Source: Rebecca billardiae RCC1528 | Taxonomy: Eukaryota > Protista > Haptophyta | Direction: 5' to 3' | Assembly (NCBI GenBank): GCA_965240325.2 | Contig: OZ251223.1 | Coordinates: forward strand, 1,798,001 to 1,862,000 | Length of the DNA: 64,000 nucleotides | Shown: piece by piece, positions 1 to 64,000 of the stretch | How positions within the stretch are numbered: the stretch's first letter is position 1 | Layout of the letters: each line of letters opens with the position of its first letter | The notes under the pieces: generated by a model | The model's database searches: none | Told to the model about the DNA's origin: nothing | What the model saw: the letters and a program-made list of their open reading frames with translations, nothing else | Made by a program: the position numbers and the translations under genes

Positions 1-364
1 AGCGCTGCGCCTTGAGGAAGTGCGGCGTCTGCACAGACTCGGCCGAGGAGGCGGCGAGCCGGCTGGAGAACTCGTCCCAAGCGATCTGCCCGTCCCCATT
101 CGCGTCGACCCGCCTCGTGAACTCGCGCACCTGTGCGTCATTCAGCTCGGGGTTGATGCGCCTGAGCGCGTGACGGAACTCGTCCGCTGAGAGCACGCCG
201 TCGCTGTTCACGTCGAAGTTTTTGAAGATGCTCACAATGCGCCGATGCTCAAGCTGTAGCGCCTCGTTCCTTGCCGTGTTCCTGCGGAGCCCCGCCTCGC
301 GCGCGCGCCTCAGCTCGGCGCCCGTCACGATCGCGCCCGGCCCGACGTAGCTGCGGTTCGGCAT
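1..364 (-). CDS. EF-hand Ca2+-binding protein (3' part runs off the window)
   Basis: Frame absent from the ORF track because no stop lies in the window. ATG at 364 gives MPNRSYVGPG...IFKNFDVNSDGVLSADEF...VDANGDGQIAWDEF, with two canonical DxNxDGxxxxxE EF-hand loops. Confidence 0.85.
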   Translation of the reverse strand, partial: MPNRSYVGPGAIVTGAELRRAREAGLRRNTARNEALQLEHRRIVSIFKNFDVNSDGVLSADEFRHALRRINPELNDAQVREFTRRVDANGDGQIAWDEFSSRLAASSAESVQTPHFLKAQR

Positions 365-525
365 TCTGTGGTCCGAGCTGTAGAAGACCGGGCTGGACCG
401 GGAGGCGCTGCGGTCGGGAGCCGCGGGCGCCCGGATCGGAAAAGCCGCCACCAAAAGCGGGCGATTGTAGAACATGTAACAGCATTTTCGGCCCTCCACG
501 GTCCCACGATGGCGGATGCCGGCCC

Positions 526-2031
526 ATGTGGCATGCCATCGTGCTAGTGATCATCGCGTGGCTAGCTCAGTATGCACAGTGCACCACCATCCAGCCGGCC
601 GCTATCCAGGTCAGCCGGCTCAAACACGGCTTCCGGATCGCACAGCGCGCCAACGGCACGCGCCCGCTGCTGCACTCTGGGTGCAACGCGCGCACCATGC
701 TTGCGGTAGCCGAGCGCATTGCCCGAGCGCATGAGTACTCGCGCTGGCTGCGCCGTGACGGGCGCGTGAGGGTCTTCGAGTACGACGCATCCACGAGCGT
801 GCGTGGCTGTTTGAACCAACCCGCCTCGAGCTACTGCACGGCGGAGGACTTTGCGTGTAGCAAGCGGCAGCGGCTGATGGGCTCGCTCTCTGCGCGACTG
901 AACGCGTCGTCGAGCGCGCTCGCGCGCACGCTCGACCCGGCGGCCGCGGACCTCCTGGTGATCCCGTGCTACGCCCTGCCGCAGGCGCACGCGCGCCGAC
1001 TGCCGCACCTCACTGCCCACAGCGCTCACCGCCACGTGCTCATCTTCGCGCAGACGATCGACGCGCCGCCCGCGTGCGACCTGCGCGAGCGCTGGCCCGT
1101 GCAGCTGTTCAACCTGCAGTGGCCCGCGCACTGTGGGCATGCGCCGGGGGGCTTCGACCCGTCGTCGCTGCCGTACCCGTCGGAGCGGCAGGCGCCGCGC
1201 GCTGAGCCCGCCGGACGCGCCCGTGCGCGCCCCGTGCTCGCATCCTTCATCGGGCACGCACACGGCACGGCGGCCGCCCTCCGCTCGAACGTGATGGCCG
1301 CGTGCCGCGCGGCGCCCTCTGCGGAGTGCTCGTACGCGGGGCCAAAGGAGATGGGCTCGCGCGCGGAGCTCCACGCGCTCAAGCGGCGCTCTACGTTCTG
1401 CCTCGAGGTCGCGGGCGACACGGCGTACCGCCAGTCGCTCACCGACGACCTGCTCGCCGGCTGCATCCCCGTGCTGCTCTCTCCCGAGATGGCCTCGCAG
1501 CACGGGCTGCACTGGCACGCGTGGCGCAACGCGACCACGGTGCTCGCCACGTGGGTCGGCGGCGAGGCGGCGCCACGCGCCGTGCGCGTGGTGCATGCGC
1601 GCACACCACGAGCGCGCGTCCCTTCGGCGGCCACAGTGCGCCGCGCGGCCGCAACCGAGTCCGCCGACGACCGTCCGGTGGACGTGCCCGCGCGCGCCGC
1701 GGCGTCACTCGGCGCGGGCGATGCGATCAGGCTGCGCGCGAGTTCGTTTGCCGCGCTGCTCGCGCAGCTCATGGCGCTCAGGGATGGCGGTGGCACGAGT
1801 GTCGCACGCATGCGGCAGACGATCGACGCGCACTCTGCGAGCCTGCGCTATCGCGACGACCTGGACCGGGCGGGTCAGGCCGGCGTGCGGGCCGATCTCG
1901 ACGCTCTCGATACGCTCTTTGTGGCCGCCGCGATGATTGCCGAGGAGATGGAGGGCGCGTGCTCCCGCGCAGTGCGCCTGGGGACCATGCACGCGTCCGA
2001 GCTGGCACGGCTTGCCGTCCCTTATGGCTAG
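526..2031 (+). CDS. Exostosin-family (GT47) glycosyltransferase
   Basis: Hydrophobic N-terminal anchor MWHAIVLVIIAWLAQ from ATG 526; RVRVFEYD, DPAAADLLVIP and the GT47 signature STFCLEVAGDTAYRQSLTDDLLAGCIPV. Confidence 0.8.
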   Translation: MWHAIVLVIIAWLAQYAQCTTIQPAAIQVSRLKHGFRIAQRANGTRPLLHSGCNARTMLAVAERIARAHEYSRWLRRDGRVRVFEYDASTSVRGCLNQPASSYCTAEDFACSKRQRLMGSLSARLNASSSALARTLDPAAADLLVIPCYALPQAHARRLPHLTAHSAHRHVLIFAQTIDAPPACDLRERWPVQLFNLQWPAHCGHAPGGFDPSSLPYPSERQAPRAEPAGRARARPVLASFIGHAHGTAAALRSNVMAACRAAPSAECSYAGPKEMGSRAELHALKRRSTFCLEVAGDTAYRQSLTDDLLAGCIPVLLSPEMASQHGLHWHAWRNATTVLATWVGGEAAPRAVRVVHARTPRARVPSAATVRRAAATESADDRPVDVPARAAASLGAGDAIRLRASSFAALLAQLMALRDGGGTSVARMRQTIDAHSASLRYRDDLDRAGQAGVRADLDALDTLFVAAAMIAEEMEGACSRAVRLGTMHASELARLAVPYG

Positions 2032-2549
2032 CATGCTGGCACGGCCTGAGTGCATCTCGGCGTCGTCGGACTCAAAGTCTGCGGCGGACGGAGTCGGAAT
2101 CTCCGCCATGTCCATGGCGAGCACGGGATCGGACTTGTCAGTCGGTCGGTGCGACACCGGACACGATGCCCGCCCCATGCCGGTTGGTTAATAAATTGGC
2201 CCGTGACGATAGTGCCGGCAGGCACTTCAGTGACGACACACTGCGCGGCTCACAGTCCGAATCAGCATCATCGCCGAGTGGCGAGCACGGCATGCCGTGA
2301 GCCACGACCCGACTCAGCACCGTCACCGCCGCTCCTGCGAGCCACCGCCAGACCTCATACTCGTGAAACGTCTCGACCGTGGTCGTCGTCTCGTCGCCGT
2401 CAACGAGTCATCAGTCAATGCCGGCTCCGCGTGCTTCGTGAAACGCCGCCTGAAGCCGCGCAGCAGGAAGGCAGCTGTCGAATGAGCCGAGGCAGCTCTG
2501 TACTCGTGGTTCAGCTTCAACAAAGCAACGGTTGCTGCACTCGCGGGGC

Positions 2550-2777
2550 TCACACACGTTGTACGTAGTAGCCGTGCGGTATCAGCGGGTCGCGCGCGAC
2601 TGATCGCCGATCACGCCCATAGATGCAGTCCATGACGCACTTGCACGGCATGCACAGGCACTGGCAAACGAAGCAAAAGGCGTCCGCAACCAGGCCACAC
2701 ATGCGCGTGCACAGCTCGCAGATGCCGTTCACGCAGGTGCTCACACACTCGCACGGCAGGCAGAGTAGCTTGCACAT
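2550..2777 (-). CDS. Small cysteine-rich protein (75 aa, 15 Cys in the first 51 residues)
   Basis: Methionine-initiated ORF with mostly TGC Cys codons and an internal duplication CKLLCLPCECVSTC / CQCLCMPCKCVMDC. It is divergent from the Clp gene. Confidence 0.6.
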   Translation of the reverse strand: MCKLLCLPCECVSTCVNGICELCTRMCGLVADAFCFVCQCLCMPCKCVMDCIYGRDRRSVARDPLIPHGYYVQRV

Positions 2778-3110
2778 TCCTGTCAGCTACAGAAGCGCTC
2801 GACGGCCGACGCGATGGGCACGGCGGTGCGAGGGACGCGGCCGCCCGCGCCCGCCAGGCTCAGCCTGGCTATCGTGCCCGTTCGCCTCCACCGGTCGTTA
2901 CCACCACCCGTGCTATCATAAATATCGCCATGTATGCGAACCGGCGCACCCATGTAACCGCCTGGCCGGAGAGTGTCGGCAGGGAAAAAAGTGCTTTCCC
3001 GAAGCTGCTCGAGGCGTGGCGGTGCATCCGGCTTTTGTGAGGCGCGAAACTCACGCCCGCGGACTCGCCGGCTGCTGATGATGCGCGACACCTGCGAGCG
3101 GCGGCGCGCG

Positions 3111-4850
3111 ATGAAGGGCGCGGCACTGCTTGCCGCGGCGCTCGTCTTCGCGGCGCCGGCGCACGGCGCGGCGGGTGTTGCAAAGCTCTTCGGGTCCTCC
3201 GCGCCCGCCCGCTCGGCATACTGCGCCCCTCGGCGCGCGCCTGCCGCGCCGCGCGGCGCCGGCGTGCGCATGATGTTTGATCGCCTCGACAAGACGGCGG
3301 TGCGCGCGCTGATGGAGGCGCAGAAGGAGGCGAAGCGCAACGGCGGGTCGGAGGTGACGACGGCACACGTCATCATTGGCCTCGCTTCGCAGAAGGACGC
3401 CACCGCCGAGGCCCTCCGCCAGCTCGGCGTCACGCCTGGCAGCGTGCGCGACGTGCTGAGCAAGAATGGTGAGGCGGACACGTCCGACCTCGGCCGCGTG
3501 GCGCGGCTGTTCCAGCTGCAGACGAACGACACGCCGCTCCCCTTCTCGGCCGAGACCGAGGCCGCGCTGCAGGCCGCGCTGACCGAGGCCAACCCCGCCG
3601 CCGACCGCGAGCTTGGCGGCGCGTCCGGCGCAATCAGCTGCTCGAACGTGCTTGAGGGCATCTTGGCGGCGGACGAGTCGAGCGCGGTGGCGCTGCTGCG
3701 CGACGAGCTGGAGGTGGACGTGCCGGCGCTGCGGCGGATGCTCGCCGAGGGCCTCCTGCCTGAGCCCGAGCTCGTCGGCGCCGGCGGCGCCGACCGCCTC
3801 AAGCCCAACTCGACGCTCGCGCAGTGCGGCGTCGACCTGACCAAGCAGGCGCAGAACGGAGAGCTTGATCCCGTGTACGGCCGCGACGAGGAGATCGAGC
3901 GAATGATGCAGACGCTGGTGCGCCGGCGGAAGAACAACCCGTGCCTCGTGGGCGACCCGGGCGTGGGCAAGACCGCGCTCGTCGAGGGCCTCGCCCTGCG
4001 CATCGTCGAGGGCCGCGTGCCGCCCAAGCTGCGCAACAAGCGGCTCTTCTCGCTCGAGCTCGGCCTGCTCGTCGCCGACACAAAGTACCGCGGCGAGTTC
4101 GAGGAGCGGCTGCGGAACATCCTCGACGAGATCGACAACTCGACGATCGTCTTCATCGACGAGCTGCACACGCTCATCGGCGCGGGCTCGGCCGAGGGCG
4201 GCATCGACGCCGCCAACCTGCTCAAGCCGGCGCTCGCGCGCGGCAAGGTGCAGGTGATCGGGGCGACCACGCTCGCCGAGTACCGCAAGCACATCGAGAA
4301 GGACGCGGCGCTCGAGCGGCGGTTCCAGCCGATCGTGGTGGGCGAGCCGAGCGTGGAGCAGACCGTGGACATCCTCCGCGCGCTCGCGCCCACCTACGCC
4401 GAGCACCACGGCGTGAGCGGCTACTCGGAGGAGGCGATCGACGCGGCCGCGCGCCTCTCGGACCGCTTCATCGCCGACAGGTTCCTTCCGGACAAGGCCA
4501 TCGACGCGCTCGACGAGGCGGGCGCGGCGGTGCAGCTGCGCATGGCGGGCGAGGCGGCGGCGGCGGCGCACGCCGAGCCGGCGGCGTCGGCCGAGCCCGC
4601 GCAGCCCCCTGCGCCGCTGCCCGAGGTCTCACTGGAGGACGTCGCCAAGGTGGTGAGCCGCTGGTCGGGCGTGCCGGTCGAGCGGCTCTCGCAGGCGGAG
4701 GCGACGCAGCTGCTCGAGCTCGAGGCCGCGCTGCACCGCCGCGTGGTCGGGCAGCGGCCGGCGGTGAGCGCGCTCGCGCGCGCGATCCGGCGCGCGCGCG
4801 TCGGCCTCCGCTCGCCCCGCCGCCCCGTCGCGTCCTTCGTCTTCTCCGGC

Positions 4851-4885
<35 letters not shown>

Positions 4886-6262
4886 TGTGGCCGAGCACTA
4901 CTACGGCTCGGAGAAGGCGATGGTGCGCCTGGACATGAGCGAGTACATGGAGGTGCACACGGCGGCGCTGCCCTGCGCGCGCGAGGGGAGGGGGGGGGGG
5001 GGGGCGTGGGGCGGGCGGTGTAGGGGGGGGAGGAGCAGGGGAGCCGGGCGCGCGCGCGCGCGCGCGCGCGCGCGGACGACGCGCGCCGTCCCTCGCGTCC
5101 CGTGCCCCGCGCCCGGCCCGATCTGCGTGCGGCGCTGCTCCGCTCTGCGCGCTCCGCTCCGCTCACGCGCTCGCTCGCGCGCGCGTGCGTGCGCAGGCGC
5201 ACACGGTCGCGCGGCTGGTCGGCCCGCCGCCGGGCTACATCGGCTTCGACGAGGGCGGCCAGCTCACCGAGGCCGTGCGCCGCCGTCCGCACTCCGTTGT
5301 GCTGCTCGACGAGATCGAGAAGGCCCACCCCGACGTCTTCAACGCGCTGCTGCAGGTGCGGGGCGCAGCCGGCGCCGGCGCCGCGCGCCGCGCGGCCGGG
5401 CTCGGCGTCGGCTGCGTGCGGCGCGCGGCAGCGCTCACCCTCCTGCCTCGCGCACGGCCGCCCCCGCGCGCGGCTGCGGCAGGTTCTGGAGGACGGGCGC
5501 CTGACGGACGGGAAGGGCCGAACCGTCGACTTCACCAACACGATGCTCATCCTCACCTCGAACGTCGGCAGCCAGGCCATCCTCGAATCGCTCGGGGACG
5601 CCGAGCCGGCCGCGCGGCCGGGCGAAGGCGGCATGGAGGTGACGGTGCGCACGCCGACCAGGCCCGCCGCGGAGCCGGCCGAGAACGGCGCGGCGTCGGA
5701 GACTGCTCGGATCGAGCAGGTGGTGAAGGACGAGATGTCCTCGCGCTTCCGCCCCGAGTTCCTCAACAGGCTCGACCAGATCATCGTCTTCCACCCGCTC
5801 TCGCGCTCGGACGTGGCCGCGATCTCGGGCCTGATGCTGAGCGAGGTGTTCGAGCGCTCGGCCGAGCAGGGCGTGCAGCTCGAGCTCTCGGACGCGCTCA
5901 CCGAGCAGCTGATCGACGAGGGGTACGACGCGCAGTACGGCGCGCGCCCGCTGCGCCGCGCCGTGCAGCGCCTCGTCGAGGACGTCGCGGCCGAGTGCCT
6001 CCTCGACGGCTTCGCTGCGGGCGGTGGGGCGCTCGCGTTCGACGTCGGAGACAACGGCGGCGGGAGCTGCGTGCGCTGCTCAAACGCGCGGGGTGAGGTG
6101 CGCACGCTCGATGTGGCGGCCGCGCAGGGCATCGAGCGAGGGAGCGCGGCGCAACGCGCGGACGCTTCGGCGGCGGCCCGGGCCAACGAGGCTTCTGCTC
6201 AGAGCGCGGACCCAACCACCATGCCGGAGGCGACGGAGACGGCACCCGCGTCTGCTCGATGA
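3111..6262 (+). CDS. Plastid-targeted Clp/Hsp100 AAA+ ATPase (ClpC/ClpD-like), 3 exons: 3111-4952, 5197-5355, 5483-6262
   Basis: Signal peptide [19 protein letters not shown] plus an Arg/Ala-rich transit; Clp-N domain; NBD1 [18 protein letters not shown] and FIDELH; NBD2 [12 protein letters not shown]. Removing GT-AG introns 4953-5196 and 5356-5482 restores RLDMSEYME|[16 protein letters not shown] and ALLQ|VLEDGRLTD; C-terminal [10 protein letters not shown] and YGARPLRR. Confidence 0.93.
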
Positions 6263-6509
6263 TCGATCGGATCATCGTGCTGTAGCCCCCTGTATCATCT
6301 GTCATCATCGTCATGCAGCATGCCATACTGTTATTGAGCAGCATCACTACAATGACTTCCGGGACGACCGAGAACACTGGCTGATGCGGCTTGCACGCTG
6401 CGCAAGGGGATGAAGGTCACGACTGGCCTGGCATCGCCCAACTAAGCTGCTTGTGAGTTTGACGACCGCATCATGCGCGCTTGCAAGCGCGCGATGCTGG
6501 TGGCGGATG

Positions 6510-7874
6510 CTATTGCTGCGCAACGTACGTGTTCACCAGCTCGACGAGCTGCGCGAGGAAGGGCTTGAACACGCCCTCGGGCAGGAAGCCCAGCAGGTGC
6601 GCCGCGTCGAGGCACGCCTCGAACGCGACGAAGAGCAGGATGCGCGACTCGAGCCGCGTCGAGTGCTTGTTCACCACGACCGAGTTCACGTTCTGTAGGC
6701 TCTCGTGCGCGTACATGAGCTTGCGGTTGAGCGCGCCGATGCGCTGGCCGATCTCGAGCTCGCGGTGCAGCTGCTGGTACAGCGCGTCCCGCGCCGAGTC
6801 CTCCCAGAAGAAGTCGGGCGTCTCGACGATGTCCGCGTCCAGGTTGAACTCGCGCAGCTGCATCACCTTGCCGATGTGCCCGTTCACCTGCGTCAGCGTG
6901 ATGAAGTTGGCGTTGCCCGTCTCGGCGAGCTTGTGCGAGAAGCCGCGCATCGCGTCGAGGGTGGTCTCCGCGTGCGACTCGACGCGCGCAAGCTTGACGC
7001 ACTGCACGAGCGCGTACGAGAATGCCAGCCGGTCGAGCGCGTCGCTCTCGGCCGCGCGCTCGCGCCAGCCCTCCGAGTGCGCAAAGGCCGGGCGCGCGAT
7101 CCAGATCGCGTCGTCGCGCACGCCGCTCTGGCCGTCGTCGTGCGTGTACAGCCAGTCCATCTGCTCGGACTCCTCGCTCGGGAGCGTCGGGTCGCGCGCC
7201 GCCTCCGCCGACTTGCGCGAGCCCAGCAACCGGCCGAGCGGCGCCCAGCCGCGCGCGCTCGCCCCCTCGGCGCGGCGCGGCGTGAAGGTGCGCACGACGT
7301 TGAGGAAGAGCTCCTCCTCCTGCACGCGCAGGTTCCACAGCACGAGCGCGCCCGAGGCGAAGAGGAAGGCGTCGACGGGCGCGGGCAGCGCGTGCTCGTC
7401 GTGCTCCCCCGCCGAGCGCGCCGAGGGCAACGCCACGTGCACGGCGTCGGTGACGCCGGGCAGCGTGCGAACGGTGTGCTCGCTTCGTCGCAGGAAGCCG
7501 ACGAGGGAGTCAAAGTCGAATTGGATCGAGTGCGCGACGCAGCGCATGCGCGCCGGCGCGTCGTCCGGCACGGGGACATCGTGGACGACGTTGTGCACGC
7601 GCGCCGTCTTCGTCACGCGCCGCCGGCTCTTGCGCACCTCGACCTCGTGCTTCATCCACTCCTGCGCGATGCGCTTGCCGAGCGACGCGTCGTCCTGCTC
7701 GGAGATGACCGCCTTGAGCTTCTGCAGGATCTGCTGCGCGGGGCGCTCCTCCTCGTCGGCGGGGCCACCCGAGCTCGAGCTCGCGAGCCGCGCGCCGCAC
7801 GTGCGCGCCGGACGCACGGCGAGCGGCAGCGGTGCCACCCTGCGCAGGGCGAGCCGACGCGCGAGGGCCGCCAT
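6510..7874 (-). CDS. RMD1/RMND1-like protein (DUF155), probably mitochondrial
   Basis: Arg/Ala/Leu-rich presequence MAALARRLALRR; motifs FLFASGALVLWN, FSYALVQCVKL, ETPDFFWE, ELEIGQRIGALNRKL and HSTRLE followed by a C-terminal TM. Confidence 0.85.
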   Translation of the reverse strand: MAALARRLALRRVAPLPLAVRPARTCGARLASSSSGGPADEEERPAQQILQKLKAVISEQDDASLGKRIAQEWMKHEVEVRKSRRRVTKTARVHNVVHDVPVPDDAPARMRCVAHSIQFDFDSLVGFLRRSEHTVRTLPGVTDAVHVALPSARSAGEHDEHALPAPVDAFLFASGALVLWNLRVQEEELFLNVVRTFTPRRAEGASARGWAPLGRLLGSRKSAEAARDPTLPSEESEQMDWLYTHDDGQSGVRDDAIWIARPAFAHSEGWRERAAESDALDRLAFSYALVQCVKLARVESHAETTLDAMRGFSHKLAETGNANFITLTQVNGHIGKVMQLREFNLDADIVETPDFFWEDSARDALYQQLHRELEIGQRIGALNRKLMYAHESLQNVNSVVVNKHSTRLESRILLFVAFEACLDAAHLLGFLPEGVFKPFLAQLVELVNTYVAQQ

Positions 7875-8671
7875 CGTCGCGCGGCCCAAGGAGAGACCAG
7901 CAAACCGGAGCGTTGCGCCAGCTGGACAAACTCGAAGGACCCAAGACCCAGGATCCTTGGACTTGTGGAGGGCCCTGGCGAGACCTGCACTCGGATCGGG
8001 GCCCTCTCTGGCTGTGCCGCTTTCGGCGCACGCCCGGCCGCGCGGCGGGCGACGTGTGCGCACGCCGTGCAGCTCGCGGCGCGTGCGCATTGGCTAGCTG
8101 GCACACGTCTCCCGACGCACAAGGCAAATGACCGCAGCTGGGATGCTCTTTCGCGCCGCAAGAACGCGTGCGAGGCCGGTCGCCGCGGCCGAGCGGCGTG
8201 GCCGTGCCGCCTGCACGCTGGGCGCCCATGGACGTGGCTTCGCCGCGCGCGCTGAGGCCGGCGAGCGTCGCGACCGACTTCCACGACGCGTGCGACGCGC
8301 CATCTGCCCGCTTCCTTGCCTGTGACGCACGTCTTCTGCGGGCAATGGCGACTCGCGCGCCCATGCGGCGGCGAAGCCGCCATCCGCCGCGCTTTGCCGT
8401 TGGACAGCGCGGAACATTTCTTTTTGAAAAGCGCCGAATCGCCGATCTGAAAAGACCGGAAGGCGTTTGTCCAGCTGGCGGCGCAACGCCCCTGAATGCG
8501 GGCCATGATCGGAATATCGGATGGCTTTTCTGGGAAACTTCAAACTTCGCACTGATGATCACCACACCGGCGACTTGGCCGAGAACTTGGGACCGGTCGG
8601 TGACGGCCGCGACGCACGCGATCAGGCGGCCGCAGGCCGCTCGCACGATAAGCTTCACCAACATTGCGCAT

Positions 8672-11053
8672 ATGCCCTTACCGCCTCTGCCGGAGCCTTC
8701 GGCGTCCGCTCGACGTGACCATGCGGGCCCAACGCTGCGCAGCAACTGGCTCGTCCCGGGCGTGGTGCTCGCGAGCGACCGCTCCGGCCTCGAAGAGGCC
8801 GACAACTTGAAGGCGCTCGTCGCGGCCGGCGTGAACACTGTCGTGTGCCTGCAGACGCGCGCCGAGTGCAAGGCGGCGCTGAGCTACGTCGAGCGCGCGA
8901 GAGCGCTCGTCGGTCCCGACGCCTTCACCTTCCTCGAGTTCCCCATCGTCGACCAGTCCACCGCGCCCGACGAGCTCCTCGTGCCGTTTGTCGCCGAGCT
9001 CGCCGAGCGCGTGCGCAACGGCAGCGTCGTCGTGATCCACTGCCGCGGGGGGCACGGCCGCACGGGGACCGTGTCGGCCTTGCTACTGGGCGCACTCTAC
9101 GGCATCGACGCCGCCGAGGCGGTCCGCCGCGCCCAGTGGGCGCACGACTGCCGCGCGCAGCCGATCTTCTGCGCGCGGAGCGCGCGAGAGCTGTCGGGTG
9201 CGCTGCCCGGCCTGGGTGAGTGCGTCATGCTCTTCGACGAGCAGCGCGAGCAGGTGGTGCGCGTGCTCGGCAGCGGGGTGCTGGGCTCAGACGGCCCGGC
9301 GCCTGCCGCCCGCGCCTCGTCCCACGTGTACGGCCGCGGCGCGTCGCAGTACGACGAGGCGGCCATGTGCGCGTGGAGGGAGGCGGGCGAGGCGGCGACC
9401 GATGCGACCCGCTCGCGCGATTGGGAGCGCGCCGCGCATTACTTCGAGCGGTGCACGCGCATCCGGCCGGACTGGGCGAAGGGGCACGCGTGCCTCGCAC
9501 GGGCGCTGCTCAAGCTCGACCGCGCGTCGGAGGCAGCGGACGTGCTCCGAGCGGCACTGGCCACGGAGCAGCCGACGACGGTGATGGGTGGCGGCGCAGG
9601 CGAGGGCGACGCCGATGCCGCTGCGCGCGCAGAGATGGCGCGCTTGCTGGCGTCCATCGAGGCGGGAGACGGGCGAGGGGGCGCGCAGCCAAGCGCCCCG
9701 CCCTCACTGCCGCCGCCTCCGCCAAGGGCACCGTCCCCCGAGCCAGTGGCGACGACGCAGCCCGTCGGCCGCACCACGCCGTCGGCCAGTCCGCCGGTGC
9801 GCGCCGGCGGACTGGCCAGCCTCGTGCTGCTGTGCGGGCCGCCCGGCGCGGGTAAGACCACCTTCTGCTCGGCGCTCGAGGCTTCGCGGCCGTCGCGCTG
9901 CGTGCGCGTCTCGCAGGATGAGCTCGGCGGCTCGCGCCGCGCCTTCGAAGCCGCGCTCGCCGAGGCGGTGCGCGCCGCCGCGCCGCCGCGCCGCCAGTGC
10001 GTGCTGGTCGACCGGTGCAACGCCTCGGCCGCCGACCGTGCGGACGTGCTCGGCGTTGCGTTCCGCCCGTCGGACGCCGTGTGCGTGTGGTTCGACGTGG
10101 ACGCGGCGGAGTGCGCCCGCCGCGCGGCCGCGCGCGTGGGCCACCCGACCATCCCGTACGGCTGTGGCCGCCCCGCCGTCGAGAGCATGGCGCAGCAGCT
10201 GCGCCGAACGCCGCCGTCCGCGCGCGAGGGGTTTGCAGAGCTGGTGGTCGTGCGCTCGGCCGCGGACGCCGACGCGCTGCTCGCGCGCTGGGGCGCGCGC
10301 CCGGCCGAGCCCGCGCCGGTCTTCAAGTTCCCGCGCACCAAGCACGCGCTGCACACGGGCGGGTACGCCGTCTCGCGGGACGACCTCGTGATGAGCGCGG
10401 CTGAGCTCGCCCCGTTCATCGACGGGCGCACACTCGTGCTCGCGGAGGAGAAGGTGGACGGCGCCAACCTCGGCCTCTCGCTCTCCAGCGGCTACGAGGT
10501 GCGCGCGCAGAACCGCTCGCACTTCGTCAGCCCGGAGTCGGCGCCGCAGTTCCGCGCGCTGGGCGCGTGGATCGACGCACACGCCGGCGCGCTGTGCGCG
10601 CTGCTCGAGCCCGAGCACGAGGTCCTCTTTGGCGAGTGGCTGTACGCGCGCCACTCGGTGAGCTACAGCCGTCTGCCCGCCTACTTTGTGGCGTTTGACC
10701 TCTTCGACAAGCGCAGCAACAGCTTCGTCAGCCACGACGAGCTGCGCGAGCGGCTCGCGGCGGCGGCCGGGCCGGCCATCCCCGCCGTGCGCACCGTCGC
10801 GCGGCGCACCTTCAGCTCCGCGGACGAGCTGCTCGCGCTGCTCGACGAGCGCTCGGCCTATGGCGACGGCCCTGTCGAGGGCGTGTACCTGCGCATCGAC
10901 TCGGCGCACGGCGCGGGCGTCGGTGGGCGGCTCGTCACGCGCGCCAAGCTCGTCCGCCCGGACTTTGTGCAGACCGTCTCGGAGGGTGGGCACTGGAGCA
11001 GCCGCGTCCTGGAGCGCAACACGCTCGATCCAGAGCGCTGCCACTATGCGTGA
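8672..11053 (+). CDS. Multi-domain RNA end-healing/sealing-like protein: Cys-phosphatase + TPR + P-loop kinase + ATP-dependent RNA ligase
   Basis: HCRGGHGRTG (CX5R, ~9038-9067); TPR-like helices (DWERAAHYFERCTRIRPDWAKGHACLARALL); GPPGAGKTT and LVDRCN; ligase motifs KFPRTKH, EEKVDGANLG, FGEWLYARHS, FVAFD, EGVYLR, RAKLVRPDF. Start placed at ATG 8672 by inference. Confidence 0.85.
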   Translation: MPLPPLPEPSASARRDHAGPTLRSNWLVPGVVLASDRSGLEEADNLKALVAAGVNTVVCLQTRAECKAALSYVERARALVGPDAFTFLEFPIVDQSTAPDELLVPFVAELAERVRNGSVVVIHCRGGHGRTGTVSALLLGALYGIDAAEAVRRAQWAHDCRAQPIFCARSARELSGALPGLGECVMLFDEQREQVVRVLGSGVLGSDGPAPAARASSHVYGRGASQYDEAAMCAWREAGEAATDATRSRDWERAAHYFERCTRIRPDWAKGHACLARALLKLDRASEAADVLRAALATEQPTTVMGGGAGEGDADAAARAEMARLLASIEAGDGRGGAQPSAPPSLPPPPPRAPSPEPVATTQPVGRTTPSASPPVRAGGLASLVLLCGPPGAGKTTFCSALEASRPSRCVRVSQDELGGSRRAFEAALAEAVRAAAPPRRQCVLVDRCNASAADRADVLGVAFRPSDAVCVWFDVDAAECARRAAARVGHPTIPYGCGRPAVESMAQQLRRTPPSAREGFAELVVVRSAADADALLARWGARPAEPAPVFKFPRTKHALHTGGYAVSRDDLVMSAAELAPFIDGRTLVLAEEKVDGANLGLSLSSGYEVRAQNRSHFVSPESAPQFRALGAWIDAHAGALCALLEPEHEVLFGEWLYARHSVSYSRLPAYFVAFDLFDKRSNSFVSHDELRERLAAAAGPAIPAVRTVARRTFSSADELLALLDERSAYGDGPVEGVYLRIDSAHGAGVGGRLVTRAKLVRPDFVQTVSEGGHWSSRVLERNTLDPERCHYA

Positions 11054-11227
11054 CCGTGTGGTGGTGAGCAAGTCCGTGCAGGCGTGCACAGGCAGGTCCG
11101 GGAACCGATCGACGACAGCGCCGGGGGGCGCCGCCGCGGACGGCGGATAAAAAGAGCGCGGCTTCGTCATCCGCAACTCGCGCGTTCGTCGCAGATTGCA
11201 CAGCCGAGGCTCGCCGCCCAGACAAGC

Positions 11228-11611
11228 ATGATGATCGCCGTGATGGTGGCCGCCGCGGCGGCGCTGCGGCCGCCGGTGCAGCCGCACGTCGCCCCGATGA
11301 CGCATGCGCGTATGCCCGCGGTTGCCAAGCCGGCTCCCGCGCTTGCGTCTAAGCTGCTCGGCGCCACAGCGGCGTTCGCGCCGATGGTGGCATTCGCGGC
11401 TGATGTCGTCGCCAATGAGGACCTCGACTACGGCAGTGTCTCCGCGCCGAGCTGGATCCTGCCGGCTGGGGCGGCTGCCGCCATCCTGACGGCTCTTCTT
11501 CCCGTCGTCCTGCAGTCTGGTGACGATGCCGCACGTGAAATGCAGGAGCGCGACAAGGACTCGTTTGGCAAGGAGTTTGCGGACTCGGTGACGAAAAAGC
11601 GTGATCGCTAA
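11228..11611 (+). CDS. Small single-TM protein with a tripartite presequence, likely thylakoid membrane
   Basis: Signal MMIAVMVAAAAA, a transit-like segment, a second hydrophobic stretch ending AFA-A (lumen-transfer-like), then DYGSVSAP, TM WILPAGAAAAILTALLPVVL and a charged tail. Confidence 0.7.
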   Translation: MMIAVMVAAAAALRPPVQPHVAPMTHARMPAVAKPAPALASKLLGATAAFAPMVAFAADVVANEDLDYGSVSAPSWILPAGAAAAILTALLPVVLQSGDDAAREMQERDKDSFGKEFADSVTKKRDR

Positions 11612-12967
11612 GCCCCCCCACGGCGGAACGTTGCTCGTGGTGTGCGAGCTGTGCATCGTCACCTATGCTGCGTCGAGCGCGCACGTTACCACTGAGCATT
11701 GCAGTGCGAGGACGATGATCATGAGTGCTCTCAGTGGTCTCGGGAATTGCGGCCCGGTGCGGCTGTGCTGATTTCGCCATTACGCTCATCGCCTGATCAG
11801 GCCGTGCAAAAGCCCGCTGCACATGTGCGTGGCGCGCGACGCCGAGCAGAGATCTGTTCTGTGTCGGGCGCCACAACCGCTGCTGACGGCTGTTCCCAAT
11901 TGGCTCATTTGGCTGCGACTTCAGATTCGTCCGGTCGGCACGGTGCCCGGAGTGCCCCGGGCCCCGGGGCCGCCCGGATCACGTGACAGTCGTGACACGT
12001 CACGCCGGCTGACTCCGAGCGGGCGAATCGTGTCTAAGCAGTCACCGGCGTTGGTTGCAGAGCATAGCCTGAACTGCGACGGATCAGATAAATAATGGCT
12101 TATAATATTGACCGCCAATTGACGGCAGTCGTCGGAACAATCCAGCCGGGTCACGGGTCTGACAGTCCCGACTTGCCGTTGCCATCTGCGCGGCTCGCAT
12201 GGATATCGACCTGCTGTGCCCCAAGTGTGACGAGGGACGGACGGACTGTGAGGCTGTCCTGCGCTGCGACAGGCGCGACGCGCCACGTTCAGTCTCATAC
12301 TCACTCAACTGCTACGACGACAGTAGACTACTACCGTTTAGACCGAGACGTACTCGGTCTCGGGACACGACGCGTCACCTATGTGCGAATCAAGGCCTAT
12401 ATGGCCGGCCATGACCGATGATATTGGCCGCTAGGCGGCCATGGCCGATGGAAAGCGGCCAACCAGCCATCACTGGCCGATGGGTATTGGCCGATGCCGA
12501 TGGCGGTCCGGCGGCCGGACCGCCCCGCGGGGAGGCCGCGCCGGACGGCACTCGCACTGCCACGGCGCCGGCGCGTGGCCTCGCGGCGCGTGCGCACGCC
12601 GCCACGCGGGCTGCAGCACTGTCCGACTCTGCACGGTCGTAGTCCGAGAGGGCGGCCCCGGGGCTCGGCCGAGCCCCAGTGGCGGTCTCTGACCGAGCGT
12701 GGCAGGTGGGTCGTGTGTGTGTGTGTTAATCTGATATAAGATAAATTAAGATATCCCGGAGACTACTACGCGGCATGTCTATTGTAGCTATCTGGCGCGC
12801 CGGCCCGGCGAGTGAACTGTGAAGGACGCGAGGTGCAGGCGGCGAGCCCGGTGAGACTCCGAGGGCGAGTCAGCGGCCGCACCCGCGCCCGCGACCCCTA
12901 CTTCTGCCACGGCTGGCGCTTGCACTGCCAGCAGCGCCGTCGTCTGCCGACGCGGCGACCGGCAGCG

Positions 12968-13098
12968 CTAAATCAGCCCGGGCTGATTTAAGCTTATCTC
13001 AGCCCGGGCTGATTTAAGCCCTTAAATCAGCCCGGGCTGAGATAAGCTCCGCGCGAGCTTATCTCAGCCCGGGCTGAGATAAGCGCTTATCTCAGCCC
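12968..13098. repeat. Array of CCCGGG-centred palindromes in the left TIR (mirrored at ~15300-15430)
   Basis: Four units such as ttatctcagcccgggctgagataa and taaatcagcccgggctgattta, joined by further palindromic junctions. Confidence 0.9.
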
Positions 13099-13839
13099 AG
13101 CGGCTCGCGACTCGGCCGCCGTGGACTCGGAGCGCACGTCGCGCGGTGCGGCCCGCCCGCTCCATGGCTGCACGCGCTGCTGTGTCTTCGGTGGCCACAG
13201 GGTGAAGTGCGCTGAGTATAGTGGCGGGCCCAGCTCCACCCACCCCCTTCTCCCTGGCCCGCCCCGCCTGCCCTCGCCCGCATCGGATGCCTTCCTCGCG
13301 CATGCAACGGCCTCAGCCAACGCCATTGTTCCACCATCGATTCCACCATCGACGGTCGCGGGTACTTGTACGTCGTGTACTGTACATGTGTGTCATGTGT
13401 AATCGCACGCATGTGGCCACGGCCCACGTGCACCTGTCTGCCGTGTGCCGTCGCCCTTGTACCGCGTTGCCCTTGTACCGTTCGCGCGTTGCGGCATGTG
13501 CTTGCCCAGCTTGGCATACTTGCCGGTCACGCTCGACGCTGGATCAGCCAGTCATCGCGATCCCGTCAGATCGAAACGGTCCCTTCGCGCGGCGCACTAC
13601 TCTGCGCGGCGGCTGCCGGTTCATGACCGAGCTTGGACCATCAGCTGACAGCTGTGGTGTGCGGCTCGCTGCGTCTCAAGCGTGGCAGGCGCTTCGGCAG
13701 AGTAATACACTGTCGACGGTCGTGGCGCCGCAGCTGGTGGGCTCACCGGCGCCGTCGCGCTCGCAGCTTTCGGCGCGCTTGGCGAGCACGCCAAGGTCGC
13801 CGCGCGCACCGTGGTCCGCGTGCACACAACGGCCGCCGC

Positions 13840-14200
13840 GCGCGCCGCAGCCGTCTTGCGCGCCGCAGCCGGCGAGCGCGCCGCGGCCGGCGAGCGCGCC
13901 GCGGCTGCTGAGCGCGCCCGGCCGGCGAGCGCGCCGCGGCCGGCGAGTGCGCCGCGGCCGCTGCGCGCGCCCGGCCGGTGAGCGCGCCGCGGCTGCCGCG
14001 CGCCGCGCGGCTGGCGATTGCGCCGCGGCTGCCACGCGCGCTGCGGCCGGTAAGCGCGCCACGGCGGCAGACAGCGTAACTCGGCCGTCGCGCCCGGCCG
14101 GCGAGCGCGCCGTGGCTGCTGCGCGCGCCGCGGCTGCCGCGCGCGCCGCGGCCGGCGAGCGCGCCGAGGCCGACCAACGCGCCGCGACCGCCCCGCGCAC
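13840..14200. repeat. Degenerate 18-bp GC-rich minisatellite inside the foldback element
   Basis: Repeated gccggcgagcgcgccgcg-like units; related units occur in the opposite orientation at ~14470-14660. Confidence 0.7.
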
Positions 14201-15804
14201 GGCGACCGAAGGCGAGTCTGTGGCGGATAGCGAGCTTGCCGCTGCGGCTAGTGAGCGCGCCGCAACCGGCGCGGATGGATGGTGCAGCCGGGGCTTGCGC
14301 CACCGCAACCGGTGAGCAGGCCGCGCCAGCATGCGTAGGTATTGGCGAGCGCGCCACCGCAACCGGCGAGCGCGCACCGCACGGGCCACAGATGCCCATT
14401 GGTCCAACGCCGCAGGTGCCCATCAAGCCTGGCGCCAACACGTGACAGTTGCGCGATGAGGCTGAGCGTGCTCGCCGGCCGCTGCGCGCTCACTGGCCGC
14501 GGCGGCGCGCTCGCTCGCTATCCGCCACAGACTAGCCTTCGGTCGTCGCGCACGGCCGCGGCGCGCTGGTCCGCCGCGGCGCGCGCGGCAGCCACGGCGC
14601 GCGCGGCAACCGCGGCGCGCGCGGCGGCCACCGCGCGCGTGGCGCATGCGGCGGCCGCTGCGTGCGTGCGGACCGCGGCGCACACCGCAACCTTAGCTTG
14701 CTGTCCGTGCGCACCAGCCCCTGAGCCGCGGCACGCGCTGCGAGCTTGGCGTGCTCGCCGTGCGCGCCGACAGCTGCGGGCGTGCCGGCGTCGGCGCGCC
14801 CACTAGCCGCAGCGCCATGATCGTCCATGGAGCTGCGCCGGTGCCCATGCCTGTGCCGCTGGCACCGGTACGCCCGCGCGCGGCGGCCGCGGTGGCAACG
14901 TTCAGCACATTTTGAACAACGTGCAATGGCAACAGCACACAACCGACTGTAGCGCACGGGCCGTGTTCACCCGCGTGCGACTACGCGCGGACATGGTCAA
15001 CTGGCGAACGTCGATGGTGCGTCCATGGTGTTGGCTGCATGCTTCTCATGCGGGCAGCAAGTCCACAAGCCGAGTTGCCGCCGTGGAGTTGCATGCGCGA
15101 GGAAGGCATCCGATGCGGGCGAGGGCAGGCGGGGCGGGCCAGGGAGAAGGGGGTGGGTGGAGCTGGGCGCCCGCCACTAGACTCAGCGCACTTCACCCTG
15201 TGGCCACCGAAGACACAGCAGCGCGTGCAGCCATGGAGCGGGCGGGCCGCACCGCGCGACGTGCGCTCCGAGTCCACGGCGGCCGAGTCGCGAGCCGCTG
15301 GGCTGAGATAAGCGCTTATCTCAGCCCGGGCTGAGATAAGCTCGCGCGGAGCTTATCTCAGCCCGGGCCGATTTAAGCGCTTAAATCGGCCCGGGCTGAG
15401 ATAAGCTTAAATCGGCCCGGGCTGATTTAGCGCTGCCGCGCGGCGACTGCGGCAGCCTCGCGGCGAGCGGACGAGCTGTGGCTGCCGCAGCACAGTATTC
15501 GGCTGCAAGCACCTTCTGCGACGAGATCATGCCCATACAGAGTCGACGAGCCGACCGGTCGTTGGGGTCGACCATAGGCGACGTTGACTTTCTGCCCGAC
15601 GAGTGGTGAATAATATTGCGCCGAAAAAGAAAATAAATTATGAATATGTAATGAATACAGCGCATCGTCATCCTTATTTATTCATTTATTCGTCGTAGTC
15701 GGCCACTGGCCGATGAACGGGCGAAAGTGGGCATCTCGTGGCCGACGGGTTGGCCGACGCCCGTCGAGGCTTGATTCGCACACAGCGCGTCACGACGGTA
15801 CGGT

Positions 15805-18018
15805 TTAGTATGAAGGGTCATACTGCATGTCTTCCGCGAGTGTTGTCCCTGCGCCGCCTGTGCGCATCGCGATCGCCGTGTGCGCGCTAAATGCCGCGTT
15901 CGACAGGCTGGGGTCCAGCGCGCGCTGGAGCACCTCGCTCAGCGAGGACTGCCGGTTCGCCATCGACGCACGGCGGCGGAAGGACGTCGGACGAGAGGGT
16001 GGAGCCTGCGAGCCCTGAGGGCCCTGCGAGGCCGAGCTGCCAACAAGGGAGGCCCGTCCGTCGTCGGGCGGCGGCGCAGCGAGCTGACTGAGCGAGACCT
16101 GGGAGCTGCCGCGCTGCTGCCACGCGCGCACGCCGTTGAGGACGGCGCCCTGGAGGGCGCGCTCGCCTCGCGCGCCGGGGGGGAGCGCCGTGCCCGACTC
16201 CACGTTGTCCGCGTGCCTGGTGAGCGCGAAGCTGATGTCGTCGTGCTTCTCAGTGAGCACGTTGGCAAAGTCGTCCGCGCCGTGCGCGATCTGCAGGTGG
16301 CGCAGCAGCTTGTCCCCCGGCGGCAGGTCAAAGTTGGCGCCGACCTCGGCGATGTTGATGCGCACCATCTGCGCCAGCCTCGGGATCGTGACCGCGTTGC
16401 GCAGCACCTGCTCGCGCGCTGCCTCGTTCTCGGCGACGGCCGCGCGGAAGTCCCGCCCAGCGAGCGCCAGCACGGTCAGCTCCGTCTGCGCGACCGCCGT
16501 CGCGAGCCTGTGCCGGCGCAGGAAGAGCGCCAGCTCGCCCACGTACGCGTTGGTCGAGCGCGGGGTGATCACGCGCAGCACGGCGCCCTCGTCCGCGCGC
16601 AGCTCGAGCACGCCCGCCAGCACGATGTAGAACGTGTCGCCGTGGTCGCCAGCGCTGAAGAGCCGGGCGCCGGCCTTGACCTTCTCCGTCCTCGCCACCT
16701 GGCTGAGCTGCAGGATCGCCTCGTCGTCGAGGGCGCGGAAGTGCGGCAGCACGTTGAGCACCTGCGTCATCATGCTCGAGACGACGCGCTCCACGTCCTT
16801 GAGCGCCGCGCCCACCGCCACGTCCGTCGTGTCGATCGCGAGCAGCACGGTGTCCTCCTGGGCGACGACGCTGGCGTTGCGACGGATGCGGCCAGGCGCG
16901 ATCAGCGCCGACTCGCCGAACGTGTCGCCCTTCGCCAGCAGCTTGTACTCGCGGCCGCGCGTGTCGGTGACGCGCGCGTGGCCGGAGGTGATGACGAAGA
17001 ACTTGCTCGCACACGCGGTGCCCTCGTGCAGGATCACCTGGTACCGTGGCCGGAGCTCCCACGCCGTCGCCCCGGCGAGGCGGCGGAGCTCGGCGTCGGA
17101 GCACCCGTGGAAGTACCTGACGCGCCGCAGCTCGTCCATCGTGCGCTCGATCGGCACGTCGAGACGGCGCGTCGCACTCAGCCCTCGGCTCGACTGCGCG
17201 GCGCTGGCACTCGCAGCGCGCGGCAGCGTCGCGCGCCGCGCCAGGCGCTCGGCGCCGCTCACGGGCACGGGGAGGCCCAGGGTGCGGTGGAGAGCGGGGG
17301 GCTCTTCGGGCGCTAGCCTCGCGGCTGCGCGCATGCGCCGATGCTCCATATCGATCAGCGACGTGTACTGTGGGCGCACGCACGCGTGGAGCGCAGATGG
17401 CGTACAGTACAAGAGGCGGCGCGCGGGGGTCGTGGGCCACCGGCGGGTTGCGCGCGCGCTGCGCACGCGGCTCCACCGGTGGGCCGCGCCCGGCTGGCGA
17501 CGTACCTTAGGCCTCACCGGCCGGTGACTCGAGAAGCCAACGGTCGGCGGCAGGGCGCTCAGCGACTCGGGGATCAGAAGGCTGCCCTCGTACTCGAAGG
17601 ACACGTGGCCGATGGACGTCTGCCTGGCGAGCGAGCTGAGTGGCGAGTCCACGCGGGCGACGTCGATCCCAATCGCCGGTGGGGAGGGGCTCCGGCGGGG
17701 TGAGATTTGGCTCTGTGCGGTGCGGCTTTCGCGCGGCGGCGAGCCCGCCCGTGAGCGGGCGGCAAGCGCTGACGAGTGCGGGCGTGGGCGCAGCACGCCA
17801 CGATGCCGGTCTGCGGGCGTCGACGGCGCCGCTGGCCGAATCTCGAAAATTGGCCCGCGGAGAGCCCCTGCCGGTGTTGTCGCCGGGCGTGACGGTGTTG
17901 CCGCCGGTCGTGGCGCGGTGGCCGGGCTCCCCGTACCCGCCGGCGACGTCGGGGGGCGGCCCAGTGATGGGCTCAGGTGTGATGGCCCCCCCACTGTGGG
18001 CAGTACAGCCGCCGCCAT
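15805..18018 (-). CDS. Protein with two cyclic-nucleotide-binding (cNMP) domains; probable in-frame intron 17368-17505
   Basis: FFVITSGHARV...GDTFGESAL...RRNASVVA and GDHGDTFYIVLAGVL...YVGELAL...RLATAVA; disordered Pro/Ser-rich N- and C-termini; AAG|GTACG...CCACAG|TAC splice signals. Confidence 0.85.
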   Translation of the reverse strand: MAAAVLPTVGGPSHLSPSLGRPPTSPAGTGSPATAPRPAATPSRPATTPAGALRGPIFEIRPAAPSTPADRHRGVLRPRPHSSALAARSRAGSPPRESRTAQSQISPRRSPSPPAIGIDVARVDSPLSSLARQTSIGHVSFEYEGSLLIPESLSALPPTVGFSSHRPVRPKVRRQPGAAHRWSRVRSARATRRWPTTPARRLLYCTPSALHACVRPQYTSLIDMEHRRMRAAARLAPEEPPALHRTLGLPVPVSGAERLARRATLPRAASASAAQSSRGLSATRRLDVPIERTMDELRRVRYFHGCSDAELRRLAGATAWELRPRYQVILHEGTACASKFFVITSGHARVTDTRGREYKLLAKGDTFGESALIAPGRIRRNASVVAQEDTVLLAIDTTDVAVGAALKDVERVVSSMMTQVLNVLPHFRALDDEAILQLSQVARTEKVKAGARLFSAGDHGDTFYIVLAGVLELRADEGAVLRVITPRSTNAYVGELALFLRRHRLATAVAQTELTVLALAGRDFRAAVAENEAAREQVLRNAVTIPRLAQMVRINIAEVGANFDLPPGDKLLRHLQIAHGADDFANVLTEKHDDISFALTRHADNVESGTALPPGARGERALQGAVLNGVRAWQQRGSSQVSLSQLAAPPPDDGRASLVGSSASQGPQGSQAPPSRPTSFRRRASMANRQSSLSEVLQRALDPSLSNAAFSAHTAIAMRTGGAGTTLAEDMQYDPSY

Positions 18019-19364
18019 CTTTGGGCCTCGTCGTTTTCTGTTTCTCGGCCGGTCATTATTTCCGGTCGCTCGCTGGTCAGGGCGGGTTGAGACCCCGCCT
18101 TTTCTGACGAGCTCCGCGCTGGCGCGGAGCGGCGGGCGCTTTCCAGTAAAAGCGGCCGGCCGTTTCAAGCCCGCCGCACCGGAGCCAGCATGGCGCCTCG
18201 GCCCTGCTGCGCCGTCCCCGCTCCTGCCCTCGCGCTGTCGCCGCCCCCGCGAGCGCCTACGCCTCCGCCGTCCGCACTGTAACGCGTTCCGTCCCTGTCT
18301 GCGCTGTCACCTGTGCTGATGCCACCCATGTTGACAGCCTCACGCCAGCTCACGCCGCATCATGTACCCTCAGTCTCACGGCACCACGGCCCGCTGCGCC
18401 GGCTTGAGCACTCCTGTGGACACACGCGCGCCGGCGAGCCGAGCGATCACGGCTCCAGTAGGCTCAGTAGATAGCCAGCACGTTGTCGCGTCAGGCTGCC
18501 ATGCGAGGGCCGTGCAAACGCGCGATCGTCGTGAGTCCCGTCCGCGCCAGTGAGGCACTTGCTGCAATGATGCCATCATGATGTTGCACGTCGAACGTCG
18601 AGAGCCCAAGCTGCACAGGCTGCTCCTCGTGTTCACGGCAGAAGCAGATAGGTGGAGCTTTGGCAGCTTCGCCTACTCCCATGCTTCAGAGTCTCAGAGT
18701 GCGTCCTGCTGTGTCACGAGGCCGTGTTCAGCTGACAGTAGCACCCGCAGCGGCAGCACGCGCAGCTGCACGAGTCACTGCAGTATAGGGGCACTGTCCC
18801 GGCGTCACTCTTCAGACTGACCAGTGTCGACGCATAACCAAGCCGTGCCGTGTGAGCACGGTGAGTATGGCACCCATGCGGCGTAAGCGGCGTAAGCGCC
18901 GAGCACGAGGCTTCGCCCGGCCCATCCAAGCTGATGGTCTCCGACTGTCGCGCGGAGAGCGCAAGAAAGGCACCGCCTCGCGGCGGCGGCACTCGCAGAT
19001 AAGCTACCTGTTCGCTGGCTCTTGCAGCAGGCCCAACGCAGGGACGGCGGCCGAGATGTCACTTCGTAGGCCGACGTGACGACGCCCGGGACGGTGGCAT
19101 CGAGCTGAGCAAGTTACAGTAGCTTCTGTTGTTGTCACACTCACAGTCACAGCATCCAACTCATCTTCGCGCGCGCGCCGGTAATCGGTATCGTCCTCGT
19201 CCGTCGTCGTTTAAGTCCTCGTGGCGAGGGTGCTTGTCAACGGCGGGTAGCGCGGCTGGGGTTACTATGCCGGCGTGCGGGGGAGGCGCGCCACCACCTG
19301 CTGAATGCTGCTCATCGACTTGCCCTCCGCACGCCGAGATGGGGGCACCTCAACCGACTTGACT

Positions 19365-19961
19365 GGCCAGATGTGCACCGCATGAGTGAGACGACAGATT
19401 GCGGCCGAGAACCAAACAAAACCAAGCCGGTTTCACATGGGCCGTGTCAAGTATGACCCCCACCAGCCCTCCCAGCGCGTCAAAGTGTGTCCAAGTGTGT
19501 CATACGGCTGTTGTCGCCCGACCGATGTGCCCGTCGCAACCGCCAAGCCATCCCGGGTGGCAACGAACGCAATGCTTGCGCGGTGAACGCTGCGCGCATG
19601 CTACTCATCTGGCGAAAAGGCTGCCATGAGGGCTCCACCCGGCCCATTCTAGTAGATGGGACTGGTGCACGTTGAACTGCTGAGGACACTCACCAGCTCG
19701 CCTGGCGTGCGCGGACGGCGGGGCGTAACGGGAGCGGCCAGATGCGCACAGCGTGAGTGCGATGACGGATTGCGGCCGAGAACCAAAGAGAACCAAAAAG
19801 GTGCCACATGGGCCGTGTCAAGCATGACCCCCACCAGCCCCCCCAACGCGTCAAAGTGTGTCCAAGTGTGTCATACGGCTGTTGTTGCCCGACATGTGCC
19901 CGTCGCGCCCAAAACCACCCGGGTGCAAACAAGCAGCGCGCGTGCGGTGAGCGCGGCGCGC
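19365..19961. repeat. Diverged direct repeat of ~230 bp (19365-19598 and 19736-19961)
   Basis: Shared blocks gattgcggccgagaaccaaa, cacatgggccgtgtcaag and cgcgtcaaagtgtgtccaagtgtgtcatacggctgttgt; spacing about 370 bp. Confidence 0.85.
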
Positions 19962-20379
19962 ACGCGGCGCGCACCAGGCGAGACAGCCGGCCCAGACCCA
20001 TCCGGACCGCTCCGATTCGCGGCGGCGGCGCGCGCGCCGTCATTGGCGCCCCCCGCGCCTCCGTGCGAGGGGCTTCGCTCGACGAGGTTCCGCTTCGTGC
20101 GCCGCTTCGCCATCGGCACGATGGCGGCCTCTGAGCCGCCGCTACTGGAAAGTGCCAGCCGCTCCGCGGCGTCGCCAGAAAATCGACGTCGCGGAGATGA
20201 AACGGCTGGGTCTCAATCAGCCAGCGCCCCAAGCTGGTGGGCGAGCTCTTCGGGATTCTGCTGGATTCATCGTCGGTTCGACGATGGACGATCAGCAAGA
20301 TTGTAGTACTTATGTGGGCATGGGGGCAATTAATTAAAATACAACGGCCCGCTCTTGTCATGACTGTCCTTTATGTATA

Positions 20380-20973
20380 CAGGTGGATACGGGCTAACTG
20401 GACACAGGGGCTATCTGGACACTCAGCGGGCGGCGGGCCTCGTGGCGAGGGCTCGTGGGCGAACGAGCACGAGCGCCCACTGGCGGGTCGCCACGACGGC
20501 GCACGATGTTCGCTGAACTCACCTGGTCGTGAGACGTCGTCTGCGCACGCGCCAGGTCGCGCTTCTCGCCGCCTTCGCCTTGTTTCGTGAGTCCCGCGCA
20601 CAAGGGCGAACGCCAGCGTTTCAAGCCGCAAGGCGCGTGCGCGGACTCAGGAAGGGCGGACTCCGAGGCAAGGCGCGGTTGCGCTGGCGTGGGTAGGTCC
20701 CAGAGCAACCGTCCGAGCCGCTGCACACGCTTTTCCTCCGCGCGCGCGTCTCTGAGCTCGATTCCCATGCCTCAGCCAGTGCCAGGGGCTAATTGGACAG
20801 TGCCATTGCGGCCGCCACGCGCGGAGACGGGCCCGCAGCGCAGAAAGCGCGCTGCGGCGGAACTCCAGGGACCCCCTGAAGTCCGTCCCTGGCGCCCCTT
20901 CGACCCCAATGCTCCCAGGGAGGCCTCCGCGTGAGTTGGGTCGGCCACTGTCCAGATCACCCGTATCCACCTG
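20380..20973. mobile_element. Tc1/mariner-type MITE (594 bp, TA target duplication)
   Basis: TA|caggtggatacgggctaactggaca ... tgtccagatcacccgtatccacctg|TA, a 22/25 TIR match with the outer 14 bp perfect. Internal copies of gggcta(a/t)(c/t)tggaca occur at ~20408 and ~20786. Confidence 0.85.
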
Positions 20974-21098
20974 TACGGACGCCTCGTCATCCAACCGATA
21001 GAATCTGTACTACTACCCTCTTGATCAGCTATTCAACCAATGGTCGAGCAGCCCTGCGCGCGCGCAGGGCTGTACTCGCGCCGCCCCTCCACACCACG

Positions 21099-24000
21099 AT
21101 GCTGACCGAGGAGATCTCGTCGGCACTGCCGGGGTTCTCGCTGAAGAAGCCCTCTGGGACCTCAGCGCTCGACCAGCCGGGAAAGGCGCTGTTTGTGACA
21201 GTGCTGGCCTGGTCAGTGTACTCGATCCTCATCGGCAGCGCATGGTACCTCGAGTCCGCCAACTCGACGCCGCTCAAGCCGCTCGAGGCGTCTGTCGCGG
21301 TGATTGCGTCGGCAGTGACGTTCGCAGCGCTCACCATGCGCCTGGTCATGGTGGTGTCCTCCAAGAATGGGCTGCCCCAGGGCGTCACGATCGTGAGCTT
21401 CTCGATCACCGCCATGTCCGCGCTGACGAGCGGCATCATGGGCACGTGCGCAACGCCCATCATCATCGACCCCGTGACGAATTGCCAGGTGTACATGTTC
21501 CGCTGGTGAGCGTCGCTGCGGCCTGGCGCCGAGGCCTCGCGCGCCGCGAGCCGCGCCGCCCGGCCGCCCACGGCGCCTGTGCCCATCCCCGCGCCGTCCG
21601 CAGGTGCGAGTGGGTGGTCCTCTCCTTCCTCATGTCCTTCATCGTCGAGGCGATCGACAACAACGCGCACCTGACCATGGCGTGGGTCTTCGCGAGTTCG
21701 ATCTCCCTCTCGACGGCGTGCGGGCTCGTCCTGCCGTACATGAACACCCTGCTCAAGTGGTGGGCGGTGATGGTCTTCTCGTTCATCACGTACTTTGCCA
21801 TCTTCCCGCACGCGTACCTCAAGTGGCGCGGCTCGCGGCAGCACCCGCCCCTCGACACGCCCGGGCTCACGCCGCGCGCGCGGGAGGCGGCGCGGCGCGC
21901 GCACGTGGCGTTCAAGCTGATGCTCGTGTGCTCCATGCTCTGGACGTGGTTCGTGACCATCTACTTCCTCGGCTGGCTGCACGTCCACTTTGTGAAGCCG
22001 TGCAGCATGGAGGAGCAGCCGCACTTCCCGTTTGTGCTGGACACGCTCACGGACGTCTTTGCAAAGCTGGTGTACACAAGCGTCATCTCGCAGGTGGCGG
22101 AGTCGGTGCCGGACAGCTTCGTGGCGGAGGAGGTGAAGTGGTTCGTCGAGCAGATGAGCGTCGTGTGGCGCCGCTCGACCGACGTGATCGTCATCTCGAC
22201 GCCCGTCTCCTCAGAGCTCGCGCTCCGGGCCAAGCACCTTGCAGAGGCCGCCGCGCTCCGCGGCTCCGACGATGGCGGAGGCGCGGGTGGCGGCGCCGGA
22301 GGGGCGAGCGCGCCCTCGGTGCCGAGCACGATCGCGGTCGAGACGAGCGCGTCCGCCAGCCTGCGCGCACTCATCGGCTCGGAGGCCGACCAGTTCTGCC
22401 AGGGAAAGATGCACGCGGTCGACCTGTCCACGCCGTCGTCGAGCGCGCACCGCGGCGACGACGCGGAGCCGTGCTGCTTCCAGCACATTGTCGAGGACGC
22501 GTGGCGCGCGTCGCTCGGCGTGCGCGCCGACGGCGAGGTGATCGCGCTGCGCTCGTCGGGCTGGCGCGTGCGCGGCGCGGACGGGCAGCTGGTGCACCTC
22601 GAGGCGCACATCTCCTCGATCGCGGACAAGTCGGCGCTCGTGGTCGTCGTGCGCGACGTCACCGACAGACTGCGGCGGCACGAGGCCGAGATGCAGCTGG
22701 TGACCGAGCAGGCGGAGAAGAAGCTGATCGCGCAGACGGTCGCGCGGCAGAAGGACGAGGAGACGAACCGCTTCACGCGGCACGAGGTGAAGAACTCGAT
22801 GCTCGCCGCGATGAGCACGTGCGACGGGCTGCGCGAGATGCACGAGTCGGGCGTCGCGTCGGGCGCGATCGTCAACTCGGACTACGACATCGCGTTCCAG
22901 CGACGCGTGAAGGAGCTGGGCTCGACGCTCAAGAGCACGCTCGACGTGGTGCTGGCGCAGGCGATGGCGCGCGACGTCGTGCACGGCTCGTACACGCCGC
23001 GGCACGAGGCGGTGCAGCTGGACAAGGTGCTCGCCATCGCGGAGGGCAGCACCGAGCGCTTCAAGCAGACGGTCTGCCCGAGCCCCTTCCCCTCGCTCTC
23101 GCTCGACCCGGCGCTGATGCACCTCGTGTACCGCAACGCGCTCTCAAACGCGTGCAAGTACGGCGCGAGCGGCATGCCCGTGCACACGCACCTCGAGCAC
23201 GACGGCTGGACGCTCACCGTGCGCGTGACCAACGCGGCCGGCCCGGGGCACGAGCGCGTGCGCCGCATCGAGGACCCGGGCCGGATCTTCGAGAAGGGCG
23301 TGCGGCTGCACACCGAGGCGGACAGCGGGCTCGACAGCGGGCTCGCGACAATCTCGGCGGGCGACGGCGCGTGGATCATGCGCAGGTGTGCCGAGGCGCT
23401 CGGCGGCAGCTGCTCCATCCGCTTCCTCGAGGACACGACCGTCTTCGAGCTGCGCTGCCCGGCGCTCGTGCACGTGACGCCTAAGCAGGTGGAGAGCTTC
23501 GCCGTGCCCGGCACCGCGCTCGCGTGCGCGATCGACGACTCGCCCGTGCAGCGGCTGCTGCTGCGGAAGTCGCTGCTCGTGCTCGGCTTCGACTACAAGC
23601 GCGTCGAGGTCGCCGGCGAGTCGGACGACGACATCGAGCGCTTCGACGAGCGGCTCGTCAAGCTCGTGCGCGACAACCCGAGCGCGCGCGTGCTCGCCGT
23701 CGTCGACGAGAACCTCGAGCTCTCGGACCGCATGCGCACGGTCTCGGGCTCGCTGCTCGTGCAGCGCGTGCGCTCGACGCTGAGCGACGCAGAGGAGGCG
23801 CGGCTGCTCGCCGTCGTGCGCTCGGCCAACGACTCGCCGACCGACCTCGCCGTGTACATGGAGCGCGCGCACGCCGTCGTCCCGAAGGAGTCCTTCGACG
23901 AGCTCAAGGTGCTCGAGCGCTTCGCGCCGCTGTGGATCCAGCGCTTCGGCATGCCGGCGCACGCGCCCATCGAGTCGTTCGGGCTCGGCGTCGACGAGCT

Positions 24001-24286
24001 CGAGGCCAAGTTTGCAGAGGAGGTGCGCGCGCTCGTGGCGGCGGTCGACGCGCACGCGCTGGGCGCATGGCCGCGCGTATGGCCGCTGCTGCATCAGATC
24101 AAGGGGCACCTGCGCACCATGTCGCAGCAGCCCCCCGGCCGCGCGGCGAGCGTGAAGGCCATCACCACGCGCATCGAGCTGTACAGAGGCCGCGCCGACC
24201 CGCCGCCCAGGTTTGCGGATGAGGAGTGGCCCGAGCTGCGCGCGCTCATCACGAGGCACCTGCAGCTGTCGGGGCACGCGCTCTAA
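21099..24286 (+). CDS. Microbial rhodopsin (8 TM) fused to PAS/PAC-like, HisKA, HATPase, receiver and Hpt-like domains; exons 21099-21505, 21604-24286
   Basis: Removing intron 21506-21603 (GTGAG...CAG) creates the helix-C motif YMFRWCEW; helix F LWTWFVTIYFLG; helix G TDVFAKLVY (Lys codon 22064-22066); VRDVTDR; H-box RFTRHEVKN (22781); N-box NALSNACKYG; IFEKG; receiver AIDDS/VVDEN/RSAN/VPK; C-terminal LHQIKG. Confidence 0.85.
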
Positions 24287-25516
24287 GACGACCGACACAG
24301 TCTAGGACTCGTCACTAGGCACTAGCAGACGACGTAGTCAGTATGACAGCCACTCCAAGACGGATGAGATCGTCAGCGGCATCGATCTGGCTGCTGACTC
24401 GCCGATGAGTCATGAGTCACATGCTAAGATAGTGAGCAGTCAGTCGAACTCGACTGATCATCGATCTATCTACATCACTCACTAGTCACTGACTGTCGTC
24501 TGACAGGCCCGCGCCCAGAGTGGCAGTTAGTGAGCCTGCTTGTCGAGTGAGTAGTGAGCAGTCACGTGATGACTCCTGCTCCGTCACCTGCTACAAGTAC
24601 TCAGGCAATATCGCGTCGCGGGCCAATACTAGGAGCTGTCACGTTAAGAAACTGGGGCTTGCTATCTGCGGATCTGGCGCCTAGAAACTGAGACTGGCGA
24701 TATTGGCCGCTGGTTCCGCTATACGCATATAGTCACACTGTACTGCTCAATAAAACTGGGACTACGTCGTTGCGGCTGACGAGTGGTCCGCCGAGGCGCA
24801 CTGCCCGTGGGACGCGGCGCGCGCGGCCCGATTACGAGTAGCTATACAGGCCAAGTCCCGACTTCTCCTGATGACTGACTCCTGGCCAGTGCACCGCAGC
24901 ATCCATGCATGGTCATCATATGCCATATTTGCTCCAAAATGGCCCAACATTTTTCTTCGGCCTCGCCGGCCGGGCCTAAAGACTCAGCGGGGGGCTCAGG
25001 CTCAGCCCCCCTGCGCCCCCCGCGCCTGCGCGGCGGGCGGACCTAGCTAAGTAGAAACGGAGACTCTGTAGGCGCTCGGGCTACCGAACGGCTAAGAAAC
25101 CGACGAGACTAGCCGCAGTGAGAGGCTCTGGCTTCTTATTTATTGATGCCCGCGCCATTATTGCCATTATTATTGGCATTGCCTGTCTGATAACTCAGAC
25201 TACACAGTAAAGAAATCGATTTTCGGCGTTACCGTAACCCGTCCGCACTTCCGCCCAGTGGGGATGCGGGGGATTTTTTTTCATGCCCCGTTCGCGGCAC
25301 TTCGCGCCGCGATACAGTAGCTTCTAGTACTTAGTAGAGCGGCGGTGTACTGGCGTGCGGTCACAGTGACAGAGTGACTGAGTGGTCACTGTTAGTCTGT
25401 GACTCACCTAGTACTAGTCTCGCCGGGGCCGCGGTCACTACTAGCTCTCTCTCTCTAGCTCTCAGTCTCTCTCTCTCTCTACAGATTGCAGACTCGTCGT
25501 CTTGTGCGCCTCGTCA

Positions 25517-27512
25517 TCAGCCACCACCGCCGCCAGCGCCGACACCGTCGGCCGCGGCAACGACGGCACCGCTAGTGATGCGGTCATGGTGTTCGATGGG
25601 CGTTTGGCGTAAGGGGCTGGGCGGTGCCGTGGTCGAGCGGCAATGCGGGCACACGCGGCACGCGGCGCTGCGGCTGCGCCTGTCGTCGCTGAGGCCGCGG
25701 CGACTGCTAGCTGGCTCCGACTCCGATTGAGCGCGAAGCCTCCCATGGTCCTCGTCACGAGCCGCAGGCCTCGCCGCCGGGAGGTGAAAGCGTGGGACCG
25801 AAGCGAACGGGCGAGCGACGACGACGGGCGACGGGCTGGGCGAGGGTACTCCGAGCAGCACAGGCGCCGAGTCCTGGTGCCCGAGCAAGCTTGGCGTCGC
25901 CGCCGACCTCGGTGCCGGCGGCTTCTCCTCCGAGTAGGCGCGCCTCATGCGGTGGTGGTGCGGCGCGTGTGCGCTGAGCTCGGCCTCGCGTGGCGTGGGG
26001 GCGGCGCAGACGTGGCCAGCGCGCCGAGGGCCGGCCTTGTGGGGGAGCCCTGTGAGCGCGGCAAGCCGCTCGGTGAAGACTCGAGCAATCGACGCCTCGT
26101 ACGCGCGCCCGCCCTCGCCAGCCGCCGCGCCCGGCCCGGGCGCGAGCCGGCGGCCGCACGCGCGCGCGATGTGCGCCTTGGCCTTCTGCAGCCCGTCCTT
26201 CTCCTTGGAGATGTACCCGTCCACGCCCGCCGAGGCGTACAGGCGGCGGTGCGCGCTCGAGCCGTTGCACGAGACGATGAAGGCGACGAGGTTGCGCGCC
26301 GCCTCGGGCACGCGCGCGCGCACGCGCGAGATCACGTCCGTGCCGCTCGGCACGCCCTCGCCCAGCTCCTGGTCGGAGAAGAGGATCACAGGGCCGGCGC
26401 GCACGAGCGAGCTGAGCGTCTGCTCGTACTCGAGGAGGTGGGCGCGCTCGGCGGCGGGGCTGTCGGCGTCGAGCGGCGGGATGACGAGCGGCTTCACGCC
26501 GCACGGGCACAGCGACGCCACCACGCGCGAGCGCACGATCGTGCGCGTGAGGCGCGAGTCGTCCACGACGACCACGCTCGCGTGCGGCGGGATGCGGAAC
26601 TGGTCGAGGACGGCGCTCTCGGCGTCGGTGTGCAGCGCGACGGGCGCGCAGAGGCGCAGCCACGTGTCGCCGCGCTGCTCGCACTCCGCGGCCCAAATGG
26701 CGCTCCCGCCGAGCGCAGCGGCGCACTTCTCCACGAGAAGCCTGCGGCGTGAGGCACGGTGGCGGTGGGCAGGGGCATCGTGAGCGGAGCGGCGCACGCG
26801 CGCGGCGCCGGTGGGCGAGAGGGCGCGCCGGCGCGCTCGGGTGTGCGCCGAGCTGACGCGCGCGCGCGCGCGCGCACCAGCTAGGATCGGAGAGCTGGTC
26901 GAGAATGATGTTCTCCTCGCGCGCGCCGAGGTCCTCGGCGCCGCGCGCATCGAGCGCACAGTCGATGACGAGCGTGGACTGCTCGACAGACACGCGCAGC
27001 TGCATGCGGCTGCGCACGCCGAGGGCGGCGACCGCCTGGGCGGCGGCGGAGACGGCCGTCCGGATGGGCACCTGGTCCACCTCCACCTCGCAGAAAGGGT
27101 CTGCATCGATCGCCACGTCGGCTGCGAGTCCGGCCGCATCGATCACGTCGCACAGCCGCACAGTGCAGGGCGACGGCTCGTACTCGCCCTTGGCGAGCGC
27201 CAGGCGCGCGATGGTGCCCTTGAGCACGCCCATGGCGTCGCGGATCTCTCGCGACGCCGTGGCGAGCGCAGGACGCGCACGTGCACCCGCATTGGCGCCC
27301 ATGAGCGCCTCGTCGGCGAGCAGCTGATCCAGAATCGAGGTGGCGCGTAGGAGCGGGTTGACCATGCCGTCCTCGAGCACGTGCAGAGGCGCGTCGATTG
27401 CGTGCGCGGAGCTCAGGCTGGTGCTGCTAGCACTCGAAACCTCGGAGTGCGTCATTGAGAGATTCGTCCGTGGGAGCATGCTCGGCGGCCACGCATGTTC
27501 TGAGTCCACCAT
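25517..27512 (-). CDS. Degenerate histidine-kinase-like domain + receiver (REC) domain + disordered tail; intron 26742-26877
   Basis: Splicing TG|GTGCGC...GCAG|G joins two ORFs to give DPSWLLVEKCAAALGG (compare GAWIMRRCAEALGG in the neighbour). LAKGEYEP parallels VVHGSYTP. Receiver residues VVDDS, FSDQEL, IVSCN and YISK are present. Confidence 0.75.
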
Positions 27513-28232
27513 TGTGTTGGTACGCGACGGCGTGGCCGCGTGGCGAGGCCGGCGCGAACAATTTGGATGAGGGCGTTGTCGGGAGGAAAGACGTGCGGGG
27601 AGCCGCTGCGAAGGCCCAAACCACGGCACGGATCGGTGTTTTTGTGCCGCGCTTCGGCCGCCAGTCTGATCACCCGGAGCCCGTTATAAAGGGGAATTTA
27701 TATGCTTGCGGAATTCGCAGGGCCGTGTCTTCGCAGCTTGTATGGGGGTACTTACGGCCTCCTGACCATCCTAACCGTACTTTCATCAGAATCATGTAGT
27801 TCATCGATGAATCACCCCAGAATCCTGAATTCCAGGCTGCCGATCTGACCAATCTCGGCCTTTCGCGCTTCGGCGCTCTAAACGCGACAAAATCTGCTCC
27901 CGCCTTCGACGCATAGGACGTTCTTGGTTGACATAGCAATGCCGCCAATGCGGTTAAATCCTACAGATTCATCGACGAAAGACCTCGGGGGGGGGGGGGG
28001 GGGCAGTCCCAAATGAGGAGAGAGCCAATCGCGATGCTCGCCATTTACAACCTTGGCCAATCTTCGTCAACCTCTGCCTCGGCGCTCACAAACAATGAGC
28101 TACGGGGAATCGGCACCTTCTCAAACCGATTCCGTATTCATCATAGTTGCCGTGCTTTTACCTGTATTACTCACATGACTAACCACAACTTGACTATCAT
28201 AGCCCGTCCTTCGACAAGTACGAGCTCACACG

Positions 28233-28978
28233 ATGGCGACGGCCGCGCACACCCACTGTGCTTGTGTTCTGCTGCTCCTCGCCCGACTCGTCAGCACGCG
28301 CAACTCGTTCGACGAGATGGACGCCATCTCCGTGAAACACTATCACAACTTTGTTTTCAAAGCAGGCTGCATCGTGCGTGCTCGTCTCCAAGACCTGCGC
28401 GCTTGTGCACATGAATCAACTGCCCTTCCATGCGCCTCATCACGTGCACGTCCGTGCGCGCCGGGCGTCAGGTCATAGGCCAAAATCTCTACCAAGGCAC
28501 CATGCGTCTCGCCGACTTCCCGCGGAGCGCCATGCAGATGTGTGACTACTACGGCCCGCGATGCGCTGGCTTCCACGTGTACGCCCTCCCGGACACGACA
28601 GACGTCTTCATTGAGTACAAGAGCAACTGTGCCGTCTTGCCGCGCGAGTCTTGCCCGGATCTGCTGGGGCAGCAGACCGGCGGGCGCTGGTATTCCTGGA
28701 TGAACACGGTACACTGCCCGTACGCGCACCGGCTCGGCATGGCCGAGGAGAAGGAGCGGAAACGCTCGGGCACCATCCCCGCTCTCATCGGGCTCGGTGG
28801 AGCGGCGCTTGCTGTCCTCGCCGCCGCTGCCGCAGCGCGTCGGCCGACGGGCGAGCAGCCACACGTACGACTGCAAGAGCACTCGGGCCCAGCCGTAGCC
28901 GAGCGCGCGGAGCCTGGTTTGAGTGGCGCTGCCGCTGCAGGCACGATGGGCAACACGGCGGCGGCAGACCGGCAGTGA
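28233..28978 (+). CDS. Small type I membrane protein with a Cys-containing ectodomain; probable intron 28374-28471
   Basis: Signal-like CACVLLLLARLVST, ectodomain MCDYYGPRCAGFHVY...KSNC...C...C, TM IPALIGLGGAALAVLAAAAAA then RR. The phase-0 GTGCGT...TCAG intron is inferred. Confidence 0.55.
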
Positions 28979-29146
28979 ACCCCCATCCGGAACCGGACAG
29001 ATCCGCCTGATCCGGTGCCTCGCGTCGGGACCGTTCACCATCTAACTGAGGAGTGGCGATGACGAAACTGAGTGGCCGGACTTGGTCTTGCCGCCCTGCT
29101 TCAGCCGCCCACCTTGGCCCTCATCGGGCGCTGCTGCCGGGACACT

Positions 29147-30804
29147 ATGTGGCTGGCCGCCGCGGCGCTCGCCTCCGTGCTGCCGTTGGCGGCGGATCAG
29201 GGCGTCTTGGGACGCCACGATCACGGCCCCACGATCCATTGCGTCGAACCACGCCTGCTCATCGGGAGCCAGCGCGTGACTGCACGCCAGATCCGGTGGC
29301 AGGTGCGCCGGCGACGCCCGCCCGCTTGGACCCGCCCCTGCCGTGCCTCACTGCTGCAGCGCTTCCCCGCGCCGATCGCGCCTGCCCCGCGTCTGGTCCG
29401 CGCGCGCAGGCGCTTGTGACGGCGGAGGCGCTGCGCGATGCCGCGATCAAGCCCGACACGGCCATCACAGACGTGCACGCGCGAGGCGAGATCGCTCCCT
29501 CCGGCCTCGGGGCGTGCGAGGTGACCGCCGCGCCCACCTCCGCACAGAGCCTCGAGGAATTGGCGGCGTCCGCGGCGAGCCCGGCGGACCCGTCGGGCGC
29601 TGCTGCAGCCGTGCACTCTCGCGCGCAGGAGCTGCGGGGTGCGCACCTAGGCACCGTCTTTGCGCTCGGCGGCGCGCTGCGCTGGGATGGCGCGTCAGCA
29701 CTCGTGCTGCAGCTCGCGTGCACGCGCACCGACGAAGCGAGGCGCGGGGGCCCAGAGGCCCTCGCAGACAGCAACACGCCGCTCGTCTCGCCGCTCGAGC
29801 ACCTGGCCCTGTGCGGGCGCGACACAGCCAGCCCGTTGCGGCCACGCGCCGGCGCGCGCATCGCCTCGCGGCGCGGCAGTGGGGCGACCCCGCCGCTCGC
29901 GGGCGCCATCGACACGGTCGCCACCGACGCCCGAGGCGCCGCGGCCGAGAGCGACGGCGAGGCCGGGACCGGCGGCGCCGACGGCGCCGACGATGACGAC
30001 GACGACGACGACGACGACCCCACGCGCGACTTCATCGCCGTCCTCTCGCCGTCGCAGCCGCCCATGTCTCGGACGGCGCAGGCGCTGCTCACGCCCGGCC
30101 ACCACTACGAGGTGCGCTGGGTCTCGCGCGGCGAGCTCGGCGCTCTGCGCGTCGAGCTGCGCAAGCACCACGCGAGCGGCGCCTCGTCGTACTGGCTGCT
30201 CAGCGAGGGCGTGCTCGACGTCGGCGTGTGGGACTGGTACATCGCGCCCGGCGCCTTCGCCGAGGGCTCCAACTACCAGCTGCGGCTCGCGTCGACGCTC
30301 AAGCCGTCGGTGGTCGGCGACTCGGCGCTCTTCGCCATCAAGTCGGGCCAGCTCATCTACGTGAGCTGGGTGCTGCTGATGGTGGCGATGCTAGGGACGA
30401 TGTGCTGCACCGTCAGCGTCTGCCGCGCCGTCCAGCAAGCCCGCGACGAGCTGCGCAGAGCTGAGCTCGCGCGACGTGGAGCGGGCACGCGCACTGGGGC
30501 AGGCCTGCCGGCGAGCGGCGAGGCGAGCGACGACGACGAGGGCGACGGCGAGGACGGTGACGACGAGGAGGACGCGCCGCCCCCGCGTGAGCCCGAGTGG
30601 CGCCCGGGTACGCCACCCGAGCAACAGCTCGAGGAGGTCACCATCTCACGCTTCCAGTGCTGCATCTGCATGGAGAATGCCATCGACACCGTCATCGTCC
30701 CGTGCGGGCACTCGGTGGCGTGCTTGCCGTGCATGAGCGGCTGCGCGACGTGCCCAATCTGCCGCGCCGACATCGAGCGCGTGGTGCGAGTGTTCCACAA
30801 GTAA
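29147..30804 (+). CDS. Single-pass membrane RING (C3HC4, IAP/MUL1-like) E3 ubiquitin ligase; intron 29303-29409
   Basis: Signal MWLAAAALASVLPLAA; CAG|GTGCGC...GCAG splice; beta-sandwich-like YEVRW...WDWYI...YQLRL...SALFAI; TM LIYVSWVLLMVAMLGTMCC; terminal CCICMENAIDTVIVPCGHSVACLPC...CPICR. Confidence 0.85.
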
Positions 30805-31299
30805 TCACGACGATCCCTACTGGTGCGTGGGGCCTCGCGCTCCATGCAGCTCCGCGCGCGTCGCACGCGCCCGTTCCATCATAAATCCATGCAGCAATTA
30901 ATACGACGATAGTAATTAATAAGCCAATAATAAATTCAGATATATATACTATATATATTAATTATTGTTGGCTTGATATTTTAATAATAATTAAATATGT
31001 ATAATTTAATGTGATCATCAGCGTCTGCGTGGTGCGTCTCTCTGCCGAGTCTCTGCGTTCAGCGTTGCGCACGTGGCGCATTCAGCGGGGCGCGCATCCG
31101 CACGCAGACCGCACCGGGCACCGTCCGCAGCGCGTTCGCGCGCGCGTCTGACTCTGAGGCACGCGCGTGTGACGTAGTCATGTCGGCCACATCCGACCTC
31201 AGAGCATCTGGACGTTCTGAATGTCGCGTGCCGTCCAAGTGACGCGGTGGGAGCCGCCACCTGGGGGCTTTGCCGCGGCGCATTTTGGGCTCGGTGGCT

Positions 31300-32823
31300 T
31301 CAGCACACGGCCTGCCACGCGGACGGCGGCAGGCGTCGCCACAAGCCTTGCTCGACTTGCGCCTCGAACTCGCCCGGGCCGAACGCCAGGTGGCGCCAGA
31401 AGAATCGGATCGCGCTGGGGTCGAGCGAGCCGCCCGCGACCGCGGCTCCCGCCATCTCGGTGTCGCCGCCCATGCGCGCGTGTGGGCTGAGCTCGCGCGA
31501 ATCGACCAGGAAGTCGCACGTGTGCAGCCAGTACCACGGCATCATGTCGGCCGGGGTGGTGTCCGCGGTGCCGAGCTCGCCGCCGGCGTGCAGCACGTTG
31601 TTCTCGAAGGGCGCGAAGCGCTGCACGCTGCCGCTCAGCTCGCCGACGGTGAGCGGCATCGGCTGGTTGAGCACGAGCGCGCCCACGCCGGACTCCTCGG
31701 TCGCCTCGAACGTGATCAGCACCGCGCGCTCGAGCCACGCACACTGCGGCGCGCGCTCAGCGAGCCCCGGGAGCGCGGCGTACACGGCGCCGACGGGGAT
31801 GGGGAGCGGCCCGGCCTCCTCGCAGCCGCCATCGCCGTCGCTCGCGCCGAGCATGTCGTGCTGCCCCGCGAGCGCAATCAGCCAGCGGTGGATCGGCTGC
31901 GAGACGCGGTCAGGCTCGGTGCTGAGAAGCAGGCCGTTGCGCTCCGCCCACGCGCGCCGGGCGTGGGGCACGCAGCTCGCGTGCTCGCGGCCTCGCAGCG
32001 CGTCGCGCAGCCGCGCGAGCACCGCGCCCGGCTCCGAGAGCCGCGCGCGCACATCCTTACCCAGCGCGAGCCGTCGTGCGGCGGGCAGCAGCTCGAGCTC
32101 GAGCACAGCCTCGAGCTGGCGCAGCCACCGCGCGTCCGACCAGAGCGAGTCCGGATCGGCGAGTCCGGAGGCGGCGAGGAGGAGCCAGACGGCGCTCAGC
32201 GCCAGCAGCGTGTCGATCAGCCGCGCCTCTACATCCTGCGCCGTCGCGATCTCGCACGGCACGCCGATCTGGCGCATTAGCTCGCACGCGCGCTCTGCGT
32301 GCTTGCCGCGCACAAGGCAGGGCTGCAACGCGTCAGCGCGCGCGCTCAGATGGCCCGGCCAGAGGGTGACGATGGTGAGCTCGCCTTGCTGCGTGGGCGT
32401 GAGCACGTCCTCTAGCCGTGTGAGCAGAAGCCCCGGGCATTCGCCGACGACCACGGCGTCTGCGCGGCGGGACGCCGGGAGCTCCCGCAACATCTCTGCG
32501 AGCGCCGCGCTGCTGTCCGCGCACATGAAGATCGGGCTCCCTGCGGCGGCGCTCGCGTCGACGCGGCCGCCGGCTGCGCCCAGCGCGGATTGCAGCCGCT
32601 CGGTGCCGGCGACGCACGCAGCGCCGCCCAGCGGCGCCAGCACCTCCGCTGCCTGCGTGCTCGGTTGCGCCGCGCTCGCAGCGATCGGCCCGAGCGCGGA
32701 GCGCGCATCGGGGCCGCGAGCAGGACGTGCGCGCGCCAGACGCGGAGCGCGGCCAGGGGTGGCGCCGTGAGCCGCCGCGCCCAGCGCGCCGGCGATCACG
32801 GCGAGCGCCACGACTGAGCGCAT
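31300..32823 (-). CDS. Organelle-targeted protein with a C-terminal DUF179 (AlgH/YqgE)-like domain
   Basis: Signal MRSVVALAVIAGALGAAA plus a transit-like Arg/Ala/Pro stretch; ERAVLI...GALVLNQP, LHAGG and RFFWRHLAFGPGEFEAQVEQGLW. Confidence 0.7.
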   Translation of the reverse strand: MRSVVALAVIAGALGAAAHGATPGRAPRLARARPARGPDARSALGPIAASAAQPSTQAAEVLAPLGGAACVAGTERLQSALGAAGGRVDASAAAGSPIFMCADSSAALAEMLRELPASRRADAVVVGECPGLLLTRLEDVLTPTQQGELTIVTLWPGHLSARADALQPCLVRGKHAERACELMRQIGVPCEIATAQDVEARLIDTLLALSAVWLLLAASGLADPDSLWSDARWLRQLEAVLELELLPAARRLALGKDVRARLSEPGAVLARLRDALRGREHASCVPHARRAWAERNGLLLSTEPDRVSQPIHRWLIALAGQHDMLGASDGDGGCEEAGPLPIPVGAVYAALPGLAERAPQCAWLERAVLITFEATEESGVGALVLNQPMPLTVGELSGSVQRFAPFENNVLHAGGELGTADTTPADMMPWYWLHTCDFLVDSRELSPHARMGGDTEMAGAAVAGGSLDPSAIRFFWRHLAFGPGEFEAQVEQGLWRRLPPSAWQAVC

Positions 32824-33099
32824 CGTACGCTGGGGCGCGACGCGAGATGCCGTTGGGTGCGCGCGCGTCGGCGTCGGCGATACGCCTTTGGGCGCGACAA
32901 AGGGCGCGGCGCTCCGCGCTCCTGCGCAGGCGAGTTGGGCGACTTCCGGAGTCCGGACGTCGGCGACCAGGACCTTTTCGTTACAAGTACGGTTTCGCGG
33001 GCTGTTCACCGGTGCGCACGAACTTGCGCAAGACAGTAGGCAGGCGCATGGAGGGCGGCCGTAGCTGGGCACGCTGAGCAGCGCGCATCTGTGGGGGGG

Positions 33100-35502
33100 A
33101 TGGTGGTCAGCCACTACGGCGAGCACATCAAGAAGTCCGTCCCACCGCGCACGCCGCTGTTCGGCGACTCCTTCGGGCTGCGCTCGTCGAGTCAGCCGTA
33201 CCGGGAGAACCGACTCGTGCGGCCGCGAGCGTGGGCGGCGACGGGCGGCGGCTGGTCGTCGCACAGCGCGTCGGTGCGATGGGACTCGAGCGGCGCGAAG
33301 GAGAGTGCCACGCACTACCCATACCGCCGGAAGCGCGTGAACGGCTACCTGACGTTCGAGGACGTCGCCCGCAGGCCGCCCGACCTCGCGCGCGTCTCGT
33401 CGGTCGAGCCCCAGCCCGAAGGCGGCGCCGCCATCGAGCCGCCCGACCTGGCGACGCTGCGCACGCCCCCGGCGCGCGGCCGCTCGCTCCTCGCGCAGCC
33501 ACCCGCCACCCCCTCGCGCATGCAGATCACCTCGTCCAAGCTCGTCGAGCTCGCCGTCAGCGCGACCGCCGCCGAGGACGAGGACGCTGAGTACCCGTCT
33601 TCAACCGACGAGCTCGAGTCTGTCGACTCGATCGGCGAGAGCGACGAGGCGGAGGCGGTGCCGGCGGGTGCGCCGCGGGGGCGGTCGGCGAGCCCCACCC
33701 AGCCCGGCTCGTCCGAGCTCCCGCCGCTCTCGCCCTTCGTCTCCGCGCGCGCGCTCGCCGCGCGGCAGTGGCGGCGGGGTGCAGTGTCGGTGTTGCGCGC
33801 GCAGGACGAGGCGGGGCGCGTCTCCGAGGCGGAGAAGCTCACGCTGGCGAAGGCGCTGAGCGCGGCGATCGCGCACGCCGGGCCGCAGCGCGAGCTCCAG
33901 GCGCTCGCCGCCGCGCGCGCGGTCGTCGCCGCCAAGCGCGGCGAGAGCCTCGGCGGCTCGGGCTGGCACGCGCTGCTCGACCGCGTGAGCGCGGAACTTT
34001 CCGAGAAGTCGTCGGGGCCGCACGCCAAGCTGCTCGCCGAGCTGCGCACGTTCAGCCTGCGCGAGCAGGCGTACGAGTGGTGGGAGGAGCCGGAGGCGCA
34101 CGCGCGCTACCGCCGCGCCTTCGAGGCGAAGCACGCCTCCGCCACCCGCCGCGCCGTCGAGCTGCTCGAGGAGCTCGGCACCCACATGGGCGCGGAGCAG
34201 ACGCGCTCGCTGCTCGACGGCGCCATCGCCGACATCCGCGCCAACCGGTACGGCGCCGTCAACTTTGACGAGTTCCCGCAGGAGGCGGCGGGCGTGGCGC
34301 CGCCGACGGAGGTGCGCGTGCGCATCGCGCCGGCGGACGAGCCCCCGCCCGAGCCGCTCGCCCCGCACGTCGAGGCGCGCCTCACGGACGTGCGCGAGCA
34401 GCTGCGCCCCAAGATCTTTCTGGAGTGGCAGGCGCCGCCCGGCGCGCACGCGCGCTGGCGGTACCAGCTCGAGGTGGCGACGGTCTGCCCGTACCGCGGA
34501 CAGCGCGACTGGCGGCCGCTGTACTCGGGCTCGGGCAGCTCGTTCGACTGGACCGAGATCGTCGTCGCCAAGTGGGCCGTCGCGCCCGACCTGCTCGAGC
34601 TCGGCGGCATCGATGACTACCTCTTCCGCACGCGCACCGTCACGCCGCACGGCGCGAGCGCGTTCGCGCCGCCGCTGTTTGTGTCGCCGCCGCGCGCGAC
34701 GCTGCGCCGCGTGCGCGCGCGGCACGGCGACGGGGACGCGCGGCTGCTGCAGCGCATCGACGTGCTCGACGTGATCAAGGCCGAGGCGAAGGCCGCCGAC
34801 AAGCGCGTCGGCGCCGCGCCCGGCACCGCCGGCTCCGTCGAGCTGCCGACGCGCGCGTCATCAATGATGCGCGTGCTCCGGCGCTGGCTGCTCGAGCTGC
34901 GGACTGTCTTCCGAGACGCGTGCCTCTCCGACCTGGAGGAGAAGGCGGAGCTGCAGCACGTGTACTCGATGAACCGCACACAGTTCCACCGCTTCGTGCG
35001 CGACGTGCTCGACGTGCCCAAGCGCGCCGTGCGCACCGAGGCGCTCGACACCATCTTCGTGCGCGTGCGGCGCGAGCGCCGATCGCGCGGCGCGCCGCCG
35101 GGCGGCGCCGCCGCCGACGGCCGCGGCCTGGCGGACGGCGCGGGCGGCCGCGCGGGCGGCGAGCGCGCGACGGCGACGATCGCCGCGGGCGAATCGGCGC
35201 TCGCCAGGCCGGCCGCGCCGAGCACCGACGCCCTCGCTCTGGCCGCCGCCGCCGCCGCCATCATGCCCGACGCCGCGGCCGCGCCGCACGAGCCCGCGCC
35301 GGGCGGCGGCGGCGGCGGCGGCGGCGCCGTCGACGGCGGCGGCGGCGGCGTCACCGAGGCGGCGCAGCTGGAGCGGCTGCATGAGTCGGGCGTGCTCGGC
35401 CGGAACGACCTGGTGGCGGACGAGTTCGTCAGCGCGATGGTGCGGCTCGCGAGCCTGCTGTACACGCCGGCGGAGGCGCTCGAGACCTCGCGCCGCGCGC
35501 TC

Positions 35503-35536
<34 letters not shown>

Positions 35537-36936
35537 ACAGCTCCACCGGCGCCGAGCCGGACGAGCTTGAACGCGAGGCGCACGCGGCGATCGCGGCCGA
35601 CCGCGGCGGCGCCGCGACCAAGCTGGACATGCTGATGCGGCAGCGCGTGCTGCCCAGCGCGTACCTCGCGATCGGCACGGAGCAGGCGGTGGACGTGGTC
35701 CTGAACGGCCGCGTGTGCCTCGCCATGCTCTTCGACCACGAGGAGGAGCTCGGCCGCATCTTCGACTACTACTCGGCGCTCGACATTTCGTTCGCCGAGC
35801 GGCTGGACACGCTCAACATCAAGGAGTGGATGACGATGCTCGAGGACGGCGGCTTCTTCGAGGAGGGGCTGCCCGCGCGGAGGCAGGCGGCGAGGGCGGC
35901 CGCCGCGCCGCGCGAGCCGGCGGGCGGCGCGCGCCTCATGTCCCCCGGGCTGCGCAAGCTCGGCACGGCGGCAGACTCGGGCACCGCTGCCACGTCGCCA
36001 CGCGCGGGCGGCGCCGACGGCACGCCCGCGCCCCTCTCGCCCGACCGGCTGTCCTGGGCGCCGCCGGGCGCGCAGCCCAAGAAGCACGTGAGCGTGGCCG
36101 AGGCCGGCGTGGCCGAGGCCTCGAGGCGCTGGCTGCCCGTGCGCCTCGCGCTGCGCACCTTCGTGCACGTGTGCCTCGACGCGGACCGGTGGGAGGAGGC
36201 GGAGGAGGAGGACGCCGGGCACGCGCCCGCGCCCACCGTCTCCGCCCCGCGCAGCGCCGCCGAGTGGGCGGGCGCGCCGCCCGAGCGCGGCGCCGCTGAG
36301 GCCGCCGAAGCCGCCATCCCCGCCGCGCGTGCCGACGCGGCCGGCGGTGGCGTGACGCCCGCCGCCGCTGCCGCCTCGCCCCCGCCTCCCGTGCCCGCGA
36401 GGAGTGCGAAGCGAGTGCTGCGCGCGCGCTCCGCATACGATTTTGCCGAGATGAGCTTCCACCAGTTCACGGTCGCGGTGTGCCGGCTGTGCTACGAGAA
36501 GCTGCGCGCGGCGGACGGCGAGGGCGAGGGCGAGCCGTGGGGCAGCCACGGCGCGCGCGGGCTCGGCCAGCTCCCGCGCTCGGTGCCCACCGAGCACGCC
36601 TTTGTCAAGCAGGTCGACGCGTTCCTCGCCGACTTCACCGCGCGCTATGCGCCGCTGCTCAGCGACGCGAGCGGCCGCGCCGGCCCGAGCCACGCCGGCC
36701 TGGCGATCTCGCGCCCGCGCCGGAGCGAGCACTGGCGCTCCAACTTCCTGGAGAACACGCGCCCGCTGAAGGCGGCCACGGCATCGCTCAGCGCGCGCCG
36801 CGCTCTGCGCAAATCGCGCTTCAGCATCGTGGGCCGCGCGTCGCAGGCTGCAAGCCGCATCGCCGTGGCGGACATGCTGCCGCCCGAGATTGTGCTCGCC
36901 GTCCCGCAACGGCTCGTGAGTGTTCGGCCCTCGTAG
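33100..36936 (+). CDS. Large protein with an FN3-like domain and degenerate EF-hand-like region
   Basis: Long ORF with strong GC3 bias; IFLEWQAP...YQLEV...WRPLYSG...YLFRTRTVTPHGASAF (FN3 pattern); LGRIFDYY...DTLNIKEWMTML and EMSFHQFTVAVCRL; poly-Gly/Ala tracts. Confidence 0.7.
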
Positions 36937-37424
36937 TTGTCGTCACCGACCGTGCGATGCTGCGACACTGCTGCTCGGTCGATGACGAGCAGCACCATCA
37001 GTGATCACTGACGATGATGCTACATCAGTGATGGCGCGCGTCGATCATCGCAGCAGCGCAGGTAGCTGCTAAGTGCTAGTATTCATGCGCGACTACTGAT
37101 GATGATGAAAACCGCGTTATTATTTATTTACTATAATAAACTACGTTAACGGTCTGATGCTATGATGAATAAATGACCGCGTTCCGCGGTCCTTTTCTGC
37201 ATAGAATCAACGCAGTTGGGGGCCCGCGGTGGCCGTGCAATCGCGGCTCTCCGCCGTAGTGGCAGTTCGCCAGTTGAAGTCGGTTCTGAGATGACTGAAG
37301 CTATTAGTCCGACCGTCGCCCTGCCTGCGCGACCGCGAGACTCATTCACACTTCACACAATCACAGCAGCGGACCTGAGACCGCACCCGGCACCGGTCGT
37401 CAAATCGGACGTCCGTCTGACAAC

Positions 37425-37570
37425 TAGCTGCCAAATGTCCAACTGGCTGATCAGCTCGGATCCGACCCGTCCGCGATCGTGCCATCGGCATCGGAATTAC
37501 TACTAGTAGCTGCCAAACTGTGTCCAACTCTGGCTGATCAGCTCGGATCCGACCCGTCCGCGATCGTGCC
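37425..37570. repeat. Tandem duplication of ~60 bp (37425-37483, 37507-37570)
   Basis: tagctgccaaa..tgtccaact..ggctgatcagctcggatccgacccgtccgcgatcgtgcc occurs twice; the second copy has two small insertions. Confidence 0.85.
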
Positions 37571-38814
37571 GAGTGAGTCGTGCCGCGGAGCTCGGAGTAC
37601 TGAAGGAGTCGGGTGTGACAGCAGGGTGCTTTAGCGCTGCGGCCCGTGCCAGCCAACGACCAGACGTACTCTGGCCACTTGACCCGTTGCACCGGGGTGA
37701 GTGACCGTACGCCCTGCCTAGTGCCTACCGCGCGCGCCGCGCGACCGGCGACTCGGGGTGATGGAGAGCGGATGGCGACAGCAGCAGCAGTGCTCATGAA
37801 GACGATGAAACTGGCGGCACGGGTGCACGAGGTGGCAGGCGAAAGCGCGCCGACGAGACCGCATTTGACACACCTGAGCCGCACGCGCGTGCCGTCGCCG
37901 AGCGGCGAGCGCTGCAAACGCGCAACCGTACCGCGCGCGCCACGACGGCGCGGCACTAGCTGATGCAGGCCGTACTGCCGGCACTGCTTCTGCGATCATG
38001 CGCCACGGTCGCAGCTGACTGCGTGAGCAGCAAGCGGGAGGCGGGTCCGGAGGCACGTGCAGGCGCCGTCCCGCATAATGCATATCCGCCATCGCCCATC
38101 GTGCCGGGGCACGTCACCTCCGACGATCCGGATGTGGCCCAGTCCGGACGTCACGCGATCCGGGAAGACGAGTACGATTCGCTCGTAACGAACCGTTACA
38201 CTAATGTCACGTCCAGCTGACGTCCAGATCGCACTTTACTTAAGGGAATCAGCTGGGCGCGGTTTTTTTCGGCCTGATAGATAGACCTCTCAATGCGATC
38301 TCAAAAACTCGAAACTCGGTCTCCGCCAGCCCTAAAAATCGCCCCCCGTCCCTTTTTTTCCGCCGCCCCCCGTCCCTTTTTTCTTGATCAAAGATCTTTT
38401 TGAAACGTGGTTCGGGCCCGCTGGTGCGGGCTCCACGCTGCGCGCTCCGCCCTGCACCGCGGGCCATTACCTAGTCGTAGCAGTTATTAGTAGTTATTAT
38501 TATTATACCGTCGTCAGTGACGTGTCACTTCATTCACGACATGGCATCGCAACTGCTTCTAATCGTCGCCGGACTGAAGCCGAGACTACGCCATACAGTA
38601 CAGGGCTAGCGGCGTGCAAGCCTGCCACGGTGCTTGCTGGGGCCTTCGCGTGCTTCCTTCGTCTCCGTCACGAGCGCGTGTTGCGGTCCGAGACTCTCCT
38701 CAGAGGGGGCACAGCAGCGAGCAGACGCGAGCGCGGCGGGGCGGTGCGTTGGATGGCAGCGCATGTGCGCGCGAGCTGATGCCGCGACCCCGCGCTTCCC
38801 GCCCAGGCGCGGGC

Positions 38815-39879
38815 TCAGCCGAAGCCCACGTAGTCCCCGCGCTCCGTGTCGATGGCGTCGTCGCCGCCGAGCGAGGCGCCGCTGCCCATCTCGTCAAACT
38901 GGCCAGAGGACTTGACCTTTGCAAAGTAGTCGCGCATCGCGTCCTTCTGCTTGGCCTTGGCGACCATCATGGTGATGTTCTTGGAGCGGTTGGAGCGCGC
39001 GCTGGTGATCACGCCGGACCAGAAGTCCCCCCAGTCGACCACCGACTCGGCGCTCATCGGCATGCACTCGCAGCGCAGCAGCGCGCCGCAGTAGCCCGCC
39101 TCCGCGACGCGGTCGCACGCACTGTTCACATTGGTCCAGGGCACGCGCACAGAGCACACGACGCGCCCCTTCAGGCTCTTGGGCACGGGGATCACGTCGC
39201 TGCCCTTGGGGTTGATGAGGAGGACGTCGCACCCCGTCTGCTCGAACGTCCCCTCGAGCGCCGCCGCCGCCCGCGCCTCGTCCCAGCCGCCCTCGGACGT
39301 GTCGACCAGCAGCTCGACCACCGACTCGATGCCCGCGTCCTTGGCCGCGGCCGCCTGCGCGTCGAGGCCGCTGAGCGCGGCGGCGAGGTCGTCGTCCGAC
39401 CAGGTCGGTGCGAGCGGGCTATTGCCTGCGAGCAGCACCGCGCTCGCCCCTGCTCTCGCCACCGCCTCCACGTCCACGCCCGCGCTGCCCTCGGTGAGCG
39501 ATGGGATATAGAGCACAGGCGCGGGGCCGGGGAACTGGCCGCGCGCGTCGGCCTGCTCGGCGGAGACGTGCTCCATGAGATCGCCCATGCCGCTGATGGC
39601 GATGACGCTCGCCTTCGATTCGCGCAGCTTCGCGCTCATCTCGCGGATCGGCAGCACCCTGAGCGCGTCCTCCGACTCGTCGTACAGGTTCTGGTGGTGG
39701 ATGGAGACGCCCAGCCCGCGCGACGGCGGGGGCGGCAGGTCGGCGTGGCTGATCTCGACGCCGACGGTGAGCTTCTGCGCCTTCACCGCGCGCGCCACCG
39801 ACGGCACCTTGGCGCGCGTCGCCACCGCGTCGGCGCGCGCCGCGAGCGCGAGCAGTGCGAGTGCGGTCGCCCTCATCAT
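38815..39879 (-). CDS. Signal-peptide-bearing protein with an alternating beta/alpha pattern (TIM-barrel/IGPS-like, degenerate)
   Basis: MMRATALALLALAARADA; EMSAKLRESKASVIAI, EQADARGQFPGPAPVLY, ARAGASAVLL, AKDAGIESVVEL; GC3-biased codons. Confidence 0.65.
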   Translation of the reverse strand: MMRATALALLALAARADAVATRAKVPSVARAVKAQKLTVGVEISHADLPPPPSRGLGVSIHHQNLYDESEDALRVLPIREMSAKLRESKASVIAISGMGDLMEHVSAEQADARGQFPGPAPVLYIPSLTEGSAGVDVEAVARAGASAVLLAGNSPLAPTWSDDDLAAALSGLDAQAAAAKDAGIESVVELLVDTSEGGWDEARAAAALEGTFEQTGCDVLLINPKGSDVIPVPKSLKGRVVCSVRVPWTNVNSACDRVAEAGYCGALLRCECMPMSAESVVDWGDFWSGVITSARSNRSKNITMMVAKAKQKDAMRDYFAKVKSSGQFDEMGSGASLGGDDAIDTERGDYVGFG

Positions 39880-40204
39880 CGCCGAGGCAGCCCTGCTGAG
39901 ACGTCCAAAGACCTCGCTGGCGGTGGCCGGTGTACAGCTCGGAATCCGCGCGACGAGACGTTGTCACGTGGTTGGCTGTCGTCCAGACGGAACGACTGCC
40001 GGAGATTCCTGCTCCGTCCACGATGGCAGACGGCGCAACTGGGGCCTAGCTGAGCTTGCCGAGTGAGCCGGCGGCCTACACTTTGGCCGAGGGCGGTGTG
40101 CCGAGTGAGCACAGCACGCCGGTGCCCGTTGCACCGTCTTCATCGGGAGAGCACTGAAGCAGGCGCTTGGGCGTGGGCACTCGCCTGACAGCCATCCTTC
40201 CCGT

Positions 40205-43200
40205 TCAGGCGTTGCTTCGTCGGCCGGTTGGCCCGACCTGACCGCGCGCCGGCAGTCCAGCGCCGCCGCGCGCAGGGGCCTCACGAGCTGTGGCCGGCGC
40301 CGTACTCGCTGTGCGCGGCTCGTCCGCCGAGCTCTCGCCGCCGCCGATGACATGGTAGTCGTACTGCTCGCGCCGGCGGTCGAGCGCGCGCGCGGCGCGG
40401 TTGAGCACGAGCACGGACGAGGTCGTCGCGACGGCGGCGGCGGCGAAGAGCAGCCAGCAGCCCGCCTCGAGGTGCGCGACGATGCCGAAGCAGCGCGGGT
40501 CCTCGTCCACAAAGTCGAGCGCGTACCGCGCGAGCAGCGCGTTGAGCTCGTCGCACCGCCCCTTGAGCACGAACTGCGAGAACTGCTCGATCTCGGTCAC
40601 GGCGACCAGCAGCGCGAGCACAAAGATGTCGACGCCCGACCACGCGTTCACCATCTGCGCGAGGACGTAGCCCGCGGACTGCGCGCGCAGCGGGAGCGGG
40701 ACGGCCCAGAGCAGCGCGACCAGCGGGGGCAGCGCGAGCGGCATCGCGAGGTGCACGAGGAAGAAGATGAACAGCTGCCACACCGAGCCGGCCGAGAGCG
40801 GCGCGTACCCGGCCGCCTCCGTGAGCTCGAGCCCGGCGCCGATCAGCGAGAAGCGCCTCACGCGCGCCTCCTCGCCGAGCACGGTGCCGGCGAGGCCGGT
40901 GAACTCGAAGGAGAAGGCGGTCGCGCTCGCGCCGAGCACGACGAGCGCGAAGGAGAGCGGCAGCCCCAGCAGCGCGAGCGCGAGCAGCGCGCGGTCGCGC
41001 GCGCTCTCGTGCGGCAGCGCGCGCGAGAGCGACGACCATTGCCGGTACGGTCCGGCCGCGGTCACGTGCGCCGGCGGCTCGAGCCGCTCCGCCGCGGGCA
41101 GCGAGGCCTGCGCGCGGCGCGCGTGCGAGCGCCGCCGCTCCTCCGTGGCGCGGTGGAACGCGAGCACGGTGTGCGAGAGCAGGATCGAGAAGAGCGTCGC
41201 CGCCATCAGCCCGTACAGCCCGAAGCGCGGCTCGGCGCGCACCGTGAGCGTGCCGGCGCTCAGCCCGCCCAGCCACTCGGCCGGCACCGCGACGCGCATG
41301 TAGAACGCGACGCTCATCATCTGCATGACCGAGACATCGATGAGGGACCACTTGCCGTACGTGTGCAGGAAGGCGAGCAGCCGCTCGCGGTGCAGGGCGG
41401 GCAGCCACTGCGGCGGCACCAGCCAGAGGCACAGCATCCCGCCCAGCTTGAGATACGGCCAGCCGCCCGAGAAGAAGGCAATCACAGCTGCGAGCGGGTA
41501 GGTGCCCGCTGCCCACATGTCCGCGATCGTGTTGTCGAGGGAGAAGGCGAAGAGCGGCGGCGGGGTGAGCACCAGCCCGAAGGGCGTCTCGACGCGCACG
41601 ACCACCTCCGCGCCCACGCTCACGTTCGCCCAGAGGAAGAGCGCAAAGTCGAGCACGATCAGCGCGGCCATCAGCGCGCCGAACCGCGGGCTGGCGGCCG
41701 CCAGGCTGGTCGTCCACGCGGGCTCGAGCGGCGTGGCGCTGCGGCTGCCGAGCGCGGGCGCGCGGCTGGCGGCCGGCGCGGGGAGCGCAGCGGTCGACGG
41801 CGTGGGCGCGCGACTGCCCACGCCACTGCGCGCAGTGCCTTCCGCGGGCGTGGGCGCGCGGCTGCCCACGCCGCTCTGCGGTGGCGTGCCCGATGGCGTG
41901 GGCGCGGCGCTGCCGACAATGCTGGCCCACAGGCCAGTGGCGGGCGTGGGCGCGCGGCTGCCCACGCCGCTCTGCGGTGGCGTGCCCGATGGCGTGGGCG
42001 CGGCGCTGCCGACAATGCTGGCCCACAGGCCAGTGGCGGGCGTGGGCGCGCGGCTGCCCACGCCGCTCTGCGGTGGCGTGCCCGATGGCGTGGGCGCGGC
42101 GCTGCCGACAATGCTGGCCCACAGGCCAGTGGCGGGCGTGGGCGCGCGGCCTGCCGCACGGCTCGCGCCCTCGTGGAGCGGCTGAGGCACCGCGGCTTGC
42201 TCCTCCTCGTCAGCGCCCTCGCCCGCTCGGCCCGCGCCGGCCGCCCTGCCGCCATCGGCCACGTCGCTGCCGCCGGCTGCCGCTGGCCTCAGCCAGCTGA
42301 GCAGCGCGCGCGCGCCTGGCAGCGCGCTCGCGCCCGAGCGCTCCAGCCAGGAGGGGGCGCCGCCGCCCATGACGTGCACGGTGACCGCGTCCGGCCGGAG
42401 CGGCGGCGCGCCCGGGGAGCTCAGCGCGCCGCCTGCGCCGCCCGCCGCGCCCGCGCGCGCGCCCGCGACTCCGCCGCCACCGCTCTCGACAGCCCGCGCG
42501 CGCGGCGCTGCCTCGATCGGCTTGTGCCCCGCGCGCCGCCAGCGCACCCACCAGCGCGCGTACCACGCGCTCCCGACGACGAGGGCGAGGCCGAGCGCGC
42601 CGATCGCCGCGAGCGTGCCGCCGAGCAGCCCCGCGTCCTCCGCGGCGCGCACCTCGCGCGCCTCCTCAGCCAGCTCGGGCACCGCCGTGCGCCGGCACTC
42701 GGCGCGCGCCTCGGCCAGCCTCCCCGCCACCCACTCGTTGAGCGGGCGCAGCAGCAGCTCCTGCATGCCGTACGCGAGCCCGTCGTTCAGCGCGGCGGTG
42801 AGGCCGGCGTCGGCGCTCGCGAGCGCGTCGGCGAGCGCGCCGAGGTCGAGCGGCTCGCCCGTCGCCGCCGCGCTGCCGCTGCCCTGCAGCTCTGACAGCC
42901 GCAGCGCCAGCTGCTCGACTCGCAGCCGCGCGGCGCTGAGGGTGAGCCCGCCGCGCGCGGCGCTGCCCAGCAGGCACTGCACGCCGTTGCCGTCGATCAG
43001 CGCGCCGACGCTCACGCCGAAGAGCTCGTCCTGCTCGACGAGCAGCTGCACCTCGTCCAGGTCGACGTGCAGCGCGCGCATCGTGCCGTTCGCGACGAAC
43101 GACGCGAGGATATCCGCGCCCATGCCCTCGTAGTCGACGGCGGCGCGCACGCCCGCGCGCAGCGGGCGGCCGCCGTCCGCGTCGCCGCCGAGCGTGAAGC

Positions 43201-46200
43201 TGGAGCTCAGGCTGGGCACGCCGGCCGCGCCGCCGCCGCCGTCGTCCACGCGCAGCAGCTGCGCCGCCGAGAGCGTGTCGACGTCGAGCAGCGCGCCGTC
43301 CGCCAGCACGACGTGCGCGCCGCCAAAGTCCGGGCCGAAGTCGAGCTCCTCGTCGAGCAGGACTCCGGGCAGCTGCACCGCGGCGCGCGCGCCGAGCGCA
43401 TACTCGAGGGCGGGCGCGATCAGCGCGTTCACGCCCACGACGCCGAGCTCGTCCAGCCGGCGGACCGCCTCGTCGACCAGCCACCACGCGCCCCAGTCGA
43501 TGTATGAGCCCGCGCCCGCCGAGGCGTCCCCGTCCGAGCCAGCCTGCAGCCGGCGCGCGCGCGCGCGCCGGCGCGCGCTCGCCTCGGCGCAGCTCTGCGT
43601 GCCGCCCGCGTCGCGCGCCGCCTGCTCGAGCGCGCCGCCGATGGGCGCGCGCGCGCGCTCGACCGAGTCGAGCAGCCCGCCGAGCTCGGCGAGGACGGCC
43701 GACGCGCGCGCGCTCGCGAGCGCGAGCGGCACGAGCGCGCGGTCCGCGGCCTCCATGAGCGCGGGCACCCAGCCGCTCGGCGCCGCGCCTGCCGCGCCCG
43801 CCGCCGTCAGCCGCAGCGTCCGGAACGTGCCACCCAGCTGCAGCGCGCGCACCGACACTCCCTCCAGCGTGCGCAGCGCGCAGCTCGGCTCCGCGTCGTT
43901 GGCAAGCAGCTCGCCCAGGGTGAGCTCGCGCGCGGCCAAGTCGTTCACCGCGACGAAGACCGTCGCGTTGAGCGCGAGGCGCTCGACCGTCGTGCGCGCC
44001 ACGAGCGTGCTCAGCTCGAGCGCGCCGCTCGAGTTGAGCAGCGCGCCGAGCAGGCCGCCCTCCTGCGCGCGCAGCCGCACGGCCAGCCGGATCTCGAGCT
44101 CGATCTCGCTGAACTCGACAGACGCGCGCACCGTCTGCGCCTGCGGGGGACTCACCTCGGCGAGCGCCACGCTGCGCAGCGAGTCCAGGCCGACGATCGA
44201 GGCGGAGGCGAGGCTGACCGACAGGCCGAGCGCGCCGCCGAGCTCGTCCGACTCTGAGACGAGCGGCACAGACAGGTCGGTCAGCTCGAGCCGCGCGCTG
44301 TCGCCGGCGAGCGTGCGCACCCACGTGGGGAGCGTTGACTCGAGCTCGCTCATCCCGCCGAAGATCTCGCCGAGCGCGAGCGCCGCGCTCAGCCCGAGCG
44401 TGTCGGGCACCGAGTCCGGCAGCTGCAGCAGCGACGGCAGCTCGGCCGAGGCGCACGCGCTGCCGTTGCTCAGGTTGCGCGCGAGGGCGAGCGCGTCCCG
44501 AAGCGCGCCGCCCAGCTGCGCGCGCGCCGGGCCCGCGAGCGCGCTCGCGAGCAGCTCGTTGGCGCCCACGCTCAGCTCGGCCGTCGCTACGCCGAGCAGC
44601 GCGTGCGTCGCGGCCGACAGCTCGGACCAGAGCGCGCCGCCATCGACGCCGCTGATCAGGGGCGCGTCGAGCGCACCGAGCGTCGCGTTGAGCCGCACGA
44701 TGCCGAACGCGGGCTCGTCCAGCGCGCCGAGCGCGCACGCGAGCACGCGCGACACCGGGTCGTCGACGAGCAGCTGCTCGAACGTGAGGTTGGACAGCAG
44801 CGACGGCACCACCGGCACGCTCACCGTCGCAGACGCGCCCACGTCGTGAACGCCCGCCGACACGACCGCGTCCTCAAACAGCGACACCTCCGTGCCGTCC
44901 CACAGCGACAACGACACCGACAGCTGCGCAGTGGCGCGCACGGCGCCCAGCTGCAGCTGCAGCTGCACCGACGTGCTGAGCACATCTGGGTCGATGCCCG
45001 ACAGGTTGGAGGCCAGCTCGGCGGCGGACGCGGGCTGCACGCGCAGGGCGCGCACGCTGTCGAGGCCGCTCACGTTCAGGCTGCGCACGGCGATGCTGGC
45101 GTTGAGCAGCCCGCCCAGGGGCACGCTCAGGGCGAGCGGCGGCAGCGCGTCTGGCACGATGGGCAGCGGCCCGGGCGCCACCGCCCGCACGAGCGCGCTC
45201 AGGTCGAGCGGCGCCTCGGGCGGCGCGACCAGCTCGTTGAGCACCTCGCCCAGCGAGCGCACCACGTCGAGCTCGGCCCACGCGTACGCCTCCGCGGCCG
45301 CCGGGGGTGCGCTCAGCGCCGACGTGGGCTGCGCGGGGCAGTCGGGCGGCTCTGAGGTGAGCCCTGCGCTCAGCTGCTCGAGCTGCGCCTGCAGCCACGC
45401 GTGCGCCGGGCCATCGACCGCTTGCGCGAGCAGCGCGAGCACGTCGGCCGTGAGCGAGGCGGTCGCGGCGCCGAGCAGCGCATTCGCCGCGCGCTGCAGC
45501 TCCGCAAAGAGAGGCCCGTCGATGCCGCCGAGCGCCGGCGCAGTGAGCGTGCCCACCGACGCGTTGAGCTGCACCACGCCCAGCGCGGACATGTCCACCG
45601 CGCCGAGCGCGCACGCCAGCACACGCGACACCGGATCGTCGACGAGCAGCTGTTCGAACGTGAGGTTGGACAGCAGCGACGGCACCACCGGCACGCTCAC
45701 CGTTGCAGACGCGCCCACATCGTGCACGCCCGCCGACACGACCGCGTCCTCAAACAGCGACACCTCCGTGCCGTCCCACAGCGACACCGACAGCGACAGC
45801 TGCGCGCTCACGTCCAGCTGCGCGACCTCGACAGCCGCGTGCAGCGAGGTGGCGAGCAGCTCGTCCGCAATACCTGACAGCTCGTCGCTCGACGCAGTGG
45901 CTGCCGGTGCAAGCTGCAGCCTGCGCACGCTGTCGAGGCCGCTGATGTTGAGCGCGCTGATGTTCACCGTCACGTTGCCCCACGCGCATGCCGAGACGGC
46001 CAGCGTGGTCGGAGCCATCGCCCCTGGCACCACGTCCAGCACGCCGCCCGGTGCGAGCAGCCGCGCCAGTGCGCCCAGGTCGAGCGTTCGATTCGGCGCG
46101 GCCACGAGGCTGCTGAGCTCCTCGCTCAGAGCCACGACAGCATCGACCTCGTGCCACGCGAGCGCATCCGGCGAGGGTGGCAGCGCGCTCACACTCGAAG

Positions 46201-49200
46201 ATGGCTGCGCGGGGCAGTCAGCGGCCTCGTCGCACCCGCCAACGAGCTGCGACATACGCTCATCCAGTAGCGCATGCACTGGGCCATCGAGCACTCTGGC
46301 GAGCAGCGAGCGAGCATCGCCGAGGAGCTCGTCGGCGGCAAACTGCGCCAAGGCGAGGGCTGCCTCCTCCACCTCGGCCCATGCACTGCCGAGTGCGGCG
46401 CTCAGCACGTCGGTAACAAACGCACCAACGCCCACGCTGAGAACTCCGATGCTGACATTCAGCTGCACCACGCCCAGGGACGCCGTGTCGAGTGCGCCCA
46501 GCGCGCACGCGAGGACCCGGCTTGCCGGGTCGTCGACGAGCAGCTGCTCGAACGTGAGGTTGGACAGCAGCGACGGCACCACCGGCACGCTCACCGTCGC
46601 AGACGCGCCCACGTCGTGAACGCCCGCCGACACGACCGCGTCCTCGAACAGCGACACCTCATTGCCGTCCCACAGCGACACCGACACCGACAGCTGTGCG
46701 CTCACGTTGAGCTGCGCGACCTCGACAGCCGCGTGCAGCGAGGACGCGAGCAGCTCGGCTGCAACGTTGGACAGCTCGTCGCCCGTCGCAGTGGCTGCCG
46801 GTGCGAGCTGCAGCCCACGCACGCTGTCGAGGCCGCTGATGTTGACGAAGCTGACGTTTACCGTTAAGTTGCCCAACGCGCAGAGCGCGATCGGCAGGCT
46901 GATTGCCGGGGCCAGCTGAGGCACCACGCCGAGCGAGCCGCCGGGCGCAAAGAGCCGCGTCATCGCGTTGACGTCGAGCGCGGGGGGCGAGGACGAGACC
47001 AACTCGTCCAGCTTCTCGCTCAAAGACACGACGGTCTCCACCTCGTGCCACGCGAGCGCCTCGGAGGATGGCGGCGGCAGGCTTGCCGCGGATGTCGGCT
47101 GGGCCGGGCAGTCACCAGCCTCCCCGCACCACTCCAGAACCTGCGCGAGCTGCTCGTCGAGCGTCGCATGCGCCCACCTGTCGAGCACGGGCGCAAGCAG
47201 TGCCTGCACTTCCGGAGCCGTGAGCAGGCCAAGCCCCGCGTTGAGCAAGGCCAAGGCCCCAGCCCCCGCCTCAGCCCACGCTCGGCCGAGCTGGTCGCTC
47301 GTCTGCGCAACACCAAGCGTGCCGATGCCGAGCTCGAGCGAGCCCAGCGTGACGTTGAGCTGCACCACGCCCAGCGACGTTGTGTCGAGTGCGCCAAGGG
47401 CGCACGCCAGCACTCGGCTTGCCGGGTCGTCGACGAGCAGCTGCTCGAACGTGAGGTTGGACAGCAGCGACGGCACCACCGGCACGCTCACCGTCGCAGA
47501 CGCGCCCACGTCGTGCACGCCCGCCGACACGACCGCGTCCTCGAACAGCGACACCTCCGTGCCGTCCCACAGCGACACCGACACCGACAGCTGCGCGCTC
47601 ACGTTGAGCCGCGCGACCTCGACAGCCGCGTGCAGCGAGGACGCGAGCAGCTCGTCTGCAACGTTGGACAGCTCGTCGCCCGTCGCAGTGGCTGCTGGCG
47701 CGAGCTGCAGCCCGGCCACGCTGTCGAGGCCGCTGATGTTGACAAAGCTGACGTTCACCGTCAAGTTGCCCAACGCGCAGAGCGCGATCGGTAGACTGGT
47801 TGCCGGGGCCAGCTTCGGCACCACGCCCAGCACGCCGCCGGGCACGAACACGCGAGTAAGAGCGTTCACGTCGAGCGTGGGGGGCGAGGACGAGAGCAGC
47901 TCGTCCAGCTTCTCTCTCAGCACTGCCACCGCCTCCACCTCGTGCCACGCGAGCGCCTCGGAGGATGGCGCCGGCAGGTCCGGAGTGGAGTACGGCTGCG
48001 CTGGGCAGTCGCCCACCTCCTCACACCAGCCCAAGAGCTGCAAGAGCTGCTCGTCCAGCATCGTGAGCGCAGGCCCACCCAGCGCGGGCGCGAGCAGCGC
48101 CTGCAACTGCGAGGCCGTCGCCACGTCCAGCGCCGAGTTGACCATCGCGGTCACGCCCGGCTCGAGCTCCGCCCACGCACGGCCGAGCAGACCGACTGCC
48201 GCAGCTGAGCCAAACGTGCTCATGCCGATCACAAGCGACCCCACCGACGCGTTGAGCTGCACCACACCCAGGGCGGAGGTGTCAAGCCCGCCCAGCGCGC
48301 ACGCCAGCACTCGGCTTGCCGGGTCGTCGACGAGCAGCTGCTCGAACGTGAGGTTGGACAGCAGCGACGGCACCACCGGCACGCTCACCGTCGCAGACGC
48401 GCCCACGTCGTGCACGCCAGCCGACACGACCGCGTCCTCGAACAGCGACACCTCCGTGCCGTCCCACAGCGACACCGACACCGACAGCTGCGCGCTCACG
48501 TTGAGATGCGCGACCTCGACCGCCGCGTGCAGCGAGGTGGCGAGCAGCTCGGCTGCAACGTTGGACAGCTCGTCGGCGGTCGCAGTGGCTGCCGGTGCGA
48601 GCTGAAGCCCGGTCAAGCTATCCAGGCCGCTGATGTTGAGCGCGCGCAGCTGCACCGTGAGGTTGGCCACGCCCTCCAGCGGCAGCACAAGCGAGACGGC
48701 TGGGGCCAGCTGCGGCACCACGCCCAGCACGCCGCCGGGCACGAACACGCGCGTCAGAGCGTTCACGTCGAGCGTGGGGGGCGAGGACGAGAGCAGCTCG
48801 TCCAGCTTCTCTCTCAGCACTGCCACCGCCTCCACCTCGTGCCACGCGAGCGCGTCAGGCGATGGCGCCGGCAAGCTCGCCGCGGATGTCGGCTGCGATG
48901 GGCAGGTGCCAGCTTGGTCCAAGCGGTCGACGTGCTGCGCGAGCTGCTGGTTAAAGACCGGAAGCACGAGCTTGTCAAGCTCGCGCAGAAGTAGCGCCGG
49001 CACGTTCGATGTCGTGAGCTCTTCAAGAGCTGTATTTGCAATCGCAACAGCTGCTGCCTCGACCTCCGACCAGAGGCCAGCAAGCCAGCCGGTGTCCGAA
49101 ACTGCATTCGTGGAACCGATTGCTGCCTCGAGAGCGCCCAGCGTGATGTTGAGCTGCACCACGCCCAGGGCGGAGGTGTCTACTGCGCCGAGCGCGCACG

Positions 49201-52200
49201 CGAGCACTCGGCTTGCCGGGTCGTCGACGAGCAGCTGCTCGAACGTGAGGTTGGACAGCAGCGACGGCACCACCGGCACGCTCACCGTCGCAGACACGCC
49301 CACGTCGTGCATGCCAGCCGACACGACCGCGTCCTCGAACAGCGACACCTCCGTGCCGTCCCACAGCGACACCGACACCGACAGCTGCGCGCTCACGCCC
49401 ACCGAAGACAACTCGACAGCCGCGTGCAGCGAGGAGGCAAGCAGCTCGTCCGCAATGTCAGACAGCCCAACGGACGACGCGGCGGCCGTCTGCGCGGGTG
49501 ACAGCTGCAGCCCGGCCAAGCTGTCCAGGCCACTGATGTTGAGCGCGCGCAGCTGCACGGTGAGGTTGGCCACGCCCTCCAGCGGCAGCACCAGCGAGAC
49601 CGCTGGGGCCAGCTGCGGCACCACGCCCAGCACGCCGCCGGGCACGAACACGCGAGTAAGAGCGTTCACGTCGAGCGTGGGGGGCGAGGACGAGAGCAGC
49701 TCGTCCAGCGTCTCGCTCAGCACTGCCACCGCCTCCACCTCGTGCCACGCCAGCGCGCCGGGCACGGCAGGCAGAGCATCAACAACCACCGCCGGCTGTG
49801 CATGGCAGTCTCCCAGCATGCCCAATTCAGCTGCGAATTGCGAGAGCTGCTCGTCCAGCATCGTGAGCGCAGGCCCGCCCAGCACGGGCTTGAGCAGCGC
49901 CTGCGCCTCCGAGGCCGTCGCCAAGTCCAGCGCCGAGTTGAGCATCGCCGTCACGCCCGGCTCGAGCTCCGCCCACGCAGGCCCGGGCCAGCCAGTCCGC
50001 GCCAAAAGACCCGGCGTGCCGATGCCGAGCTCGAGCGACCCAACCGACGCGTTGAGCTGCACCACGCCCAGGGCGGAGGTGTCTACTGCGCCGAGCGCGC
50101 ACGCCAGCACTCGGCTTGCCGGGTCGTCGACGAGCAGCTGCTCGAACGTGAGGTTGGACAGCAGCGACGGCACCACCGGCACGCTCACCGTCGCAGACGC
50201 GCCCACGTCGTGCACGCCAGCCGACACGGCCGCGTCCTCAAACAGCGACACCTCCGTGCCGTCCCACAGCGACAACGACACCGAGAGCTGCGCGCTCACG
50301 TCCAGCTGCGCGACCTCGACAGCCGCGTGCAGCGAAGTGGCGAGCAGCTCGTCCGCAATACCTGACAGCTCGTCGCTCGACGCAGTGGCTGCCGGTGCGA
50401 GCTGCAGCCCGGTCAAGCTGTCCAGGCCGCTGATGTTGAGCGCGCTCAGCTGCACGGTGAGGTTGGCCACGCCCTCCAGCGGCAGCACCAGCGAGACGGC
50501 TGGGGCCAGCTGCGGCACCACGCCCAGCACGCCGCCGGGCACGAACACGCGCGTCAGAGCGTTCACGTCGAGTGTGGGGGGCGAGGATGAGAGCAGCTCG
50601 CCCAACTTCTCGCTCAGCACTGCCACCGCCTCCACCTCGTGCCAAGCCAGCGCACCGGAGGATGGCGCCGGCAGCTGTGCAGCAGACGACGGCTGCGCTG
50701 GGCAGTCGGTGGAGTTATCAAACATAGCCACGAGCTGCGCGAGCTGCTCGTCCAGCATCGTGAGCGCAGGCCCACCCAGCGCGGGCGCGAGCAGCGCCTG
50801 CAACTGCGAGGCCGTCGCCACGTCCAGCGCCGAGTTGAGCATCGCGGCCACGCCCGGCTCAAGCTCCGCCCACGCTCGCCCGAGCAAATCGACTGTCGGA
50901 GCTGAGCCAAACGTGCTCATGCCGATCACAAGCGACCCCACCGACGCGTTGAGCTGCACCACACCCAGGGCGGAGGTGTCAAGCCCGCCCAGCGCGCACG
51001 CCAGCACTCGGCTTGCCGGGGCGTCGACGAGCAGCTGCTCAAACGTGAGGTTGGACAGCAGCGACGGCACCACCGGCACGCTCACCGTCGCAGACGCGCC
51101 CACGTCGTGCGCGCCAGCCGACACGACCGCGTCCTCAAACAGCGACACCTCCGTGCCGTCCCACAGCGACAACGACACCGAGAGCTGCGCGCTCACGTCC
51201 AGCTGCGCGACCTCGACAGCCGCGTGCAGCGAAGTGGCGAGCAGCTCGTCCGCAATACCTGACAGCTCGTCGCTCGACGCAGTGGCTGCCGGTGCGAGCT
51301 GCAGCCCGGTCAAGCTGTCCAGGCCGCTGATGTTGAGCGCGCTCAGCTGCACGGTGAGGTTGGCCACGCCCTCCAGCGGCAGCACCAGCGAGACCGCTGG
51401 GGCCAGCTGCGGCACCACGCCCAGCACGCCGCCGGGCACGAACACGCGCGTCAGAGCGTTCACGTCGAGTGTGGGGGGCGAGGACGAGAGCAGCTCGTCC
51501 AACTTCTCGCTCAGCACTGCCACCGCCTCCACCTCGTGCCAAGCGAACGCCTCGGAGGATGGCGCCGGCAGCTGTGCAGCAGACGACGGCTGCGCCGGGC
51601 AGTCGGTGGAGTTATCAAACATAGCCACGAGCTGCGCGAGCTGCTCGTCCAGCATCGTGAGCGCAGGCCCACCCAGCGCGGGCGCGAGCAGCGCCTGCAA
51701 CTGCGAGGCCGTCGCCACGTCCAGCGCCGAGTTGAGCATCGCGGCCACGCCCACCTCGAGCTCCGCCCACGCACGCCCGAGCAGACCGACTGTCGGAGCT
51801 GAGCCAAACGTGCTCACGCCGAGCTCGAGCGACCCCACCGACGCGTTGAGCTGCACCACGCCCAGGGCGGAGGTGTCCAGCCCGCCCAGCGCGCACGCCA
51901 GCACTCGGCTTGCCGGGTCGTCGACGAGCAGCTGCTCAAACGTGAGGTTGGACAGCAGCGACGGCACCACCGGCACGCTCACCGTCGCAGACGCGCCCAC
52001 GTCGTGCGCGCCCGCCGACACGACCGCGTCCTCAAACAGCGACACCTCCGTGCCGTCCCACAGCGACAACGACACCGAGAGCTGCGCGCTCACGTCCAGC
52101 TGCGCAACCTCGACAGCCGCGTGCAGCGAGGTGGCGAGCAGCTCGTCCGCAATACTTGACAGCTCGTCGCTCGACGCAGTGGCTGCCGGTGCGAGCTGAA

Positions 52201-55200
52201 GCCCGACCACGCTGTCGAGGCCGCTGATGTTGAGCGCGCGCAGCTGCACGGTGAGGTTGGCCACGCCCCCCAGCGGCAGCACCAGCGAGACGGTAGGGGC
52301 CAGCTGCGGCACCACGCCCAGCACGCCGCCGGGCACGAACACGCGCGTCAGAGCGCTCACGTCGAGCGTGGGGGGCGAGGGTGAGAGCAGCTCGTCTAGC
52401 TTGTCGATCAGCACTGCCACCGCCTCCACCTCGTGCCACGCCAGCGCCTCTGAGGATGGCGCCGGCAGCTGTGCAGCAGACGACGGCTGCGCTGGGCAGT
52501 CGGTGGAGTTGTCAAACATAGCCACGAGCTGCGCGAGCTGCTCGTCCAGCATCGTGAGCGCAGGCCCACCCAGCGCGGGCGCGAGCAGCGCCTGCGCCTC
52601 AGAGGCCGTCGCCAAGTCCAGCGCCGAGTTGACCATCGCGGCCACGCCCGGCTCGAGCTCCGCCCACGCACGCCCGAGCAGATCGACTGTCGGAGCTGAG
52701 CCAAACGTGCTCACGCCGAGCTCGAGCAACCCCAACGACGCGTTGAGCTGCACCACGCCCAGGGCGGAGGTGTCAAGCCCGCCGAGCGCGCACGCCAGCA
52801 CTCGGCTTGCCGGGTCGTCGACGAGCAGCTGCTCAAACGTGAGGTTGGACAGCAGCGACGGCACCACCGGCACGCTCACCGTCGCAGACGCGCCCACGTC
52901 GTGCACGCCCGCCGACACGACCGCGTCCTCAAACAGCGACACCTCCGTGCCGTCCCACAGCGACAACGACACCGACAGCTGCGCGTGGACGTCCAGCTGC
53001 GCAACCTCGACCGCCGCGTGAAACGACGTGGCGAGCAGCTCCTCCGCAACGTGGGACAGCTCGTCGCTTGATGCAGCCGCCGTCTGCGCGGGTGACAGCT
53101 GCAGCCCGGCCAAGCTGTCCAGGCCACTGATGTTGAGCGCGCGCAGCTGCACGGTGAGGTTGGCCACGCCCTCCAGCGGCAGCACCAGCGAGACCGCTGG
53201 GGCCAGCTGCGGCACCACGCCCAGCACGCCGCCGGGCACGAACACGCGCGTCAGAGCGTTCACGTCGAGTGTGGGGGGTGAGGACGAGAGCAGCTCGTCC
53301 AACTTCTCGCTCAGCACTGCCACCGCCTCCACCTCGTGCCACGCGAGCGCGTCAGGCGATGGCGCCGGCAGCTGTGCAGCAGACGACGGCTGCGCTGGGC
53401 AGTCGGTGGAGTTGTCAAACATAGCCACGACCTGCGCGAGCTGCTCGTCGAGCATCGTGTGCACAGGCCCGCCCAGCGCGGGCGCGAGCAGCGCCTGCGC
53501 CTCCGAGGCCGTCGCCAAGTCCAGCGCCGAGTTGAGCATCGCGGCCACGCCCGGCTCAAGCTCCGCCCACGCACGCCCGAGCAGACCGACTGTCGGAGCT
53601 GAGCCAAACGTGCTCATGCCGAGCTCGAGAGACCCCACCGACGCGTTAAGCTGCACCACGCCCAGGGCGGAGGTGTCCAGCCCGCCCAGCGCGCACGCGA
53701 GCACGCGCGACACCGGGGCGTCGACGAGCAGCTGCTCGAACGTGAGGTTGGACAGCAGCGACGGCACCACCGGCACGCTCACCGTCGCAGACACGCCCAC
53801 GTCGTGCACGCCCGCCGACACGACCGCGTCCTCGAACAGCGACACCTCCGTGCCGTCCCACAACAACAGCGACACCGACAGCTGCGCGCTCACGCCCACT
53901 GAAGACAACTCCACAGCCGCGTGCAGCGAGGAGGCAAGCAGCTCCTTCGCAATGTCAGACAGCTCAGCGGACGACGCGGCGGCCGTCTGCGCGGGTGACA
54001 GATGCAGCCCGGCCAAGCTGTCCAGGCCGCTGATGTTGAGCGCGCTCAGCTGCACCGTGAGGTTGGCCACGCCCTCCAGCGGCAGCACCAGCGAGACGGC
54101 TGGGGCCAGCTGCGGCACCACGCCCAGCACGCCGCCGGGCACGAACACGCGCGTCAGAGCGTTCACGTCAAGCGTGGGGGGCGAGGACGAGAGCAGCTCG
54201 TCCAACTTCTCGCTCAGCACTGCCACCGCCTCCACCTCGTGCCAAGCCAGCGCCTCGGAGGATGGTAGCGGCAGCTGCGCAGCAGACGACGGCTGCACCG
54301 AGCAGTCGGTCGAGTCGTCAAACATAGCCACAACCTGCGCGAGCTGCTCGTCCAGCATCGTGATCGCAGGCCCACCCAGCGCGGGCGAGAGCAGCGCCTG
54401 CGCCTTTGAGGCCGTCAACAGGCCCGGCGCCGAGTTGAGCATCGCGGTCACGCCCGGCTCGAGCTCCGCCCACGCACGCCCGGGCCAGCCGGCCCATGTC
54501 AGTAGACCAAGCGTGCCGATGCCCAGCTCGAGCGACCCCACCGACGCGTTGAGCTGCACCACGCCCAGGGCGGAGGTGTCCAGCCCGCCCAGCGCGCACG
54601 CCAGCACTCGGCTTGCCGGGGCGTCGACGAGCAGCTGCTCGAACGTGAGGTTGGACAGCAGCGACGGCACCACCGGCACGCTCACCGTCGCAGACGCGCC
54701 CACGTCGTGCATGCCAGCCGACACGACTGCGTCCTCAAACAGCGACACCTCCGTGCCGTCCCACAACAACAGCGACACCGACAGCTGCGCGCTCACGCCC
54801 ACCGAGGACAACTCGACAGCCGCGTGCAGCGAGGTGGCGAGCAGCTCGTCCACAATACCTGACAGCTCAGCGGACGACGCGGCGGCCGTCTGCGCGGGTG
54901 ACAGCTGCAGCCCGGCCAAGCTGTCCAGGCCGCTGATGTTGAGCGCGCTCAGCTGCATCGTGAGGTTGGCCACGCCCTCCAGCGGCAGCACCAGCGAGAC
55001 CGCTGGGGCCAGCTGCGGCACCACGCCCAGCACGCCGCCGGGCACTAACACGCGCGTCAGAGCGTTCACGTCGAGTGTGGGGGGCGAGGACGAGAGCAGC
55101 TCGTCCAACTTCTCGCTCAGCACTGCCACCGCCTCCACCTCGTGCCACGCGAGCGCGTCAAGCGATGGCGCCGGCAGCTGTGCAGCAGACGACGGCTGCG

Positions 55201-58200
55201 CCGGGCAGTCGGTCGAGTTGTCAAACATAGCCACGAGCTGCGAGAGCTGCTCGTCGAGCATCGTGTGCACAGGCCCACCCAGCGCGGGCGCGAGCAGCGC
55301 CTGCAACCGCGAGGCCGTCACCAAGTCCAGCGCCGAGTTGACCATCGCGGTCACGCCCACCTCGAGCTCCGCCCACGCACGCCCGAGCAGACCGACTGTC
55401 GGAGCTGAGCCAAACGTGCTCACGCCGAGCTCGAGCGACCCCACCGACGCGTTGAGCTGCACCACACCCAGGGCGGAGGTGTCAAGCCCGCCCAGCGCGC
55501 ACGCTAGTACTCGGCTTGCCGGGTCGTCGACGAGCAGCTGCTCGAACGTGAGGTTGGACAGCAGCGACGGCACCACCGGCACGCTCACCGTCGCAGATAC
55601 GCCCATGTCGGGCACGCCAGCCGACACGACCGCGTCCTCAAACAGCGACACCTCCGTGCCGTCCCACAGCGACAGCGACACCGACAGCTGCGCGCTCACG
55701 TCCAGCTGCGCGAACTCGACAGCCGCGTGAAACGAGGTGGCGAGCAGCTCGGCTGCAACGTTGGACAGCTCGTCGGCAGTCGCAGTGGCTGCCGGTGCGA
55801 GCTGCAGCCCGGCCACGCTGTCGAGGCCGCTGATGTTGAGCGCGCTCAGCTGCACCGTGAGGTTGGCCACGCCCTCCAGCGGCAGCACCAGCGAGACGGC
55901 CGGGGCCAGCTGCGGCACCACGCCCAGCACGCCGCCGGGCACGAACACGCGCGTCAGAGCGTTCACGTCGAGCGTGGGGGGCGAGGATGAGAGCAGCTCG
56001 TCCAGCTTCTCGCTCAGCACTGCCACCGCCTCCACCTCGTGCCACGCCAGCGCCTCGGAGGATGGCGCCGGCAGCTGTGCAGCAGATGATGGCTGCGCAG
56101 GGCACTCGCCCGACTGTTGCCCTTGGCCAACAAGTCGAGAGAGTTGCTCATCCAACAGCGTGCGCACGGGCCCACCAAGCGCAGGCGCGATCAGCGCCAG
56201 CACGCCATCAGCTGTGATCACGCCGAGCCCTGCGTCGAGCATGGCGATGGCTGGAGCCGCCGCTTCTGCCCAAGCGCGGCCAGGCCAGCCGCTCTTCGCG
56301 GGCACGCCAAACGTGCCGATGCCGAGCTCGATCGCGCCCGCCGAGAAATTCAGCTGCGCCAAGCCGAGCCCGGCTGCGTCCACCGCGCCGAGCGCGCACG
56401 CCAGCACGCGCGTCACCGGATCGTCGACGAGCAGCTGCTCGAACGTGAGGTTGGACAGCAGCGACGGCACCACCGGCACGCTCACCGTCGCAGACGCGCC
56501 CACGTCGTGCACGCCCGCCGACACGACGGCGTCCTCGAACAGCGACAGCTCCGTGCCGTCCCACAAAACCGCAGACAAAGACAGCTGCGCGCTCACGTGC
56601 AGCTGTGCGGCATCGACAGCCACGTGGAGCGAGGTGGCGAGCAGCTCGTCGGCCATCGTCGCGAGCTCGCTGCTGGACGTAGCCACCGTGCCCGCCGGGG
56701 CGAGGAGCATGTTGCGGAGGCTGTCGAGCCCGCTCACGTTCATGGCGCTGACGTTCACCGTCACGTTGCCGAGGGAGCCCAACGGAAGAGTCAGCGTGAG
56801 GGGTGGCATCAAACGAGGCACCACGCCCAGCACGCCATCAGGCAAGAAGACGCGCGTCAGAGCGTTGACGTCGAGCGTGGGGGGCGAGGACGAGAGCAGC
56901 TCGTCTAGCTTGTCGCTCAGCACTGCCACCGCCTCCACCTCGTGCCACGCCAGCGCGCCGGGCGATGGCGGCGGCAGGCTTGCAGCGGACGACGGCTGCG
57001 CAGGACAGTCGACAGCACCCTCAAGCCAACCCGCACTCAGCACGAGCTGCTCGTCCAGCAGCGCGCGCAGCGGGCCACCCAGCACGGGCGAGAGCAGCGC
57101 CTGCGCCTCCGAGGCCGTCACCAGGCCCAGCCCCGCGTTGAGCAATGCGCTCATGCCCGCCTCCAACTCCGCCCACGCACGCCCGAGCCCGCCCGTCGGT
57201 GACGCCCAACCGGACGTGCTCACTCTGAGTTCGAGGCCTGCCAAAGAAGAGTTGAGCTGCACCACGCCCAGCGACGCCGAGTCCAGCCCGCCCAGCGCGC
57301 ACGCCAGCACACGCGACACCGGGTCGTCGACGAGCAGCTGCTCGAACGTGAGGTTGGACAGCAGCGACGGCACCACCGGCACGCTCACCGTCGCAGACAC
57401 GCCCACATCGTGCGCGCCCGCCGACACGACTGCGTCCTCAAACAGCGACACCTCCGTGCCGTCCCACAGCGACAACGACACCGAGAGCTGCGCGCTCACG
57501 TCCAGCTGCGCGACCTCGACAGCCGCGTGCAGCGAGGTGGCGAGCAGCTCGTCCGCAATACCTGACAGCTCGTCGCTCGATGCAGCTGCCATCTGCGCGG
57601 GTGCGAGCTGCAGCCCGGCCACGCTGTCCAGGCCACTGATGTTGAGCGCGCTCAGCTGCACCGTGAGGTTGGCCACGCCCTCCAGCGGCAGCACCAGCGA
57701 GACCGCTGGGGCCAGCTGCGGCACCACGCCCAGCACGCCGCCGGGCACGAACACGCGCGTCAGAGCGTTCACGTCGAGCATGGGGGGCGAGGATGAGAGC
57801 AGCTCGTCCAGCTTGTCGCTCAGCACTGCCACCGCCTCCACCTCGTGCCACGCCAGCGCGTTGGGCGATGGCGCCAGTGGGAGGCTCGCCGCGAGGGTCG
57901 GCTGAGCAGGGCAGTCACCAGCCTCCAGCTGCGAGAGCTGCTGGTCCAGCATCGAATGCACGGGCCCATCGAGCGCGGGTGTAAGCAGCGCCTGCACATC
58001 TGCAGTGGTGACCATGCTCAACACCGTGTTGAGCAAGGCCGTTGTGACCGCCTCGACTTCAGCCCACGCCTGCCCAAGCCAGCTATCCGTCGGAACCGCC
58101 GCAGTTGCACCGATGCCCAGCTCGAGCGACCCCACCGACGCGTTGAGCTGCACCACGCGCAGGGCGGAGGTGTCAAGCCCGCCCAGCGCGCACGCCAGCA

Positions 58201-61200
58201 CTCGGCTTGCCGGGTCGTCGACGAGCAGCTGCTCAAACGTGAGGTTGGACAGCAGCGACGGCACCACCGGCACGCTCACCGTCGCAGACGCGCCCACGTC
58301 GTGCGCGCCCGCCGACACGACCGCGTCCTCAAACAGCGACACCTCAGTGCCGTCCCACAACAACAGCGACACCGACAGCTGCGCGCTCACGTTGAGCTGC
58401 GCGACCTCGACCGCCGCGTGCAGCGAGGTGGCGAGCAGCTCGGCTGCAACGTTGGACAGCTCGTCGGCGGTCGCAGTGGCTGCGGGTGCGAGCTGCAGCC
58501 CGGCCAAGCTGTCCAGGCCGCTGATGTTTAGCGCGCGCAGCTGCACCGTGAGGTTGGCCACGCCCTCCAGCGGCAGCACCAGCGAGACGGTAGGGGCCAG
58601 CTGCGGCGCCACGCCCAGCACGCCGCCGGGCACCAACACGCGAGTAAAAGCGTTCACGTCGAGCGTGGGGGGCGAAGATGAGAGCAGCTCGTCCAGCTTC
58701 TCGCTCAGCACTGCCACCGCCTCCACCTCGTGCCACGCCAGCGCACCGGGCGATGACGACGGCAGCTGTGCAGCAGACGACGGCTGCGCTGGGCAGTCGG
58801 TCGAGTTGTCAAACATAGCCACGAGCTGCGCGAGCTGCTCGTCCAGCATCGTGAGCGCAGGCCCGCCCAGCGCGGGCGCGAGCAGCGCCTGCGCCTCCGA
58901 GGCCGTCGCCAAGTCCAGCGCCGAGTTGAGCATCGCGGTCACGCCTGGCTCGAGCTCCGCCCACGCACGCCCGAGCAGACCGACTGTCGGAGCTGAGCCA
59001 AACGTGCTCACGCCGAGCTCGAGCGACCCCACTGACGCGTTAAGCTGCACCACGCCCAGGGCGGAGGTGTCAAGCCCGCCGAGCGCGCACGCTAGTACTC
59101 GGCTTGCCGGGTCGTCGACGAGCAGCTGCTCGAACGTGAGGTTGGACAGCAGCGACGGCACCACCGGCACGCTCACCGTCGCAGACGCGCCCACGTCGTG
59201 CACGCCCGCCGACACGACCGCGTCCTCGAACAGCGACACCTCCGTGCCGTCCCACAAAACCGCAGACAAAGACAGGTGTGCGCTCACGCCCACCGAGGAC
59301 AACTCGACAGCCGCGTGCAGCGAGGTGGCGAGCAGCTCGTCCGCAATTCCTGCCAGCTCGTCGCTCGATGCAGCCGCCATCTGCGCGGGTGACAGATGCA
59401 GCCCGGCCACGCTGTCCAGGCCGCTGATGTTGAGCGCGCGCAGCTGCACGGTGAGGTTGGCCACGCCCTCCAGCGGCAGCACCAGCGAGACGGCTGGGGC
59501 CAGCTGCGGCACCACGCCCAGCACGCCGCCGGGCACGAGGACGCGCGTCAGAGCGTTCACGTCGAGCGTGGGGGGCGAGGATGAGAGCAGCTCGTCCAGC
59601 TTGTCGCTCAGCACTGCCACCGCCTCCACCTCGTGCCACGCCAGCGCCTCGGAGGATGGTAGCGGCAGGGGTGCTGCGGATGATGGCTGCGCAGGGCACT
59701 TGCCCTCCCCTTCGGCGATCGCGCCGAGCCCTTCGAGCTGCTCGTTGAGCATCGCGTGCACGGTGCCGTCCAACAAATCCCCAAGCGATGCGTACAGCTG
59801 TGGGGCCAGCTCCGCGGCAGCCACACCCAGCAGGGCGTTCACCGCGGCCTCCGCAGCTGCCCACACGGCCCCGCTCAAGCCGCCGACGAGCGGCGCGGCA
59901 AAGCTCCCGGCAGTGATATTGAGCTGCACCACGCCCAGGGCGGAGGTGTCCAGCCCGCCCAGCGCGCACGCCAGCACTCGGCTTGCCGGGGCGTCGACGA
60001 GCAGCTGCTCGAACGTGAGGTTGGACAGCAGCGACGGCACCACCGGCACGCTCACCGTCGCAGATACGCCCACGTCGTGCACGCCCGCCGACACGACCGC
60101 GTCCTCAAACAGCGACACCTCCGTGCCGTCCCACAAAACCGCAGACAAAGACAGCTGCGCGCTCACGCCCACCGAGGACAACTCGACAGCCGCGTGCAGC
60201 GAGGTGGCGAGCAGCTCGTCCGCAATTCCTGACAGCTCGTCGCTCGATGCAGCCGCCGTCTGCGCGGGTGACAGATGCAGCCCGGCCACGCTGTCCAGGC
60301 CGCTGATGTTGAGCGCGCTCAGCTGCACCGTGAGGTTGGCCACGCCCTCCAGCGGCAGCACCAGCGAGACGGTAGGGGCCAGCTGCGGCACCACGCCCAG
60401 CACGCCGCCGGGCACGAACACGCGCGTCAGAGCGTTCACGTCGAGCGTGGGGGGCGAGGACGAGAGCAGCTCGTCCAGCTTCTCGCTCAGCACTGCCACC
60501 GCCTCCACCTCGTGCCACGCGAGCGCGTCGGGCGATGGCGGCGGCAGGCTCGCCGCGGCCGACGGCTGCGCGGGGCAGACGGCGGCCGTGTCCGCCATCT
60601 CGAGCAGGCTGCCGAGCTGCTCGTCGAGCAAGGCGTGCACGGGGCCGTCGAGCACAGCGTGGAGCAGCGCGTCGATCGCGCCTGTCGACGCCCCAAAGGC
60701 GGCACTCGCGACCGCCGCCAGAGCGCTGTCCAACTCCGGCCACGGCGCGAGCACGCCCAGCGTGGGGCTTGAGAGGAGCCCGACGCTCGCGTTGAGCTGT
60801 GCCACGCCGAGCGTCGCCGTGTCCACGCCTCGGAGCGCGCAAGCCAGCAGGCGGCCCGGCTCCGCCGCCTGCTCGCCGCGTGGCACGAGCTGCTCGAGCG
60901 TGAGGTTGGCCAGCAGCTCGGGCAGCATTGGCACGCTCACCGTCGCTGAGAGCCCGAGGTCGTGCAGCGAGAGGCTCAGCGGCTGCTCGGCCGTCGTGCG
61001 AGCGCGCAGGCCATCGAGGAGAGCCAGCGAGTCGTCGGGCCCCACGTAGCGCACGCCGACCTCCACGCCCAGCTCGACGTCGAGCCGGTCGAGCAGCGCC
61101 TCGAGGTGCAAGGAGGTGCGCTGCACGTCTGCGCTGAGCGCGCCGAGCGCCGCGCTCGACGACATGGCCGCTGGCATCAGCTGCAGGGCGCGCACGCTGT

Positions 61201-63928
61201 CGAGGCCGCGAACGGCCACGGACTGCACGTCGATGGTGACGTTGATGCTGCCCACACCCGCTTCGGCGAGCAGCGGCAGCTCCAGCGAGAGCGGCTCGAC
61301 GAGCGCGGACGGCAAGAGCGAGAGCGCCTCCTCGGGCGCGAGGAGGGCGCGCACGAGCGCGCCAGCGTCGAGCGCGCCGCCGTCCGCGAGCAGCGCGTCG
61401 AGCTCGGTGGCGAGCTTGCGCACGAGCGGGACCTCGGCCCATCCGAGTGCGTCCGCGGGCGGCGCTGGCGTGGGGTCGCGCGGCGCGGGCGGCTCTGCCG
61501 CCAGACACGCGCCGCCCATACCCGCCGCGTCGAGGGCCACGCCGAGTGCGCTCGCGTGCAGCGCGCGCAGCGCCTCGTCAGCGACCTCGTGCACCGGCCC
61601 GCGCAGCGCCGCGCGCACGAGCGCGAGGATGGCCGGGCTGGACTCGGCGAGAAGCACGCCCATCACGTCGTTGACAACGTCGCGCATCAGCACCCAGAGC
61701 GCGGACGGCTGCAGCTCGAGCGTCGGCGCGTCGAGCGTGCCCACGTCGGCGCGCAGCGAGACGAGGCCGAGCGCGTCCGCGTCGAGCGACAGCAGCGCGC
61801 ACGCGAGCGTGCGCGCGAGCGCGCTGTCGTCGAGCAGCTGCGCGGTGCTCAGGTTGGCGAGGCGGCCCTCGAGCACGGGGACGCTGATGGCGATTTCGGC
61901 GGTGACGCCCACCACGTCCATCGTCACAAACCCGCCGTCGAGCACCTCCAGCTCGCCGAGGAGGCCGCCCGCCGGCAGCACGGAGACGGTCAAGTTCGAA
62001 GCGAGACGCAGCCGCTCGAGCTGCACCGAGAGGACGAGCGAGGAGGGCTGCAGCGCGGCGGGCACGGGCTCGCCGAGGCCGCTCGCGACGGCGTCCGAGG
62101 CGGGCGCGATGCTCAGCGCGGCGATCGTGTCCAGCCCCGTCACGTTGAGCGTGGTGATGTCCACGGACACGTTGGCCACGTGCAGCAGCGGCAGCGCGAG
62201 GCCGAGCAGCGGCGGCAGCTGCGCGGGGATCACCTCGACGCCGCCATCCGCGCGGCCGCTCAGCTCGCGCGCGGCGTGGTTGAGCGCGGTCAGCGCCGCG
62301 CTCCCGGCGCCGAGGCGCTCGTTCAGCGCCGCCGACGCGCGCGCGACCACGGGCACCGCCTCCCATCGCAGCGCGTCCGCTGGCGACGGCGGTGGCGGAG
62401 GCGGCGGCGGCACCGCAGCTCGCACGTCGCACTCCACGCGCCCGCCCGCCGCCACGCCGTCGAGCAGCTCGCCGAGCAGCGGCCCCACGTTGCTGCTGAG
62501 CAGCGAGATGATGGCGCTCGAGAGCCCGGCGGCGAGCACCCCTTCGCCGGGGGCGAGGACCACGCCGAGCATGTTGTTCATCAGCTCGATGAACGACGCC
62601 ATCAGCTCGTCCGCCCCGCCAGAGATGCGGACCTCGAGCCCGCTGAGCGGCGCCATGCTCGCGTTGAGGAAGCCCAGGCTGCCCGCGTCGACCGAGCGCA
62701 GCGCGCACGCCGCGAGGCGCGAGAGCGCGTCGTTGTCGAGCAGCTGGTCGCCCGCCAGCCGCTCGATCACCTCGGGCAGCACGGGGAGGTTTAGATCGAA
62801 CGCGAGGTTGATCTCGCTCAGCTCGACCTCGAGCGTCAGCGGCACGCACAGCCTGGCGGCCTCGCCCAGCATGCCGGACATGTCCACGTGGGTCGCGAGC
62901 GAGATGCCCATGCGCAAGCCCTCGAGGCCAACCTCGAACGCGAGGCCAGCCCGAGACTCGGGCATCGGCTGCAGCACGCGCAGGTGCGAGAGGGAGTCGA
63001 TCCCGCCGAGCGACATCGACGTCACGTTGATCCTCAGCCCGAGCATGCCGAAGATGTCGGTGCCGTCGCCAGCGTCGAGATTGGCGAAGGTGATGTTGTC
63101 GAGGCCGAGCGCGCCGAGCGTCGACGGGCCGAGCGTGAGCTCCGGCGCCAAGCCCAGCACGGGGATCGCGGTGCGCACGAGCGTGGGCAGGCTGAGCCGG
63201 AGCGGGTCGTTCAGCGCGGCGTTCAACGCAGCGGCCGTGTTGGCGACGGCCGGCACGTCCACCCATGCGTACGCCGTGGGCGAGGCGGGTGGGGCGAGCG
63301 ACGCCGCGTCCGCCCCGAGGGCCTGCCCCAGCGTCGCGCTCAGGTCGCCGAACGCCAAGCCCGCGAAGAGCCCCTCCACGCCGGCGCACAGCTCCGGCCC
63401 GATGCTCCCCGTGATCTGGTCGGCAAAGTAGTTGGCGAAGAGGCTGACGAGGAAGTTGAAGGGCAGCCCCGTCAGCTGGAGGGTGTCGGTGGCCAGGTTC
63501 GCCGCGCATTGCGTCAGCGCCAAGCCCGTGGGCGGTCCACCGCCGGCGTCCTCGACGAGCTCGAGGCCGAGCGCAAACGAGGAGTCAGCAATGACCAGGT
63601 TGAGCGTGCCATCGCCCGCGAGGGAGCCGCCGTTGTCGAAGCTGAAGCCGCCGGCGCACGTGATAGTCAGCCCGGTCAAATCAACCTGAAAGCCCCGCCC
63701 ACCGTTCGTCGACTCGCTCGTCAGCTGGTCGATCCCGAGCGAGCCGCACACAAAGTTGTTCAGCCCAAAGGTGAAATCCCCGTCGCCAGAGACGGGGAGC
63801 TCGTCCAGCGTGAGCTCGAAGCTGGCGAGCGCGTCTGCGAGATCTACATTCGTCGACGGGCACGCACCGCGCACGCCGACGGGGACGCTCACCCAGAGCG
63901 CGACGGCGGCCGCGGCGAGAACGCGCAT
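40205..63928 (-). CDS. Giant 7907-aa membrane protein: signal peptide, BPI/TULIP-like N-domain, ~23 tandem ~300-aa repeats, TM, disordered linker, two-repeat PqiA/LetA-type membrane domain
   Basis: Uninterrupted 23.7-kb ORF. MRVLAAAAVALWVSVPVGVRG signal; TQCAANL...FNFLVSLFANYF...ELCAGVEGL (BPI-N-like Cys-helix-Cys); TM at ~42560-42630; FSLDNTIADMW...FFSGGWPYLKL, YGKWSLIDV (~41335-41360) and VNAWSGVDIFVLALL (~40610-40652). Confidence 0.9.
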   Translation of the reverse strand: MRVLAAAAVALWVSVPVGVRGACPSTNVDLADALASFELTLDELPVSGDGDFTFGLNNFVCGSLGIDQLTSESTNGGRGFQVDLTGLTITCAGGFSFDNGGSLAGDGTLNLVIADSSFALGLELVEDAGGGPPTGLALTQCAANLATDTLQLTGLPFNFLVSLFANYFADQITGSIGPELCAGVEGLFAGLAFGDLSATLGQALGADAASLAPPASPTAYAWVDVPAVANTAAALNAALNDPLRLSLPTLVRTAIPVLGLAPELTLGPSTLGALGLDNITFANLDAGDGTDIFGMLGLRINVTSMSLGGIDSLSHLRVLQPMPESRAGLAFEVGLEGLRMGISLATHVDMSGMLGEAARLCVPLTLEVELSEINLAFDLNLPVLPEVIERLAGDQLLDNDALSRLAACALRSVDAGSLGFLNASMAPLSGLEVRISGGADELMASFIELMNNMLGVVLAPGEGVLAAGLSSAIISLLSSNVGPLLGELLDGVAAGGRVECDVRAAVPPPPPPPPSPADALRWEAVPVVARASAALNERLGAGSAALTALNHAARELSGRADGGVEVIPAQLPPLLGLALPLLHVANVSVDITTLNVTGLDTIAALSIAPASDAVASGLGEPVPAALQPSSLVLSVQLERLRLASNLTVSVLPAGGLLGELEVLDGGFVTMDVVGVTAEIAISVPVLEGRLANLSTAQLLDDSALARTLACALLSLDADALGLVSLRADVGTLDAPTLELQPSALWVLMRDVVNDVMGVLLAESSPAILALVRAALRGPVHEVADEALRALHASALGVALDAAGMGGACLAAEPPAPRDPTPAPPADALGWAEVPLVRKLATELDALLADGGALDAGALVRALLAPEEALSLLPSALVEPLSLELPLLAEAGVGSINVTIDVQSVAVRGLDSVRALQLMPAAMSSSAALGALSADVQRTSLHLEALLDRLDVELGVEVGVRYVGPDDSLALLDGLRARTTAEQPLSLSLHDLGLSATVSVPMLPELLANLTLEQLVPRGEQAAEPGRLLACALRGVDTATLGVAQLNASVGLLSSPTLGVLAPWPELDSALAAVASAAFGASTGAIDALLHAVLDGPVHALLDEQLGSLLEMADTAAVCPAQPSAAASLPPPSPDALAWHEVEAVAVLSEKLDELLSSSPPTLDVNALTRVFVPGGVLGVVPQLAPTVSLVLPLEGVANLTVQLSALNISGLDSVAGLHLSPAQTAAASSDELSGIADELLATSLHAAVELSSVGVSAQLSLSAVLWDGTEVSLFEDAVVSAGVHDVGVSATVSVPVVPSLLSNLTFEQLLVDAPASRVLACALGGLDTSALGVVQLNITAGSFAAPLVGGLSGAVWAAAEAAVNALLGVAAAELAPQLYASLGDLLDGTVHAMLNEQLEGLGAIAEGEGKCPAQPSSAAPLPLPSSEALAWHEVEAVAVLSDKLDELLSSSPPTLDVNALTRVLVPGGVLGVVPQLAPAVSLVLPLEGVANLTVQLRALNISGLDSVAGLHLSPAQMAAASSDELAGIADELLATSLHAAVELSSVGVSAHLSLSAVLWDGTEVSLFEDAVVSAGVHDVGASATVSVPVVPSLLSNLTFEQLLVDDPASRVLACALGGLDTSALGVVQLNASVGSLELGVSTFGSAPTVGLLGRAWAELEPGVTAMLNSALDLATASEAQALLAPALGGPALTMLDEQLAQLVAMFDNSTDCPAQPSSAAQLPSSSPGALAWHEVEAVAVLSEKLDELLSSSPPTLDVNAFTRVLVPGGVLGVAPQLAPTVSLVLPLEGVANLTVQLRALNISGLDSLAGLQLAPAATATADELSNVAAELLATSLHAAVEVAQLNVSAQLSVSLLLWDGTEVSLFEDAVVSAGAHDVGASATVSVPVVPSLLSNLTFEQLLVDDPASRVLACALGGLDTSALRVVQLNASVGSLELGIGATAAVPTDSWLGQAWAEVEAVTTALLNTVLSMVTTADVQALLTPALDGPVHSMLDQQLSQLEAGDCPAQPTLAASLPLAPSPNALAWHEVEAVAVLSDKLDELLSSSPPMLDVNALTRVFVPGGVLGVVPQLAPAVSLVLPLEGVANLTVQLSALNISGLDSVAGLQLAPAQMAAASSDELSGIADELLATSLHAAVEVAQLDVSAQLSVSLSLWDGTEVSLFEDAVVSAGAHDVGVSATVSVPVVPSLLSNLTFEQLLVDDPVSRVLACALGGLDSASLGVVQLNSSLAGLELRVSTSGWASPTGGLGRAWAELEAGMSALLNAGLGLVTASEAQALLSPVLGGPLRALLDEQLVLSAGWLEGAVDCPAQPSSAASLPPPSPGALAWHEVEAVAVLSDKLDELLSSSPPTLDVNALTRVFLPDGVLGVVPRLMPPLTLTLPLGSLGNVTVNVSAMNVSGLDSLRNMLLAPAGTVATSSSELATMADELLATSLHVAVDAAQLHVSAQLSLSAVLWDGTELSLFEDAVVSAGVHDVGASATVSVPVVPSLLSNLTFEQLLVDDPVTRVLACALGAVDAAGLGLAQLNFSAGAIELGIGTFGVPAKSGWPGRAWAEAAAPAIAMLDAGLGVITADGVLALIAPALGGPVRTLLDEQLSRLVGQGQQSGECPAQPSSAAQLPAPSSEALAWHEVEAVAVLSEKLDELLSSSPPTLDVNALTRVFVPGGVLGVVPQLAPAVSLVLPLEGVANLTVQLSALNISGLDSVAGLQLAPAATATADELSNVAAELLATSFHAAVEFAQLDVSAQLSVSLSLWDGTEVSLFEDAVVSAGVPDMGVSATVSVPVVPSLLSNLTFEQLLVDDPASRVLACALGGLDTSALGVVQLNASVGSLELGVSTFGSAPTVGLLGRAWAELEVGVTAMVNSALDLVTASRLQALLAPALGGPVHTMLDEQLSQLVAMFDNSTDCPAQPSSAAQLPAPSLDALAWHEVEAVAVLSEKLDELLSSSPPTLDVNALTRVLVPGGVLGVVPQLAPAVSLVLPLEGVANLTMQLSALNISGLDSLAGLQLSPAQTAAASSAELSGIVDELLATSLHAAVELSSVGVSAQLSVSLLLWDGTEVSLFEDAVVSAGMHDVGASATVSVPVVPSLLSNLTFEQLLVDAPASRVLACALGGLDTSALGVVQLNASVGSLELGIGTLGLLTWAGWPGRAWAELEPGVTAMLNSAPGLLTASKAQALLSPALGGPAITMLDEQLAQVVAMFDDSTDCSVQPSSAAQLPLPSSEALAWHEVEAVAVLSEKLDELLSSSPPTLDVNALTRVFVPGGVLGVVPQLAPAVSLVLPLEGVANLTVQLSALNISGLDSLAGLHLSPAQTAAASSAELSDIAKELLASSLHAAVELSSVGVSAQLSVSLLLWDGTEVSLFEDAVVSAGVHDVGVSATVSVPVVPSLLSNLTFEQLLVDAPVSRVLACALGGLDTSALGVVQLNASVGSLELGMSTFGSAPTVGLLGRAWAELEPGVAAMLNSALDLATASEAQALLAPALGGPVHTMLDEQLAQVVAMFDNSTDCPAQPSSAAQLPAPSPDALAWHEVEAVAVLSEKLDELLSSSPPTLDVNALTRVFVPGGVLGVVPQLAPAVSLVLPLEGVANLTVQLRALNISGLDSLAGLQLSPAQTAAASSDELSHVAEELLATSFHAAVEVAQLDVHAQLSVSLSLWDGTEVSLFEDAVVSAGVHDVGASATVSVPVVPSLLSNLTFEQLLVDDPASRVLACALGGLDTSALGVVQLNASLGLLELGVSTFGSAPTVDLLGRAWAELEPGVAAMVNSALDLATASEAQALLAPALGGPALTMLDEQLAQLVAMFDNSTDCPAQPSSAAQLPAPSSEALAWHEVEAVAVLIDKLDELLSPSPPTLDVSALTRVFVPGGVLGVVPQLAPTVSLVLPLGGVANLTVQLRALNISGLDSVVGLQLAPAATASSDELSSIADELLATSLHAAVEVAQLDVSAQLSVSLSLWDGTEVSLFEDAVVSAGAHDVGASATVSVPVVPSLLSNLTFEQLLVDDPASRVLACALGGLDTSALGVVQLNASVGSLELGVSTFGSAPTVGLLGRAWAELEVGVAAMLNSALDVATASQLQALLAPALGGPALTMLDEQLAQLVAMFDNSTDCPAQPSSAAQLPAPSSEAFAWHEVEAVAVLSEKLDELLSSSPPTLDVNALTRVFVPGGVLGVVPQLAPAVSLVLPLEGVANLTVQLSALNISGLDSLTGLQLAPAATASSDELSGIADELLATSLHAAVEVAQLDVSAQLSVSLSLWDGTEVSLFEDAVVSAGAHDVGASATVSVPVVPSLLSNLTFEQLLVDAPASRVLACALGGLDTSALGVVQLNASVGSLVIGMSTFGSAPTVDLLGRAWAELEPGVAAMLNSALDVATASQLQALLAPALGGPALTMLDEQLAQLVAMFDNSTDCPAQPSSAAQLPAPSSGALAWHEVEAVAVLSEKLGELLSSSPPTLDVNALTRVFVPGGVLGVVPQLAPAVSLVLPLEGVANLTVQLSALNISGLDSLTGLQLAPAATASSDELSGIADELLATSLHAAVEVAQLDVSAQLSVSLSLWDGTEVSLFEDAAVSAGVHDVGASATVSVPVVPSLLSNLTFEQLLVDDPASRVLACALGAVDTSALGVVQLNASVGSLELGIGTPGLLARTGWPGPAWAELEPGVTAMLNSALDLATASEAQALLKPVLGGPALTMLDEQLSQFAAELGMLGDCHAQPAVVVDALPAVPGALAWHEVEAVAVLSETLDELLSSSPPTLDVNALTRVFVPGGVLGVVPQLAPAVSLVLPLEGVANLTVQLRALNISGLDSLAGLQLSPAQTAAASSVGLSDIADELLASSLHAAVELSSVGVSAQLSVSVSLWDGTEVSLFEDAVVSAGMHDVGVSATVSVPVVPSLLSNLTFEQLLVDDPASRVLACALGAVDTSALGVVQLNITLGALEAAIGSTNAVSDTGWLAGLWSEVEAAAVAIANTALEELTTSNVPALLLRELDKLVLPVFNQQLAQHVDRLDQAGTCPSQPTSAASLPAPSPDALAWHEVEAVAVLREKLDELLSSSPPTLDVNALTRVFVPGGVLGVVPQLAPAVSLVLPLEGVANLTVQLRALNISGLDSLTGLQLAPAATATADELSNVAAELLATSLHAAVEVAHLNVSAQLSVSVSLWDGTEVSLFEDAVVSAGVHDVGASATVSVPVVPSLLSNLTFEQLLVDDPASRVLACALGGLDTSALGVVQLNASVGSLVIGMSTFGSAAAVGLLGRAWAELEPGVTAMVNSALDVATASQLQALLAPALGGPALTMLDEQLLQLLGWCEEVGDCPAQPYSTPDLPAPSSEALAWHEVEAVAVLREKLDELLSSSPPTLDVNALTRVFVPGGVLGVVPKLAPATSLPIALCALGNLTVNVSFVNISGLDSVAGLQLAPAATATGDELSNVADELLASSLHAAVEVARLNVSAQLSVSVSLWDGTEVSLFEDAVVSAGVHDVGASATVSVPVVPSLLSNLTFEQLLVDDPASRVLACALGALDTTSLGVVQLNVTLGSLELGIGTLGVAQTSDQLGRAWAEAGAGALALLNAGLGLLTAPEVQALLAPVLDRWAHATLDEQLAQVLEWCGEAGDCPAQPTSAASLPPPSSEALAWHEVETVVSLSEKLDELVSSSPPALDVNAMTRLFAPGGSLGVVPQLAPAISLPIALCALGNLTVNVSFVNISGLDSVRGLQLAPAATATGDELSNVAAELLASSLHAAVEVAQLNVSAQLSVSVSLWDGNEVSLFEDAVVSAGVHDVGASATVSVPVVPSLLSNLTFEQLLVDDPASRVLACALGALDTASLGVVQLNVSIGVLSVGVGAFVTDVLSAALGSAWAEVEEAALALAQFAADELLGDARSLLARVLDGPVHALLDERMSQLVGGCDEAADCPAQPSSSVSALPPSPDALAWHEVDAVVALSEELSSLVAAPNRTLDLGALARLLAPGGVLDVVPGAMAPTTLAVSACAWGNVTVNISALNISGLDSVRRLQLAPAATASSDELSGIADELLATSLHAAVEVAQLDVSAQLSLSVSLWDGTEVSLFEDAVVSAGVHDVGASATVSVPVVPSLLSNLTFEQLLVDDPVSRVLACALGAVDMSALGVVQLNASVGTLTAPALGGIDGPLFAELQRAANALLGAATASLTADVLALLAQAVDGPAHAWLQAQLEQLSAGLTSEPPDCPAQPTSALSAPPAAAEAYAWAELDVVRSLGEVLNELVAPPEAPLDLSALVRAVAPGPLPIVPDALPPLALSVPLGGLLNASIAVRSLNVSGLDSVRALRVQPASAAELASNLSGIDPDVLSTSVQLQLQLGAVRATAQLSVSLSLWDGTEVSLFEDAVVSAGVHDVGASATVSVPVVPSLLSNLTFEQLLVDDPVSRVLACALGALDEPAFGIVRLNATLGALDAPLISGVDGGALWSELSAATHALLGVATAELSVGANELLASALAGPARAQLGGALRDALALARNLSNGSACASAELPSLLQLPDSVPDTLGLSAALALGEIFGGMSELESTLPTWVRTLAGDSARLELTDLSVPLVSESDELGGALGLSVSLASASIVGLDSLRSVALAEVSPPQAQTVRASVEFSEIELEIRLAVRLRAQEGGLLGALLNSSGALELSTLVARTTVERLALNATVFVAVNDLAARELTLGELLANDAEPSCALRTLEGVSVRALQLGGTFRTLRLTAAGAAGAAPSGWVPALMEAADRALVPLALASARASAVLAELGGLLDSVERARAPIGGALEQAARDAGGTQSCAEASARRRARARRLQAGSDGDASAGAGSYIDWGAWWLVDEAVRRLDELGVVGVNALIAPALEYALGARAAVQLPGVLLDEELDFGPDFGGAHVVLADGALLDVDTLSAAQLLRVDDGGGGAAGVPSLSSSFTLGGDADGGRPLRAGVRAAVDYEGMGADILASFVANGTMRALHVDLDEVQLLVEQDELFGVSVGALIDGNGVQCLLGSAARGGLTLSAARLRVEQLALRLSELQGSGSAAATGEPLDLGALADALASADAGLTAALNDGLAYGMQELLLRPLNEWVAGRLAEARAECRRTAVPELAEEAREVRAAEDAGLLGGTLAAIGALGLALVVGSAWYARWWVRWRRAGHKPIEAAPRARAVESGGGGVAGARAGAAGGAGGALSSPGAPPLRPDAVTVHVMGGGAPSWLERSGASALPGARALLSWLRPAAAGGSDVADGGRAAGAGRAGEGADEEEQAAVPQPLHEGASRAAGRAPTPATGLWASIVGSAAPTPSGTPPQSGVGSRAPTPATGLWASIVGSAAPTPSGTPPQSGVGSRAPTPATGLWASIVGSAAPTPSGTPPQSGVGSRAPTPAEGTARSGVGSRAPTPSTAALPAPAASRAPALGSRSATPLEPAWTTSLAAASPRFGALMAALIVLDFALFLWANVSVGAEVVVRVETPFGLVLTPPPLFAFSLDNTIADMWAAGTYPLAAVIAFFSGGWPYLKLGGMLCLWLVPPQWLPALHRERLLAFLHTYGKWSLIDVSVMQMMSVAFYMRVAVPAEWLGGLSAGTLTVRAEPRFGLYGLMAATLFSILLSHTVLAFHRATEERRRSHARRAQASLPAAERLEPPAHVTAAGPYRQWSSLSRALPHESARDRALLALALLGLPLSFALVVLGASATAFSFEFTGLAGTVLGEEARVRRFSLIGAGLELTEAAGYAPLSAGSVWQLFIFFLVHLAMPLALPPLVALLWAVPLPLRAQSAGYVLAQMVNAWSGVDIFVLALLVAVTEIEQFSQFVLKGRCDELNALLARYALDFVDEDPRCFGIVAHLEAGCWLLFAAAAVATTSSVLVLNRAARALDRRREQYDYHVIGGGESSADEPRTASTAPATAREAPARGGAGLPARGQVGPTGRRSNA
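41844..42150 (-). repeat. Three near-perfect 96-bp (32-aa) coding repeats in the linker of the giant protein
   Basis: RAPTPATGLWASIVGSAAPTPSGTPPQSGVGS x3; the marker gctggcccac falls at 41921, 42017 and 42113. Confidence 0.95.
44700..60560 (-). repeat. Coding macrosatellite: 18 units of roughly 880-905 bp (many exactly 897)
   Basis: The invariant block aacgtgaggttggacagcagcgacggcaccaccggcacgctcaccgt (SVPVVPSLLSNLTF) recurs 18 times by my count; WHEV recurs 17 times. Confidence 0.95.
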
Positions 63929-64000
63929 GGCCTTGGGCCACGAGACGACCAGTGGCCGCCCCTCGTGTTCGCGCCCTCCGCTCTGGTGCGATAAACACCG

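What the first reader, a model, noticed from the sequence alone, without database searches (positions are those of the whole stretch)
21099..24286. Hidden enzyme-rhodopsin: 8-TM microbial rhodopsin driving a complete one-chain phosphorelay (HK-REC-Hpt)
Seen: the rhodopsin helix-C motif is split by an intron and appears only after splicing (R-W-C-E-W). Helix G has D-V-F-A-K, eight hydrophobic segments are present, and H-box His, receiver Asp and an Hpt-like HxxKG follow. Known: RxxD/EW and DxxxK are the counterion and retinal Schiff-base motifs of type-1 rhodopsins, and an extra TM0 is typical of enzyme rhodopsins. The characterised HK-rhodopsins I know of are green-algal. Inference: a light-regulated hybrid kinase in a non-green alga, with an Hpt rather than a cyclase output. 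The pocket is unusual: bacteriorhodopsin T89/P91/D96 align to L/F/I and the helix-F YP to FV, suggesting distinct spectral or photocycle behaviour.
Basis: partly seen in the sequence, partly recalled or inferred. Interest (0 to 1): 0.85.

Follow-up and report, generated by a model that had tools for sequence, protein, structure and literature searches.

The report
Hidden rhodopsin-histidine kinase phosphorelay gene
This intact two-exon gene of a very GC-rich, haptophyte-type alga joins an eight-helix retinal-type light sensor to a histidine kinase, a receiver and a phosphotransfer domain. It belongs to a large haptophyte and diatom family that standard domain searches do not recognise as rhodopsins.

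Summary
Exon 1 (21099-21505) and exon 2 (21604-24286) are joined across a 98-nt GT-AG intron that splits the Trp136 codon. This gives a 1029-aa protein that reads F-R-W-C-E-W at the junction.

- **Membrane domain:** Pfam does not see it. A profile of 67 relatives hits almost only microbial rhodopsins in the PDB, best the 8-TM rhodopsin phosphodiesterase (E 1.7e-8). It places Glu138, Asp286 and Lys290 on that protein's Glu164, Asp292 and retinal-binding Lys296. Lys290 and Arg135 are invariant in 66 relatives.
- **Fold:** an AlphaFold model of the closest complete relative (pLDDT 91.8) matches rhodopsin structures.
- **Downstream domains:** a weak PAS-like stretch; a divergent histidine kinase (His529); a receiver (CheY Z 14.7; Asp837); and a four-helix tail carrying His966 in H-x-x-K-G.
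- **Relatives:** Pavlovales haptophytes are nearest, and diatoms form the sister clade.

I found no paper describing this family. Published histidine kinase rhodopsins are green-algal. The scan has already followed up at least eight paralogues elsewhere in this genome.

Pigment formation, light control and expression of this copy are untested. My verdict is a new variant of a known kind (enzyme rhodopsins).

The parts
21099..21505 (+). Exon 1. Met1 to the first two bases of the Trp136 codon. Holds the cytoplasmic N-terminus, TM0, helices A and B, the B-C hairpin and the start of helix C.
   Evidence: First in-frame ATG after a stop. Residues 27-136 align to relatives. The family rhodopsin profile A1 hits this frame piece at E 5.6e-25.
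21506..21603 (+). Intron, 98 nt, GT-AG (GTGAGC...CCGCAG). An in-frame TGA lies at 21507-21509.
   Evidence: Frame change between the two ORFs. Only this splice restores the family motif R-W-C-E-W. The alignment to the transcript-derived P0187 has no gap across the junction. No RNA reads could be listed.
21604..24286 (+). Exon 2. Third base of the Trp136 codon through the TAA stop.
   Evidence: Continuous ORF. Collinear with Pavlova gyrans and Pavlovales sp. CCMP2436 proteins to about residue 1016.
21177..22096 (+). 8-TM rhodopsin domain (residues about 27-300, interrupted by the intron). TM0 30-48, A 62-86, B 96-123, C 131-154, D 161-182, E 185-208, F 235-258, G 277-300, continuing as a cytoplasmic helix.
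   Evidence: Hydropathy. Profile A1 against the PDB: 17 of 18 hits are microbial rhodopsins, best 7cj3 at E 1.7e-8. AlphaFold model of relative P0001: pLDDT 91.8, eight helices plus a B-C hairpin. Foldseek: best is the rhodopsin phosphodiesterase membrane domain, then bacteriorhodopsin and sensory rhodopsin II. Language-model features point to Bac_rhodopsin clusters.
21501..21610 (+). Helix-C motif Arg135-Trp136-Cys137-Glu138-Trp139, spanning the intron. The Glu138 codon is 21608-21610.
   Evidence: Arg 66/66, Trp 60/66, Glu 60/66, Trp 60/66 in the family. Aligned to R-Y-A-E-W of rhodopsin phosphodiesterase, where the Glu is Glu164, the equivalent of bacteriorhodopsin Asp85.
22052..22066 (+). 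Helix-G motif Asp286-Val-Phe-Ala-Lys290. The Lys290 codon is 22064-22066. Predicted counterion and retinal Schiff-base lysine.
   Evidence: Lys 66/66; Asp 51 plus Glu 12 of 66. Aligned to Asp292 and Lys296 of rhodopsin phosphodiesterase and to D-V-V-M-K of bestrhodopsin.
22097..22681 (+). Helical linker and weak PAS-like region (residues 301-495), with a Gly/Ala-rich insert at 355-372.
   Evidence: NCBIfam sensory_box E 0.012, below cut-off. Family profile A4 against the PDB: PAS sensor 3bwl at E 0.23 only, matching the first and last PAS elements. PAS_9 in 4 of 54 relatives. Weak.
22682..23491 (+). Histidine kinase core (residues 496-765). The H-box is N-R-F-T-R-H-E-V-K-N with His529 (codon 22781-22783). 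The N-box is R-N-A-L-S-N-A-C-K-Y. The G1 box is atypical, N-x-x-G-x-G. The G2-like box is S-A-G-D-G-A-W.
   Evidence: Pfam HATPase_c 25.6 bits against a cut-off of 26.4; relatives reach 30 bits. Profile A3 against the PDB: 14 of 15 hits are histidine kinases, best E 1.4e-4. Conservation.
23510..23947 (+). Receiver domain (residues about 772-917). Asp780, Asp781, phospho-acceptor Asp837 (codon 23705-23707), Ser876, Lys897.
   Evidence: AlphaFold model of the window's own sequence, pLDDT 92.4. CheY Z 14.7, rmsd 2.3. Foldseek CheY TM 0.76-0.79. The five residues are kept in at least 41 of 44 relatives. Pfam Response_reg does not call it.
23990..24268 (+). HPt-like four-helix bundle (residues about 932-1024). 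L-H-Q-I-K-G with His966 (codon 24092-24094) in the middle of the second helix.
   Evidence: Four helices at high confidence. His 26/33, Lys 31/33, Gly 33/36 among relatives that have the tail. ESM Atlas shape match to a Response_reg+Hpt cluster, TM 0.61 over residues 7-264. Profile A2 against the PDB: CheA P1 at E 0.5 with L-H-T-L-K-G aligned, and designed bundle 2lch at E 0.0094. Relative P0187 carries precomputed PF01627, and P0098 is named 'HPt domain-containing protein'.

Best explanation
The region is an intact two-exon nuclear gene for a 1029-aa membrane photoreceptor kinase.

**Sensor.** An N-terminal type-1 (microbial) rhodopsin domain has an extra helix TM0. It most likely binds retinal through a Schiff base at Lys290, with Asp286 and Glu138 beside it and Arg135 below. 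It lacks a cytoplasmic proton-donor carboxylate (Ile149), as expected of a sensor rather than a pump.

**Proposed mechanism.** Light-driven retinal isomerisation would move helices F and G. Helix G continues as a long cytoplasmic helix into a linker and a PAS-like module, and this would change the activity of a dimeric histidine kinase. The phosphoryl group would then pass His529 -> Asp837 (receiver) -> His966 (HPt-like bundle) within the same chain, and on to an unidentified response regulator.

**Shown here:** the gene model, the homology and fold of the rhodopsin, kinase and receiver domains, and the presence and conservation of every key residue.

**Inferred:** retinal binding, the sign of light control, kinase activity and the relay order.
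For: - **Gene model:**. The splice is confirmed by gap-free alignment to 66 relatives and to a transcript-derived Pavlova gyrans protein.
- **Rhodopsin:** the exhaustive search found 189 relatives. The family profile hits rhodopsin phosphodiesterase 7cj3 at E 1.7e-8, followed by bestrhodopsin, ChRmine, cyanorhodopsin and sensory rhodopsin II. That alignment puts Glu138, Asp286 and Lys290 on Glu164, Asp292 and Lys296, which the crystal-structure paper defines as the Asp85 and Asp212 equivalents and the retinal lysine. Arg135 and Lys290 are invariant and Trp249 is 64/66. The AlphaFold model has pLDDT 91.8 with eight helices and a B-C hairpin. Foldseek returned 111 PDB matches at E <= 0.001; the 50 listed are all microbial rhodopsins, with the 8-TM rhodopsin phosphodiesterase first.
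- **Kinase:** HATPase_c is borderline for this copy and above cut-off in relatives. The family profile hits 14 histidine kinases in the PDB. The H-, N- and G2-boxes are conserved.
- **Receiver:** CheY Z 14.7, with the full D-D-D-S-K set.
- **HPt:**
- **Architecture:** the whole layout is conserved across haptophytes and diatoms, and relatives occur in transcriptomes.
Against: - No experiment and no RNA evidence exists for this copy.
- Pfam calls no rhodopsin, receiver or HPt domain on it.
- The rhodopsin fold was predicted for a relative that is about 39% identical, not for the window's own spliced domain.
- The pocket departs from well-studied rhodopsins: Leu, Phe and Ile at bacteriorhodopsin positions 89, 91 and 96, and no helix-F proline.
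- The kinase G1 box is N-x-x-G-x-G instead of D-x-G-x-G, so ATP binding is not assured.
- HPt sequence support is weak: E 0.5 to CheA P1, and Pfam Hpt in only 4 of 44 relatives at E <= 0.1.
- With many paralogues in the genome, an individual copy could be redundant or decaying, although its ORF is intact.
Confidence: 0.72

Rival explanations
1. The 8-TM domain keeps the rhodopsin fold but no longer acts as a retinal photoreceptor. It would sense another membrane or chemical cue, or act only as an anchor, while the kinase relay works as usual.
For: Pfam Bac_rhodopsin misses the domain and recognises only 2 of 67 relatives. Unusual residues sit at bacteriorhodopsin positions 89, 91, 96, 185 and 186. 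No pigment data exist. I could not check whether the genome can make retinal.
Against: The Schiff-base lysine is invariant in 66 of 66 relatives. Arg135, Glu138, Trp139, Trp249 and Asp286 are also strongly conserved, which is hard to explain without a chromophore. Bestrhodopsin also lacks the helix-F proline in the aligned column.
Confidence: 0.12
2. The rhodopsin is functional but the cytoplasmic part is not a working His-Asp-His relay. The kinase would be degenerate (a pseudokinase or phosphatase-only), and the tail would be a structural four-helix bundle rather than an HPt.
For: The G1 box is atypical. HATPase_c scores just under the Pfam cut-off and HisKA is not called. Profile hits to solved kinases are only about 1e-4. 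Pfam does not call HPt for this copy. Other paralogues in the genome were noted with histidine-less tails.
Against: His529, the N-box asparagines, the G2 glycines, the receiver quintet and His966-x-x-Lys-Gly are all present here and conserved across two algal phyla. The aligned HprS kinase in the PDB also lacks the G1 aspartate in that column. The REC+tail model matches REC+Hpt proteins as a two-domain unit.
Confidence: 0.1
3. This particular copy is a silent or decaying paralogue of an expanded gene family.
For: At least eight related genes were noted elsewhere in the genome. No RNA run could be listed. A Gly/Ala-rich insert sits in the linker.
Against: The reading frame is uninterrupted for 1029 aa, the intron has canonical splice sites, and every conserved catalytic or pocket residue is intact.
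Confidence: 0.05

Closest known systems
Rhodopsin phosphodiesterase of Salpingoeca rosetta (Rh-PDE; PDB 7cj3, 7d7q)
   Same: Best sequence-profile match (E 1.7e-8) and best fold match. Both have 8 TM with an N-terminal TM0, so both termini are cytoplasmic. Both have the R-x-x-E-W helix C, with Glu rather than Asp, and D-x-x-x-K in helix G. Both have a non-carboxylate residue at the bacteriorhodopsin Asp96 position, and helix G leads into a cytoplasmic enzyme.
   Different: About 14% identity. The output here is a histidine kinase relay, not a phosphodiesterase. Leu142 and Phe144 stand where Rh-PDE keeps Thr and Pro. The host is a choanoflagellate versus an alga.
Green-algal histidine kinase rhodopsins (Chlamydomonas HKR1/COP5, Ostreococcus Ot-HKR, two-component cyclase opsins)
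   Same: The same design logic: rhodopsin, then histidine kinase, then receiver in one chain, as described.
   Different: Those are reported from green algae, and many end in a guanylyl cyclase. None is described with a fused HPt. This protein has a PAS-like spacer and an HPt-like tail, no cyclase, and a rhodopsin domain that Pfam misses. I could not obtain their sequences, so common descent versus independent fusion was not tested.
Bestrhodopsins (PDB 7pl9)
   Same: Third-best profile hit. Helix C is V-R-Y-M-E-W, helix G is D-V-V-M-K, and a non-proline residue sits in the helix-F column of bacteriorhodopsin Pro186. They also occur in haptophytes.
   Different: The rhodopsins there are fused to a bestrophin channel, not to a kinase. 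E is only 0.005.
Bacterial 'unorthodox' hybrid sensor kinases (ArcB, BvgS, GacS, TorS type)
   Same: Kinase, receiver and HPt in one polypeptide, carrying out a His-Asp-His relay (established knowledge). The receiver model matches the GacS D1 receiver domain at Z 14.0. An ESM Atlas REC+Hpt cluster matches the two-domain model.
   Different: Their sensors are periplasmic or PAS domains, not rhodopsins. Sequence similarity of the kinase core is low.

Membership tests
Microbial (type-1) rhodopsin | Seven-helix bundle of the bacteriorhodopsin fold | tested here: met
   AlphaFold model of the closest complete relative (pLDDT 91.8). Foldseek top 50 are all microbial rhodopsins, target-normalised TM 0.55-0.80, most 0.67 or above. 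The window's own spliced domain could not be submitted to the folding tool.
Microbial (type-1) rhodopsin | Lysine in helix G that forms the retinal Schiff base | tested here: met
   Lys290 aligns with Lys296 of Rh-PDE and the D-x-x-x-K lysine of bestrhodopsin and ChRmine. Invariant in 66/66 relatives.
Microbial (type-1) rhodopsin | Helix-C Arg and counterion carboxylates (helix C Asp/Glu, helix G Asp) | tested here: met
   Arg135 66/66; Glu138 60/66; Asp286 51 Asp plus 12 Glu of 66. Aligned to Glu164 and Asp292 of Rh-PDE.
Microbial (type-1) rhodopsin | Match to the curated family model (Pfam PF01036 Bac_rhodopsin) | tested here: not met
   No hit at E <= 1 for either exon product. Only 2 of 67 relatives match at E <= 0.1. 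This is a limit of the model's reach: a family profile does reach solved rhodopsins.
Microbial (type-1) rhodopsin | Binds retinal and forms a pigment | not testable with these tools
   Needs expression with all-trans retinal and spectroscopy.
Enzyme rhodopsins (8-TM) | Extra N-terminal helix TM0 and a cytoplasmic enzyme domain after helix G | tested here: met
   Eight hydrophobic segments. TM0 aligns with TM0 of Rh-PDE in the profile match, which starts at chain residue 26, and appears in the model (helix 16-44). The kinase follows.
Histidine kinase rhodopsins (green-algal HKR family) | Rhodopsin + histidine kinase + receiver in one chain | tested here: met
Histidine kinase rhodopsins (green-algal HKR family) | Phylogenetic grouping of the rhodopsin domain with Chlamydomonas/Ostreococcus HKRs | not tested
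   No HKR sequence or structure was available through the tools, and the PDB search returned none. The nearest solved relatives are Rh-PDE and bestrhodopsin.
Histidine kinase (HisKA/HATPase_c) | H-box histidine on a DHp helix | tested here: met
   R-H-E-V-K-N with His529. The His is nearly invariant in 43 relatives. Pfam HisKA itself is not called.
Histidine kinase (HisKA/HATPase_c) | ATP-binding N, G1 and G2 boxes; curated HATPase_c score | tested here: inconclusive
   The N-box and G2-like box are conserved. G1 is N-x-x-G-x-G instead of D-x-G-x-G. HATPase_c scores 25.6 bits against a cut-off of 26.4 for this copy and 30-31 bits for some relatives. 14 of 15 PDB profile hits are histidine kinases.
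Response-regulator receiver (REC) | CheY-like (beta-alpha)5 fold with Asp-Asp, phospho-Asp, Ser/Thr and Lys | tested here: met
   Z 14.7 and rmsd 2.3 to CheY. Asp780, Asp781, Asp837, Ser876 and Lys897 are kept in at least 41 of 44 relatives. Pfam Response_reg is not called.
HPt (histidine phosphotransfer) domain | Four-helix bundle with an exposed His in an H-x-x-K-G motif on the second helix | tested here: met
   Helices 168-189, 194-211, 217-230 and 242-260 of the modelled piece; His at position 202, which is His966.
HPt (histidine phosphotransfer) domain | Significant match to HPt sequence models or solved HPt structures | tested here: inconclusive
   No Pfam Hpt hit for this copy, and 4 of 44 relatives at E >= 0.014. 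CheA P1 E 0.5. The structure lists were filled by receiver matches, so the tail was not searched alone. An ESM Atlas REC+Hpt cluster matches the two-domain model at TM 0.61. Relatives are annotated as HPt.

The most novel reading that the evidence does not exclude
This gene and its relatives are a previously undescribed clade of enzyme rhodopsins that standard domain annotation cannot see. It would be a retinal photoreceptor wired to a complete His-Asp-His phosphorelay. It is present in many copies in haptophytes and diatoms, so it would be a major overlooked light-signalling route in marine phytoplankton. It may have arisen independently of the green-algal histidine kinase rhodopsins.
Probability: 0.55. 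Interest if true: 0.8.

Novelty: new variant of a known kind. Interest (0 to 1): 0.7.

Why it matters
Diatoms and haptophytes carry out a large share of ocean photosynthesis. Their photoreceptor inventories are built from Pfam rhodopsin domains, as in the Pelagomonas study read, which searched PF01036, PF18761 and PF10192. This family escapes those models: 2 of 67 members are recognised. A whole class of candidate light sensors is therefore missing from such inventories.

If the proteins bind retinal, they extend light-controlled two-component signalling beyond green algae. They would add a one-chain His-Asp-His relay as a new enzyme-rhodopsin output. They would also offer an unusual retinal pocket: Glu counterion, Leu/Phe/Ile at bacteriorhodopsin positions 89/91/96, and no helix-F proline. 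That is of interest for spectral tuning, photocycle studies and optogenetic kinase tools.

Tried and rejected
- **Word-indexed protein search** with the membrane part plus linker (exon-2 residues 1-330) found nothing. The Gly/Ala-rich insert probably swamped the candidate list. The exhaustive search and a later search on residues 380-893 did work.
- **Single-sequence search of the PDB** gave only chance hits. Family profiles were needed.
- **NCBIfam** gave only sub-threshold kinase and PAS hints.
- **Alternative splice choices** (donor 21489 or acceptor 21610) stay in frame but delete conserved residues, so I rejected them.
- **RNA evidence:** no sequencing run could be listed.
- **Intron conservation:** the Pavlovales sp. 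CCMP2436 relative has its only intron in the E-F loop, not in helix C. The intron position is not shared and gives no extra support.
- **More copies in the window:** neither tblastn nor the family profiles found one. Only a weak receiver hit in the neighbour appeared.
A relative was folded instead.
- **ESM Atlas shape search** with the rhodopsin model added little.
- **Seven paper searches** found no description of a rhodopsin-kinase-HPt family outside green algae. The library lacks most subscription journals, so this is not proof of absence.
Full report
**Observation.** The window is about 70% G+C. Two long plus-strand ORFs in different frames overlap the finding. The first runs from the first in-frame ATG at 21099 to a TGA at 21507-21509. 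The second runs on to a TAA at 24284-24286. A canonical GT-AG intron of 98 nt (21506-21603, GTGAGC...CCGCAG) joins them in frame and splits the Trp136 codon (TG|G). The product is 1029 aa and reads Y-M-F-R-W-C-E-W-V-V-L at the junction. Two other in-frame GT-AG combinations exist, but they delete residues that the family conserves. The spliced protein aligns without a gap across the junction to 66 relatives. One of them is a Pavlova gyrans protein derived from a transcriptome (P0187). It is collinear with residues 33-1015 at 39% identity and reads Y-M-I-R-W-C-E-W-T-T-L at the same place. No public RNA run could be listed for the locus, so the splice rests on homology.

**The membrane domain is a rhodopsin that curated models miss.** Pfam and NCBIfam report nothing rhodopsin-like on either exon product. 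A single-sequence search of the PDB is blank.
- An exhaustive HMMER search with helices C-G found 189 relatives at E <= 0.001. None was more than about 39% identical over the full stretch.
- A language-model look-up pointed to Bac_rhodopsin clusters. This is a lead only.
- I aligned 67 membrane domains (A1). The profile hits the PDB almost only on microbial rhodopsins, 17 of 18 hits. Rhodopsin phosphodiesterase 7cj3 scores E 1.7e-8 from TM0 through helix E. Bestrhodopsin, ChRmine, cyanorhodopsin-II and sensory rhodopsin II follow.
- In those alignments R-W-C-E-W lies on R-Y-A-E-W of the phosphodiesterase, and D-V-F-A-K lies on D-Y-A-A-K. Counting chain positions, these are Glu164, Asp292 and Lys296. 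The structure paper identifies them as the equivalents of bacteriorhodopsin Asp85 and Asp212 and as the retinal-binding lysine.
- Across 66 relatives, Arg135 and Lys290 are invariant. Glu138 is 60/66, Trp139 60/66, Trp249 64/66, and Asp286 is Asp or Glu in 63/66.
- An AlphaFold model of the closest complete relative (P0001 residues 1-318, with A1 as its alignment) has pLDDT 91.8 and pTM 0.88. It shows eight helices, a B-C beta-hairpin and a helix G that runs on into the cytoplasm.
- Foldseek returned 111 matches at E <= 0.001. The 50 listed are all microbial rhodopsins, with the 8-TM phosphodiesterase domain first.
- Only 2 of the 67 domains reach Pfam Bac_rhodopsin at E <= 0.1. 'Hidden' is therefore a fair word, for two reasons: the intron and the divergence.

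**The pocket.** With no gaps in helix C, bacteriorhodopsin positions 89, 91 and 96 fall on Leu142, Phe144 and Ile149. The phosphodiesterase has Thr, Pro and Trp there. In helix F the bestrhodopsin alignment places Trp249, Phe252, Val253 and Tyr256 in the columns of bacteriorhodopsin Trp182, Tyr185, Pro186 and Trp189. Bestrhodopsin also lacks the proline. What it means for colour or kinetics is open.

**The cytoplasmic part.** The family shares the whole downstream architecture.
- *Linker and PAS-like region, residues 301-495.* The start and end resemble the first and last elements of a PAS domain, but only weakly: sensory_box E 0.012, PAS protein 3bwl E 0.23, and PAS_9 in 4 of 54 relatives.
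- *Kinase core, residues 496-765.* It has the H-box N-R-F-T-R-H-E-V-K-N (His529), a standard N-box and a G2-like S-x-G-D-G-A-W. The G1 box is N-x-x-G-x-G rather than D-x-G-x-G. HATPase_c scores 25.6 bits against a cut-off of 26.4 here, and 30-31 bits in some relatives. The family profile hits 14 histidine kinases among 15 PDB matches, best E 1.4e-4.
- *Receiver and tail, residues 765-1029.* I folded the window's own sequence with 43 relatives (A2) and obtained pLDDT 92.4. The first domain is a receiver: CheY Z 14.7 at rmsd 2.3 and Foldseek TM about 0.78. It carries Asp780, Asp781, Asp837, Ser876 and Lys897, each kept in at least 41 of 44 relatives.
- *The tail.* It is four helices with His966 in L-H-Q-I-K-G in the middle of the second helix. 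Among relatives that have the tail, His is kept in 26 of 33, Lys in 31 of 33 and Gly in 33 of 36. Sequence support for HPt is weak: CheA P1 E 0.5 with L-H-T-L-K-G aligned, and Pfam Hpt in 4 of 44. Supporting it, the two-domain model matches an ESM Atlas cluster whose members are Response_reg plus Hpt (TM 0.61 over residues 7-264). The Pavlova gyrans relative carries a precomputed PF01627 hit, and the Diacronema lutheri relative is named 'HPt domain-containing protein'.
- No cyclase or other output domain is present.

**Where the family lives.** Named relatives are Pavlova gyrans, Pavlovales sp. CCMP2436, Diacronema lutheri and a Chrysotila/Pleurochrysis protein among haptophytes. Among diatoms they include Cylindrotheca, Fistulifera, Seminavis, Skeletonema, Thalassiosira, Cyclotella, Cyclostephanos, Epithemia and Detonula. 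Nearly all are labelled hypothetical or 'histidine kinase', and none has a precomputed rhodopsin domain. Several come from transcriptomes, so relatives are expressed.

I built a maximum-likelihood tree of the kinase-receiver region. It used 31 rows: the named proteins plus a few unnamed top hits, and all other hits were left out. The tree splits into a haptophyte clade and a diatom clade, each supported 100/100. The window protein pairs with a metagenomic protein (98/95), next to the Pavlova and Pavlovales pair. The host is thus most likely a Pavlovales-like haptophyte. I did not identify the species.

**Earlier notes of this scan.** At least eight related genes elsewhere in the same genome have already been followed up, with the same conclusion. 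My results were obtained independently and agree. This copy has the HPt histidine, which some paralogues were noted to lack.

**Literature.** The papers I could read describe histidine kinase rhodopsins as green-algal. A 2026 survey of about 40,000 rhodopsins lists canonical and non-canonical HKR clusters and 17 uncharacterised clusters, and names none that matches this architecture. A survey of eukaryotic histidine kinases required Pfam kinase and receiver domains and did not link multi-TM kinases to rhodopsins. A 2026 Pelagomonas study built its rhodopsin inventory from Pfam domains. I found no description of this family. The library is incomplete.

**Mechanism and rivals.** The most likely reading (about 0.7) is a retinal photoreceptor whose helix F/G movement is passed through the helix-G extension and a PAS-like spacer to a dimeric kinase. 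A His529 -> Asp837 -> His966 relay would follow, as in bacterial ArcB- or GacS-type kinases. The sign of light control is unknown. The rivals are:
- a retinal-free sensor with a rhodopsin fold. The invariant lysine and the conserved counterion set argue against it.
- a degenerate relay. The atypical G1 box and weak model scores argue for it; the conserved phospho-acceptor residues argue against it.
- a silent paralogue. The intact ORF argues against it.

**Verdict.** It is a new variant of a known kind (enzyme rhodopsins of the histidine-kinase type). It differs from the known kind by a divergent rhodopsin clade, a fused HPt and its algal lineages.

Noticed in passing
window 40205-63928 (-): A single uninterrupted ORF of 7,907 aa fills the last third of the window. 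Pfam finds only a PqiA-like stretch near its C-terminus (E 1.8e-10) and a sub-threshold AroM hit. It accounts for the constant GC of about 0.70 and the AT skew of about +0.2 over 44-62 kb.
   Followed up: partly
window 25517-27629 (-): The convergent neighbour consists of two overlapping minus-strand ORFs in different frames. One is a divergent kinase-like N-part. The other is a receiver-like C-part (V-V-D-D-S ... S-D-Q-E-L ... S-G-T ... S-C-N-G-S ... Y-I-S-K-E). The family receiver profile hits it weakly (E 6.9e-5); the kinase and rhodopsin profiles do not. It could be a relay partner or a decayed paralogue. The scan already noted it.
   Followed up: partly
L001:1501-4542 (Pavlovales sp. CCMP2436, KAJ1631140.1): This relative has one 102-nt GT-AG intron after residue 188, in the E-F loop, not in helix C. 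Intron positions therefore differ between family members.
   Followed up: yes
window 41795-42160: A tandem repeat with a 96-bp period (two 48-bp half-units), 3.3 copies, 99% matches. It lies inside the giant minus-strand ORF.
   Followed up: no
window 24290-24560: The 3' flank of the gene drops to about 62% GC. It is rich in short GTCA/TGAC/CTGA-type words (for example tcactcactagtcactgactgtcgtctgac). Tandem Repeats Finder reports no array there.
   Followed up: partly

Follow-up and report, generated by a model that had tools for sequence, protein, structure and literature searches.

From its sequence profiles and predicted folds, a 7,907-residue protein of Rebecca billardiae RCC1528 is an extremely elongated member of the recently described TUPAL class: the combination that defines the class, PqiA-like and TULIP-like domains in one chain, is recovered here. 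The protein is predicted to be a type-I membrane glycoprotein with a chain of TULIP domains and a LetA/PqiA-type domain of 4+4 transmembrane (TM) segments, and it is probably built for the movement of lipids over a long distance. Its gene lies in a 64,000-nucleotide stretch of contig OZ251223.1 (assembly GCA_965240325.2), hereafter called the window. From the N to the C terminus, a signal peptide is succeeded by a BPI/LBP-type N-domain and 23 repeat modules (M01-M23), after which come a TM anchor, a linker of low complexity and a PqiA/LetA domain in two halves. Positions in the window are as follows:

40205..63928, minus strand: whole coding sequence, 7,907 aa plus stop; no intron needed, zero internal stops
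63863..63928, minus strand: signal-peptide-like N-terminus, residues 1-22 (from sequence; homologues similar)
63329..63862, minus strand: N-domain, residues 23-200, TULIP of the BPI/LBP/CETP N-terminal type (profile, disulfide, AF2 fold)
60575..63328, minus strand: distal diverged modules M01-M03, residues 201-1118 (alignment A1)
44453..60574, minus strand: amplified core array M04-M21, residues 1119-6492, 18 modules (alignment, tree, AF2 models)
42695..44452, minus strand: proximal diverged modules M22-M23, residues 6493-7078 (alignment A1)
42563..42634, minus strand: single TM anchor, residues 7099-7122 (hydropathy and sequence)
41690..42562, minus strand: low-complexity linker, probably cytosolic, residues 7123-7413 (from sequence)
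40394..41689, minus strand: PqiA/LetA-like domain in two halves, residues 7414-7845 (Pfam, profile, hydropathy)
41336..41356, minus strand: G-K-W-S-L-I-D, residues 7525-7531 (aligned to 9n8w)
40622..40645, minus strand: A-W-S-G-V-D-I-F, residues 7762-7769, motif-like sequence of the second half (alignment)

The uninterrupted frame reported in the first-pass annotation holds, as the minus strand is open over 23.7 kb without an internal stop; over this interval, each of the five remaining frames contains 18-211 stops. The GC content at codon positions 1, 2 and 3 of the coding sequence (0.75, 0.50 and 0.90, respectively), together with the dN/dS values below 1 given further on, indicates selection on this frame.

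The two ends of the protein

The N-terminus is a hydrophobic leader followed by Cys23, and the homologues likewise start with a hydrophobic leader and a Cys residue. The domain that follows is, by profile, disulfide and model, a true TULIP domain of the BPI family. Its family profile (A2) matched BPI (E 1e-17), LBP (2e-16) and CETP (1e-5) among PDB sequences. Against Pfam, the single sequence of the N-domain reached 11.7 bits, under the threshold of 28.8 bits, and the homologue P0009 exceeded that same threshold (30 bits). Cys141 and Cys181 align with the C135-C175 disulfide of BPI, with a spacing of 40 residues in both proteins, and the conserved Cys columns of the family profile match the two Cys residues of BPI. 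In the AF2 model of residues 1-808 (pLDDT 80), residues 30-190 of the N-domain have pLDDT values of about 85-95, and AF2 and VIA-align together describe a long helix with a strongly curved beta-sheet around it. With model residues 29-197, VIA-align gave Z scores of 13.3 for LBP, 11.9 for JHBP, 11.5 for CETP and 10.5 for Takeout, and BPI aligns over the N-domain and M01 taken together (Z 12.2). The profile match, the kept disulfide and the score with LBP thus bear out the earlier proposal of a BPI-like N-domain.

At the other end, the segment-linker-two-halves organization without zinc ribbons that had been read from the letters alone was also recovered. A TM segment follows the last module here and in nearly all homologues. 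It is directly succeeded by a basic stretch, on the putative cytosolic side, and then by a linker of about 290 residues, much shorter in the homologues, in which a Ser/Thr/Pro-rich unit of 96 nt (32 aa) is repeated in tandem (3.3 copies at 41844-42160, 99% matches; Tandem Repeats Finder). Searching the C-terminus with the PqiA HMM, as had been suggested at first pass, gave 46.2 bits with Pfam PF04403, above the cut-off of 23.8 (E 5.8e-12, two stretches), and the family profile A4 matched the solved LetA 9n8w, also in two stretches (E 5.6e-9). Hydropathy has eight peaks arranged 4+4, and both halves match the PqiA model. GKWSLID aligns with the start of the LetA motif 361-GRWSM-psi-D-psi-F-369; at the ninth position, this protein has Ser in place of Phe. 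Across the 19 members of the family alignment A4, Lys7526 and Asp7531 do not vary. In LetA, the Ser and Asp residues of the GRWSM-psi-D-psi-F motif belong to a polar network (PMC13017536), and both residues are retained here. Zinc ribbons (CXXC...CXXC) were looked for in residues 7100-7907 and none was found, that region having four Cys residues and zero CXXC. As eukaryotic LetA-like proteins are also devoid of zinc ribbons (PMC13017536), this absence is a mark of the eukaryotic branch and not a reason to exclude the domain from the PqiA/LetA family. The signal peptide, the single anchor with a positive-inside stretch behind it and an N-glycosylation sequon located in PqiA's first loop agree with a proposed topology in which the TULIP chain would be extracytosolic, on the side of the PqiA beta-sheet face.

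The two ends bear differently on a reading in which the chain would be a multivalent binder of bacterial lipopolysaccharide or of foreign lipids of another kind, with which a mixotrophic alga defends itself or captures prey, and PqiA would mainly be an anchor or a sink. BPI and LBP, which the N-domain resembles most, bind lipopolysaccharide; moreover, the closest named relative comes from a haptophyte, and many haptophytes eat bacteria. However, the whole family retains the LetA-type transporter, fused and with its motif intact, and the one member studied, PfTUPA, moves membrane lipids. We consider this recognition role very improbable.

The repeat modules and their predicted fold

Self-BLAST and alignment A1 delimit 23 modules of 288-310 residues between positions 201 and 7078 of the protein. 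Nucleotide identities of 63-96% among M04-M21, against 47-57% between M01-M03 and this core and about 47% for M22-M23, yield the very partition into three diverged, 18 homogeneous and two diverged modules that the first-pass annotation had proposed. The Cys pair and the N-glycosylation sequons that it ascribed to the modules are general as well: one Cys pair is invariant in all 23, and the 104 N-x-S/T sequons are distributed so that every module has at least one (3-7 apiece in M01-M21, of which the core M04-M21 have 4-7, two in M22 and one in M23). The inter-module linkers are rich in Pro, Ser and Ala, and the array is strongly acidic, with a net charge of -546. In the module tree, the core M04-M21 forms one clade (support 100/99). 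Four of the outer modules instead group with their positional counterparts in the homologues: M01 with first modules, M02 with second, M22 with penultimate and M23 with last ones. As read from this tree, the 18 core modules are a lineage-specific amplification of one middle module, and the two tip and two base modules have stayed orthologous to those of shorter relatives with 3-5 modules. The dN/dS ratios of the core modules (0.43-0.58, with 0.43 for the beta-sheet part) indicate that the modules are under purifying selection; their C-terminal helical third is far more diverged than the remainder.

Several of these features would suit a stalk or spacer, in which the terminal TULIPs alone handle lipid and the 18 amplified modules form either a glycosylated, acidic stalk or glycocalyx element, with a role in setting height or in surface protection, or an adhesin-like fibre. 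Only a middle module was amplified between orthologous tip and base modules, the charge and the sequons are abundant, the linkers are rich in Pro and Ser, and the helical third has diverged. Nevertheless, purifying selection acts on the beta-sheet part of the core, which keeps the predicted TULIP-like fold and the Cys pair of the end modules, and a simple spacer has no need of a 300-residue folded domain of a lipid-binding type. On balance, such a stalk appears unlikely.

No two modules are identical (at most 96% nucleotide identity, most pairs 70-92%), so each copy in the array can be distinguished. Together with the open frame and the codon-position GC and dN/dS evidence for selection on it, this makes it highly improbable that the repeats were mis-assembled into an over-long array or that the gene does not yield one continuous protein. 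An artefact of that kind would agree with the finding that neither a relative with more than six modules nor a giant relative was detected, but long arrays in relatives are expected to be missed by short-read assemblies.

A polyprotein cleaved into single lipid carriers, like the nematode polyprotein allergens, was also considered and is rejected for the core array, whose linkers have no dibasic sites. The sole R-x-[KR]-R sequence of the ectodomain is found at residues 6790-6793, between M22 and M23.

As for the fold, Pfam and PDB searches with 23- and 103-sequence profiles linked the modules to no known TULIP family by sequence, and hhalign detected no link with the protein's own N-domain. 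ApiTULIP is likewise without sequence similarity to known TULIP families (10.64898/2026.09.11.750981). Structure prediction for a pair of modules gave a best pLDDT of 77 (53-77 over the five models). The combination of AlphaFold and Foldseek proposed at first pass placed TULIP proteins at the top of the PDB matches of the module model, all top matches being of this type (LBP E 5e-7, BPI 1e-6, probability 1.0). With VIA-align, the best score was that of Takeout, with 192 of 216 residues aligned, nearly the whole module, at Z 7.3, a value in the range below 8 in which a match may mean a shared arrangement alone. When 48,161 chains were searched with VIA-align without bias, Takeout, BBP and CETP ranked first and were covered over the whole domain, and START/AHSA1-like folds came next, with Z scores of 5-6. 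Matches of the module model in AFDB and the ESM Atlas were to the BPI, JHBP and Grp7 families, the same ones that language-model features of a single module retrieved, and Mmm1 and Mdm12 were among the structural matches. We therefore consider, with moderate confidence, that the 23 modules are TULIP-like by predicted fold.

The lack of a sequence match to TULIP families and Z scores that do not exceed 7.3 and are closely followed by those of unrelated helix-grip folds could also mean that the modules have another helix-plus-curved-sheet fold and another role than TULIP-type lipid binding. Yet PDB, AFDB, Atlas and language-model features all rank TULIP families first with whole-domain coverage, and in single-module relatives the module sits where '2xBPI' TUPALs have their second BPI barrel. 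We deem a different fold very improbable. Strand-face hydropathy, used as a stand-in for a cavity, was uninformative for the modules. In the AF2 models, the linkers between modules are unstructured over about 24 residues (pLDDT below 50 over 8 of these), so that a continuous tube is not supported. Extra cysteines, at module position 292-293 and at position 76 of the module that follows, are paired across three consecutive module junctions, a hint that module-module contacts may be fixed there.

Relatives and known systems

Sixty relatives were found, 24 of which have a homologous PqiA domain, and in several of them Pfam LBP_BPI_CETP and PqiA occur together. The complete ones have a signal peptide, a TM anchor and, as the survey of repeat number suggested at first pass now reveals, 1-6 modules against 23 here. 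The closest named relative is KAG8461045.1 (P0061) of Diacronema lutheri, with a PqiA domain 48% identical. That protein and the environmental sequences P0002-P0004 and P0026 belong to the same family, have the same domain order and are orthologous to our protein in four modules (first, second, penultimate and last), but they contain 4-6 modules, and the putatively cytosolic linker is much longer in R. billardiae. No giant relative was detected when proteins of 4,350-13,800 aa were searched with the PqiA region, no relative was found among proteins of 280-890 aa, and a metagenome locus scan returned pattern matches, of which zero were confirmed.

The architecture had been thought undescribed at first pass, a claim that has to be withdrawn for the fusion of BPI and PqiA. 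In 2017, Wong & Levine (PMC5507252) noted CETP/BPI proteins of protists and amoebae in which a PqiA domain at the C-terminus is the anchor, and a September 2026 preprint names TUPA-like proteins (TUPALs) across eukaryotes (10.64898/2026.09.11.750981). What seems undescribed is the scale of 23 modules. The protein shares with TUPALs a LetA/PqiA-type 2x4-TM domain without zinc ribbons fused to TULIP/BPI-like domains, which would be extracytosolic here as well, and its N-terminal BPI-like arrangement matches the non-apicomplexan '2xBPI' form. However, the TUPALs of the preprint have one or two BPI-like domains, whereas 24 TULIP-type domains (1 + 23) are predicted here in 7,907 residues. PfTUPA, on which the recycling of lipids out of the digestive vacuole depends (10.64898/2026.09.11.750981), has a single ApiTULIP domain C-terminal to PqiA, unlike the N-terminal chain of our protein.

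The idea, put forward at first pass, that a TULIP chain is an analogue of the MCE tunnel agrees with an analogy now drawn in the literature. LetA loads lipids into LetB (PMC13017536). Escherichia coli LetAB/PqiABC (9n8w, PMC13017536) and the present protein have in common a LetA-type domain with a GRWSM-type motif and an elongated extracytoplasmic structure, lipid-carrying in the bacterial case and predicted to be so here, whose length varies with the number of repeats, MCE rings in one and TULIP modules in the other. In contrast with the separate, hexameric MCE partner of the bacterial systems, the TULIP part, which takes the place of that partner, is fused, monomeric, glycosylated and eukaryotic, and zinc ribbons are absent. 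BPI, LBP and CETP are matched by the N-domain in profile, predicted fold and disulfide; the N-domain and M01 together span both BPI barrels, which are joined by a Pro-rich linker as here. They are, however, soluble proteins of two barrels and about 450 residues, against a putative 24 barrels on a transporter, and the similarity in sequence is wholly lost in the later modules. ERMES (Mmm1-Mdm12-Mdm34) and the SMP domains of E-Syt provide a precedent for serial TULIP-type domains that bridge two membranes, but these are cytosolic, made of separate subunits with two or three domains, and not fused to a transporter, unlike the chain described here.

A possible route for lipids

We favour, as fairly probable, the reading in which the TULIP chain and the PqiA/LetA domain form a long-reach lipid transporter with passage through serial modules, on the basis of domain order and predicted folds. 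The chain would be on the lumenal or extracellular side, where the beta-sheet face of PqiA is, and the tip domains would engage a distant source or acceptor of lipids. Lipids might then travel along the TULIP modules, either through a docked bridge or by hand-over in a relay on short linkers. The base module would hand them to the PqiA domain or take them from it, and PqiA would insert them into the bilayer or extract them from it, in line with what has been proposed for LetA and PfTUPA. The number of modules would set the reach. As a TULIP barrel measures about 6-7 nm, judging from the crystal dimensions of BPI, 24 barrels in an extended chain might span roughly 150 nm.

It is tempting to go one step further and to envision the 24 TULIP domains docked head to tail in a lipid bridge of about 150 nm, the longest single-chain one known, between a membrane of the alga and a distant structure, although we hold this version to be rather doubtful. 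If such a bridge exists, its length would be set by the number of modules, as that of LetB is by the number of MCE rings. Its far end could be the scale layer, prey or vacuole content, or another membrane, and the range of 1-6-23 modules could represent a molecular ruler for the distance spanned.

The class that combines TULIP and PqiA is newly recognized in eukaryotes, with a single member studied so far, and it appears to include chains of many TULIP modules, beyond one or two. In this family, tip and base are conserved and the middle seems free to amplify, with one alga having reached 23 of them. Provided that lipid is carried by the chain, the protein is a natural test case for whether TULIP domains can work in long series and whether their length is adjusted to a distance in the cell, as that of MCE tunnels is in bacteria. 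Modules of 300 residues that are nearly identical would also be handy units for biochemistry and structural work.

Finally, a neighbouring gene codes for a ClpC-like protein, and its best named match, at 55% identity, is from Chrysotila carterae.

An uninterrupted frame and its module array

A single frame on the minus strand, open for 7,907 codons between 63928 and 40205, encodes the giant protein and has no internal stop; over this 23.7 kb the five alternative frames contain 18 to 211 stops. Its GC contents at codon positions 1, 2 and 3 (0.75, 0.50 and 0.90), in a genome of roughly 70% GC, show the pattern of a real coding frame. The ATG lies 72 nt from the window end, and those upstream 72 nt hold no in-frame stop; the start codon is supported by the putative signal peptide and the N-termini of homologues, not by an upstream stop. 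At its N-terminus the protein has a hydrophobic leader that resembles a signal peptide and then a Cys, and homologues begin alike, in keeping with the one-chain frame with signal peptide reported in the first-pass annotation.

Self-comparison and alignment delimit 23 modules (M01 to M23) of 288-310 residues, spanning residues 201 to 7078 after an N-terminal domain (N-domain, residues 23-200). An invariant pair of cysteines, spaced by about 98 residues, is found in every module, the second Cys immediately preceding a Pro/Ser/Ala-rich linker. N-x-S/T sequons number 104, and the net charge of the array is -546. Nucleotide identity is 63-96% among M04-M21, the core array, and merely 42-57% between M01-M03 or M22-M23 and anything else. 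Three diverged, 18 homogeneous and two diverged modules with Cys pairs and glycosylation sequons had been described at first reading, and that description of the locus proved accurate at every checkable point. A simple assembly artefact is argued against by the fact that all copies differ, no two of the 23 being identical. The core modules have dN/dS values of 0.43-0.58 and are under purifying selection.

Divergence is uneven along the core modules (window 44453-60574). Positions 20-222, comprising helices and the beta-sheet, have a dS of 0.24 and a dN of 0.10, and positions 223-300, the C-terminal helices, are far less alike (dS 0.74, dN 0.43). As synonymous sites differ too, this points beyond selection alone, to gene conversion that homogenises just a portion of every repeat. 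The ectodomain's only R-x-[KR]-R site (residues 6790-6793, window 43550-43561) sits in an Arg-rich stretch of the M22-M23 linker; if a kexin/furin-type protease cut there, the N-domain and first 22 modules would be split from M23, the anchor and the PqiA domain.

Predicted fold of the N-domain and modules

As a single sequence, the N-domain gives only a faint match to LBP_BPI_CETP in Pfam. A profile including homologues matches BPI (E 1e-17), LBP (2e-16) and CETP (1e-5), and both conserved Cys columns, here C141 and C181, align with the BPI disulfide cysteines. AlphaFold modelled residues 1-808 with a pLDDT of 80, and in that model the N-domain resembles LBP (Z 13.3) and JHBP, Der p 7, CETP and Takeout (Z 10.5-11.9); BPI aligns over the N-domain and M01 together (Z 12.2). 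The BPI-like N-domain with its Cys pattern, recognised earlier by eye, is thus borne out by profile and model.

The modules matched no Pfam family, no PDB entry with 23- or 103-sequence profiles, and not the protein's own N-domain by hhalign. This leaves predicted structure as the basis for assigning their fold. The earlier suggestion to model paired repeats and search them with Foldseek was followed: for a two-module core model (pLDDT 77, pTM 0.60), the top PDB matches are LBP, BPI, CETP, JHBP, Der f 7 and Takeout (E from 5e-7, probability ~1). VIA-align matched Takeout to an entire module (192/216 residues, Z 7.3), and when it was run over 48,161 representative chains, independently of Foldseek, the same proteins led. 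AFDB clusters, the ESM Atlas and single-module language-model features lead to the BPI, JHBP, Grp7-allergen and fibroin-P25 families. A non-TULIP fold is one rival reading: module Z-scores are middling, and START/AHSA1-type folds come close behind. We consider it very probable, though not certain, that the modules are TULIP-like.

Relatives and origin of the array

Searched against 1.84 billion representative proteins, the module profile retrieved 60 relatives; 24 of them have a homologous C-terminal PqiA domain, and several combine an N-terminal Pfam LBP_BPI_CETP domain with it. Complete members, with few exceptions, start with a signal peptide and have a TM anchor behind their final module. 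The survey of repeat number called for earlier, made with an iterated module HMM, gives 1 to 6 modules per relative versus 23 here, with the caveat that the relatives derive mostly from short-read assemblies, in which long arrays would be broken up. Relatives of ~1,030-1,095 residues have one module and many of ~2,000-2,300 residues have four; five were counted in Diacronema lutheri and six in one 2,871-residue relative. The closest named relative is D. lutheri KAG8461045.1, with a PqiA domain 48% identical.

In a maximum-likelihood module tree, M01 and M02 cluster with the relatives' first and second modules, M22 with penultimate and M23 with last modules, and M04-M21 form one clade (support 100/99). 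Because the end modules group by position and the core is a single clade, the tree indicates that in this lineage one middle module was multiplied to give the array, with tip and base modules left intact.

The TULIP-PqiA fusion itself is known, although the first reading was aware of no description of this architecture. Protist and amoebal CETP/BPI proteins with a C-terminal PqiA anchor have been mentioned (Wong & Levine 2017, PMC5507252), and a September 2026 preprint names TUPALs, TUPA-like proteins that occur in many eukaryotic clades and have one or two BPI-like domains on either the N- or the C-terminal side of PqiA (10.64898/2026.09.11.750981); the giant protein, in contrast, has an N-domain and 23 modules. 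Eukaryotic LetA-like proteins fused to extracytoplasmic domains are also on record (PMC13017536). Our full-text literature search found the TULIP/BPI-PqiA link solely in the first two sources, long arrays in neither, and no account of four-to-six-module members, of positional orthology of end modules or of a 23-module protein.

The membrane domain and a proposed mode of action

The array is followed by a membrane anchor:
residues 7099-7122, minus strand: TM segment after M23, with a basic stretch behind it

Next come a low-complexity linker of ~290 residues, eight hydrophobic segments (4+4) and a short tail. Pfam assigns PqiA above threshold in two stretches, as the check proposed earlier had anticipated. 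The region after M23 has no CXXC, hence no zinc ribbon, and such ribbons are absent from eukaryotic LetA-like proteins (PMC13017536). A profile of the PqiA domain built from 19 family members matches the solved E. coli LetA (YebS, 9n8w) in two stretches (E 5.6e-9), aligning G-K-W-S-L-I-D (residues 7525-7531) with LetA 361-GRWSM-psi-D-psi-F-369, whose Ser and Asp belong to a polar network functionally important by deep mutational scanning (PMC13017536). K7526 and D7531 do not vary within the family, and the second half bears a similar A-W-S-G-V-D-I-F. The two PqiA-type halves without zinc ribbons noted at first reading are all present.

Within the PqiA domain (window 40394-41689), the first, motif-bearing half aligns best with the C-terminal module of LetA and the second with the N-terminal one (9n8w); the order may be swapped relative to E. 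coli, or the two homologous halves may cross-match. In the presumed cytosolic linker, much shorter in homologues, a 96-nt tandem repeat (window 41844-42160; 3.3 copies, 99% matches) encodes a 32-residue Ser/Thr/Pro-rich unit.

Given the signal peptide, type-I anchor and basic stretch, the whole chain would be extracytosolic and the linker cytosolic. The PqiA domain would then begin from the cytosolic side, as in LetA, and its first loop, which holds a sequon, would face the module chain. By analogy, the most likely function is that of the TULIP + PqiA class, ahead of a role as stalk only or in lipopolysaccharide or prey recognition: on the lumenal or extracellular side, TULIP domains would collect or hand off lipids, which the LetA-like domain would shift into or out of the membrane. 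A like mechanism was proposed for PfTUPA, the P. falciparum member, whose loss makes membranes accumulate in the malaria digestive vacuole (10.64898/2026.09.11.750981).

Conservation of the ends and amplification of the middle suggest that the middle sets reach. The modules may act as a continuous conduit or as a flexible relay; about 24 residues between modules are unstructured in the models, with pLDDT < 50 over 8 of these. One TULIP barrel is ~6-7 nm long, as in the BPI crystal structure, and the chain, if extended, would measure about 150 nm.

In M17, M18 and M19 an additional Cys precedes the terminal one by 6-7 residues, and the module that follows each has a matching additional Cys at its position 76 (M17/M18, 5302/5384; M18/M19, 5601/5683; M19/M20, 5899/5981; window 45986-48025); neither occurs in any other module. 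These pairs could form inter-module disulfides locking neighbours, a hint of fixed junctions, and all three junctions may have arisen through one or two duplications.

Two neighbouring open frames were identified:
window 2973-5504, plus strand: ClpC/ClpB-type AAA+ chaperone
window 8168-11053, plus strand: fusion of phosphatase, P-loop kinase and RNA ligase domains

The chaperone's best named match is from Chrysotila carterae (55% identity), and environmental matches reach 77%.
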